DNA from: Octopus vulgaris
Lineage: Eukaryota
Assembly: GCA_951406725.2 (NCBI GenBank)
Contig: OX597817.1
Coordinates: 174,220,001 to 174,284,000 of the forward strand
DNA: 64,000 nt
Reading direction: 5' to 3'
The position numbers were made by a program, and so were the translations under genes. Shown one piece after another: positions 1 through 64,000 of this stretch. The notes beneath the pieces are model-generated. The model saw only the letters and a program-made list of their open reading frames with translations. It searched no databases and had not been told where the DNA came from. How positions within the stretch are numbered: the first letter of the stretch is position 1; the number at the start of each line of letters is the position of its first letter.

Positions 1-706
1 AAATTGTAACATTTCTAAGTTGGAAATCTAATGCCTTATTCAGTCGGCCTGTTTACCTTTGCAAGTTAAAAAAGTTGGAAATTATGCGTCCCAAATACAG
101 TTTTCAGTCTTCTACTATAGTCTTGGGCTAACCAAAGTCTTGTGAGTAGATTTGGTTGACAGAAACTGAAAGAAGCTTGCTAAATCTATGTCTGTTAGTA
201 TATGAGTGTGTATTTGTGTCTCCTTGTTCTGATATTAAGTGATGGTTGTAAGTAAGTGTCATCATCATACAGCCATGTTATTCATATCTAGTCTTCCATA
301 TAAACATATTAAGCCAAGGGGAAACATTACCTTATTTGAAAACAAGTGAGATTTGGTGACAGGAAGGGTGTCTGACCATAGAAAATCTGCCTCGATGAAT
401 TCCATCTGCTCCATGCAAACATGCAAAAATAGAAGTTAGAATGACAATATGGTGTTTCTTTTAAAAAGGCACAGGCATGCTTGTGTGGTTAAGAAGTTTG
501 CTTCTCAACCATGTGGTTTCAGGTTCAATCCTATTGGGCAGCACCTTGGGCAAGTGTTTTTTACTTATGGGGCTGAACTAATGATGGGCTTCTTTCAGTT
601 TCCATCAATCAAATTCCAAAATGCAACACCAATTTTGTTACTTAGATTAATTCCATTCTTCTTATAACTGTTGGTCATTCGATTTTTTGTTTTGCTTTAT
701 CTGTAG

Positions 707-881
707 ACTGTGTGCAGTGTGACATTGAATATCCTAAATTTCTGGCAGCATCCCAACCATTCCACTCTGATCCACAGATCTATTTTGGCCATGTTACTGA
801 TTCTGAACTTATCAAAAGTTTCGGGGTTACTGAGTATCCATCAATTGTCTACTATCAACCAGGCAGTGAATCACCATCTAT
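707..881 (+). CDS. Internal exon of a PDI/thioredoxin-domain gene: xCVQCDIEYPKFLAASQPFHSDPQIYFGHVTDSELIKSFGVTEYPSIVYYQPGSESPS
   Basis: Pyrimidine tract + TAG acceptor at 704-706 and GTAAGT donor at 882. Open frame from 709 with CxxC and FGVTEYPSIVYY (cis-Pro loop, like YGVxGYPTL of thioredoxin folds). Ends in phase 2, matching the exon at 16797. Not in the ORF track. Confidence 0.9.
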
Positions 882-1029
882 GTAAGTCTTTGTGGTTCCT
901 TTTTTTAAAATTTCATGCTTGTTTTTTGTTCCAGATATTTCCTCTTTTCCGCTTACATAAATCACTTACATCATCCATCATCCATCATAATCATCATCAT
1001 CATAGTTACCATCAACATCATCACACAAG

Positions 1030-1440
1030 AACTTCCGGCGGTTTATTTTTTGTTTGTCACTGTTATTTATGATAACCCTAACCCTAAAACCTTAACCCTA
1101 ACCCTAACCCTAAAACCCTAACTCTAAAATCCTAACCTTAAAACCAAAACCAGTACAAATGCATGAACGATTTCATAAATAACAGTGACAAACGAAAAAT
1201 ACACCACTGATAGTTGTTGATAAACAATGGCAGTAATTTTATTCAGCTGAATACACGTCATTGATTGGTTGAAATTACCGAAATACGAATACTTTAACGT
1301 GAAATTACTTCGTAAATATAAGTTTTTCTCAAAAATGCTAAAAGTAAAAGATGTTTTATATGACACATTCTACCAGTGTCCGAAGTTTGAAAGTGTTTAG
1401 TTACAGAAAATTATTCTGTTGGTCAAAAGGTAAAGATCCG
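1030..1440. mobile_element. Non-autonomous element containing interstitial (TAACCC)n between internal inverted repeats (possibly Helentron/HINE-like)
   Basis: Degenerate TAACCC run at 1073-1140, flanked by GTTTGTCACTGTTATTTATGA (about 1052) and its reverse complement (about 1172). The class assignment is inference. Confidence 0.5.
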
Positions 1441-2659
1441 ATTATTCTGACAAATGCAATGTTTATTCAATCACATTGTTTTCATTTAATGATGCATTAT
1501 CTCAAAGCTTCAAGATTACGATGATGTCATCATCATCAGCTAATGTCTTTTTTCCATGCTGGCAAGGGTTGAACGGTTTGATTGGAGCTGGTAAGGTCAG
1601 AGGCTGCACCATGCTCCATTGTCAGTTCAGGAATGGTTTCTATAGCTGGATGCTCTTCCTAATGCTAGCCACACCACTGAGTACTGGGTGCTTTTTATGT
1701 GGCACTAGCATCAGTACTTTTAATGTGGCACCAGCATGAATGCTCTTTATGTGGCACCAGCACCTGTGCCTTTTATGTGACACAATTCTGCTGTGGAGGA
1801 TAGGTAGGCCTTCGTGATGTGATTTGATATTTTTAGAATAACATTGCAAGGTTAGTGTGAGAGGCCAGATGTGGCCAGTCTGGACATAAAACAGATACAA
1901 TATTTGTACTGGATATGGTCGGTTTAAATGCTAAATAGTTAATGCTTAGTGACTCTCTCAAATCACCAATGCTCTGCCTTTCATGCAAATGAACATTGAT
2001 CATTCATCAATTCTTAATCAATCCATTTTCATCCAGCCTCTTGCAGATCTTCGGAATTTAATGCTCATATCTCATAACCAGGCAGCATCCTCTTTCTTGG
2101 ATGTGCTTCATACAATCTTCCCTTTGCATGTGTCTGTATGTTTGTAGAGAGAGAGAGAGAGAGAGAGAGATTTTGTTGTCAGCAGTTTTAATGCCTCTTT
2201 TTTTTATTGTTGTTGTTGTTGTTCTGATTCAGTAAAAGTCTAATTGATACCTGATGCCGTTTCAGAGATTTTTCTGGGAGCAGGGAACTGACATGATCGA
2301 TCGCTGAAATTAAACTTTACTATTATAGCTATCAAGCAGAAATCTGATCTCTGGAGTGTGCCGTATTTACTGGCTTGGAATATTCTTCCAGATTAGTTTA
2401 GCTTTTCTTGATTGATTGATTCGTAAACGGAAGGGGAAGAAGAGTGAAGAATAAAGTTGCTAGCGAGTTAAAAGTATTCTCAGCCTAAAAAAGTTTGTTC
2501 TTTTAATAGAATTTTATATTGGAATTTAGTATCATGACTACTACCGCCTCTTCCCACACATCTCTAGCAATGAGCCAATGAAGGAGCTTGACCTAGTAGA
2601 AACAGCAGTTAAATCACCCTCAAATTGCACCCTTTCATCTTAAAAAAATGAAGAAAAGC

Positions 2660-3012
2660 AGTATTTCATCTGCCGTTATGTTCTGAGTTCTAATTCCGCC
2701 GAGGTTGACTTTGCCTTTCATCCTTTCGGGGTTGATAAATTAAGTGCCAGTTACATACTGGGGTTGATGTGATCGACTTAATCCATTTGTCCCCTCTGTG
2801 TTTAGCCCCTTGTGGGTAGTAAAGAAATAGGTATTTTGTCTGCCGCTATGTTCTGAGTTCAAATTCCGCTGAGGTTGACTTTGCCTTTCATCCTTTCGGG
2901 GTCGATTAAATAAGTACCAGTTATGCACTGGGGGTCGATCTAATTGACTTAATCCCTTTGTCTGTCCTTGTTTGTCCCCTCTGTGTTTAGCCCCTTGTGG
3001 GCAATAAAGAAA
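2660..3012 (+). mobile_element. Dimeric tRNA-type SINE (family A, Nin-domain-like core)
   Basis: Two tandem copies of TTCTGAGTTCAAATTCCGCCGAGGTCGACTTTGCCTTTCATCCTTTCGGGGTCGATAAA...GCCCCTTGTGGG...AAAGAAATA. Confidence 0.75.
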
Positions 3013-3719
3013 TAAAAATATTAATGATGAGGATATTCTGCTGAGGTCGACTTTGCCTTTCATCATTTTGGGATTGATAAAATAGGTACCAGTTGAACAC
3101 TGGGGTCAATGTAATTGACTTACTCCCTCCCCCAAAATTGCTGGCCTTGCGCCAAAATTTGAAACCAATATTAATGATGTGGATGATGATGATGATATTA
3201 TAATGAGTGGATTTGGTTCAAATTATTATTCTTCACAGGCATATAAAGCTTAGCCTGTATCTAAAATTGAATCAATAAGTTTAATAGTGTATTTACTTCA
3301 TACTACAAAAAAGAAAATTAGATTTTAATCAAGATAAATATTCCATTATCACCAACTCCTCACAGTAGTTGTTTCATCACAGTTAAGTCATCAGTTATCT
3401 GTTTGCCAGAAGCCATCTCAATACAACATTCTCTGTATTTTACACAATTTCAAAAATTCATGTTAGTTGCTCTTATTAAAGTAAGTTATCTCTCGTATTT
3501 GGTGTTTTTAGATTGTAAACACTCTGAGAAGGAAGTTTTGTTTTCTAATCGTATAGATAATCTCAGTTAATCAATCTTCTCCACTCACTATGGTACATAT
3601 GTGAGACCCCACTATATTGGTGTTAAGAAGAGCACTCCCCTAAGGTATTTTCTCTCTGCTAAAAGAGAATGATTTGATTTATATAATAACATTTTTGTTG
3701 TTTCATATTAGTGTTCTTC

Positions 3720-4460
3720 TTCATCATCATCATCGTTGTCGTTATCCTCCTCCTCCGTCTGTTTTCCATGCTGGCATGGGTTAGATGGTTTGACAGGATT
3801 TGGCAAGGCCAGGAGCCACACCAGGTTCCATTGTCTGTTTTGGTTTGGTTTCTACACCTGGATGCCTTTTCTAATACCAACCACACTACAGAGTGTGCTG
3901 GGTGCTTTTTATGTGACACCATCACCAGTACTTTTTATGTGGCACCAGCACTTTTTACATGGCACCGTGGCTTTTAGATCTCAGTTCTGTTGTGGGTAGG
4001 TCTTCTTGAGTGCAGCAATGCATGACTTACCTCTGTCTTCTGTCTTCTCCTTTGTAAGGTTCAGCATTTTGAGATCGGGCTTCAATGCTTCGTCACATGT
4101 CTTGCTTTTCCACAACTTCCCTCCACTTTAACTGATCAACTCTTCCTTATGCAACTGTCCTCATCCCATGATCAAACCAATGCAGTCTCCTCTCTTGCAC
4201 ACTACATATAATTCCTCTTATGCACAACCTCTCTCTCTCTCAATATACCAGTGCTCTGTTGCACATGCACACTGACATCACACATCCAGTTGCGCATACT
4301 ACTTTTGTTCCTCTCTAGCCTTCACATGTCCTCTGCATTCAGAGCTCACACATCACTACCTTCTATCATTGAAGTTTGTACACATGCATCATACAATCTT
4401 TCCTTCATTTGGATTGGACACCATACAATCTTTCCTTCACTTTGTTGCCAACAAAAGTTA
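3720..4460 (-). mobile_element. Decayed RTE LINE 3' fragment with (GAT)n tail
   Basis: The reverse complement resembles the end of the RT-region ORF and the 3' UTR of the RTE copy at 9558-11135. Confidence 0.7.
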
Positions 4461-5030
4461 CCATTTGTAGGAGCAATACTAACCACCCTTATGTAACAAG
4501 TCTGTGATTGCAAACTGTGGTTGCGATTTTGAATTTATTGATACCACCAGCAAAGTATAAATATTAATCTTGTAAATATTCTGGAACTATTTTTATTGAT
4601 TTTTTTTTCTCCCATAATAACTACCTTTCACATTAAGTATATTTATGGCGTAATTTCCTCTTTCCATTTCTTTGAATTCATCATCATCATTGCCATCATC
4701 AACATCATTTAATGTCTGCTTTCCATGCTGGCATGGGTTGGATGGTTTGACAGGAGCTGGCAAGCCAGAGGACTGTACAAGGCTCTACTGTCTGTTTTGG
4801 CATGGTTTTTATGGCTGTATGCCCTTCCTAATGTCAACCACTTTACAGCATGGACTTGGTGCTTTTTATATGGCACAAGCTGCAGTGAGGTCACCAAATA
4901 ATTTACAAGACAAGACTATTTTATTTTACCATCACAGTTAAAATATGTATTAATTTTAAGAAGACTGAAATTCATATCCTATAACCAACCCTGACTAACT
5001 TAGATCTCAAATGACTATGTTTTATCTAGA

Positions 5031-5270
5031 ACAGTACTTCTCAACCATTTTTTGGTACCTATGGACCCCGTTTTTTACTTGGATTGAAACCCCCTAGTCA
5101 TCCAATGTTTAAAAATATCATATATTTTTATAACCAAATATTATTAAGAATTGTATTAAAAAATTGTTAAAATATTTTGTGTATTATAGGAATATGACTA
5201 ATTTGTTGCTGATAAATTTTAATGACAGACTCTTATACGAACCTCTAAGGGCCATATGGACCCCTGTAGC
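5031..5270. mobile_element. hAT/Charlie-like MITE (partial), same family as 12014-12366
   Basis: CAGTACTTCTCAACC end and internal similarity to the 12-kb copy. Confidence 0.6.
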
Positions 5271-5442
5271 ACTGCCTTTATTTGAACAAATTGATTCTAG
5301 GACCTATTTTTTGTAAGCCTAGCAATTATTCTATTAGTCACTTTTGCCAAACCACTAAGTTATGGGGACGTAAACACACCAGTATTGGTTGTCAAGAAAT
5401 GGTAGGGGGCACAAACACAGACACACAAGCACACACACACAT

Positions 5443-5508
<66 letters not shown>

Positions 5509-5714
5509 CAGGCTTTTTTCAGTTTCCATCTACAAAATCGACTCGCAAGGCTTTGGTCAGCCTGAGGCTATAGTTGAAGAGATTTGGCCAAGGTGCCACA
5601 CAGTGGGACTGAACTGGGAACCATGTGGTTGTTAAGCAAGCTACTTGCCTCACAGCCATGCCTGCACCTTGCCATACAGCCATGTCCGTGCCTCCCACAC
5701 AGCCAAGCTTACAC

Positions 5715-5769
<55 letters not shown>

Positions 5770-6192
5770 TGTATATATGTGCGTGTATCTGTTATGTGTG
5801 TGTTTGTATTTCTTTGACCTTCATGTGTGTTTATTCTCCAGTTGTAAACCACAGATTCCTGAGAGTGTCATCTGCTTGCAGTCCATCATAAAAGCATGTC
5901 CAGTCTTCTTCACATGTCTTGACATCGTGCACAATCATTGCAAACAAGACTCATTCATACAATGTGGCTTGCTTGTAAAACGTGTCCAGGCAGCTGTTTG
6001 TTGTTTCATAGACTGGGAAACTATTACCATGCTTGCTAAAACAAGTAAAGGCTGGTGACAGAATGATTATTTGGTTGTAGAGAACTCTGCCTCAACATAT
6101 GCTTGTCTGACCTATGAAAGCATAGGAAAGCAGATCTTAAAATGATGATGATGATATAATTTAATGTTGTTTAGCTCCTGTTGAGTAGACTT

Positions 6193-6793
6193 ATTCCTTT
6201 ATTACCCACAAGGGGCTAAACATAGAGGGGACAAACAAGGACAGACAAAGGGATTAAATCGATTGCATCAACCACAGTGCATAACTGGTACTTAATTTAT
6301 CGACCCCGAAAGGATGAAAGGTAAAGTCGACCTTGGCGGAATGTGAACTCAAAATGTAACTGCAGATGAAATACCTATTTCTTTACTACCCACAAGGGGC
6401 TAAACACAGAGGGGACTAACAAGGACAGACAAACAGATTAAGTTGATTACATCGACCCCCAGTGCGTAACTGGTACTTAGTTTATCGACCCCGAAAGGAT
6501 GAAAAGTAAAGTTGACCCGGCGGAATTTGAACTCAGAATGTAACGGCAGACGAAATACCTATTTCTTTACTGCCCACAAGGGGCTAAACACAGAGAGGAC
6601 AAATAAGGACAGACAAACGGATTAAGTCAATTATATCGACTCCAGTGCATAACTGGTACTTATTTAATTGACCCCGAAAGGATGAAAGGCAAAGTCGACC
6701 TCGGCGGAATTTGAACTCAGAACGTAGTGGCAGACGAAATACCTCTAAGCATTTCGCCCGGTGTACTAACGATTCTGCCAGCTCGCTGCCTTC
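6193..6793 (-). mobile_element. Trimeric family-A SINE inserted as one unit with an 18-bp TSD
   Basis: Three units of about 185 bp (starts about 6191, 6376, 6560) and a single head at about 6740-6793. CTCCTGTTGAGTAGACTT occurs at 6175-6192 and 6794-6811. Confidence 0.85.
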
Positions 6794-9228
6794 CTCCTGT
6801 TGAGTAGACTTGTTATTGGAGGTATTCTAGCCATGACAATCCAGTCTCTCATTCAGACAGTGGTATCTCATTGTTGCTGGCAGCTGTGGTGATGGTGGTT
6901 TTAACTAGTATCTGAGAATTTAGTTTCTTCTTTGCTGAATGCTTCCTTTATGGTGACAGCATTGATGACTGTGTAGAGCAGTTCTTGGTATCTAGGACTA
7001 CGTTATACAGGTCAAATCAGATATGGGGGCATGCACCATTGCAGTGTGTAACTGAATCCATCATTTGTCGGTATCTGCTCAAGTTGTTCTGGGAAACCCC
7101 CTGAGTAGTAATGTCCCAGACAGTTTCCATGAAATACTTCCTCATCCATTGTGACCATGAGGTATGTGGCTGACTAACATGAGTGGTCACCACAGCTGGT
7201 TTCCCAGAGAAGAGAACACAGTATGTAAGATGCAACTTGGAGCAACATCACCAAACAGTCCAAGCTGACCCATCCGAATCGTACAAGTAATGGAACACGT
7301 TTTAGTTTTGTGTTCATAGTTGTTGGCTGGATTTGAAATCTGACCAATGGTAACCAATAATCCTGCAAAATGTTCTGGTAACAAAGGAGTTCCGAATACT
7401 TCTTCATCCACTGTGACCGAGGTCTGGTCAACACGAGCCATCACCACAGCTGGTTTCTCAGAGAAGAGATTGTGGTATCCAGGGTCCAGCAGAAAATTGA
7501 GCAACAATGGCCAAGTGGGCTAAACTGATGCTCCTCAACCATAAAAGTAACAGGACACAGCTTCTGCATATAGTTCTAGGTTGGATTCAAAATCTGACCA
7601 AAGGGAGCCCATAATCTTGCAAAACATTCTGGTACTGAAGGAGTTCAGGTAGTCCCTAACAGCTCCAGACATTGTCCAAGTCTTGCAATTGTAGAGCAAG
7701 TGAGGGAGGCCCAGAGGCCTGGAGATCTAAACCTTTGTCTCTTGTGTCTGCCAATGTCTGCAGTATACAGTACATTATCAAGTTTTTTAAGATGCTAAGG
7801 TGTGATTCGAGGGAGATTTAGTTACTATTTATAGCAGGTCAAGTATCCATGTAGAAGAGGATGTCTTGCTTGTTATTATTACTATTAGTTAGGTTAGTAG
7901 AAAACTACTTTTTGAAGTTATTTTCAGGTCTTTCCTTGTGAGATATGGGAAAGTTTTGTTAATTACAGTATTTTATAGACAGTTGAAAATAACTAAATGG
8001 AATATGGATGAGATGGACAGTTTTTATCTTTGCTGGAAACTGCTTAATATTGGAAGTTTTATAGAAGTATATTCCTTTATGTCTTACTAGAGTTGTTCTT
8101 TACTCTATAAAATATGGCTGCCTATTTTTATTATGTATGTAGTTATGAAAACTTGCTGCTTTATTGAATTGATAATGTGTCAGTGAGGAACCAAAGAATT
8201 AATGATGTTTTTGTGTTTGTGTTGCAAAATTCTTGGTGTAAAATTATGCGTTGAATCAAGATGTTGTTGTATCTTGGTAGGATTATTGGTACCTAATATC
8301 ACACTCTACTAATCTTAAAAACGCAAAAAAAAAAAGAAACCAAAAATTGAAATTAATAGTGTACAAAACAGTGTAATCCTTGATACTACTATGTCTGAAT
8401 AAGAGACAGGGGCTGTCATGGTTGGAATGCCTCGATAACAGAGCTTGATTCAAGGCTAAACATCTGAACAGAAGCTGAAGAACAACAAATAGAACAATAG
8501 ACCACCAGTAGGACAATTCGTTTGTTAAAGGTAGTTTGGAAGCTGTTACTTCTCTTCATTGTTTTTAATATAGTTAACTAATTAACTAATCGATTGCTTG
8601 ATCAATCAGTCAATCAATCAGTTGATCTGTCAGGGTCTTTTTGTTGCCATTTGCAACCTCATCAATGACATGTTCACATTAGTTCAGTTCTGTCATTGAT
8701 GAAGGTGCAACTGGTGATAAAAGGATTCGGATAAACCAACTTATTGATTGATTGATTGATTGATTGAATGATTAAACGAATAGTCTTTTAGTTAATTGAT
8801 TAATTAGTTAAGTAGTTGAGACTAACAGTAATAAAGAAGTGAACTGGAACCAGTGTGTGTGTTTTGTTGGCAAAATGACTCTCCTAAGATTCAACAATTA
8901 TTGGTTCATATCATATTGTTGATATTATGGTGGAGATCAAACTTCCTTTATATGTTACTGAAGAGCCAAAAGTCTCCGGATAGAAATAATACTAGTCTGT
9001 CTACAACTTGAATAATGTATTTCCATGGGTACTTTATCTCAAACACGGTGAATTAGCAGAGTTGTTAGAATATTGGATAGAATGCCTTGTGTTATGCATT
9101 TTGACTGTCTGTGCTCTGAGTTCAAATCTTGTTGAGGTTAACTTTGTCGTTCATCCTTTCAGGGATGATAAAAAAGTTTCAATCTAAGGCAGTGGCTTAA
9201 CCCATTAGCATTTAAAGCTGCCATATCT

Positions 9229-9456
9229 TATTTCTTTGCTGCCCACAAGGAGATAAACATACAGGGGACAGACAAAGGAATTATGTCGATTACATTGACC
9301 CCAGTGCATAACTGGCACTTAATTTATCGACCCCCGAAAGGATGAAAGGCAAAGTCGACCTTGGCGGAATTTTGAACTCAGAACGTAATGGCAGACGAAA
9401 TACTGCTAAGCATTTCACCTGGCATGCTAACATTCCTGCCAGCTTGCCGCCTTAAA
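9229..9456 (-). mobile_element. Family-A SINE with a 15-bp TSD
   Basis: AAAGCTGCCATATCT at 9214-9228 and 9457-9471. Confidence 0.85.
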
Positions 9457-9557
9457 AAAGCTGCCATATCTGGCTCAAAATATTCTACCTGTTTTATGTT
9501 CAAATTAGCCAGATCTAGCCTCTTCCGCACCTACCCTACAACATTATTCTAAATATA

Positions 9558-11135
9558 CTCCAGGCAATTATGGAGGAATTCAAGACAGGTTGCCCCTGGG
9601 AGCTCCTCTACGCTGACGACCTTGCTCTAATTGCTGAGTCACTATCAGAACTGGAGGAGAAGTTCCAGGTGTGGAAGGAGGGTTTAGAATCGAGGGGTCT
9701 TAGAGTCAACCTAGCTAAAACCAAAGTACTAATAAGTAGAAAGGTAGGCAATCCACAAATGTCCTCAGGAAGATGGCCCTGCTCGATCTGTAGAAAAGGT
9801 GTAGGTAGAAACTCTATAGGATGTACCCAGTGTAAGCTATGGACACATAAGAGGTGCAGCAATGTCAAAGGTAGGCTAACTGGGAAGATAGTTTTTGTAT
9901 GTGGCAGATGCTCGGGAGCATTAACCTCCGAAAATCTGCAGAAAACAACTTCTGTCACTTTCCAGTTGGAAAAACTAGAAGTAGTTGATAGCTTCCGTTA
10001 TCTAGGTGACCAAGTCAGTAGTGGGGGTGGGTGCGCTGAAAGTGTAACTGCTAGAATAAGAATAGCCTGGGCAAAGTTTAGGGAGCTCTTACCTCTGCTG
10101 GTGACTAAAGGCAGCTCGCTCAGAGTAAAAGGCAGACTGTATGATGCATGTGTACGAACAGCCATGCTACATGGCAGTGAAACATGGGCCGTGACTGCTG
10201 AGGACATGCGTAAGCTCGTGAGGAATGAAGCCAGTATGCTCCGATGGATGTGTAATGTCAGTGTCCATACTCGACAGAGCGTTAGTACCTTGAGAGAAAT
10301 GTTGTACCTAAGAAGCATCAGTTGTGGTGTGCAAGAGAGACAATTGCGCTGGTATGGTCATGTGGCGAGAATGGATGAAGATAGGTGTGTGAGAAAGTGC
10401 CAATCCCTAGCAGTTGAGGGAACCCGTGGAAGAGGTAGACCCAGGAAAACCTGGGACGAGGTGGTGAAGCACGACCTTCGAACTTTAGGCCTCACTGAGG
10501 AAATGACCAGCGACCGAGACCTTTGGAAATATGCTGTACGTGAGAAGACCAGGCAGGACAAGTGAGCCCAGCCGACTTATGAATGCCTTTCCTCCCTTGG
10601 ACACAAAGACCTGTTGAGGCAAGCGAAGTCGATATAGAACCTCATCCGACGACAGGCACCCATGCCAACCCCCTTTGCTTGCGAAGACATGTTGGGGCAA
10701 GCGAAAGCGAAATCGAATTGAACCAGCCAGGATCCCTGGTCTGGTGGTACGTAAAAAGCACTATCTGACTCGTGGCCGATGCCAGTGCCGCCTCCACTAG
10801 CTTCCGTGCCGGTGGCACATAAAATACACCAATCTGAAGACAGTGGCCGAAGACAGTGCCGCCTCGACTGGCTTCCATGCAGGTGGCACGTAAAATGCAC
10901 CAATCCGACCGTGGCCGTTGCCAGCCTCGCCTGGCACCTGTGTGGGTGGCACGTAAAAAGCACCCACTACACTCACGGAGTGGTTGGCATTAGGAAGGGC
11001 ATCCAGCTGTAGAAACATTGCCAGATAAGACTGGAGCCTGGTGCAGCCTTCTGGCTTCCCAGATCCCCGGTCGAACCGTCCAACCCATGCTAGCATGGAG
11101 AACGGACGTTAAACGATGATGATGATGATGATGAT
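9558..11135 (+). mobile_element. 5'-truncated RTE-clade LINE: RT C-terminus with embedded PHD finger (ORF 9570-10565), repeat-containing 3' UTR, (GAT)n tail
   Basis: LLYADDL, LRVNLAKTKVL, FRYLG, LHGSETW, LRWYGHV and RGRPRKTW motifs; C4HC3 finger; uninterrupted 331-aa frame. Confidence 0.95.
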
Positions 11136-11349
11136 AAGCAGCCATATAATCGAAATATCCAAGCTATTAGATAATAAATGATTAATTCAAAGCAATGTGA
11201 AAAAATATGCGTTACATTTTACAGAGTAATCTGGATGCTAAATGGTTAATGGAATTTGAAGTTTGAGCCAGATGACTTCCGGTATCTGTTTTGGTTCTTT
11301 GCATTCTGGCAGCAACACCTGTGGTGACACTGGTGCCAAGCTGTATTGC

Positions 11350-11700
11350 TCAAAGTCGGCAGACTTTCCTTTGGATAAAAGACCTCCTTCAGTCATGAAT
11401 GACAATGGGATTGCAAGTAGAAAGGTCCCCTCTGAGGCACAAGTCCAGGCAAATTTGTTTATGGAAGACCAGCAGTTGCCCATGCATACCAGCCTCTCCT
11501 CTCCATGCCGCCAGTGTTATCCAAGGGAAAGGCAAAGGCTGATACAGCTTGGCACCAGACATGTCGCAACTCATTTCTACAGCTGATTGAACTGGAGCTA
11601 TGTGAAATAAAGTGTCTTGCTCAAGAACACAACACGCAGCCTGGTCCAGGAATCAAACTCACTACCTCATGATTGTGAGCCCAATGTTCTAACCACTGAT
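11350..11700 (-). mobile_element. tRNA-derived SINE (family D); a + strand relative lies at about 25706-26025
   Basis: Reverse-complement similarity between the two copies; tRNA A/B-box-like head (GTGGTTAGAGC...GTTCGATTCC). Confidence 0.7.
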
Positions 11701-12013
11701 AATATCATTGGAAAAGGCAGATTTGCATGAATGGGTAACTGCAAGTCTACTTCAAAAAACTTTTTTCCCAGGTCTGCATATTTATGTACAGATTCATGGT
11801 CTACCTTCATCAACATGACCTTCTCCCCAACAATAGAAAAAAGGTTTGGCTGAAGATACCAGCTAGTTTCTTTAATTGTATATACTTAATCCCCTTCACA
11901 CCAAAAAGGCTGCCTCTGATTCTCTGACAAAATAGATAACCCTTAGTTCTTCCAACTTAACATTCTGAGCTGAAACAATATTATCATCATAGTTTCGAAA
12001 AGTATTCTACTAA

Positions 12014-12366
12014 ACCAAGGGTTCTCAACTATTTTTTTATCTAAGGATCCCTTTGATTATTGTTTTATTCTGGTGGACACCTGTAGTCATTCGATGTTTA
12101 AAAACTAGTTTTATCGAAACTTCTTTCAAAATTCCTATTTGGTGTTTCATACATTACCTTATGTAAATTGAATTATATAAAATGTTAGAGAAAGAAACCT
12201 AGCTTCTTGCAATACATACCAATACATACATTTAAAGTAAAACTTTTTCAGGGGTCCTTAAAATATTATTGTGGATCCTCAATTTGCTATTTTGTTGTGT
12301 AGACCCTGCAAAATAATCCTATATGGACCCTCAAGGGCCATATGGCCCCCAGTTGAGAACCACTGT
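12014..12366. mobile_element. hAT/Charlie-like MITE
   Basis: Terminal inverted repeats CAAGGGTTCTCAACT ... AGTTGAGAACCACTG with repeated GGACCCC-like subterminal motifs. Confidence 0.75.
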
Positions 12367-15300
12367 ATTATATTCTGTAATGCTAATTAGTCTTAATCTT
12401 TGATTGATGTTTAATGAATCAGCACAATACAAGTTTTTATTGTTATCATACTTATGTGCCTAAATATTGATTGGTATAAAAGAAACTGAATAATGATGAT
12501 AATAGACCTTTATTAATGAATGACTATAATATTATCATTAACACTTGCATGTTTGTGGTACTACTTTGCTAAGTTCTGAGAAGTCATTGTCAAACTGCCA
12601 GACAGTATATTAGAAAACTCACTGTTGCGTCCTTGGCAGTTATTACAGAACATTGGTTGTATTTCTATATTATTAGAGTACAAGGTAATTGCCATGCTGA
12701 CCTACTCAGCAAAACACAGCCTTCTTTATTGGTCTGCCAGACATCTGAGAACGACAGCGATATCGGTTTGTTCGATTATAAAAGTATGACTAACACAGCT
12801 TGGTTAAATATGGAAGAATGTCTGCTAAATAATGATTGTTCCACCTCTCGGTGAACTAACATTGAATGAAGGAGTCTTTATGTTGTTACATGAGTTGCTA
12901 GAATTAGTTGTCAAAACTAATTCTTCAAACTATACTATCATCATCATCATCACTACCACGATTACCATCACCATCATCATCATCATCATTATCATCATCA
13001 TCATTTCACATCCATTTTCCACACTGGCTTGGGTTGGATGGCTTGACAGGAGCTGGTAAGGCCAGGGCCCACATCAGGTTCCATAGTCTGTTTTGGCTTG
13101 ATTTCTACGGCTGGATGCCCTTCCTAATGCCAACCACTTTACAGAGTGTACTGGGTGCTTTTGACATGGCACCTTTACCAGTGTTTTGTTTTATGTGACA
13201 CCAGCACCAATACTTGTCATCTTAAAAATGAATTCATTCGATAATGAAGCCAACAGTATTCTGTCTGACCTCCGCCCTAACAGAAAAAAACCCCCAAAAA
13301 CCAAATTTCATCAAAATAAGATGATCACTACTGATACGCTTTTAATCCCATGTTTTTTTATGATGGTTGATCTGCAGCTAAACAAAAGCTACAACAGTAG
13401 TCAATAGCAGACTGCAAGAGCCAACGAGGCAGCCAAATCTCCATTAAATTACATTCTACTCACTTAGCTGTCTTAATAAAAGGTCACATTGGATAATGTG
13501 GTTCTATTATCAACACCACCTTCACCGCCGCCGCCACCACCAGCACCACCACCACTACCACCACCACCACCATCGTTTTTACCATTCATTTTTCCATGTT
13601 TGCAAGGGTCAGGTGGAATTTGATGATGCAGATTTTTCTATGACTGGATGCCCCTCATGTTGCCAACCCTTATTTGTTTCCAACCAAGGTAATATTTTCC
13701 AATGACCAGATATGTTTTTATGGAAGAATAGAAATGAAAGACACCACTTTCATGATGAGGTCACTCGTTTACACAACTATTGCATGATATCAAAGTAAGG
13801 AGACAGTAACATCCACTCACACACACACACACATACACACATACACTCTCATGTGCACAGAATGGGCTTCTCTCTATTTCTTTCTGCTAAGTCCACTCAT
13901 TGTGATTTGGTTGACCTGCAACTATGGCAGAAGACACTTGCCCAAGGTGCCATGCAGTAGAACTGAATTTGAAATGGGTGGCATGTAAAAAGCACCCACT
14001 ACACTCTTGGAGGGCCTCCAGCCGTAGAAATCATTCCAAATCAGATTGGAATTTGGTGCAGCTCCCCAGCTTACCAGTTTTCAGTCAAACCTATTTCTTT
14101 ACTACCCACAAGGGGCTAAACACAGAGGGGACGAACAAAGACAGATAAACGGATTAAGTCGATTATATCGACCCCAGTGCGTAACTGGTACTTATTTAAT
14201 CGACCTCAAACAGATAAAAGGCAAAGTCAATCTCAGCGGAATTTGAACTCAGAACATAACCGCAGATGAAATACCGCTAAGCATTTTGCCCGGCGTGCTA
14301 ACGTTTCTGCCAGCTCACCATACAATCTATGCCAGCACGAAAAACGGATGTTAAATGATGATGATGATGATGATGATGATGTGGTTGGGAAGCAAACACA
14401 GCCATGCTTCTGCTTATTCCGGATATACAGACTTATTCCTAAGTTACTTGCTAATCCACAATCTTTGTAAATGTTGCTGCTAAATATTTAACAGGACTGT
14501 GAAGCATTGGTTATATTTTTAGAACAGTGGTGCAGCAGAATTTTCTATATATAGCAACATGGTGCAGCAGACATTGTGATGCTTAGAACATTGGTTATGC
14601 CATTGTTCTTTGGTATTGGAGAGGACAACATAACAAACGTTGCTACTTTTATTTTTAGCACTCATTCTCTTCCTAATTTAATACAGTTCAACAGACAGAC
14701 ACTTAACAGCACCAGTCTCAAAGACTGTGGATTAGTTCGTTACTTTGGAGAATTTATCAAGTTTGTTCAAAAGCCATTGTGATATTTAGACAAAGTAATA
14801 CAAAGCAACAGTTATTGTGATCACTTTTGTTATCATTTAACCCTAGGTTGACCTTGATGAAGACAGATCTATGGACTATGGTTTTCCATCCTATTTTTTA
14901 ATACATTATATCTGGAACTACAACATCCAATGTCCTTCTTTTGTATTGAGACAGTAGAGTGTGATTTAAAGGAGATTTCTACTAAAAAGTATTGAGTAAT
15001 GATTCAATTTAATATTTGTTTTTATATAAAACTTGACATTAAAACATTTATATCACCACCAACACCATCATCATCATCATCATCATTTAATGTCCATTTC
15101 CTTTGCTGGCATAGGTTGGATGGCTTGATAAGAGCTGGCAAACCAGAGGACTGCACTAGGCTCCACTGTCTGTTTTGGCATGGTTTTTATGGCTAGACCC
15201 TCTTCCTGATGCCATCCACTTCACAGATTGGACTGAGTGCTTTTCAAATGGCACCAGCACCAGACTCCAGTCTGTTTTGGCATGGTTTTTACAGCCGAAT

Positions 15301-16796
15301 GCCCCTCCTAACACTAAACACTTTACAGATTGGACTGGGTGCCTTTCCCGTGGCACTAGCACTGATATATAATAATATTAATCAGACTATCAGATGTTGT
15401 TATACATCACTGGTCACAGTGTGCTTTACATTGTTTTATCTTTGAAATAATACAACCCTACTGGCTAGGTGAGCCAGCCAACATTCTCCTTGATCAGAAG
15501 AATATTCCATCACAGGGTTTTCTTTTTGGAGTTGAATGGACTGAGCAACATGAAATAAAGTGTTTTCCTCAAGAACACAATGTACTACCCAGTCTGGGAA
15601 TGAAACCCATAATCTAGCAATCGTGAGTGCAATACCCTAACAACTAGGCCACTCATTTTGAATATAATGATCTATATATTATTATATTCAAAACAATATG
15701 ATTTAACCCCAAATGACTGAAATTTTCATAGGCTTCTTACAGAAACCTATATATTGATATGATAATTAGAAGTACTTAATACACGTCATAGAGTATAGTG
15801 TAATTATTTTATTCAACTGAAGCCCTAGAGCTGTTACTCATGAGTTTCTGTGTGCAAGAATGCTTTGCAAGATGGCAGCTATAAGGGTAGGTGCCATCTA
15901 ACAAAAGCATTTATGCTTTGTTAGATGACAGCTACCATCAGAGCTGCTGTCTTACAAAGCATTCTTTGTAAGGAAACACATGAGTAATGGTTTTATAATT
16001 TCAACCAATGTTTGTGTGTGTGTGTGTGTGTGTATATTGTCGTTGTTTAACCCTAGGTAAGCCTGAACTGAGCAGACCAGTGGTGAAAGGTATTTCAACC
16101 ACAGCCATATCATTCTTCTTTTAGGTGTTACATCTCCTAGCACCACATTATCTAATGTGTCTTCAGCTTTTCAAAGTGGTAAAGTATAATTTGAAATCTG
16201 GCTACTGTCTCTAGCAAGTCAAGCAACCATGGAAGGGCTCCTAAGTGACTAGGGCTATTAAATCCATACCTAAATGTTGTGTATGGCCCAACTACATTTG
16301 TCATCCTTTATGAGGTGAATGAACAAGTGTTAATGTGTCTTGTTAGAACTGGGATTAAGTGATGGATGATACAAACTGTTTCTGTGAAGCAGAATTTGCT
16401 CCTTGGGGGTCCAAACTCTGCCTAAAATTGACTGAGCTGTATTTTATTTTTTTCTTATGAACTTCAATTTCCTCTTTTCTTTATTTATGTGAAGATCTCG
16501 ATATTTTATTAGAATTTCTTGTTTTTTGTATCATTGTTAAAACAATAGATTGACTGAATCTGATCACTTGTTAGACTAGATACCATGTGGTATTTACTTC
16601 TACTTCTCAACATGGTGAGATCAAATTCCACTCAGTCAACTTTAGTTTTGATTTTTCATTTTTCTTTTACTTTTTGTTTTGTTTTTATTTTTTTTTGGCA
16701 AATGGTAAAGTAAATTCAGATTCAATTGACTGTTTGTGTTCTTCCATGTGAGTTCATAAATTCGTACCATTCCTTATTGTCATTGTCTCTTTCCAG

Positions 16797-16969
16797 TTCT
16801 GACCAAGACCACACTGTAGAAGGTGTCATAACGACTATTGCAAAAGCAATGAAAGGTGACTTTTCACGTGTGAAACGGGAATATGCTGCCGAACTGGTTG
16901 AAGAGAATTATGACAAAATAGTTAGCTTGCCAAACGTTTATTCCTTGATATTGCTTTATAAAAACAATG
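16797..16969 (+). CDS. Internal exon of the same PDI-like gene: (I)SDQDHTVEGVITTIAKAMKGDFSRVKREYAAELVEENYDKIVSLPNVYSLILLYKNN
   Basis: TTTCCAG acceptor and G/GTAAAT donor; phase 2 start, phase 1 end. ELVEENYDKIV resembles the ELTxxNFDxxV start of a thioredoxin domain. Confidence 0.9.
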
Positions 16970-17774
16970 GTAAATCAATTTTTCATTTGATATTTTATTA
17001 TTATTATACACTGATATTGTCAGACCAGTGTCTTCTTCTTGGTTGCTATAGTTACAATATTTCAGCCATTATACACTCTGGTCTCCAATAGCAGGATTAT
17101 TTAAGAAATTAAAATTGTGATATGCCAGGTTAAAATAGTTCATTATCTTTGGCCTATAGCATTTTATTTCTCAGCTATTTTATGAATTCTTTTGTCTTGT
17201 GAGGAATCCACAAATAAAGTGAAAAATTATCAAGAATAGCTATGCTACCATATTGAATTTTCAAACAGACAATGAAATCTCTACATAGTTGTTGGATCTG
17301 CTTTATATAAATGCCTAATTTTACTCTTATCACACCCTATCACCCTAAGGAAAAGAGGGCATTAGGTAATGTAGTCCTGGATACATTAGGACTACATTGT
17401 AGTGTAAAAAGGTGGGCTGATCATAGCTGAAATGGGGTTATGGCATCAAGGGAGTGCATATATTAATGTCTTATGTTATTACAAAATGTCTAGGGATTTT
17501 AATATTTCATAATAAATTTGCATGGTGAGTTGGCAGAATCATTAGCACGCCAGGCAAAATGTTGAGCAGCATTTTGTCTGTCTTTACATTCTGAGTTCAA
17601 ATTCCACTGAGGTTGACTTTGCCTTTCATCTTTTTTAATGTCAATAAAACTAGTACCAGTTCAACACTGGGGATTGCTGTAATTGACTTGTTCCATCCCC
17701 CAAATTGCTAGTCTTTTGCCAAAATTTGAAAATAATATTTCATAATAAACTAATGAGTCTTTAATTGGTTTCAG

Positions 17775-17836
17775 AGGCTAAAGAAGACATTGCAGTCTTT
17801 GAGAAAATTGCTGCCAGTTTCCGGAATGATTTTAAT
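17775..17836 (+). CDS. Internal exon of the PDI-like gene: (E)AKEDIAVFEKIAASFRNDFN
   Basis: TTTCAG acceptor and GTAAGT donor. The phase 1 start completes a GAG codon; phase 0 end. FEKIAASFRND resembles PDI helix 2 (YEKVAxAFKNE). Confidence 0.9.
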
Positions 17837-18007
17837 GTAAGTTTTATTTATTTATTTTTTGTTTCTTCCAGCATGTCATCTCTGTTGCACATTGGAGCTG
17901 GTTCTTATATCCAAATTGGGAGAGCCTTCAAAGGACATAGATGGAGAGAATTTTTGTTTCCTTTAGTATTGTTAAAAAGTTCGGTAGAAAGGGAAAATTT
18001 ATGGATC

Positions 18008-18402
18008 ACTCTTTACTCTTTTACTTGTTTCAGTCATTTGACTGCGGCCATGGTAGAGCACCGCCTTTAGTCGAGCAACAAATCAACCTCAGGACTTATT
18101 CTTTGTAAGCCTAGTACTTATTCTATCAGTCTCTTTTGTTGAACTGCTAAGTGGCGGGGACGTAAACACACCAGCATCGGTTGTCAAGCGATGTTGGGGT
18201 GGGGTGGGGGACAAACACAGACACACAAACACATATATATATACATATATACAATGGGCTTCTTTCAGTTTCCAGCTACCAAATCCACTCACAAGGCTTT
18301 GGTTGGCCCGAGGCTATAGTAGAAGACACTTGCCTGAGGTACCACGCAGTGGGACTGAACCTGGAACCATGTGGTTGGTAAGCAAGCTACTTACCACACA
18401 GC
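18008..18402 (-). mobile_element. Family-B tRNA-type SINE
   Basis: Reverse complement of the copy at 50852-51260. Confidence 0.8.
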
Positions 18403-19374
18403 CAAATAAAAATGTTTGCAGGTATTTTGAAAATACCTCATGGAGTGATGACTGTTTCCTGCATAGTTCCAAGCTGCTCTTTGCAAGGCATAACACCTGT
18501 TCAACCATCCTGTGAGGGACACAGCAAAGTCATGAGACCGCAGTATGGCGGATTGGGAAGAGGCAACAGAAGAACTCACTTGAGTCAATTGTGCTTCTTA
18601 CATTGATGCTGACTAGAGGAATCCTTGAAGACCAATTGTCAGGATCACCAAGTTCTATCAAGGGAGTTACTGCAATGCATCCAAGATGCTTAATCAACTA
18701 ATGGATGGCGACAGAGAGTCATGGAATTGCATGCAAGTAGCATAACCAAATGATGATGAATAAAAATTTTGTAGCATCAGTAGTACCCAAAATAAGCATT
18801 TAGTTTTATCCCGGTCATTACAGCAAAAATCTATATATTGAACTGAACGCGTATTCATTGAGAAGGAAATTCATTCACCCAAGAAACAATACTGATTAGT
18901 CTTTGTAATGAGTTTGATGAATGTGTACTCATAAACCGTTTTATTACTTGACGTTAGATTTCCTCATAAACATACCCAAATTACTTGAATCTATTGGTTA
19001 GAGTTACCCCTTAGTGACCTGTAATTTGGAAACATGAAATCTTGATTGGTCTGTGTGAAGTCATTGTTTTCTTTCTCTTATCTCTCTATATAATCTGTGT
19101 CTGTTAGTAATATAATATTTCCACAATACAATAAACATAATTTGAATTACTCTGAAATTTTAACATCTTTAGATTTGTTAATTAAAATTTTTACCAGCTT
19201 TTCCTCATAGCTCAACATTTTGAGGACCATATATTGCACTTCAGGTTTGTATTATCCTCTTCTGAAGTTATAATCTGCAAGTCTGCACTCAGTATTTATG
19301 ATGATGTCTAAAATGGCTTGTCCAGTCTAACTATATGTTTACACCTTCTTTTCAAAAGTAATTGAAACTCAGCA

Positions 19375-20082
19375 CCATACGGCAGTGAAACATGGGCTGA
19401 GGATATATGTAGGGTGTAAAGTTGGGCATAAGAGGCATTGGGTGTAGTGTGAAAAAGAGATGACTGTCCTGGTATGGTCATGCGATGCACATGGACAAGG
19501 ACAGCTGTGCAAAGAAGTGCTAATTTCTAACTGTTGAAGGAACCTGTGGTAGAGGTAGACCCAGGAAGACATAGGAGGAGGTGGTGAAGCATGATCTTTG
19601 AACTTTGGATCTCACAGATGCAATGGCTAGTGATATGCAGTGATATGCAGTGTTTGAGAAGACCTGTTAAGCCTAGTGAAATTATTGTCATGGCCAATGC
19701 TGGTGTCATGTAAGAGGTATGTAAACAAAAACCTTTTAAGCATTGGGCCTCACATAGGCAAAGTGGCTGATGCTGGAGGCATATGAAAAACTCCATGTTA
19801 GGGCCTCATGGAGGCAATGATGAATGGCTGAGACCTTAGCATTACGTTATGCTTGAGAAGAAGACCTATCAAGCCAGTAAAATTGCAGTTGTGGCAGATA
19901 CTGGTGTCACATAAATGACATGTAAAAGCACTCATAACACCTTTGGAGTGGTTGATGTTAGGAAGGGCACCCAGCTGTAGACACCATGCCAAATCAGACT
20001 GGAGTCTGGTGCAGCCTCCCAGCTTGCCAGCCCTGGTCAAACCGTCCATCCCATGCCAGCATGGACAATGGATGTTAAATGA
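19375..20082 (+). mobile_element. Decayed RTE LINE 3' fragment
   Basis: GGCAGTGAAACATGGGC, GAGGTAGACCCAGGAAGAC and the 3' UTR are shared with 9558-11135. Confidence 0.85.
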
Positions 20083-20111
20083 TTCTTCTTCTTCTTCTTC
20101 TTCTTCTTCTT

Positions 20112-20142
<31 letters not shown>

Positions 20143-20161
20143 AACAACAACAACAACAACA

Positions 20162-20192
<31 letters not shown>

Positions 20193-20935
20193 CTTCTTCT
20201 TCTTCTTCTCCTTCTCCTTTTTCTCCTTCTTCTCCTTCTTCTTCTCTTTTCTTCTTCTTCTTCTTCTTCTTCTTCTTCTTCTTCTTCTTCTTCTCCTTCT
20301 TCTTCTCCTTCTTCTCCTTCTTCTTCTCCTTCTTCTCCTCCTCCTCCTCCTCCTCCCCTTCTTCTTCTTCTTCTTCTTCTTCTTCTTCTTCTTCTTCTTC
20401 TTCTTCTTCTTCTTCTCCTTCTTCTTCTTCTTCTTCTTCTTCTTCTTCTTCTTCTTCTCCTTCTTCTCCTCCTTCTTCTTCTTCTTCTTCTTCTCCTTCT
20501 TCTCCTCCTTCTTCTTCTTCTTCTTCTTCTTCTTCTTCTTCTTCTTCTTCTTCTTCTTCTTCTTCTTCTTCTTCTTCTTCTTCTTCTTCTTCTCCTTCTC
20601 CTCCTCCTTCTTCTTCTTCTCCTTCTTCTCCTTCTTCTCCTCCTCCTCCTCCTCCTCCTCCTCCTCCTCCCCTCCTCCCCCTCCTCCTCCTCCCCCTCCC
20701 CCTCCCCCTCCTTCTTCTTCTTCTTCTTCTTCTTCTTCTCCTTCTCCTCCTCCTTCTTCTTCTTCTCCTTCTTCTCCTTCTTCTCCTCCTCCTCCTCCTC
20801 CTCCATCTCCCCTCCTCCCCTCCTCCTCCTCCTCCTCCCCTCCTCCCCCTCCTCCCCCTCCCCTCCTCCTTCTTCTTCTTCTTCTTCTTCTTCTTCTTCT
20901 TCTTCTTCTTCTTCTTCTTCTTCTTCTTCTTCTTG
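20083..20935 (+). repeat. About 850-bp compound triplet tract (TTC)/(CTA)/(CAA)/(TTC/CTC)
   Basis: Direct reading; essentially pure pyrimidine from about 20163. Confidence 0.98.
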
Positions 20936-21419
20936 TCATTTCTGTAATCTGTGTCTGTTAGTAGTGTAATATTTTCACAATACAATAAACATAATTAAAT
21001 TACTCTGAAATTTTAACATCTTTAGATTTGTTAATTAAAATTTTTACCAGCTTTTCCTCATAGCTCAACATTTTGAGGACCATATATTGCACTTCAGGTT
21101 TGTATTATCCTCTTCTTAAGTTATAATCTGCAAGTCTGCACACAGTATTTATGATGACATCTAAAATGGCTTGTCCAGTCTAACTATGCCCTGACTAAAA
21201 TTATTGATTTTGTCTGAAACCATCCTTACTTCTGTGATACAAATTCTGTTCTAAAATGATCTAAATTAAAACTTCCCATCAAAATTCCATGTTAATTTAT
21301 GTCTTAAACACAGCTTAATAATGACAAAGTTATTTTACTAAATATTATATTACTTTCAAAATTAACTGAAATGAAGGCAGTCCATGCTGACAGAAATATG
21401 GTAACAAAAGGGTTAACAT

Positions 21420-21562
21420 ATCTATTATATAAAATCCGTTCTCTGTCTGTGTGTGTGTGTGTCTTCTAGGATCTTGGGCATCCTCCATCCGATTGCACTC
21501 AAATTTGATATGTAGATATCGATGGTATCAGGGCGTGTATAAGTCTTAAAAAAATTACAAAA
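21420..21562 (+). mobile_element. Probable non-autonomous Helitron 5' fragment
   Basis: A/TCTATTATATAAAA start followed by a TG microsatellite and CATCCGATTGCACTCAAATTTG. Confidence 0.5.
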
Positions 21563-22214
21563 GTATCCATCATTGAGCACTATATACCATAAGTTCATTG
21601 AGTTGGCAAAATCGATAGCATGTTGAACAAAATGCTTAGCAGCATTTCTTGCAGCTCTTTATGTTCTGGGTTCAAATTCTGCCAAAACTGACTCTGACAA
21701 GTTGTTTTGAGAAAATTTGGTTTAAATGTTTGACAACTCAGCACTGTCCATTATACGGGGGTGGGGTGGTCTGTGTCAAAATTTTAAGCTATTATTTTTA
21801 TTATTGTTATTCTTTTTAACCTCAAAATATGAAGATTGATTTAAGTATGGTCCTGGCTGAATTGTATTACTTAGTTTTGCTTTTATTGAACAGCATTTCC
21901 TTACTAATTCCATCATTTTCATGATCTAATACTTTCCTGATTATTCTGGCCATGCCAAAGAGGCAAACTTTTTGTAACAGCTCTACTGGGCATTATTATT
22001 ATTATGAAGGTGGTGAGCTGGCAGAATCGTTAGCACATCGGGTAAAATGTTTAGCAGTATTTCGCCTGTCTTTACGTTCTGAGTTCAAATTCCGCCAAGG
22101 TCGACTTTGCCTTTCACCCTTTTAGGGTGAATAGATTAAGTACCATTTGGGCACTGAAGTTGATGTAATTGATTTACACCCCTCCCCCAAAATTGCTGGC
22201 TCTGTGTCAAAATT

Positions 22215-22410
22215 TTAAGCTATTATTTTTATTATTGTTATTCTTTTTAACTTGGGTTTTGTTGGAGCTCCTGAGTCTTGCATGCATAGCGGGCTTGCTA
22301 CTTGCAACCTATGGTACCATGCCATCCGTTTTTTTTCAACTATCTAATACTTTCCTGATTATTCTGGCCGTGCCAAAGAGGCAAACTTTTTGTAACAGCT
22401 CTACTGGGCA
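22215..22410 (-). mobile_element. 3' end of an RLE-type (R4/Dong-like) non-LTR retrotransposon with (AAT)n tail; partly duplicated at about 21924-21992
   Basis: The minus strand reads CPVELLQKVCLFGTARIIRKVLD (LQKxxLLGTAxIxRKVL terminus), then a short UTR and AAT repeats. Confidence 0.7.
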
Positions 22411-24488
22411 TTATTATTATTATCAAGGTGGTGAGCTGGCAGAATCGTTAGCACATCGGGTAAAATGTTTAGCAGTATTTCGCCTGTCTTTACGTTCTGA
22501 GTTCAAATTCCGCCAAGGTCGACTTTGCCTTTCACCCTTTTAGGGTGAAAAGATTAAGAACCAGTCAAGTACTGAGGTCGATGTGTTCGACTTATCTCCT
22601 CGCCACAAATTTCAGGCCTTGTGCATATAGTAGAAAGGATTATTATTTTATGTATATATATATAAATAAAAATATATATATTACAGACATTAAAAGAGAA
22701 CATTTTTTAAAATGTTGTCAGCGTGGCATCTGTTCAAGGGAATTAACTCTATTTATATAATGGGAGTTGTCTACCGTTGATCTCTTTTCACGCTATCTGA
22801 ATTGTTAACTCTTGTCTTGCTGCAGTCTTATGGTTTCGTCCATCTGTGTGTGCGTGTGCGCGCGTTCTTCTAGAATTCCGCCGCTGCTTAACATAATTTT
22901 CGAATGTTATCCGTCTTTTAGTTTGCATTACTTTATTTATTAATTTTATTTGTTGCTTAGCACCAAATTATTTCTAGTTCTACATAGCCAATGGTCAATG
23001 ACATTCCAAACTTGACTTTTTTTATTCTATTCTTTTACTCACTTGTTTCAGTCATTTGACTGCGGCCATGCTGGAGCACCGCCTTAAAGGGTTTTATAGT
23101 CGAAGAAACTGACTCCAGGACTTATTCTTTGTAAGCCTAGTACTTATTCTATTGGTCTGGTTTGCCGAACTGCTAAGTTACGGGGATGTAAGCACACCAA
23201 CATCGGTTGTTAAACGATGGTGGGGAACAAATACAGATACAAAGACACACACACATAAATATATACATGTTCATGTATGTGTGTGTGTGTGTATATATAT
23301 ATATACACACACAATGGACTTCTTTTAGTTTTTATCTCCCAAAGCCACTCACAAAGCTTTGGTTGGCCTGAGGCTATAAACTTGCCCAAGGTTTCATGCA
23401 GTAGCACTGAACCCTGACCTATATGGTGGGGAAGCAAGCTTCTTTCCGTTTCCTTTATGCCTACGATTTCATTATCAAATGTGGTCTTTTTTCTTTATTA
23501 GAGAGTAGGATGTATGAAGGAGGAGATTTAGCTGCTATTTCTACCAGATTGAGCAACTGCATAGAGGCTTCCCTTGTCAAGTTGATTTTCTCCTGTGCAT
23601 GTGTGTATGTGTGTGTGTGTCTAGCTTATGTGAATTTTAATTCCATCTCCATAATGTAAGATTGATATTTGAGATAGTTGGGGGGTGGGGGTGTTGGGAG
23701 TGGGGGGGGCAATATCAAGTGAAAGGCGACCAAAAACGAAATAAGTAAAAGAAAGCTGTCTGTTGTAAATTGCAATTACGAGTTCTTCATTAACTCCTGT
23801 CTATTGTACTTGATGAAAGGCAGTTGTTGCAGCTGAGTGACATTCCATTGCATACGATGCAGTGTAAAATTTCACTGCAGAGAATAACACTGCAGTTGCA
23901 CATATATGAGCATGTCTTTGTCTTCCTTGCGTTAAGATTCTTTCTTTTTTTTTATCTTTTTCTTTTTTTCTTATTTGCAATAAACTTATTCTTTTCTACC
24001 TGTCAATGATTGGATAGAGCTAATGATAAAAAACAAAATTACTTAGAACAAAAAACAGAAAAAAAAAGAATTTGATTTAAGTTCTTATATAATAGGCACA
24101 GGCTGCTTCTCAACCACATGGATCTGGGTTCATTCCCACTGTGTGGCACCTTGGTCAAGTGTCTTCTTCTATAGCACCAGGTCAACCAAAGCCTTGTAAG
24201 TGGATTTGGCAGATGGAAACTGAGGCAGCAAGCTGGCAGAAACGTTAGCACACCGGGTGAAATGCTTAGCAGTATTTTGTCTGCCGTTATGTTCTGAGTT
24301 TAAATTCTGCCGAGGTCGACTTTGCCTTTCATCCTTTTGGGGTCGATAAATTAAGTACCAGTTATGCATTGGAGTTGATGTAATCGACTGAATCCCTTTG
24401 TCTGTCCTTGTTTGTCCCCTCTATGTTTAGCCCCTTAAGGGCAATAAAGAGATAGGAAACTGAAAGAAGCTCATCATCATATATATAT

Positions 24489-24861
24489 ATTGGGTGGGCC
24501 AAAAATCATGCACAAATTAAGTTTAATATTCTCTGAAAATGTCAAAAACGTGTTTCAATTTTTCTAAAATTGAATGAAAAAATTAAATAATACAGCTACT
24601 TGTATAAGATGAACAACATAATAATAATAATAATGATAATAATAATCCTTTCTGTTGCGGGCACAATGGCTGAAATTTTGGGGGAGGAGACTAGTTGATT
24701 ACGTCAACCCTAGTGTTTCACTGGTACTTAATTTATAGACCCTGAAAGGATGAAAGGCAAAGTCGACCTCAGCAGAATTCAAACTTAGAATGTAGCGATG
24801 GGTGAAATACTGCCAAGCATTTCATCCAGCGTGCTAACGACTCTGCCAGCTTGCTGCCTTG

Positions 24862-24916
<55 letters not shown>

Positions 24917-24975
24917 TGTAATGTAAATGCAATGTCAAATGCTTTGATGTGTGACTTTTGGCCCAGTCTCTATAT
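24489..24975. mobile_element. Tc1/mariner-like MITE interrupted by a family-A SINE in a (TAA)n tract
   Basis: Imperfect TIRs TGGGCCAAAAATCATGCACA ... TGTGTGACTTTTGGCCCA near TA tracts. Confidence 0.5.
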
Positions 24976-25660
24976 ATTGTGTGTCTGTGTGTTTGCATTT
25001 GTTCTCTACCACCACTCGATAACTTGTGTTGGTTTGTTTACACCCGCATAACCTAGTGGTTTGGTATGTGAGACCAAATAGAATAAATACCAGGCTTAAA
25101 AGTATAAGTAGTGGGGCCAATTCATTCACTTAAAACCCTTCAAGGTGGTGCTCCAGCATGGCTGTAGTCCTATGACAAACAAGTAAAAAAACAAATGATA
25201 AAAGGTAAATTTATGGACAGGTCTTCTGTGTTGGAAACTGTTTGAATAGATTTGATTTCCAGTAAACACACAACAGAATTTGTAAAACTCCTTCAACCTT
25301 CAGCCATTCTGTGCTGGGAACCAAATATTCACGATGGCCACACTTTTGGCAGAATTCTACAATATTTCTGGCTATTTCATATTTTCCATTCCTCTCTTTA
25401 AACATCTACTAATATTGTTTTTAAAACATTCAATGTTTGCTTTATCTTTTTATCTTTTATTTTTTTTTATTTGTTTCAATCATTAGACTGTGGCCATGCT
25501 GGAGCAATGCCTTGAAGAATTTTAGTCAAACAAATTGACCCCAGTACCTTTTTTTTATTTTTAAAACCTGATATTTATTCTATTGGCCTCTTTTGCCTTT
25601 TGCTGAACTGCTAAGTTACAGGAATGTAAGCAGTGGTGGAAAACAAACACAGACACACAC

Positions 25661-25705
<45 letters not shown>

Positions 25706-27234
25706 TGAAGGCACATGGCCCAGTGGTTAGAGCGTTGAGCTTACGACCATGAAGTTGTAAGTTCGATTCCCAGACTGGGCTGCATGTTGTGTTTCATGTT
25801 GCTCCAGTTAACTCAGCTGTAGAAATGAGTTGCGATATCACAGGTGCCAAGCTGCATCGGCCCCTTTGCCTTTCCCTTGGATAACATCAGCGGTGTGGAG
25901 AGGGGAGGCTGGTATGCATGGGCGACTGCTGGTCTTCCACAAACAACCTTGCCTGGACTTGTGCCTCAGAGGGTAACTTTCTAGGTGCAATCCCATGGTC
26001 ATTCATGACCAAAGGGGGTCTCCTCTTCCTCATATATATAAACACACACGGATATGATGGGCTTATTTCAGTTTCCATCTACCAAATCCACTTACAAGGC
26101 TTTGGTTGGCCTGAGGCTATAGTAGAAGACACTTGCCCAAGGTGTTATGAAGTGGGACTGAACTCGGAACCATTGTGCCTTTATAGAGTGATATTCAAAT
26201 TTGTTTAATAATGTTAAGTAAACCTACTTCTTTGCACACTGAACACAATTCTTGTGTTCTTAACTACTGCATATATTCTCAGCTAAGCTAGTTGCAATCT
26301 TATTTTATTTAAATGTTTCTTTTCCTGCACTTCATATATTCAAACTAATGTTTGTATTTAGAAAGCTATATGATCTGTAGTAGTAGTAGTATCATCATCG
26401 TTTTAATATCTACTTTTCCATGCTTCCATTGGTCAGACAGAATTTGTTGAGGCAGATTTTCTATGGCCAGATGCCCTTCCTGTCACAAACCCTCACCTGT
26501 TTCCATGGAAGGTAATATTTCTCTATGGCCAGACATGTTTTCACAGAAGGCTGGTTGTGAACACTTATTTGATGGTGACACTTGTTTACTGCCATCACTC
26601 AATGTCAAAACAAGGAAGCAAATGTACATGCACTCATATATTAATATAAATGTGGCAGGCTTCTATCAGCTTTCCTCTATCAAATCCACTCAGAAGGCTT
26701 TGGTTCATCCAGGGCTATAATAGAAGACACTTTCCCAAGTTGCCATGCAGTAAGATTGAACCTGAAACCATGCAGTTGGGAAGTGAATTTCTTAACCTCA
26801 CAATCATGCCTACAACTAGCAATGAATATTAAAGTATAACAAGGTTGTGAGGTGGCCGAATTGTTAGCACATCGGGTAAAATGCTTAGTGGTATTTCCTC
26901 TGACTTTTTGTTCTGAGATGAAATTCCACTGAGGTCAACTTTGCCTTTCATTCCTTTGAAGTTGATAAAATAAGTACCAGTTGAACACTGAGGGTCAATG
27001 TAATTGACTTATCCCCTCCCTAAAATTTGCTGGCCTTGTGCCAAAATTTGAAACCAATATTAAAGTATAATACATACACACACTCACATATATATGCATG
27101 TAAGCCATCTAAGAGTTCATAAGTCAGGAAAAAATGCATTTGTATATTGTCAGTTGAGTGGGCATATTAATTGAAATGTACAGTATTATATATCCATCAT
27201 GTCCGATCTCTAGAGAGTAGTTATCATATTTCAT

Positions 27235-27342
27235 TCCATAAGAGCTACCTCTGATGAGTGCAGGGCTACATAATCAGGTTGTTACCTAACACTCCGTTGA
27301 ACCTCTAGTGCGAAACTGATTGGTAAGATCAGCCCTAATGGA
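27235..27342 (+). ncRNA. Type I hammerhead ribozyme motif (partly degenerate) inside a fold-back element at about 27165-27370
   Basis: CTGATGA 27251-27257, GAAAC 27312-27316, GTA 27323-27325. Imperfect stem I TCCATAAGAGCTACCT / AGATCAGCCCTAATGGA; imperfect stem II GTGCAGGG / CTCTAGTGC. Confidence 0.7.
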
Positions 27343-27364
27343 TATATAATACTATACACTTTGA

Positions 27365-27398
<34 letters not shown>

Positions 27399-29941
27399 AA
27401 TTGCAACAATGAGATATAAATAACAGTCTCTAATAATATTAGAGGTTCAGTAAACCTTTATTTTAACTAATCATGATTTTGCTTGAATAACACATAGAAC
27501 TGCTAAGCTAGTGATAGTCTGTATATTCAGCAATCAGGTTGGAAATGTAAATTGAACACTATATTTTTCTGTGCTCTGAAAAGTAGGATTCCTCTCTGAC
27601 TAAGGGACACATCTCAAATATTGTTTTCCACTTTTCATGTTCCTCCAATATGCAGTTCTCATAATTTGTATTCCCTATTTTACTAGACACATTTAAACTA
27701 AACAAATGACTTTAATAGTGAGAGCCTTTCATAGCTTAACGTCAGCATTATAGAAAACAGATAACCTTGATAGACAGATGCATTTCCTTCAGTTTCATAA
27801 CCACCAGTCTATGTTATATTCAAGGTGAATATTTCTGAGAGAAAGAAATCGAAATAGCTGCATGAGCACCTCTTCATCATATATATTTGTTTTGCAATCC
27901 GTCAGCGTTTCTCTTATTTTTCTTTCCCTCTTTTCATCAGAAACTATCTAATAATTTTCCAAGCCTTCATTTTTGGCTCCAATGCTCTGTGTGTGTGTAT
28001 GTGTGTGTGCATGTGTGAGTATGTGTGAATGTGTGTGTATGTGTGTGCATGTGTGAGTATGTGTGTATGTGTGTGTATGTGTGTGCATGTTTGTGTTTGT
28101 GTGTTGAAGTGATTTGATATATCAGACTCTTGTCAGGTCACTGGTAACCACTGTGCTTACTCTTTACCCCGAACACTCTAATAAAGTGAGCTTTATTAAA
28201 GTGTTCAGCTTGGCTGTTCTTACAGTGAATGCCAGCCCCACCCTTTTATCTTTCCTCTCTCTCTTATTATCAATTCTCTTTTCTGATTTCCATTTAGGTG
28301 AGATTTGCTTTAATAGCAACTGCATTCCATCAGGCAAAAATGAATGAAAGAAAAAGCAATTTTGTCTGATGGGCGTTTTTAGTCAGTTTAATAATGACTC
28401 TGATATTAATGTTTTCATATACTGGTTAGAACAGTTGGGTATATGATCTCAAAAGCACTGCCAAATCCGATATGCAATGCAGAAAAATTTGAAGTGTCTG
28501 TTATGATGACTCTTAGCCATCATTAAGCAATCACGCTACTTATTTTAGCTAATTAATCTCAGAATGGTTAGTTAAAAGCAAGAAGAATTGGGCAAGTGGC
28601 AGAGATATTGTTATGCAGGTACCTTGATGTATGTTGAGAGTAGGAATGAAGTAGAAAGGTGAATTGACCATACCGAAGTTGTGTAAAGATAATTGTTATT
28701 GTGTTGGTTTGGTGGCTATTCTGAGAGTATAGAGTATAGACATACTGTTAACAGAGGAATAGAAACATAATGTGGTTTGGTTGAACAATAGAATGTTGAC
28801 TGTTGCTAGGGAACGGAAGATTAAGAAGAAGTCATAGTGAAAGTTAACAGTAAATGATAGAGTTACTTTTTTAATCATTGTATGGAATTATAATGTTCAT
28901 AATAGGAAAAACCAAGAAGGAAGGATGTATTGGTGTTTGGAAGCCATTGTCATGGTATAATAAATGAAGTTAGCTTTAGGGATTCCTTGATATGGGTGAC
29001 TGACTATCTATAATACAAGCTTCATAAAGCTAGGTTACTTATCGTAGGATCGAGATACAAATTGATTTTGCTTATAGAGATAAGATGGAAAAGAAGAGAA
29101 CTAATAGTTAAAAAACAAAACAAAAAGATGAATGCCTGTTCCTAAAGGGCATCGATTGTAATATTGCTATAATACAGTAAAGAATATACCTAGAGCTTCT
29201 TTTTAGCCAGCATTATGTGTTATAATGATTATAAGCCATTTGTCTGTACAATATGTCCATGGACACAAAAAGAGGGAACAATTGTATGCAAGTTTCAGTT
29301 CTTGTTGAAATCATCATCAGCAACTGTGTACTTTTTTCACCTGTCCATTAACACACTGTTTATAAACCCACTAATATTAGGTACCCATAAGGCAGCGGAG
29401 CTGGCAGAATCATTAGCATGCTGAGCAAAATGCTTTGTGGCATTTTGTCTGTCTTTATGTTCTGTGTTCAAATTCTGCCGAGGTCAACACTTTTCTAAGC
29501 AGGTAGGCTGAACATTAAATTATAGGTGTGTCTATAATAAATTATATCATTGCTATAATAAATTATAGACCATATCTATAGATTTTTTTAGCCAATAATG
29601 CTTGTTCTTACTGTTATAAACAAGTCATCTGTACAATATATCTGTGAACAGAAAAAGAGGGCATAATTGTATGCATGTTTCGATTCTTATTGGAACCATC
29701 ATCAGCTACTGGGAATCTTCTTCTGTCCTACTTTAGGAGTGTGTTCCAATTAGTATTAGGGGCCAAAGTAGACTAGATAGATCAATTTGAATATTAAGCA
29801 CTTTTCTAGACAGCTAGCTCAAACATTAAATTACTGTAAGCTACTGATCTCTCTTTGTGGATGGAACAGCCAAATAGTGAGCTTCATCTCATTTCTATCT
29901 TTTTATCTTTTTACTTGTTTCAGTCATTGAACTGAAAGAAA

Positions 29942-29980
<39 letters not shown>

Positions 29981-30265
29981 TTGTATTGACATTGTGTGTT
30001 AATCATGAATGAGCAACACAGTTATGTAAGTGTTAACTGCTGATGCCAATTTTCCATGATAACATAACAAGCCTTTGGGAAGTTAAACCTTGCTTGGAAA
30101 CAAGTGAGGGGTTGGTGACAGGAAGGGCACCCGGCTGTACTAAAATGTCTCTATTACATAGACATAAACCATGCTAGCATAAAAATGAACGAATGAATAC
30201 CTTTGTGTATGTGTGTGTATATATATGTATAAATGTGTGTATATATATATAGAGAGAGAAAGAGA

Positions 30266-30565
30266 GCAATAAGAAAATGGAGGGGATCAATAGGTTGTTC
30301 ATCAACTTTTAGACAATTTATATTCATGTATATTATATTGTATTAATTATTGTATCTTTATATATTAATATATCTTATATATTATATGTAAAGCAGAATA
30401 TGTTATACATGTATGTATATTCTTGAAATTGTCAGTTTAGTAAATATATAAATAAGTTAACATAATATAATGTCTAAAAGTTGATGAACCACCTATTGAT
30501 CCCCTCCATTTTCTTGTTGCTATATAAATTAATGGTAAAATATCTCTTTACCTTCACCCATTTAG
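30266..30565 (+). mobile_element. Fold-back element (about 50-bp arms at 30266-30316 and 30471-30520, plus tail), PLE-pLTR-like
   Basis: Near-perfect inverted arms, AT-rich centre, next to a TA/GA microsatellite. Confidence 0.6.
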
Positions 30566-31325
30566 TACACTAGGTACTATCCCCAAATGGCCCTGTCAAC
30601 AACATTGTTCCACCACCACATTACCTTGGGTCAAGAGGAGACTTTGCACCATCCACAAATCTGGTCAATGGCCCTCAGCAGATTGTCTTGTAGAAAACTC
30701 CAGTTGTCTTCCACATCACGTGATGTTACATCCCTTTCTATTTTGTCAAAAATTTTTTCTGGTGAGGATGTAGTCAATTTGGCTAGTGTGTCTACCAGAT
30801 TGGTAGGTGACTAGGTGACTGGCAGGTTTCTGGAGATGGTATTGCAAACCATAAGATCATTTGCATCACAGAACTCCAGTAGTCTGGTTCCTTCCTCATT
30901 GTGGGAGCCAAAACCATAGCCTCCATGTATCTCATGGAAACCCCTGCATGTTGTACAACATGTCCATTGAAGTCACCAACCACAAAGAGAAGGTCCCTGT
31001 CATTCGTAACAAAGTAGTCTGCAAGAGGGTGTCATAAAATCGGTCTTTCTATCCATCAGGTAGCCCAAGCAGGGGCCGAGATAACGGTTACTAACCCATG
31101 ATGGAGCACTAATCCAATCTTAAGTATTCTATCGCATACTCTGACTACCTCGATTACCTTATCAACCCATTTCTCCACAAGAAGAATACCCACGCCCCGA
31201 CCCTGTCAGTGTTCCCTGCCCAGAAAATCTTGTACCTGTGTTCTTTGCCTGTGAGGAACCTAGCGGAACCTCTTCTCCATCTTACTTCTTGGATGCAGCA
31301 CAAATCTATATGTCTCCGTTCAGGC
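30566..31325 (-). mobile_element. RTE LINE 5' fragment encoding a decayed APE endonuclease domain
   Basis: IDLCCIQEVRW and VGDFNGHV motifs in minus-strand ORFs, with frameshifts. Confidence 0.9.
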
Positions 31326-31391
31326 ATGTAAAAAAAAAAGAAATCAACCTTTGAATGTTGGGCCTCACAGAGGCAAAATGGTTGAGTACCC

Positions 31392-31617
31392 TTCAATCGA
31401 AGGAGAGGAGCTTTCTCCATCCGGGTTGCGGATCCGTGGAACAAGCTGCCAGACGAGATGGTGAAGATGCTGACGACCGCTTTGTTCAAAGCCTCCCTGG
31501 ACCTCAAGTGGCCTGAACTCTTTACATGAACACCACCCTGTACTTAACTCCATGTCCCCCTACATGGCCTTGCTATTTGCTTTTGAGCCAAATTAACTAA
31601 CTAACTAACTAACTAAA
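31392..31617 (+). mobile_element. CR1-like LINE 3' end with (CTAA)n tail, inserted in an RTE 3' UTR (about 31325-32060)
   Basis: Translates RRGAFSIRVADPWNKLPDEMVKMLTTALFKASLD (FSxRVxxxWNxLP...FKxxLD). Confidence 0.85.
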
Positions 31618-32122
31618 CGTTGGACCTGATGGAGGCATAATGATAGTTCCTTTCGAGGATTGGGCTTCATGGAGGCAAAGTAACTGAGTTCCTTTCAAGT
31701 GTTGGGCCTCACTGAGGCGAGGTGGCTGAGTTCCTTTCGAGTTGACCTCATGGAGGCGAGGTGGCTGAGTTCCTTTTAAGTGTTGGACCTCACAGAAGCA
31801 ATGACCAAGACTTTGGCATTATGTTGTGCTTGAGAAGAAGACCCATCAAGCCAAGCAAAATTACAATTATGGCAGATATCAGTGGTATGTAAAAGCACCC
31901 ATTACACTCTTGGAGTGATTGGCATTAGGAAGGGCATCTAGCCATAGGAAACCATACCAAATCAGACTGGATCCTGGCGCAGCCTTCCAGCGTGCCTGTC
32001 TGGTCCAACCGTCCAACCCATGCCAGCATGGACAATGGACATTAAATGATGATGTGATGATGTGTGTGTGTATGTGTGTGTGTTTATATATGTATATATA
32101 ATATAATATATATATATATATA

Positions 32123-33391
32123 ACTAGGAAGATGGTTTTTGTATGTGGCAGATGCTCGAGAGCATTAACCTCTGAAAATCTGCAGAAAACAACTTCCGTC
32201 ACTTTCCAGGGGGAAAAACTAGAAGTAGTTGATAGCTTCTGTTATCTTGGTGACCAAGTCAGTAGTGGGGGTGGGTGTGCTGAAAGTGTAATGGCTAGAG
32301 TAAGAATAGCCTGGGCAAAGTTTAGGGAGCTCTTACCTCTGTTGGTGACTAAAGGCCTCTCGCTCAGAGTAAAAGGCAGACTGTATGATGCATGTGTACG
32401 AACAGCCATGCTACATGGCAGTGAAACATGGGCAGTGACTGCTGAGGACATGCGTAAGCTCGCGAGAAATGAAGCTAGTATGCTCCGTTGGATGTGTAAT
32501 GTCAGTGTTCATAGTCGACAGAGTGTAAGTACCTTGAGAGAAAAGTTGGACCTAAGAGGCATCAGATGTTGTGTGCAAGAGAGACGATTGCGCTGGTATG
32601 GTCATGTGAGAATGGATGAAGATAGGTGTGTGAAAAAGTGCCACACCCTGGCAGTTGAGGGGACCTGTGGAAGAGGTAGACCCAGGAAAACCTGGGTCGA
32701 GGTGGTGAAGCGCGACCTTCGAACTCTAAGTCTCACCAAGGAAATGACCAGAGATCGAGACCTATGGAAGTATGCTGTGCGTGAGAAGACCCGGCAAGAC
32801 CAGTGAGAACAATCAAAATCAAATCATATATCAGAAAGCAGGGGTTAAGTGATCCATCCGTTCGTGTCCGCTGTCAGCCTCGTCTGGCACCCATGCCGGT
32901 GATACGTAAAAGCACCATTCGCTCGTGGCCGTTTGCCAGCTCTGCCTGGCCCCCGTGTCGGTGGCACGTAAAAGCACCATCCGTTCGTGTTCATTGCCAG
33001 CCTCGGCTGGCCCCCGTGCCGGTGACACGTAAAAGCACCGTCCGTTCGTGGCCGTTTGCCAGCTCTGTCTGGCCCCGTGTCAGTGGCACGTAAAAGCACC
33101 ATCCGTTCGTGTCCGTTGCCAGCATCGCCTGGCCCCGTGCCGGTGACACGTAAAAGCACCATCCGTTCGTGGCCGTTCGCCAGCTCTGTCTGGCACCTGT
33201 GCAGGTGGCACGTAAAAAACACCCACTACACTCGCGGAGTGGTTGGCGTTAGGAAGGGCATCCAGCCGTAGAAACACTGCCAGATCTGACTGGGCCTGAC
33301 GAAGCCTTCCAGCTTCACAGACCCCAGTTGACCCGTCCAACCCATGCTAGCATGGAAAGCGGACGCTAAATGATGATGATGATGATGATGA
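32123..33391 (+). mobile_element. 5'-truncated RTE LINE (ORF 32132-32806) with a multi-unit 3' UTR and (GAT)n tail
   Basis: The protein is nearly identical to the C-terminal part of 9570-10565. About six 65-bp UTR units at 32850-33220. Confidence 0.95.
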
Positions 33392-33401
33392 TATATATAC
33401 A

Positions 33402-33820
33402 TAAAATAATTTACTTTGCCACATACTGAAATTTTTAGAAATAGCAGCCCCAAAAAATGAAATGTTGAGCTGACGAAAGAAATGTTGAGTTTTAATTCGG
33501 CTAGTCTAGAAACATGAACGTTCTCAAATAATCTTTGTACGTGTGATATTTTGTTGTTTTCCCTCCATATCTACGTGAATTATTTTTGAGTAAGCACTTT
33601 CAGGGAGATTCTTCTTAAAGTAGTAGAAATGGCTAAAGAAAATTTTTTTTGGCTGCTATTTCTAAAAATTTCAGTATGTGGCAAAGTAAATTATTTTACT
33701 GAGCCCTTAATTATATAAAGAAATATTTTGAATACGCCTTGAATGGTCCTTTTACATACTGAACACTACTTGGGGAAATTAATTAATAACTAATTGATTT
33801 TACCCTTAATTATTGATATA
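33402..33820 (+). mobile_element. Fold-back PLE-pLTR-like element with perfect 48-bp inverted arms and an internal hammerhead
   Basis: 33402-33449 is the exact reverse complement of 33651-33698. The tail is homologous to the reverse complement of 39120-39235. Flanked by TA repeats. Confidence 0.75.
33465..33527 (+). ncRNA. Type I hammerhead ribozyme motif
   Basis: Stem I TTGAG/CTCAA; CTGACGA 33470-33476; imperfect stem II; GAAAC 33509-33513; GTT cleavage triplet 33520-33522. Confidence 0.7.
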
Positions 33821-33824
33821 TATA

Positions 33825-34005
33825 TCATCATCATCATCATCATCATCGTTTAACGTCCGTTTTCCGTGCTAGCACGGGTTGGACGGTTTGACCGGGGTCT
33901 AGGAAGCCAGGGGCTGCACCAGGCTCCAGTCTGATCTGGCAGTGTTTCTACAGCTGGATGCCCTTCCTAACGCCAACCACTCCGCGAGTGTAGTGGGTGC
34001 TTTTT
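33825..34005 (-). mobile_element. RTE-type 3' tail (SINE or short LINE end), inverted relative to its neighbours
   Basis: Reverse complement of 33215-33391. Confidence 0.85.
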
Positions 34006-34119
34006 ATATAGATATATACACCCACACACACACACGCATGGCTGATGCCAGCGCTGCCTGTCTGGCACCTGTGCTGATGGCATGTAAAATGCACCATTTG
34101 AGCATGGCCATTGCCAGTG

Positions 34120-37100
34120 CCGCCTGACTGGCACCCATGCCTGTGTCATGTAAAAAGCACCATTCGAGTGTGACTGATGCCAGTGCCGCCTGACTGGCAC
34201 CCATGCCTGTGTCATGTAAAAAGCACCATTCGAGTGTGACCGATGCCACTGCTGCCTGACTGGCACCCATGTGCCTGTGTCATGTAAAAGCACCATTCGA
34301 GTGTGACTGATGCCACTGCGCCTGACTGCCAGTGCTGCCTGACTGGCACCCATGCCTGTGTCATGTAAAAAGCACCATTCGAGTGTGACCGATGCCACTG
34401 CTGCCTGACTGGCACCCATGCCTGTGTCATGTAAAAAGCACCATTCGAGTGTGACCACTGATGCCACTGCCTGCCTGACTGGCACCCATGCCTGTGTCAT
34501 GTAAAAAGCACCATTCGAGTGTGACCGATGCCACTGCCGCCTGACTGGCACCCATGCCTGTGTCATGTAAAAAGCACCATTCGAGTGTGACCGATGCCAC
34601 TGCTGCCTGACTGGCACCCATGCCTGTGTCATGTAAAAAGCACCATTCGAGTGTGACCGATGCCACTGCCGCCTGCCTGACTGGCACCCATGCCTGTGTC
34701 ATGTAAAAAGCACCATTCGAGTGTGACCGATGCCACTGCTGCCTGACTGGCACCCATGCCTGTGTCATGTAAAAAGCACCATTCGAGTGTGACCGATGCC
34801 ACTGCTGCCTGACTGGCACCCATGCCTGTGTCATGTAAAAAGCACCATTCGAGTGTGACCGATGCCACTGCTGCCTGACTGGCACCCATGCCTGTGTCAT
34901 GTAAAAAGCACCATTCGAGTGTGACCGATGCCACTGCTGCCTGACTGGCACCCATGCCTGTGTCATGTAAAAAGCACCATTCGAGTGTGACCGATGCCAC
35001 TGCTGCCTGACTGGCACCCATGCCTGTGTCATGTAAAAAGCACCATTCGAGTGTGACCGATGCCACTGCTGCCTGACTGGCACCCATGCCTGTGTCATGT
35101 AAAAAGCACCATTCGAGTGTGACCGATGCCACTGCTGCCTGACTGGCACCCATGCCTGTGTCATGTAAAAAGCACCATTCGAGTGTGACTGATGCCACTG
35201 CCGCCTGACTGGCACCCATGCCTGTGTCATGTAAAAAGCACCATTCGAGTGTGACCGATGCCACTGCTGCCTGACTGGCACCCATGCCTGTGTCATGTAA
35301 AAAGCACCATTCGAGTGTGACCGATGCCACTGCCGCCTGACTGGCACCCATGCCTGTGTCATGTAAAAAGCACCATTCGAGTGTGACCGATGCCACTGCT
35401 GCCTGACTGGCACCCATGCCTGTGTCATGTAAAAAGCACCATTCGAGTGTGACCGATGCCACTGCCGCCTGACTGGCACCCATGCCTGTGTCATGTAAAA
35501 AGCACCATTCGAGTGTGACCGATGCCACTGCTGCCTGACTGGCACCCATGCCTGTGTCATGTAAAAAGCACCATTCGAGTGTGACCGATGCCAGTGCCGC
35601 CTGACTGGCACCCATGCCTGTGTCATGTAAAAAGCACCATTCGAGTGTGACCGATGCCACTGCTGCCTGACTGGCACCCATGCCTGTGTCATGTAAAAAG
35701 CACCATTCGAGTGTGACTGATGCCACTGCTGCCTGACTGGCACCCATGCCTGTGTCATGTAAAAAGCACCATTCGAGTGTGACCGATGCCACTGCCGCCT
35801 GACTGGCACCCATGCCTGTGTCATGTAAAAAGCACCATTCGAGTGTGACCGATGCCACTGCTGCCTGACTGGCACCCATGCCTGTGTCATGTAAAAAGCA
35901 CCATTCGAGTGTGACTGATGCCACTGCTGCCTGACTGGCACCCATGCCTGTGTCATGTAAAAAGCACCATTCGAGTGTGACCGATATGATGCCACTGCTG
36001 CCTGACTGGCACCCATGCCTGTGTCATGTAAAAAGCACCATTCGAGTGTGACTGATGCCAGTTCCGCCTGACTGGCACCCATGCCTGTGTCATGTAAAAA
36101 GCACCATTCGAGTGTGACCGATGCCACTGCTGCCTGACTGGCACCCATGCCTGTGTCATGTAAAAAGCACCATTCGAGTGTGACCGATGCCAGTGCCGCC
36201 TGACTGGCACCCATGCCTGTGTCATGTAAAAAGCACCATTCGAGTGTGACCGATGCCACTGCTGCCTGACTGGCACCCATGCCTGTGTCATGTAAAAAGC
36301 ACCATTCGAGTGTGACTGATGCCAGTGCCGCCTGACTGGCACCCATGCCTGTGTCATGTAAAAAGCACCATTCGAGTGTGACCGATGCCACTGCTGCCTG
36401 ACTGGCACCCATGCCTGTGTCATGTAAAAAGCACCATTCGAGTGTGACCGATGCCAGTGCCGCCTGACTGGCACCCATGCCTGTGTCATGTAAAAAGCAC
36501 CATTCGAGTGTGACCGATGCCACTGCTGCCTGACTGGCACCCATGCCTGTGTCATGTAAAAAGCACTATTCGAGTGTGACTGATGCCACTGCTGCCTGAT
36601 TGGCACCCATGCCTGTGGCATGTAAAAAGCACCATTCGAGTGTGACCGATGCCACTGCTGCCTGACTGGCACCCATGCCTGTGGCATGTAAAAAGCACCA
36701 TTCGAGTGTGACTGATGCCACTGCTGCCTGACTGGCACCCATGCCTGTGTCATGTAAAAAGCACCATTCGAGTGTGACCGATGCCACTGCTGCCTGACTG
36801 GCACCCATGCCTGTGGCATGTAAAAAGCACCATTCGAGTGTGACCGATGCCACTGCGGCCTGACTGGCACCCATGCCTGTGTCATGTAAAAAGCACCATT
36901 CGAGTGTGACTGATGCCACTGCTGCCTGACTGGCACCCATGCCTGTGTCATGTAAAAAGCACCATTCGAGTGTGACCGATGCCACTGCTGCCTGACTGGC
37001 ACCCATGCCTGTGGCATGTAAAAAGCACCATTCGAGTGTGACTGATGCCACTGCTGCCTGACTGGCACCCATGCCTGTGTCATGTAAAAAGCACCATTCG

Positions 37101-37990
37101 AGTGTGACCGATGCCACTGCGGCCTGACTGGCACCCATGCCTGTGTCATGTAAAAGCACCATTCGAGTGTGACTGATGCCACTGCTGCCTGACTGGCACC
37201 CATGCCTGTGTCATGTAAAAAGCACCATTCGAGTGTGACTGATGCCACTGCCGCCTGACTGGCACCCATGCCTGTGGCATGTAAAAAGCACCATTCGAGT
37301 GTGACTGATGCCACTGCTGCCTGACAGGCACCCATGCCTGTGTCATGTAAAAAGCACCATTCGAGTGTGACCGATGCCACTGCTGCCTGACTGGCACCCA
37401 TGCCTGTGTCATGTAAAAAGCACCATTCGAGTGTGACCGATGCCACTGCTGCCTGACTGGCACCCATGCCTGTGTCATGTAAAAAGCACCATTCGAGTGT
37501 GACTGATGCCACTGCCGCCTGACTGGCACCCATGCCTGTGTCATGTAAAAAGCACCATTCGAGTGTGACCGATGCCACTGCTGCCTGACTGGCACCCATG
37601 CCTGTGTCATGTAAAAAGCACCATTCGAGTGTGACTGATGCCACTGCTGCCTGACTGGCACCCATGCCTGTGTCATGTAAAAAGCACCATTCGAGTGTGA
37701 CTGATGCCACTGCTGCCTGACTGGCACCCATGCCTGTGTCATGTAAAAAGCACCATTCGAGTGTGACTGATGCCACTGCCGCCTGACTGGCACCCATGCC
37801 TGTGGCATGTAAAAGCACCATTCGAGTGTGACTGATGCCACTGCTGCCTGACTGGCACCCATGCCTGTGTCATGTAAAAAGCACCATTCGAGTGTGACCG
37901 ATGCCAGTGCCGCCTGACTGGCACCCATGCCTGTGGCATGTAAAAAGCACCAATCGAGTGTGACCGATGCCACTGCTGCCTGACTGGCTC
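34120..37990 (+). repeat. Tandem array of a 66-bp unit, about 58 copies, inside an RTE-type 3' UTR that resumes at 38000-38180
   Basis: Unit GCACCCATGCCTGTGTCATGTAAAAAGCACCATTCGAGTGTGACCGATGCCACTGCTGCCTGACTG, homologous to the UTR units at 10740-10960 and 32850-33220. Confidence 0.97.
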
Positions 37991-38180
37991 ATGTGCCAGT
38001 GGCATGTAAAAGCACCCACTTCATTGTCAGAGTGGTTGGCATTTGGAAGGGCATTCAGCTGTAGAAACCTTGCCAAATCAGATTGGAGCCTGGTGCAACC
38101 TCCTGGCTTGCCAGTTCTCAGTCAAACCATCTAACCCATGCTAGCATGGAAAGCAGACGTTAAACGACAACAACGATGAT

Positions 38181-38212
<32 letters not shown>

Positions 38213-38384
38213 TATTTGTTCATTGTTTTGGTTTATTTGTTGCTTGAGAGAATTACCCCCATCTGCGATCCTCTCAAGCTGAGAATCTTAAATGTAAAAT
38301 CCAAGGCAAAGAAGACATAAAATTTAAAAAATCAGACGGTTTAGAAATCATTTTTTCATATTTTCATCTGTTATTTCATGGCAT

Positions 38385-38640
38385 CATTCCCCTCCTCCAC
38401 TTCTTCTTCCTCCTCCATTTCTTCCTCCTTCTCCTCCATCTCTTCCTCCTCCTTCATCATTTTCCTCCTCCTCCTCCACTTCTTCCTCCATCTCCTCCAT
38501 CTCTTCCTCCTCCTCCTCCATTTTTCCTCCTCCTCCTCCTGCTCCTGCTCCTGCTCCTCCTCCATTTCTTCCTCCTCCTCCTCCATCTCTTCCTCCTCCT
38601 CCTCCTCCATCTCTTCCTCCTCCCCCCCTCCTTTCCTCCT
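38385..38640 (+). repeat. (CTC/TTC/ATC) pyrimidine-rich triplet tract
   Basis: Direct reading. Confidence 0.95.
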
Positions 38641-39117
38641 TTGACTTAGAGTTTTGCAGTGACATCTAATTCACTTAGCTAAAAGAGTTTTTTTTTTTTC
38701 AAAAATGTGTTTCTTTTTTCTTGGGTGTTTTACTTTGTTGTATATATTTTTTTTATTTTCTTTTGCAATACCTTTCCATCATCTTCCATAAAACAGTTAG
38801 GATGTAGCTTCGATAAAGTAGCACAGATAACAACTCAAGGTCTTTCGTATTTCCTGAGCTACTGAAAGCTTACATCTGCTTGTCAGTTTGTTTAACCCCA
38901 CCCCATCCCTACCCCTCGAAAAGCAAACAGGTACAAACATGGTTGTGTTGTTACGAAGTTTGCTTTGCAATCACATAATTTAGGTTTAGTCCCACTGCAT
39001 GGCACCTTGGGCATTTGTCTTCTACTATAGCCTCGGGCTGACCAAAGCCTTGCGAGTGGATTTGGTAGACGGAAACTGAAAGAAGCCCATCGTATATAAG
39101 TATATATATATATATAT

Positions 39118-39528
39118 AATAACAAAGGGTGAAATTAATTAATTAAGAAGTAATCAGTAATTTCACCAAGTAGAATTCGGCATGAAAAGGACCGTTTCAT
39201 GGTAAGTTTAAGTAATACTATATAATTAGGGTTCAGCAACGATTTGCTTCACCACATACCGAAGTTTAGAAATAGCAGTCAAAAAATCTTAGCTATTCCT
39301 TCTACTTTAAAGGGAGTTCCCAGGAAAACCAAAGCACTTGAAAACAAACCACGCAGGCAAAAGGGATTTTCGTCATTTTTTCCCTTGTACCTGCGTGGTT
39401 TGTTTTCAAGTGCTTTGGTTTTTCTGGGAACTCCCTTTAAAGTAGAAGGAATAGCTAAGATTTTTTGACTGCTATTTCTAAACTTCGGTATATGGTGAAG
39501 CAAATCGTTGCTGAACCCTAATTATATA

Positions 39529-39531
<3 letters not shown>
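39118..39531 (-). mobile_element. Fold-back element with arms of about 145 bp, inserted in the (TA)n of a family-B SINE (about 38930-39790)
   Basis: About 39215-39358 versus 39389-39531 are near-perfect inverted repeats. Same family as 33402-33820. The SINE sequence resumes after the TA tract. Confidence 0.8.
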
Positions 39532-39574
<43 letters not shown>

Positions 39575-40029
39575 GTGTGTATATGTTTGTGTGTCTGTGT
39601 TTGTTCCCCCAACATCACTTGACAACCAATGGTGGTGTGTTTACGTCCCTGTCACTTAGCAGTTCGGCAAAAGAGGCCAATAGAATAAGTACTAGGCTTA
39701 CAAAGAATAAGTCCTGGGGTCGATTTGCTCGACTAAAGGCGGTGCTCCAGCATGGTCGCAATCAACTGACTGAAACAAGTAAAGAGTATAGTCTCAGGCT
39801 GACCAAATCCTTGTGAGTGAGTTTGATGGAAGAAAACTATATGAAAGCCTAATGTGTGTGTGTGTGTTTGTGTGCGTGTGTGTGTGTATGTGTCACTATT
39901 TTGTTTTATTTCAAGACTTCTTGCCAATAGAGAAAGAGCTGGTTTCTAACCTAAATCCAAGCCTCCTTCATTGGAATTTCACCAACATCAGTGGGGTATT
40001 TTTGTATGTATATATATGTATGTATATAC

Positions 40030-40449
40030 TCTTTATTCTTTTACTCTTTTACTTGTTTCAGTCATTTGACTGTGGCCATACTGGAGCACTGCCTTTAGTC
40101 GAGCAAATCGACCCCGGGACTTATTCTTTGTAAGCCGAGTACTTATTCTATCAGTCTCTTTTGCTGAATCGCTAAGATACGGGGACATAAACACATCAGC
40201 ATCAGTTGTCAAGTGATGTTGGGGGGACAAACACTGATACACAAACATATACACACATACACACATATATATATATGTATATACACAATGGGCTTCTTTC
40301 AGTTTCCGTCTACCAAATCCACTCACAAGGCTTTGGTCGGCCTGAGGCTATAGTAGAAAACACTTGCCCAAGGTGCCACGCAGTGGGACTGAACCGGGAA
40401 CCATATGGTTTGTAAGCAAGCTTCTTACCACACAGCCACTCCTACGCCT
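40030..40449 (-). mobile_element. Full-length family-B SINE
   Basis: Reverse complement of 50852-51260. Confidence 0.8.
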
Positions 40450-40451
40450 AT

Positions 40452-40728
40452 ATGTGCAGATTTGTACATTTTGTTTTATGTATGTATTCTCATGCATATA
40501 GTTGCCTATCAAGACACTCATATATACTTAATTAATAAACTTCTGGAAAGTTTTACAGATTTTTTCAGTTCTAGTGATGGACTAGAATTGTAGTCTTTGA
40601 ATCAGCTTTCTCCTTTCTGGTTTTGAGGAGCCTAATTTTTCAAGATTGGCATTTAGGCAGTGTGTTACATATCCCATTGCCTCAATAATTACTGGTAAAA
40701 ACCTGAACTTGTAATCTGGATGGAGATG
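40452..40728 (-). mobile_element. 3' end of an RLE-type (R4/Dong/NeSL-like) non-LTR retrotransposon
   Basis: PDYKFRFLPVIIEAMGYVTHCLNANLEKLG...LIQRLQ matches the PVIIGALG...LQ terminus of restriction-like endonuclease domains. Confidence 0.75.
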
Positions 40729-41936
40729 TATGTATCTATCTGTGAGTATGTGATTGTCCCTCATCCATTGCTTGACAATTGGTGTTGGTTTGTTTATGTC
40801 CCTGTAACTTAGTGGCTTGGCAAAAGAGACCGAGAGAATAAGTACTAGGCTTACAAAAGAACATAAATATTGGTAATAATCTGCTTGACTGAAACTCTTC
40901 AAGGTGGTGCTCCAGCATGGCTACAGTCCAATGACTGAAACAAGTGAAAGAATAAAAGATATATATAAAATAAAGTGGCTGTGTGGTAAGAAGTTTACTT
41001 CCCAACCACATGGTTCTGGGTTAAGTTCCACTATGTGGCACCATGGTAAGTGTCTTCTACTAAAGGCTCAAGCTGACCAAAGCCCAGCCTTGTGAGTGGA
41101 TTTGGTAGATGGAAACTGAAAGAAACCTGTGATATCTATATATAGTCAATAAAACATACGTTAGAAGAGAAGCACACTCTGAAGAATGGAGCAGTAATTA
41201 TTAAAACAAAAGGTAAAATTCTGGTTATAGAGTGTGTGTGTGTGTGTGTGTGTGTTTGTCTCCCATCACCACTTGACAACCAGTGTTTGTGTGTTTATGT
41301 CCCCATAACTTAGCAGTTCAGCAAGAGAGACTGATAGAATAAGTACTAGGCTTGAAAAAATAAGTCCTGGGGTTGACTTGTTCGACTAAAGACCCTTTAA
41401 GGCAGTGCTCCAGCATGGCCACAAGTAAAAGAATAAAATGATGATGATGATGAGCTCATAGTGGGGGTTTTTCATTTAGAGCTGAATGGACTGGAGCAAC
41501 AAGAAATAAAGGGTGAAGTGTTTTGCTGAAGAACACAATGGAACATCTGGTCTGGGAACTGAAACCTTGATCTTGCGATTGTGAGCACAACACCCTAATC
41601 ACTAAGCTATGTACCCTCACTAGTACATTACAGGTCCTTGTTTTATCTAGTATGGAAAGGAGAAACAGTAAAATGTACACAGGTTGGATTTGAAATCAGA
41701 ATGTGATGGGACTGACTGAACACCAAAAGGTATTGGGTGCAGAGCCTTTCTGTTCCATCAGTTTTGCTGAAGATTAAATATTTGCACAAATGGATGGGTT
41801 TTCTGAAAAAAAAAACCCCAAAAAACAAAACAAAACAACAACAAAAAAAAACATAATCATTCTATTTCAGTTTGGGAGGCTGTTGTGCATTTTAATGATA
41901 ACTTAAGAAATATCATTTCAGAGCTCTTACTGTTTC

Positions 41937-41989
<53 letters not shown>

Positions 41990-42040
41990 TTTTATATAAT
42001 GAATGATGTTTTATATAATGAATGATGATAATATTGTTTC

Positions 42041-42079
<39 letters not shown>

Positions 42080-42654
42080 TGATGATGATGATGATGACAA
42101 CAGTAACAACAGGAACAAGGATTTGAAATCAATAATTATCAACCTGAAATTTTAATCCCTTTTCCCTTTTCACAATTCCTCCAAATAATGCTTCTGCTAT
42201 CAGTCCTTTTTTTTTTTGCTGTTTTCTTTCACCATATTTGAATTCCAATTATTATGAGCTGTCTTCTTTTATATTGCAAAGTAAGAAAATAAAACAAAAC
42301 AAAAATCCCCTCCAAAACTCAGTATGTAAAATCCAAATTATAGAACAGTAGTGTTATCACTTATATAAAAGGTTCTCGCATTCCCTTTTCTTTCTGCTTT
42401 ATTTGGGAAGAATTTTCTTTTTAAAGTGTTTCAATAGATAAATTTAATGAATATAAATTTAAAGGTATGGATTATTGAAAGAAATGGTGGGAGGAAAAAT
42501 ATAATGAAGAAAAGAAATGTCCCTCTACCAAACCCTAAAAAAGATGAGTGTGCAGTTAAGAAGCTTGCTGTGCAACCATATGGTTTCGGGTTCAGTCCTA
42601 CTGCACAGAACGTTGGCTAACCAATACCTTATGAGTGAATTTGGTTGAAGGAAA

Positions 42655-43680
42655 CTGTGGAACCCTGGCCCTGCTTGATATGTAGAAAATGTGTTGGGGG
42701 AAACTTCATAAGGTGCATCCAGTGCAAGCTATGGACTCATAAGAGGTGCAGCAGTATCACTGGGAGACAAACAGAAAGTAGTTTTTACATTTGGCAGATG
42801 TATTGGGTTATCCGGAAAGTTTGTGCCGATTTATAGTAGCTTACCTTTCGACTTACCCTCCCAGGCACCTCAATTCTGGGAAGAGGGTATTTTCAACTTA
42901 AAGGAAAGATGGAGACACATTGTGCAACAAAATGGTTCATATTTGGTTGATTAAAAATGCAATGGTAAGTATTTATTGACCTTTTTCTTTCCTTTAAAAA
43001 TCAGCATGAACTTTCCGGACAGCCCAATACAAGTACATTAAACATCAAGAATGTACAAAAAATAGACTCTCTCAAATGTCAGAGGAGATCCTTAGAAGTA
43101 GTAGACAGTTTTCATTACTTAGGTAACCAAGTTAGTAGTGGGGGAGGTCGTTCTGAGAGCATAGCTGCTAGAATAAGAATTGGCTGGGCAAAGTTCAGAG
43201 AAATACTACCTCTGTTGGTAACGAAGGGCCTCTCCCTCAATGAAAGGCAGATTATATGATGCCTGTGTACGAACAGTTATGCTTCATGGCAGTGAGGTAA
43301 GGGCTCTGTGATTACTGAGGGTATGCAAAGGCTTGAAAGAAATGAAACCAGTAAGCACTGATGGATGGGTAATGTCAGTCTGCGTATATGACAGAGTGTA
43401 AGTGACTTGAGAGAGAAACTGGGTTTACAAGGCACCAGATGCAGCATGCAAGAGAGAAGACTGCACTGGTATGGCCATGTGATATGTGTAAATGAAGACA
43501 ACTGCATCAAAAGGTGCCAGTTTCAAATTGTAGAGGGAACATGTGGAAAGGGTAGACCCAGGAAGACATGGGGCAAAGTGGTAAGAAAGGATCTAAGTAT
43601 GTTGGAATTCACAGAGGGGATGACAGGGGACTGAGACTCCCAGTGGTTTGCTGTGCTTGAAAAGACACGTCACGCTAAGT
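42655..43680 (+). mobile_element. Decayed RTE LINE fragment (PHD + C-terminus) interrupted by a mariner MITE
   Basis: WPCLICRKCVGGNFIRCIQCKLWTHKRC and RRLHWYGHV...GRPRKTW. Confidence 0.9.
42803..43027 (+). mobile_element. Mariner internal-deletion derivative (MITE) with TA TSD
   Basis: TIRs TTGGGTTATCCGGAAAGTT / AACTTTCCGGACAGCCCAA with TA on both sides. Encodes the transposase tail GIFNLKERWRHIVQQNGSYLVD*. Confidence 0.88.
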
Positions 43681-44059
43681 AGAAGCCTGGTTGTCCTTAC
43701 ATTCAGGCTATTTCCTGTATCCCTCTCAAGCTGGGCATTCCTAACTTTGTGGGCTCATTATTTTTCGAGCAAACATTAGTTCTGCAGGCGACCAACCTGA
43801 GGAAGTGTTTAGGTCTGGTGTTATCCTATAAATATTTCTTTACTACCCACAAGAGGCTAAACAGAGAGGAGACAAACAAGGACAGACAAAGGGAATAAGT
43901 CAATTACATCGACCCCAGTGCGTAACTGGTACTTAATTTATCGACCATGAAAGGATGAAAGGCAAAGTCGACCTTGGCAGAATTTGAACTCGGAATGTAA
44001 TGACAGACGAAATACGGCTACCCATTTTGCCTGGCGTGCTAACGTTTCTGCCAGCTCAA

Positions 44060-44975
44060 AAACCCTCAAGAATTGTGTCAATGCTGCGTCATCAACTAGC
44101 TTGTTTCTTGACTTCTTTAATGCTCTTTTAAATGTATCTGTGAACCTTTCCACTTACCTGTTTGATCTTGGGTGATATTGAGGAGTAGTGATATGTTCAA
44201 TTGAGTACATCTTGCAAAAATTCTTAAATTCATTTGGTGTGAATAGTGTACCATTATCAGAGACTATGGTTTCCGGGACACCATACCTAGCAAAAAGTTT
44301 GTGTAGAAATTCCACTGTTACCGTTGATGTTGGTTTTCTACATTTACATATTTCTGGCCATTTAGTAAAGTTATCTACCACAATTAGATAATATGAACAG
44401 TTTAACGGTCCTGTGAAGTCTATGTGTAGTCTGGACCATGGAATATTGGTCTTGGGCCAAGGCTGAAATTTTATAGGTCATGATTTCGCTGCAAGAGCAC
44501 AACTTCTGCAGGATTTTACCAACTTCTCAATATCTAGATCCATTTTTGGCCAGTAAACATAACTCCACATAAATGACTTCATCCTAGAAATTCCTGGATG
44601 TCCAGTGTGGAATTCCTTTAGTGAGGTAGGTATTATGACCCTCTGTGCATACATAAGCACGTTATCACATATTGAATACAAATTTGAAACTGTTATGTCC
44701 AACTACACATATTTTTTTATTTGTTTCAGCTGATCTCACTATTTTTTTTTTATTTTTATGATAAACTCATCCGTCTCTGCCTTAATTTTTATTTCCTCCA
44801 ATGTCACAGGCAATTCGTGCACAACATTGCACAACATATTTTTTATTTCATTTTCGACTTTCAACACTGCTATCTTTATGTCTTCTAGCGGTTCACTGTA
44901 TTTTGGTATTAATCTTGACAAACCATCTGCATGTCCCCATTTTTTCGATGGCAAATACTCCATTTTGAAGTCAAA
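44060..44975 (-). mobile_element. Gypsy/Ty3 LTR-retrotransposon pol relic (RNase H end, HHCC zinc finger, integrase core)
   Basis: GHADGLSRL; HTGHPG...YVYWP...CRSC; VDNFTKWPE...YGVPETIVSDNG...YHPRSN; ERFTDTFKRAL. Several stops and frameshifts. Confidence 0.93.
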
Positions 44976-45739
44976 AGTAAAAGGTATCTTATGTGATTCT
45001 GTGATTCTGATACTTTTTGGTCATTTTTCATGTGAATTAAAAAAGAACCACAGAAGAAGCAAAATATGGTCAATTGGTGATTTAGAACTAACCACTACGC
45101 TTCTGAGTTGATGTAGAATATTCTATTTACTAGAGTTGCACTAGTTGTAATAAAACAAATGTATTAATAGCTACTCGGTGCTTGGTGCAACATCTTTGAA
45201 CTTTTATGAATATGAAAAGCCAGTGTCAAGTCTGTGCAAAAGCATACAAACCACATCACTCACATAAAAGAAGGGGCAAAAAAAGCAAAAAAAGCAAAAA
45301 AATAACCCCAAAACAACCAGCAGTCCTAGGAAACTGTGGAACACATCAGCATGAAATGTGGACTCGCATAAAAGTTCACAGCAGACTTGTCATCCCATTT
45401 CTGATATTGCAAATATTCCATTAGCTTCCAACTACCATATATTTTTTTTTACAAACCTGCACCGTTTCTTACTCTACTTCCTCCCCTCCACCTCTGCTTT
45501 CTTCTCACCTGCGATACATTTCCATCATTTCATGCTTTCCTTATTCACTGTGTGTTTGCTACTTTTACTCCTTCACCTCTTGGTGTATTTTATTCTACTT
45601 TTGCATCGTTTCCTTTTGCTGCCATCGACAATGAACTGTTTCCATGCAATGCATTTTCAACATCTGTCGGAAAGAAACACGCATACCAATTATTAATTAG
45701 TATCATGCCTCCGTTGTGAGAAACCATCAGATATATAAA

Positions 45740-45910
45740 CTGATATATATATGTGTGTGTGTGTGTGTATATAATGTATATATATATGTATATATATATG
45801 CATACATGTATATATGTATATGTGTATATATATGTATACATGTGTATATATATGTGTGTATATATATGTATACATATGTATATATATATATATGTATATA
45901 TGTATATATG

Positions 45911-45969
<59 letters not shown>

Positions 45970-46018
45970 ATATATGTGTATATATATATATATATATATG
46001 TATATATGTGTATATATA

Positions 46019-46062
<44 letters not shown>

Positions 46063-46114
46063 TATATACATACATACATACACACTCACACTTGTGTGTA
46101 TGTGTATGTACATG

Positions 46115-46175
<61 letters not shown>

Positions 46176-46385
46176 ATATGTGTTTATGTATGTATTATTT
46201 ATGTGTGTCTGTATATACTTACAGATACATACACACATATACCACATACACATGCACTCATGTAATAGGCTTATATGCATCTATATACACACACATACAT
46301 ACATAAATACACACACACACATACACACACACACACATACATACATAAATACACACATGCATACTTGCATGTGTAACACATACGT
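45740..46385. repeat. Compound TA/TG/TC/CA microsatellite
   Basis: Direct reading. Confidence 0.97.
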
Positions 46386-46696
46386 GTTTATGTACAAAAA
46401 AAAAAATAGAATTTCTGTATTAATTTTTTCCCATTCTGCCTTGAGTCAGATGGTTTTTGCAAGTTTTGATAGTTGCATGTTTGGAACAGTTGACTTTATT
46501 TCCATTATTAAATCCTGGCAGTGAGGGTTTTATGGGTGTATAAATATGCACAGGCATTGCTATGTAGTTAAGATGTTTATTTCGCAACCACATGGTTTCA
46601 GGTTCTGTTCCACCGTGTGGCACCTTCAGCAAATGTCTTCTATTAGAGTTCTGATCTGAAGAAAGCCTTGTGAGAGAATTTAAAACAGAAAAGAGA

Positions 46697-47325
46697 AGTA
46701 AAGTTACCTTGTTGAGTCATGGAAACTCATTAGGGTTGGTTTCTCAGTTTCCTTGGTGTACCTGGTTTCTCAGTTTCCCTACCTGGACAGGATGTCCCAA
46801 GATTACTCATTTTTGCCAACTGAGTGGACTGGAGTGATATGAAATGAAGTGTTTTGCTCAAGAACACAACGCATCACCTGATTCAGGAATTGAAACCACA
46901 ATCTTGCGATCATAAATCCAACACCCTAACCACTATGCCATGTGCCTCCACTAAAAAAAAAGGTAAAGTTAGCTTTGTGAGTTATACTGACTCTTAAGTA
47001 CTGGTTTCCTGGTTTCAATGATGTATATATTCCCCACCTGGACAGGGCAATGGCTCATTGTAGGATTACTCATTTTTGCCAGCTGAGTGGACTGGAACAA
47101 TGTGAAATGAAGTGTTTTGCTCACGAACATAATACATTACCTGGTCCAGGAACTGAAACCACAATCTTATGGTCATGAGTCCAACACCCTAACCACTAAG
47201 CCATGTGCCTCCACTAAAAAAAAAAAAAAAGGTAAAGTTACCTTCTTGGATCATACTGACTCATAAGAGCTGGTTTCCTAGTTTCGATGACGTATATATC
47301 CCCAACTTGGACGGCATGTGTCTCC
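46697..47325 (-). mobile_element. Tandem array of about 2.4 tRNA-type SINE units (about 265 bp each)
   Basis: Units start at about 46697, 46961 and 47231 with (G)GTAAAGTTA... and end CCATGTGCCTCCACT-A(n). Confidence 0.8.
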
Positions 47326-48954
47326 ATTGTGAGAGAATTTGGTAGGTGGAAACTGAAAGAAACCTGTTATATGTATGTATGTGTGTTCTCTGGTGCATGT
47401 GTGTGCATTTGTGGTTCTACATTTTGACATTGCATGATAGTTGTAAAAAAAGTGTCACTGTCATACACGGATATGGCCAGTAGTTAAGATGTTGGCTTCC
47501 AAATCACACTGTTTCAGGTTCTGTCCTACTGTGAAGCACCTTGGGCAAGTGTGCTCTATCATAGCTCTAAGCTAGTGAAAGCCTTGGAAACTGAAAGATG
47601 CCTGTTACATGTATATATGGCACGTAAAAAACACCATTTCGAGCATGGCCGTTGCCGGTACCACCTGACTGGCCCTCGTGCAGGTGGCACGCAAAAGCAC
47701 CCACTACACTCTCGGAGTGGTTGGCATTAGGAAGGGCATCCAGCTGTAGAAACACTGCCAGATCAGATTGGAGCCTGGCGCAGCCATCTGGTTCACCAGT
47801 CCTCAGTCAAATCGTCTAACCCATGCTAGCATGGAAAGTGGACGTTAAAGGATGATGATGAGGATGATGATGTATGTGTGTGCTCTGGTGAATGTGTGTG
47901 TCTTTGTGGCTTTTCATCTTGACATTATGTGATAGTTGTAAAACAACTATTACTGTCATACAAGCAGTGTCGCTTGTTTCCAATCTTCCATAAAAATACA
48001 CCTGGCCATGTGAAATATTACCTTGCTTGGGAGCAGGTGAGGTTTGGGAGGCAATGAGAAGGGCATTAAGCTGTAGAAAATCTTCAACAAATTCTGTTCA
48101 ATTAGTGAATGCATGGAAAAAAGGATGTCAAAATGATGACGATGACACATACATACATTTGTATGTCTTTTACTTAACTCATGTCATTAGACTGTGGCCA
48201 TGCTGGGGCACTGCCTTGAAAAGTTTTAGTGAAATGAATTGACCCCAGTGGTTATTTTTTTTAAAGCCTGGTACTTATTCTATCAGTCTCTTTTGCTGAA
48301 CCTCTATGTTACGGGGGTATAAATACACCAGCATTTGTTGTCAAGCAGTGGTGAGGGACAAACACAAGTATAAAGACACACACACATACATACATACATA
48401 CACGTGTATATATATATCATCATCATCATCATCATCACCATCATCATCGTTTAATGTCTGCCTTCCATGCAGTCATGGGTTGGATCGTTTGACAGGAACT
48501 AGCCAGGTATAAGACTACAACAGGCTACTGTGTCTGTCTTGGCAGAGTTTTATGGCTGGATGCCCTTCCTAACACCAACCACTCTGCAAAGAAGACTAAA
48601 TGCTTTCTACATGGTACCAACGCAGACAATGTCAGTTTTGGCTTGGTTTTTACAGCTGTATGCCCTTCCAAATGCCAACCACTTTACAGTGTGGACCGGA
48701 TGCTTTTTACGTGGCACCAGCACTTAAGTAGTGCTGGTGCCATTCTGCTAAGTGGTTGGTAGGAAAGGCATCCCGTCACAGAAAGCAAGTCAAAATGTTT
48801 TCCAACCCATCTAAGAGGGTAAGAACTAATTCAGACTGTACTATCCAGACCATGCTATCATGGAAAGCAGATGTAAAGTGACTATGAGGACGATGATATA
48901 TTTATATATGTGTGTATGTGTGTGCATGTGTGTGTGTTTGTGTGTATCTGTGTG

Positions 48955-49003
<49 letters not shown>

Positions 49004-49335
49004 TTGTGTATTATGTATATGTGTGTTGCTGGTGGCACGTAAAAAACAATCTGAATGTGGCCAATGCCAGCGTCGCTGTTGCCAGCCTCCTTTGGCCCCT
49101 GTCCGGCGGCATGTAAAAAGCACCCTCTACACTCATGGAGTGGTTGGCATTAGGAAGGGCATCCAGCTGTAGAAACACTGCTGGATCAGACTAGAGCCTG
49201 GTGCAGTCTCCTGACTTCCCAGACCCTGGTCAAACCGTCCAACCCAAGCTAGCATGGAAAACGGACGTTAAATGATGATGTTTATGATGATGATGATGAT
49301 GATGATATATATATACACATACACACATACAGACA

Positions 49336-49371
<36 letters not shown>

Positions 49372-49397
49372 TGTTTGGTCTTTTTCCCTTGTTTCAG

Positions 49398-49447
49398 ATT
49401 GTTTTTGGTAAAGTTAATGCTGAAAAAGAAGAGGCTCTCAGATCTGA
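49398..49447 (+). CDS. Internal 50-bp exon of the PDI-like gene: IVFGKVNAEKEEALRS(E/D)
   Basis: Long pyrimidine tract + CAG acceptor, GTAAGT donor. Phase 0 start matches the previous exon. The peptide matches PDI VVIAKVDAxxExxLxx. Confidence 0.88.
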
Positions 49448-49474
49448 GTAAGTATGATACATATCTAATTCCTA

Positions 49475-49508
<34 letters not shown>

Positions 49509-50065
49509 CTTCACTCAAATGATATATATTACATTTATTTATTTGACAGTTGCTCAACGTAACTGTAATATGATTTTGAAAGGAATACACAGAATAGGAA
49601 TCTATGCATATAAAACATAAATTTAAAAGCTAGATTATGCTTTTGTATGTATTTAATTATTGGCAACTATGGCTCTTTCAAAACATAGCACATGCAGGAA
49701 ATAATGTCTCGTACTTTGAATGGAAGAACGGCCATGATTGTGTAAAGAATGTTTTCCATATTATCAACGTATACTCTGTATTACTAATGACAACATGGAC
49801 CAATGAGTATAAAAAAAAAAAAGAGAAATAATGCCAACAATCATGATAATGACATTTCTTTTAACTGCACTCTATCACCCATTTCAAGGTTGTTAGAGAG
49901 AAAAACAAGATTATTGACAACATGTTGTTGCATTTGTAATACAAATTTGCTTTAACAATTTTGTGGTAAATTTTATTGCCATAGTAATATATCAAAATCA
50001 CTGCTTTTGTTTCATATGTACATGTTTGTGTCTATGTATGTACACACATACACACGCACACACAC

Positions 50066-50096
<31 letters not shown>

Positions 50097-50565
50097 TCTT
50101 ATCTCTTACTTGTTTCAGTGATTGGACTAGGGTCTTGCTGGGGGCACCACCTTGAAGTGTTTAGTTAAACTAATTGACCCCACTGATTATTTTTTTAAAT
50201 CCTGGTACATATTCTGATGGTCTCTTTTGCCAAACGGTGACATAAACAAACCAACATCAGTTGTCATGTAGTTGTGTGGAGCAAACTTACACACACACAC
50301 ACACGTACATACACACACACGTACACACACACACGTACACACACACACACGTACACACACACACACACACAGACATGATGACCTTTCAAACTATTTCCAT
50401 GTACCATATTCACTCACAAGCCATTGGCCAGCCTGGAATTATGTTAGAAGACGTTCTCCCTAGGTACCATGCAGTGGGACTGAACCCAAAGCCATGTAGT
50501 TGCAAAGCTGGCTTCTCAATCACATAAGCCTATATATGCATGTGTGTGTGTGTGTGTGTGAGAGA

Positions 50566-50832
50566 GTAAATCATAAATCCTAAAGAGAAGCAAGCTCTAA
50601 GTTATAGAGCAGTAAAGTAATTAGATAAATATAGCTATGGCTCGTCTATGGGGTTACCCAGGGTTTCATGTCCATAAAGCATTTAGCTTTAGAGTGTCTC
50701 TTCAGACCCTAATGGCTGATGGCTTCACTTTGAAGAGTGATTATAGGCCACCAGCCATTAGAGCCTCAAGAGACGCTGTAAAGTCAAGTGCTTTATGGAC
50801 ATGAAGCCCTGGGTAATCCCACAACTATATCT
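50566..50832 (-). mobile_element. Fold-back element made of two inverted hammerhead-containing arms plus a tail
   Basis: Arms about 50647-50724 and 50746-50823. The tail GAGAAGCAAGCTCTAAGTTATAGAGCAGT is shared with 56701 and 41165. Confidence 0.8.
50649..50711 (-). ncRNA. Type I hammerhead ribozyme with intact core
   Basis: The minus strand reads TAGGGT-CTGAAGA-(stem II including TAAAGC/GCTTTA)-GAAAC-CCTGG-GTA-ACCCCA. Confidence 0.8.
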
Positions 50833-50851
50833 TATATATATATATAAAATA

Positions 50852-51260
50852 GGCGCAGGAGTGGCTGTGTGGTAAGTAGCTTGCTAACCAACCACATGGT
50901 TCCGGGTTAAGTCCCACTGTGTGGCATCTTGGGCAAGTGTCTTCTGCTATAGCCCCGGGTCGACCAATGCCTTTGAGTGGATTTGGTAGACGGAAACTGA
51001 AAGAAGCCCATCATATATATGTATATATATATATGCGTGAGTGTGTGTGTCTGTGTTTGTCCCCCTAGCATTGCTTGACTACCGATGCTGGTGTGTTTAT
51101 GTCCCTGTCACTTAGCGGTTCGGCAAAAGAGACCGATAGAATAAGTACTGGGCTTACAAAGAATAAGTCCCAGGGTCGATTTGCTTGACTAAAAGGCGGT
51201 GCTCCAGCATGGTCGCAGTCAAATGACTGAAACAAGTAAAAGAGTAAAAGAGTAAAAGAG
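50852..51260 (+). mobile_element. Full-length family-B tRNA-type SINE; another copy at about 59203-59601
   Basis: GGCGCAGGAGTGGCTGTGTGGTAAG...GGTTCCGGGTT head, internal TA/TG tract, (GTAAAAGA)n tail. Confidence 0.85.
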
Positions 51261-52626
51261 TATACATACATACACACACACACACACACGTATTTAATCA
51301 AATTCTTCATTATTTTCAAAATTAATTGAAACAAAGGCAGCGTATTTCAATATAATTATAGCAATAACAGGTTAATTAAAAATTCTGGTTATGACTTTGT
51401 GTGAGTAAGTTTGCTGTTTAGTAATTTCTATAAAGGGTTTCTTATTGATGACCTAGTGGAATGTTAAGGTTTTATGTTTGTTGGTTACGATGGTGGGTGG
51501 TGGTCTATTTTTCCTCTTATAATTTGATAGAAATATATATCATATACTCTATCAACCATCTGTATAGTGAAGAATGGAAATCACTATCCTTAGGCTTTTT
51601 GGTTTGGCATCTCTCATATCACCATTTGTAATGTAGCATTTATTATGCTACAACAAATTTAATGGATTTCTTCTGTACATTTTATGCCAAGATCTTATTC
51701 TTAAGGAAATGTCTGTGAAAAATATTTTCACATCCAGTGTGTGGTCTCTCTCTCTGCTGTCTTCAATTGTGTTTCAGGAATGGGATTTTTTTTCTTTCTA
51801 CATTAACTGTAAGACTTGTTTTCTTACTCTTCCAAGAATGATATTGTCTTCTCACTTTAGGGCTTGTCTATTGTACAGGTAGAACTAATGGTAAATGAAA
51901 TCCTTCCTTATATATATTATTCCTACATTCTGTATTGGCTTCAACAGTCTGGAAGGCAAAGTTTTTCTTTCAGGGATTTCGATCTCATAACAGACATAAA
52001 TGACTTTGTATGGGTTTTTAACAATAAGGAATTGAAATGTTGGATGAATGAGAAAAGTAATCTTCACTTTAAGCTCTTCATTTGTTTTATTGCTAATAAC
52101 CTATGTGAAACACAACTGTTCCAAGGAAAGAAATGGACATTGAAAAGTACTATTCATAACACAAGAATATGTGTTCTAGAAGAAACTAGGAATATGCTTG
52201 TCAAGATGGTATGGTGAGTGAGAGAATGTTAGTGTTGGTAGCTCTGTTTTCAACCCGGCATTTCAACAGTCATAACTGTGGAGACTATCAATACTATCAC
52301 ATTTTACTTCTCACACCACTAAATTTCCAATACAGTCTACCAGTCAAACTCTGCTCTTTTGTTTTGAAATTGGGTCTTTTTTATTGAGCTACAGGACAAA
52401 TTCTGACTAGATAGATCTTTGACAATGTCTTCACTCAAAAATCTGGAACATGTTTCTTATAATTTGATTGGTCAGCTTTTTGCTGACCACACTAGTAAAT
52501 CCAGAAGATCAGCTTTGTTTATTTACACACACCAACTTGCAAATGAAACAGTCAGGTTTCAAACTGAAGTAGAAAATTGCTACAAATTTAAACTTCATAA
52601 TAAATATAAAAGAGTAAATTCATCAA

Positions 52627-52664
<38 letters not shown>

Positions 52665-53266
52665 CTGCATGCAAACACATACAAGGTGTATGAGATACTG
52701 ATTTACATACAGTAAAGCATCAGTAAGGTTATGGTTTAAGCAGATATTCCTAATGGCCCAAGGGCTTTTCCTACCTTTATATCCTTAACTACTTTATCTA
52801 TTAAACTGCCATCAACTATGCACATAAGCTTAAAGGTACACATGTAAAATTCCAAAGTAGCAAGATACTAACTTAACCAAAATTTTAAAAAATGTTATAT
52901 ATGTATAATATGTAAAGGTAAGATCCAAGGATCAAAGTGTAGGAAGTTAGTAATCTTCAAGCAGTCCATAGAAGGTGTAAAAAAACAACTTCAGGAACAA
53001 TAGCGGTTTATTAATGTAGAAGGATGTAAATTTTTTCCATATTGAGGTTTGATAAATTTACGGTTAGGGTTGCTGTGTATGCAAATAGAAATGCGAAATC
53101 AAAAATCTGCAAGTCAACATAGGAACCCTTGACAACAATGTCAACTTCATTTGATTAAGGTATCTTTGGTATGATAAGTAACTGGTGGATTATCCCTCGT
53201 TTGGGCTAATACTACTTCCAAGCTTCTGCTAGCTATGAAACATATAATAATCATAATATTATAAAA

Positions 53267-53497
53267 GGCGGTGAGCTGGCATAAACGTTAGCGCCCCGGG
53301 CAAAATGCTTAGCAGTATTTCGTCTGCTGTTACATTCTGAGTTCAAATTCCGCCGAGGTCGACTTTGCCTTTCATCCTTTCGGGGTCGATAAATTAAGTA
53401 CTAGTTACGCACTGGGGTCAATGTGATTGACTTAATCCCTTTGTCTGTCCTTGTTTGTCCCCTCTATGTTTAGCCCCTTGTGGGCAATAAGCAAATA
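53267..53497 (+). mobile_element. Full-length monomeric family-A SINE
   Basis: GGCGGTGAGCTGGCA head through GCCCCTTGTGGGCAATAA. Confidence 0.85.
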
Positions 53498-53504
53498 AAA
53501 TATA

Positions 53505-53845
53505 ATAATGATAATGATAATGAAATTATTGTGTATTGTGCTCAGGTGCACTACAACTCAACAAAAGTGCATGTACAGTGCATAGAATTATGTACAAAAA
53601 TCAGGAAAGTGAATAGTGTATGAATCATGATATACATGTGTGCATGCGCATGGAGGGGGTGGATATCAGGTGTGGTGTTGGCGAATTTCAGGAATCATGG
53701 AGGTTTTAAAGGATGCACTGTTTCGGCAACTAACAACTGATGCAGGTAGTTTGTTCCATGCTTCAGCAACTCTGAGTGTGAGAAAATGTTTCCAAAAGTC
53801 ATGGGAGTTGTGTTGTTTTCTGACTTTGTAGGCATGGCCACATGT
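53505..53845 (-). mobile_element. CR1-like LINE 3' end with (CATTAT)n tail
   Basis: The minus strand reads YKVRKQHNSHDFWKHFLTLRVAEAWNKLPASVVSCRNSASFKTSM. Confidence 0.8.
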
Positions 53846-53902
53846 GGAAGCTAGACTTTATCTACTCCATTCCCTAATTTTCAGGATATATTTATATATA
53901 TA

Positions 53903-54205
53903 CTTTTATTACAGCTGAAAAATCTTCACAAACTGTTAATCAGAGTTTCATGTTACAGTTTGTTGGCCAGTTGTGATAATATTATCATATGGTCACAACA
54001 GTCACACGATCAGTTATGATAATAGGATCACAACTGTAATATGATCAGTTGTGATAATATGATCATCATAACCGGCTGTGAAACTCTGAGTAACAGTCTA
54101 TGAAGATTTTTCTGGCTTTAATAAAAGCATATTACTCTACTTTTGGTATTCAAGTACTATTTTTTACCACATTGGTTTGTATTTATATGTTTACTCGTGT
54201 TTTTA
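53903..54205 (+). mobile_element. Fold-back element between TA tracts, retaining only the 3' half of a hammerhead
   Basis: Arms 53903-53950 and 54079-54127; GAAAC-TCTGA-GTA-ACAGT at 54080-54097. The centre is short degenerate repeats. Confidence 0.65.
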
Positions 54206-56679
54206 TATATATATATATACACATACATACATATATATATATGATGATAGGTTTATTTTTTACTGTCTAGTTGGTAATCTTGATTACAGCTTGATACAGA
54301 CACTTTCAGAATTTCTTCCTTTGTCAAGACTGTTGCTTGTTTCATGTTTGTGAATGTTGAAGGCATTAAATAAGAAGTAGAATTTAAAACCACTCAATAC
54401 ATTGCTAGAAACATTATCTATGGAGTGTGTTACTCTACACTATTTTATAGTAATTTCCTTATCTCTGATGATAACGAAAATAAACAGATTAAGTTCACTC
54501 CTATTTTGAGGGATTTTGGCAGCATTATATGCCTTTTACTTAAAGAGGAGAAGGAGGAGGAGGGATTTGTGATTTTTATATCTGATATCATAATTCACTT
54601 ACCATATTGAGGATTAACTCAAGTACCTAGAATTTTCTGAACCCTGCTATGTACATACATCCGATCAATATATCCACTTATTTTAAAATGTTTATTTTAA
54701 TGAAGAACATATTAAATCTGAATTTAAACATAAAAGGGTAAAAAATCAATTTCTGCAGCAAAAATATATAGCATTATGGACACAAGAAGAAATCAAACAG
54801 AGCTGAATATAAAAATTATTGAGTTCTAGTAAAATACTAAGTAAAATATTTTTCTAAAATTAGTTCTTAATGAAGTCTAAAGTTTGTTATTTGCCAAAAT
54901 CATTAGACTCTGATAAAATTAGAATTATTTATTTGCTTATTTATCAAATGATTCTTCTGATATTATTTTCATTCTGTTGATGATATATACACATATATTC
55001 ACACGTATATTTGACCATACACACATACACACACAATATGACCGTAAGCACCTGTTCTTGTTGTATCTTAAATAGATAAAAACAAATATTTGCATTGCCA
55101 TTGTAATACAAACATTTCATATTTAAGTAGGTAAATAAATCTAATTCTTGCTTTCTTAAGATCGCAGAAAGTCTTAACCTTATACACACACACACACACA
55201 CGCGCGCACACACACACACGCACACACACACACACACATACAATGAAAATGTAAGCTCAATGCACTTCAAAGAAATAAAAACAGACTCACACATGCACAT
55301 GTACATACAAATATATGAGTGTGTCTGTGTTTGTGTGTGTGTGTATACACACACACACATATGTATATGGTCATTTACCTGGCGTGGGTGCATGTGTGTG
55401 TGTATATATTGTGTGTGTATCTATCTATCTATCTATCTATCTATATATATATATATATATATAATAACTGAGCATCAATCTTAATAACTATTCACTGTGC
55501 ATGTCTAACTGATTCTTGTTTTTTCCTGATTTTATTTTTGATTTGCCTATATATGTGTAGCTAAGTATACACACACACACACACACATATATATATAAAC
55601 ATATGTACATAAATGTACACTTCCACATCCTTCCTTTCATCCATCCACCCATCCATCCATCAATCTATATATGGTTGTTTACCAGGAGTGTGTGTGTGTG
55701 TGTGTGTGTACAATATACTTCACAGATAATCACCTACACTTGAGAGCCACTAGTCTTAACAATATTTGTCAATATTTCTCCTGGACTCTCCACCTAAGTA
55801 AAATTGTCAAGTTAAGCCTGGACTTCTTCAAAGCAAACATACACTCTAGCCACAGGTTGTTGTAACTAACTTTCTCTTAGCTACAACAGATGTAACCCAC
55901 ACTGGAACAGCAAACACTTCTGTACTTAAGATCAAGTTCTTACTACACCTGTATCTAATGTACTTGACCAGATTCTGGAAAACTGTTGTTTGCACTTGGT
56001 GTATTCACCAACGTTACTTAACACCTACTCTGAGGACTGACTTGTCTCTGCTGCTGTTACTACGACCATCAACATCATTACCACCATCACCACCACCACC
56101 CACCACCACCACCACCACCACCACCGCCGCCGCCGCTACCATTATCATCATCATCATCACCATCACCATCACTACCACCACTACAACCACTACAGCAGCA
56201 GTACCACCACCACTGCCACTACCACGACCACTATCACCATTTTTCTTTTTTCCTTTAATGGCCATTTCCCCCCCCCCCACACCCTGTGCTGGTATAGGTT
56301 GGATGAGTCATCTCCATCTCAATGCATTGCCACTTGTTATATTCCATTGTGATCCCCTTCATGAGGTCCAGCATCCTGGCATCACACTTCACCATTTATG
56401 TCTGCAAATGTTGATGATGGTAATGCTGATGATGATGGTGCAATGATGGTGGTGGTGGAGGTAGTAGTAGTAGTAGTACTAGTAGTACATTCCGTGTGAG
56501 CTGGGTTGGTTTGACTGGACCAATCCATTTTCCCTCAGATATTCACTGTTCCAAAACCACAAATACATATACACAGTTCATGTCAGATTTAACCCTTTAG
56601 CATTTAAACCAGCCATATCTGGCCTAAATATTCTACCTGTTTTATGTCTGAACCAGCCAGACCTCCCCCCACTCCCATA

Positions 56680-56976
56680 ATATTTAGAAAAACTTAAATC
56701 CAGAGAAGAAGCACACTCTAAGAAGTAGAGCAGTCTATATTTTTTTCCTGGTGAAGGCCTGATTATGGGGTTGCTCTGGGTTTTCTGTCCGTAAAGGGTT
56801 TGACTTTATGGTGCATCTTCAGATCCCAAGACCTGTTGGCCTATGATCTCTTTTAAAATTTTAAAGAGGTCATTGGCCAACAGGTCTTGGGGTCTGAAGA
56901 TATGCCATAAAGTTAAACCCTTTATGAATGGGATACCCAGGGTAACCCCATAAACTGGCCTTCGCCAGGGAAAATA
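56680..56976 (-). mobile_element. Fold-back element of the same family as 50566-50832, with degenerate hammerheads in both arms
   Basis: Arms about 56740-56853 and 56862-56976. The + arm reads TGGGGT-CTGAAGA(56894)-...-GGATAC-CCAGG-GTA-ACCCCA. Confidence 0.8.
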
Positions 56977-57683
56977 CACACACACACACACAAGGATTCT
57001 GTTTCTGCCTACCAAATCCACTCACAAGGCATTGGTTGGACAAGGCTATAATAGGAGATGCTATTACAAGGTGTTGCACAATAGGGCTGAACCTGAAACC
57101 ACATGGTTGGGAAGCAGGCTGCTTAACTACACAGCCACATTTGCACCTTGCATTATAGAAAATCCATTGTTAATCCATTAGTATAATAATCAGGGAAGAT
57201 TTTGTTCTGTTGGAAACTGCCAAAATAAATGTTCTAATAGCAAACCTTGCAAGAACAATCAGGGATGTGTCACTTACGTGTCAACCCCCAAAATGGCAAA
57301 AGCACATCCAGTATTTTATCTCGTGAATGCAATTGTCTGGTTGCACACCAAAAGATAGGCTCAGCATGTATAAAGGAGCAAAAGAAAGATTTGAAAATAT
57401 TCTTAAAAATGATGTAGATGGAACATGTCTTCTATACTGTTATAAGTTTCAGAAGGAGTTCTTAAAAATGATGAGAAGATAATGAAGGCCATTACGTATT
57501 GGTTTCAAATTTTGGTATAAGGCCAGAAATTTGGGAGTTGGGAGTAAGTCAATTACATCGACTCCAGTACCCAACTGGTACTTATTCTATTGACCCTGAT
57601 AAAAATTTAAGGCTAAGTAGACCTCAGTGGAATTTGAACTCAGAATGTAATGATGGACAAAATGCTGCAAAGTATTTTGCCTG

Positions 57684-58952
57684 ATGTGCTTCTGATTGTG
57701 CTTATGATGTGCTTATGATGTACTTATGATTGTGCTTATGATTGTGCTTATGATGTGCTTATGATTGTGCTTCTGATTGTGCTTATGATGTGCTTATGAT
57801 GTGCTTATGATTGTGCTTATGATTGTGCTTATGATTGTGCTTCTGATTGTGCTTATGATGTGCTTATGATGTGCTTATGATTGTGCTTATGATGTGCTTA
57901 TGATGTGCTTATGATTGTGCTTATGATGTGCTTATGATGTGCTTATGATGTGCTTATGATGTGCTTATGATTGTGCTTATGATGTGCTTATGATGTGCTT
58001 CTGATTGTGCTTATGATGTGCTTATGATGTGCTTATGATTGTGCTTATGATTGTGCTTATGATTGTGCTTATGATGTGCTTATGATGTGCTTCTGATTGT
58101 GCTTATGATGTGCTTATGATGTGCTTATGATTGTGCTTATGATTGTGCTTATGATTGTGCTTCTGATTGTGCTTATGATGTGCTTATGATGTGCTTATGA
58201 TTGTGCTTATGATTGTGCTTATGATTGTGCTTATGATGTGCTTATGATGTGCTTATGATTGTGCTTATGATTGTGCTTATGATTGTGCTTATGATTGTGC
58301 TTATGATTGTGCTTATGATTGTGCTTATGATGTGCTTATGATGCGCTTCTGATTGTGCTTATGATGTGCTTATGATGTGCTTATGATTGTGCTTATGATT
58401 GTGCTTATGATTGTGCTTCTGATTGTGCTTATGATGTGCTTATGATGTGCTTATGATTGTGCTTATGATTGTGCTTATGATTGTGCTTCTGATTGTGCTT
58501 ATGATGTGCTTATGATGTGCTTATGATTGTGCTTATGATTGTGCTTATGATTGTGCTTATGATTGTGCTTATGATGTGCTTATGATGTGCTTATGATGTG
58601 CTTATGATGTGCTTATGATGTGCTTATGATGTGCTTATGATGTGCTTATGATGTGCTTATGATTGTGCTTATGATTGTGCTTATGATTGTGCTTATGATT
58701 GTGCTTATGATGTGCTTATGATGTGCTTATGATGTGCTTATGATGTGCTTATGATGTGCTTATGATGTGCTTATGATGTGCTTATGATGTGCTTATGATT
58801 GTGCTTATGATGTGCTTATGATGTGCTTATGATGTGCTTATGATGTGCTTATGATGTGCTTATGATTGTGCTTATGATTGTGCTTATGATTGTGCTTATG
58901 ATGTGCTTATGATGTGCTTATGATTGTGCTTATGATTGTGCTTATGATTGTG
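57684..58952 (+). repeat. About 1.27-kb satellite of 11/12-bp units GTGCTT(A/C)TGAT(T) inside the head of a minus-strand family-A SINE
   Basis: SINE sequence precedes it (57497-57683) and resumes as GCCAGCTTG at 58952. Confidence 0.96.
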
Positions 58953-60469
58953 CCAGCTTGCTATTTTCTAACTTCAAATATTCATTTTGACTTGTGGCAC
59001 AAGGCCAGCAGTTTTGGGGATGGGCATAAGTTTATTACATTGACCCAAGTACATGACTGGTACTTATTTTATCAATCCTGAAAGGATGAAAAGCAAAGTC
59101 AACATTAGCAGAATTTGAACTCAGAATGTAAAGATGGATGAAATGCTGCTTAACATTTTGTCTGACTTGCTGACAAATTTTGCTTGTTTGCCTAATGTTT
59201 ATAGGCATAGGAGTGGCTGTTTGGTAAGTAGCTTGCTTACCAACCACATGGTTCTGGGTTCAGTCTCACTGTGTGGCACCTTGGGCAAGTGTTTTCTACA
59301 ATAGCATCAGGCTGACCAAAGCCTTGTGAGTGGATTTGGTAGACGGAAACTGAAAGAAGCCTGTCGTATATATATATATATGTATGTGTGTATATATGTT
59401 TGTGTGTCTGTGTTTGTCCCCCCAACATCTCTTGACAACTGATGCTGGTGTGTTTACGTCCTCGTAACTTAGAGGTTCGGCAAAAAGAGACCGATAAAAT
59501 AAGTACTAGGCTTACAAAGAATAAGTCCTGGGGTCGATTTGCTGGACTAAAGGCGGTGCTCCAGCATGGTCACAGTCAAATGACTGAAACAAGTAAAAGA
59601 GACGCCGTACCTAATAGTGAAATACGTAATGAATCTAGGAGAAGCCAACCTGAAAACCAAAGTCATAGAAAAAAAGCTGGTAAATCTATGACTTGGCAAT
59701 GTGGTTCAGAAGCTTGCTTTGTAACTATGTAGTTTTGGGTTCAGTTCTACTGTGTGGCTCTGTGGGAAAGGGATTTCTACTGTAGCCTTGGGACAATGAA
59801 TAGCTTGTGAGTGACTTTGGTAAATGGAAACTCTAAAGAAGCCTGTCATGTTGTGTGTGTATGTGTGTGTGTTGTGTTTGTCTCCTACCACCAATAGGCA
59901 ACTGGTGTTAGTTTGTTTATATCCCCATAACTTAGTAACTCAGCAAAAGAGAGTGGTAGAATAAGTACCAGATTTAAAAATAAAAACTAGGGTTGATTTT
60001 CTCAGCTAAAACCTCTCAAAGTGGTGCTCCAGCATGGCTGCAATCCAATGATTGAAACAAGTAAAAAATATAAAAATAAACAAAAATTCAATCATCTGTA
60101 TGTCCCACCCTTTTTGGTAGTGACATATATGAAATGTGATTGTGAAATATGTGCTACAAACCAACATATCAACTGCAAAGTTAGAAACACAGCATGAAAT
60201 GTGAAGAAGGGTCATGTGCAAAGCTCCTTGGAAACTTAAATAAGGGAGACAGCTTGAAGTATTTGTGAAAGATTCCGTGAGCCTTGTTACAGCTACACTG
60301 ACAAAATGAAACCAACTTCCATGTTTCACTAAAGCGTTTGAGATCACCAAAATGGTTCAATCCATTGACTCAGTGGAGATGTCATGTTTTATTACCCAGT
60401 CATCTTGTAATAAGATAATTGAATCAGTTGTTGTTGTCATTGCCATTGTTATCATCATCATTCTTGTCA

Positions 60470-61050
60470 ACCTCTTTCCCCTCCTCCTCTACACCTTTCT
60501 TCTCCTCCTTCCCTTTCTCTTTCCCCTCCTCATCCTTGTCCTCCCTCTTGTCATCTCTCTCGTCGTTGTCCATGTCTTCCTTCTCCACATTCTTGCCCTT
60601 CTCCTTGTCCCTGTCCTCTTCCTCTCTTTGTCCTCTTTCTCCTCTGCCTCTTCTCCGCTTCCTCTCCTTGTCCTTGTCCTGTACCTCTCCTCATACTTGT
60701 CCTCCACCTCTTCTTCTCCTTGTCCTTGTCCTCCACCTCCTCCCCTCCTTGTCCTTGTCCTCCACCTCTTCCTCTCCTTGTCCTTGTCCTCCACCTCCTC
60801 CCCTCCTTGTCCTTGTCCTTCACCTCTTCCTCTCCTCGTCCTTGTCCTTGTCCTTCACCTCTTCTTCTCCTTGTCCTTGTCCTCCACCTCTTCCTCTCCT
60901 TGTCCTCATCCTCTTCTTCCTCTCCTCGTGTTCATTCTTGTCCTCTTCCTCTTCTTCCTCTCCTCGTGTTCATTCTTGTCCCCTTCCTCTTCTGCCTCTC
61001 CTTGTGTTCATTCTTGCCCTCCTCCTTATCTTCTTCCCCTTCTCCTCATC
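60470..61050 (+). repeat. Pyrimidine-rich degenerate minisatellite (CTCCTTGTCCTTGTCCTCCACCTC...)
   Basis: Direct reading. Confidence 0.93.
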
Positions 61051-61965
61051 ATCATCGTTATTGTTGTCAATTTAATGTCCATTTTCCCATGTGTCAGATG
61101 GAATTTGCTGAGGCAAATTGTCTATGGTTAGATGCTCTTCCTGCTGCTAACCCTCACTTGTTTCTAAGCATGATAACATTTCCTCCCATGACTGGACATA
61201 AACGATAAGAAATAATTAATTTAAAAATGTTATTGACACTATACATTTTCAGAGTGTGGCTTGTAGCAATTAACCTTACAAAACCCAATGGCCAGTGTAA
61301 TTTATATATTTATTTTGTTCTTTAGTTATCTAATCAAGTTAAAGATTCCCCGTTGATCAAATCTCATTAATTTCTAGCTGCTGACAAAGATGGTGTAGCC
61401 ACTGTTTGTCTGCTGCAAGAAGTAGCACTTGATAGCACTTGGTAATTAAGCCCACCTTCTCCATCACTGTGACAACTTTTATTCCTAGAAGGCTTGGATT
61501 AGCTAATCTCTCAATTTCCAGCATCATGAAGTGATGAGGTTTCTAAGCTGAAATTCACTTGTTTAGCAAGATAAGCAATCTGAGAAAAAAAAAAAAAAAA
61601 AATGTTTTTTAATTAAAATGGGCTCCGTTCTAGATACAGTGATGACGATTTCTTTAGGAAAGCAATAACTTTGAATAAAAAGTGATTCAGTGCATAAGAA
61701 ACACTCTAGATTTGGTACACAGCCTCTCTAATGCATGTGGTATGATAAAATTAACCCAGTCCTGGTTGTGAAGTATTGGGGACAGAAAGGGCATCTAACC
61801 ATAAAAACCTTTTCAAGTAAGGTAATATTTCCCCATGGCCAGACAGGTTTTTCATGCAAGACTGAAAATGAGCAACCTCACTTGTGTGGCAGTGATGCGA
61901 TGTTGGGGGGAACAAACACAGATACTCAAACATATACACACACATACATACATATATAAATATAC

Positions 61966-62020
<55 letters not shown>

Positions 62021-63395
62021 GATATACGACAGGCTTCTTTCAGTTTCTGTCTACCAAATCCACTCACAAGGGTTTTGTTGGCCTGAGGCTATAGTAGAAG
62101 ACACTTGCCCAAGGTGCTATGCAGTGGGACTGAACCCAGAACCATGTGGTTGGTAAGCAAGCTACTTACCACACAGCCACTCCTGCGTCATGGAGAATCT
62201 TTATTTTTTTTTTTTTATGAAGGCAGCCCCTCTTGTGATGTGGCTTCGTAAAATGTCCACTCTCCATGCTGTTTTGTAGTAGGTAATAGGAAGAGTATTT
62301 TGCTGTTGAAGCCAAACAAAGAAACCAAAACCCCATAAAATTTGTTGGTTTTTCTCTGCCCTTCCAGATGACAAAAGACCCTGACAAGCAGCAAGACAAA
62401 CACTGAGACCAGTTTGACCCATGTCAGCATAGAATGACAGACGTAAAATGATGATGACGCAATCGTGTTATTATTGTCTATGGTTTTAGTTTGTTATTTT
62501 TTTAAAGTCATATCAAGAGAAATCTATTCTCCATAAGGCAATTTATGCCAGCCAAATAAGACTGTCTTTCAACACGACCTTCACCACCACCACCACCACC
62601 ACCGCCACCACCACCATACCACCACCACCACCACCACCACTTCTGTTACTATGGTCTGAGTATTCAGTCGGTCTTAAGTTGATATATGAAATAATAAATA
62701 GGTGATGTGTCTGTGTGAAAACGATAATGTTCATTTTCTATTCTGTTAGAAAGTTGTCATTCTGACCTTTCAATCAGTCCGATCGATAACTGATGTGAAT
62801 GAATATAGAATCGGTATGTCTGTGACTTGGCTTCTTAGTGACTTCAAATATCAGTCTTATATACTTTACGAAGGTTTGGCAGCAGTTAAACAGTTTATAA
62901 TAAAAGAGTATTGATTTATTTACTTCTTCTTTTATTTGTATTTTCAAAGTCTACGTCTGAAGCTCATTAGGTTACAAAACTAGTGATTCCGACTCAACGA
63001 TTTCGACTCCACTATGTGGACGATGTGGCTGGGGTTCATTTTTATCAACCTCTGGGGAGGTTCATAGGATAACTTAACCCCAACTGAGATTTCAACTTGG
63101 ACTGGGCTGTAATAAAATATCCTGTCTGGGTGGCCATTGTTGGCATCGGTTCCACACATTTCCTTAGAATTTTTGAAGCAATAGCCATGAGGTTATTCTC
63201 ACTTGCTTCAAAATGATATATTTTCTGTGAATGCTTATTGTCAAAATTTACTCTCCTGTCTGTGGCTCTTCCCCCCCCCTCCTATTGCTATTTGACCTCT
63301 TTTGATATTTCATAATAAGCACAGACAAGAATTGTTTTTGAGATTTAATATTTATATATAATTCACTATATGTATATATATATATATATATATAT

Positions 63396-63634
63396 CATCA
63401 TCATCATCATCATCATCGTTTAACGTCCGTTTTCCGCGCTAGCACGGGTTGGACGGTTTCGACTGGGGTCTGGAGAGCTCGGGACTGCCCTAGGCTCCAG
63501 TCTAGTCTGGCAGTGTTTCTACAGCTGGATGCCCTTCCTAACGCCAACCACTCCGCGAGTGTAGTGGGTGTTTTTTACGTGCCACCTGCACAGGTGCCAG
63601 AGGGGTCTGGCATCGGCCACGTTCGGATGGTGCT
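63396..63634 (-). mobile_element. RTE-type 3' tail with (GAT)n, interrupted at about 63635
   Basis: Reverse complement of the 33150-33391 type sequence. Confidence 0.85.
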
Positions 63635-64000
63635 TTTTTTTTTTATTGGGGGGGTGCAGAAATATAGGGGAGCACCAGTGGGAGGGGTGGTTCAGAGGAC
63701 AGGTAATAGGCAAGTAGAACGTAGGATATCGAGAGAGGGGTAATGCATGGTGAAATAGCGTATTGAAGAGGGGGGTTCAAAGAGTAGACACCTATAATGG
63801 TGGTGGGGGGGGTGCAGAAATATAGGGGAGCACCAGTGGGAGGGGTGGTTCAGAGGACAGGTTCTAGGCAAGTAGAACGTAGGATATCGAGAGAGGGGTA
63901 ATGCATGGTGAAATGGTGAAATAGCGTATTGAAGAGGGGGGTTCAAAGAGTAGACACCTATAATGGTGGTGGTGGGGGTGCAGAAATATAGGGGAGCACC
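63635..64000 (-). mobile_element. Poly(A)-tailed retroposon 3' end containing a 158-166-bp tandem repeat (runs off the window)
   Basis: T-run + TTATT (AATAAA...A(n) on the minus strand); GGTGCAGAAATATAGGGGAGCACC recurs at 63653, 63811 and 63977. Confidence 0.65.

Follow-up and report, generated by a model that had tools for sequence, protein, structure and literature searches.

Penelope-like elements (PLEs) of the EN+ Hydra clade, as described by Craig et al. 2021 (PMC8557442), encode a reverse transcriptase (RT) followed by a C-terminal GIY-YIG domain and are marked by DKT in place of DKG, a CxCx5C linker, and CxxC and CxH motifs around conserved E and N residues. They carry a hammerhead ribozyme at the 3' end, target (TA)n repeats and insert as an inverted 5'-truncated copy, a unit and a one-sided tail, a layout also reported in PMC3846280. 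The clade has already been reported in octopus; one member, Hydra-1_Obim, carries a hammerhead and targets (TA)n (PMC8557442 supplement). The minimal hammerheads of PLEs (Cervera and de la Pena 2014, PMC4209133) have a short palindromic stem III and occur as thousands of solo copies and as opposite-strand pairs 100-700 bp apart. Non-LTR retrozymes of animals lack ORFs, are repeated head to tail, contain a type I hammerhead and occur in PLE-bearing genomes (Cervera and de la Pena 2020, PMC7229834; Li, Clavereau and Pollet 2026, 10.64898/2026.07.22.740005). In vitro, Poseidon PAc, a PLE of another clade, cuts and extends both strands of an AT-rich target and leaves a tail equal to the stretch between two internal RT start sites, its hammerhead being dispensable for insertion (Frangieh et al. 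2024, PMC11167929).

We have followed up an initial annotation of a 64,000-nt window of the Octopus vulgaris genome (contig OX597817.1, positions 174,220,001 to 174,284,000, forward strand; coordinates below are those of the window), which proposed a class of seven small fold-back elements built around hammerheads. All seven are real, as local inverted repeats are present at each site, while the shared design that had been taken to define a new class is the published PLE insertion layout. The seven are very probably 5'-truncated head-to-head insertions made at TA repeats, likely by PLE RT and GIY-YIG enzymes, of which three would derive from the 3' ends of decayed coding Hydra-type PLEs, two from ORF-less hammerhead repeats of 566 and 604 nt, and two from elements for which no ORF was found. 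PLE stubs with hammerheads are known from many animals, and Hydra PLEs from octopus, and the find as such is ordinary; its value lies in data bearing on an open question, the mechanism by which PLE insertions come to be tandem or inverted.

The expectation of about five families holds, with six families in five unrelated groups: A (50565 and 56683, 66-67% alike), B (27108), C/F (33402 and 39116, 73-77% alike over part of their length only), D (30265) and E (53898). Each family has approximately 1,000-2,100 candidate matches in the genome, and 5' truncation, an inverted truncated copy and a one-sided tail are observed in all six. While 5' ends are variable, every family has two fixed 3' ends, a short and a long one, located from position C3 of the hammerhead at +85/+141 in A, +121/+180 in B, +250/+345 in C, +340/+519 in D, +70/+134 in E and +271/+371 in F. 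Tails are ∼58-178 nt across the six families, compared with the 30-40 bp quoted in PMC8557442.

Element boundaries were set against family references, by which the first element begins at 27108, ∼57 nt to the left of the 27165 given initially. This element (27108..27371, plus strand) is of family B, by its motifs a Hydra-type PLE 3' end, and consists of an inverted long-ended arm (27108-27209) and a sense unit (27225-27371) which runs to the short 3' end and is followed by (TA)n. The family D element (30265..30576, plus strand) joins an inverted short-ended arm to a sense arm of which the tail breaks off after 55 nt. In the family C element (33402..33818, plus strand), a copy of an ORF-less unit of ∼566 nt, an inverted arm at 33402-33456 precedes a sense unit at 33459-33818 that extends to the long 3' end. 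The related family F element (39116..39532, no strand assigned), from an ORF-less unit of ∼604 nt, sits in a SINE-type (TA)n tract, with a long-ended arm on the minus strand (39116-39366) and a short-ended arm on the plus strand reaching 39532. A diverged family A member (50565..50824, minus strand) has its tailed arm on the minus strand and a short, damaged arm on the plus strand. The family E element (53898..54198, plus strand) comprises a short-ended minus arm, a rearranged junction and a long-ended plus arm, and the last, of family A and again assigned by motif to a Hydra-type PLE 3' end (56683..56974, minus strand), a long-ended minus arm at 56683-56859 and a short-ended plus arm at 56858-56974. 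Adjacency to (TA)n or (CA)n, noted initially for the whole set, is observed as a TA run on one or both sides in 6/7 elements; the flank repeats are TA runs in 5/7 and trivial or absent in 2/7, and target site duplications are unreadable inside TA runs.

Three complete type I hammerhead cores had been placed at 27251(+), 33470(+) and 50705(-), and all were recovered by a relaxed type I descriptor, compared with 0.17 ± 0.40 cores in 300 dinucleotide shuffles, none of which (0/300) reached three. A stricter descriptor retained 50705 alone, missing the 33470 core because of an A/A at the base of stem II, a family-wide feature of C (18/19), and the 27251 core because its proximal stem I is 2 bp. 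Of 107 Rfam matches at E<=5 none was to a hammerhead family, the scan giving only hairpin matches of low score; such stubs are missed by Rfam. The core at 27241..27336 (plus strand, GUA site at 27325) has a 54-nt stem II and a stem I of 2 bp, an internal loop and 5-6 bp; that at 33465..33527 (plus strand, GUU site at 33522) has a 5-bp stem I and, in this copy, a stem III reduced to 2 bp; that at 50651..50709 (minus strand, GUA site at 50655) is buried inside the hairpin. The damaged core at 56894, with GATA instead of GAAA, and the 3' half core at 54080 were confirmed, and further damaged cores are present at 56822(-), 53966(-) and 50765(+), so that both arms of the last element carry damaged cores. 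The elements at 30265 and 39116 are truncated downstream of the core and have lost it, and in total the hammerhead is lost or damaged in 4/7 window copies. Longer copies carry the hammerhead in 6/6 families, with intact cores in 16/30 copies of A, 18/30 of B, 19/30 of C, 15/25 of D and 8/30 of F. In intact family cores stem III is palindromic or nearly so and N7 is variable, as in the PLE minimal hammerheads; unlike those hammerheads (PMC4209133), families B, D and F have a long stem II (54-97 nt), D has A-U and C has A/A at position 10.1-11.1, and position 4 is mostly C in family E. With respect to stem covariation, family A showed 0 compensatory changes in 18 pairs over 20 copies, a result which counts against the interpretation preferred here.

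Elsewhere in the genome, copies of families A and B continue upstream into decayed RT, linker and GIY-YIG ORFs. Remnants of RT, linker and EN are found in order at loci L211 and L212 for A and at L220, L222, L224 and L229 for B, and family B is also joined to RT and EN remnants at L232; all ORFs are broken, none being intact among the fetched copies of either family. The suspected link to PLEs is thereby borne out, whereas the description of the elements as non-autonomous is wrong for three of the seven copies, those of A and B, which appear from their motifs to be 5'-truncated ends of coding Hydra-type PLEs. That no PLE coding sequence is attached now holds only for C/F, D and E, in which no ORF was found. 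Pfam named no domain in the PLE pieces of A and B or in five homologs, and the PLE assignment thus rests on motifs and homologs. Among 120 full-length relatives sampled at E 5e-50, DKT is present in 84/120 and DKG in 1/120; DKT is also seen in the family B copy at L224, this region not being reached in the linked family A copies. The CxCx5C linker is present in 98/120 homologs and, together with the CxxC and CxH motifs that flank the conserved E and N, in the family B copies at L222, L224, L229 and L232. In family A, CxxC and CxH are present at L212 and the third linker cysteine has decayed at L211 and L212. An N-terminal RWK motif occurs in 51/120 homologs, in a region outside the linked A or B copies. 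By these motifs, A and B are of Hydra-clade type; an assignment to Neptune, considered at first, was dropped once Hydra motifs were counted. Compared by eye, the A and B ORFs resemble Hydra-1_Obim, but they are decayed and their hammerhead sequences differ from the Hydra-1_oBim motif (PMC8557442). Six short family motifs gave no exact match in the text of the supplement to PMC8557442, where line breaks may hide matches, and families A-F may already stand in Repbase, Dfam or published supplements. Copy number falls steeply in the 5' direction, from 1572 to 231 candidates in A, from 2093 to 309 in B and from 1800 through 993 to 26 in D, as expected of retrotransposition.

The pairing of the two 3' ends likely reflects the way in which the RNA of the element is turned into DNA. 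Head-to-head pairs number 95 in 310 locus entries, of which 30 have an off-class end and 65 are classifiable: 62 long+short, 2 long+long and 1 short+short (merged and de-duplicated counts, superseding a first tally of 65/67; the D and E queries favoured long-ended central copies). This pairing fits reverse transcription from two start sites, each used on a different strand. We infer that the endonuclease would nick both strands at a TA tract, each nick would prime reverse transcription at one of two internal RNA start sites, and both cDNAs would stop early and have their tips joined; the resulting hairpin would have as its tail the interval separating the start sites. For Poseidon PAc the start site did not differ between the strands (PMC11167929), whereas the genomic pairs observed here nearly always have one each, and the long+short rule in six families is a prediction testable in the existing in vitro PLE system. 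Coding Hydra elements and ORF-less hammerhead units share this strict rule, and a more specific proposal, to which we give somewhat less than even odds, is that it reflects a PLE enzyme dimer with a subunit at each start site of a single RNA, from which both nicked strands would be primed; the dimer would act likewise in trans on 566-604-nt ribozyme circles. If true, the mobilisation of retrozymes by PLEs would have left a direct footprint in the genome, the formation of PLE inversions would follow a rule, and a natural, high-copy U4C hammerhead would be added with family E.

The same Penelope origin could be combined with self-priming, in which the tip of a single cDNA folds back and the cDNA is copied without further priming from the other strand, as proposed from junction palindromes in Adineta (PMC3846280). 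Self-priming would also yield the 33/62 long+short pairs whose arm tips are symmetric, lying <=8 nt apart, although 22/33 of these are from family E, the sample of which was partly chosen with a junction-containing query; the tips pile up just 5' of the hammerhead, at -36 to -38 in A and -5 in E. However, the short-ended arm extends farther 5' than the long-ended arm in 10/62 pairs and the arms are non-overlapping in 3/62, so that in these pairs one arm cannot have been copied from its partner, and both 3' ends also occur in solo copies. Post-insertion deletions at the hairpin tips could explain asymmetric pairs. On balance we consider self-priming unlikely, though more probable than the other alternatives considered.

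Families C and F alone are shown to be ORF-less repeat units of retrozyme-like character. They form head-to-tail units of 563-567 nt (C) and 604 nt (F), tandem units with one type I hammerhead each are present at loci L214, L215 and L216, and the longest ATG frames, neither of them a coding ORF, are 39 and 44 codons. The head-to-tail junction recurs in 10/30 C loci and 3/30 F loci, the reference locus included in each. Parts of the C unit are covered by contigs from four runs presumed to be RNA, which are uninformative on ends, strand or circles. In family D, >1.3 kb of traced copies gave no ORF or PLE protein match and no head-to-tail junction, the 5' end not being reached; in family E, copies end at the hammerhead, likewise short of the 5' end, and an RT/EN ORF of its own was not found. 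Remnants of PLE ORFs also lie close to copies of D and E (L096, L272, L310), but they are non-contiguous, appear to be nested insertions and were not counted as links. Classification of D as a hammerhead-less Naiad was abandoned upon finding a core ∼280 nt upstream of the first query, and a low-threshold tRNA scan of D loci gave noise only. That all seven elements belong to one non-autonomous retrozyme system replicating through self-cleaved RNA circles would accommodate the C and F units and the lack of PLE matches in D, but it is improbable: A and B join coding sequence, D lacks the junction, and read-through of a tandem array would give identical junctions with no circle. Moreover, the C and F units exceed the 170-400 nt published for non-LTR retrozymes (PMC7229834), and, as known here from sequence, their copies differ from these in being mostly truncated, dispersed and marked by the PLE two-end footprint. 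The occurrence of this footprint on ORF-less units supports PLE mobilisation of retrozymes, and C and F likely borrow PLE enzymes; no enzyme was linked to C/F, D or E, whose mobiliser is read from the footprint. A literature search on retrozymes in cephalopods listed only PMC8557442, and an Octopus vulgaris repeat paper (PMC13282606) lists Penelope families, its main text containing neither 'hammerhead' nor 'ribozyme'.

All seven elements are intronic, as initially annotated, in a plus-strand PDI/ERp38-like gene. The exon at 17775..17836 (plus strand) lies upstream of the intron containing the four elements from 27108 to 39532, the exon at 49398..49448 (plus strand) separates this intron from that containing the remaining three, and the next matched exon is ∼73 kb farther on (L324). 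It is very unlikely that the host keeps the hammerheads or hairpins to cut or mark its pre-mRNA, even though the intact cores at 27251 and 33470 are on the gene strand and dsRNA arises in any orientation. Four of seven elements have no intact core and that of a fifth, at 50705, is antisense; in context, the hammerhead fold is predicted to cost 21.0 (27251) and 6.6 (33470) kcal/mol over the free fold, making both sense cores poor folders, and in the 27251 core the 3' strand of stem I is paired by the inverted arm (27108-27209). In A, C and D, core positions decay at the same pace as adjacent positions (p 0.41-0.67), and PLE hammerheads are weak alone (PMC4209133, PMC11167929). Host pre-mRNA cleavage is weakly supported. 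Under the preferred PLE insertion mechanism, the hammerhead probably functions in the source RNA, where it would act as a dimer or be assisted by protein, and the copies left in introns are probably decaying without selective effect.

Such stubs are short, ORF-less, bear inverted arms and TA flanks and can be mistaken for MITEs with DNA-transposon terminal inverted repeats, but they are almost certainly nothing of the kind, as most copies lack fixed terminal inverted repeats at both ends and length is not fixed: inverted arms were found in only 95 pairs per 310 locus entries, the position of the inner junction differs by hundreds of bases, a single arm is tailed and two families join reverse transcriptase. 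The density of one element per 4 kb is correct locally and does not extend beyond the interval: the remaining 114 kb of a 144-kb stretch contain one further match to these families, and flanks of other loci contain roughly one element per 36 kb.

All seven fold-backs proposed in the initial annotation were recovered as local inverted repeats, E1 to E7, at 27108-27371, 30265-30576, 33402-33818, 39116-39532, 50565-50824, 53898-54198 and 56683-56974, respectively. They are Hydra-type Penelope-like element (PLE) stubs together with retrozyme-like passengers, both kinds being already known; no record of these particular families was found in the literature searched. The three complete hammerhead cores claimed are present at 27251(+), 33470(+) and 50705(-), compared with 0.17 +/- 0.40 in shuffles, 0/300 of which reached three. 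A stricter hammerhead descriptor retained only one window core and an Rfam scan of the window detected no hammerhead. Damaged and half cores occur as described, with three further ones on opposite arms, and the "about five families" resolve into six in five groups: A (E5, E7), B (E1), C (E3), D (E2), E (E6) and F (E4, related to C). A density of one element per 4 kb is true of this interval but is local only, the interval and families having been picked post hoc. While the observation itself held, its interpretation as a whole, non-autonomous PLE/retrozyme-like elements, is partly supported.

Each family yielded 961-2093 first-look candidates in the 2.8-Gb genome, counts that are lower bounds, with 40 scored and 30 fetched per query. 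Longer copies of all six families contain a type I hammerhead, even those of D and F, which have lost it in the window. Intact cores, defined by a stem III base and a stem I of ≥2 bp, were detected in 16/30 (A), 18/30 (B), 19/30 (C), 15/25 (D) and 8/30 (F) copies. The same core is observed in all families, N7 being variable in A and B, and is surrounded by stems wholly different from family to family, with stem III palindromic or near-palindromic throughout. Two stem III palindromes alternate in family F (4/8 and 3/8), a compensatory change for the dimer helix. In 20 family A copies, 94.7% of stem cells are paired and no pair has both sides changed. Non-CpG core positions are kept better than their neighbours in family B (3/270 vs 139/2066, p 3.6e-5) and decay no differently from them in A, C and D. 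The ribozyme thus looks selected in source elements, with inserted copies decaying.

Most copies of family E end at the hammerhead front edge. Of 64 arms (loci L121-L150 and L269-L293), 36 have C at core position 4, and a mainly C4 source is indicated by the way in which CpG sites have decayed. This family is likely a natural high-copy U4C hammerhead, a variant described in a viroid with lowered activity in vitro (PMC3088659).

Candidate numbers drop steeply toward the 5' end. Longer A copies (L211, L212) and B copies (L220, L222, L224, L229) run upstream into decayed RT, linker and GIY-YIG endonuclease sequence, arranged in that order. The RT piece, used as query, retrieved 212 longer relatives (best E 5e-50, most without a name), and among the 120 listed DKT was present in 84, DKG in 1 and CxCx5C in 98. 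DKT and CxCx5C are given as Hydra clade marks (PMC8557442), and motifs of these types were seen in B copies and in part in A. For the PLE Hydra-1_Obim, the supplement of PMC8557442 gives a hammerhead and a preference for (TA)n, and the protein of this element is similar to the A/B ORFs when compared by eye. Family A ORFs (L211:1200-2050, L212, L213, L004) also carry long (AAC/AGC)-rich low-complexity inserts within the endonuclease region, reminiscent of N-rich inserts reported for PLEs of Adineta (PMC3846280). Upstream, C and F run into their own 3' ends, with periods of 563-567 and 604 nt, respectively; head-to-tail junctions occur at 10/30 C and 3/30 F loci, reference loci counted in, and the longest ATG frames are 39 and 44 codons. 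Family D, traced for >1.3 kb, did not match any PLE, and none of the traced copies showed a head-to-tail junction.

All six families have two fixed 3' ends, long and short, ~58-178 nt apart, whereas 5' ends vary. Solo copies predominate, with 95 head-to-head pairs among 310 locus entries, a count which takes in window copies and one duplicated pair. These combine long+short ends in 62 cases, long+long in 2, short+short in 1 and an off-class end in 30; D and E queries were biased toward central copies with long ends, and one query for E contained a junction. Like-ended pairs are 3 of the 65 classifiable, against approximately half expected under independent start-site choice. An inverted, 5'-truncated copy with a tail at one end is a published PLE layout (PMC8557442; PMC3846280), and a PLE is reported to cut and extend both strands in vitro, two internal start sites delimiting the tail (PMC11167929). 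Most likely, the hairpins are accounted for by paired nicks and priming at two start sites: a TA tract would be nicked on both strands, each nick would prime one cDNA, at different start sites, both cDNAs would stop early, and their tips would then be joined. Self-priming may have generated the tip-symmetric pairs, which number 33 of the 62 long+short cases (the long-ended arm extends further 5' in 16, the short-ended arm in 10, and 3 are non-overlapping); the 13 pairs in which the short-ended arm carries sequence missing from the long-ended arm speak against pure self-priming, although deletions at the tips could imitate them. At two family C loci, L064 and L071, the long-ended arm ends at +249, which is exactly the position of the short start site, as though the arm had collided with the second priming site of a shared RNA.

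A plus-strand PDI/ERp38-like gene spans the window, with exons near 700-880, 16801-16968, 17775-17836 and 49398-49448, a 56-residue exon 98-100% alike to Octopus PDI/ERp38-like proteins and the following matched exon ~73 kb beyond the last. E1-E4 share one intron and E5-E7 lie in the following one; in one database the gene is instead predicted to finish at 54410-54607, which would put E7 outside it. Transcription of these introns would produce double-stranded RNA from the hairpins. Intact cores are on the pre-mRNA strand in E1 and E3 only. For E1, the cost of forcing the hammerhead fold is 11.7 kcal/mol when the unit is taken alone and rises to 21.0 once the inverted arm is included; for E3 it is 4.0 alone and 6.6 in context, and E5, which is antisense, costs 56.0 in its context. 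Differences weigh more than absolute values in these figures. PLE hammerheads are reported to cleave weakly alone or to require protein (PMC4209133; PMC11167929).

Other repeats surround these elements. Inverted SINE/LINE-end copies flank or enclose E3 (33213-34006) and E4 (39001-40377), forming larger hairpins around the PLE hairpins. A near-homogeneous tandem array at 34327-38016 repeats a 66-nt unit 56 times with 96% matches, 57682-58953 is a 1.3-kb array of an 11-12-nt unit, 20163-20934 is a 770-nt (CTT)n tract, and 44157-44702 (minus) holds an LTR-retrotransposon integrase remnant (rve and Integrase_H2C2, each E 3e-14). An eighth fold-back at 15834-15990 (78%), with a hammerhead 3' half on each arm and a palindromic stem III, is probably another old PLE stub, and a decayed one at 8601-8760 (72%), with (ATTG)n flanks and a core-like remnant, is possibly older still. 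Absent from the initial annotation, two ~170-nt direct copies at 29150-29730 (minus), which are 76% alike and lie 386 nt apart on either side of SINE-like sequence, carry cores at 29320 and 29705, each CTGATGA...GAAAC with a decayed stem III; with four further matches in the genome, they are an old low-copy hammerhead family.
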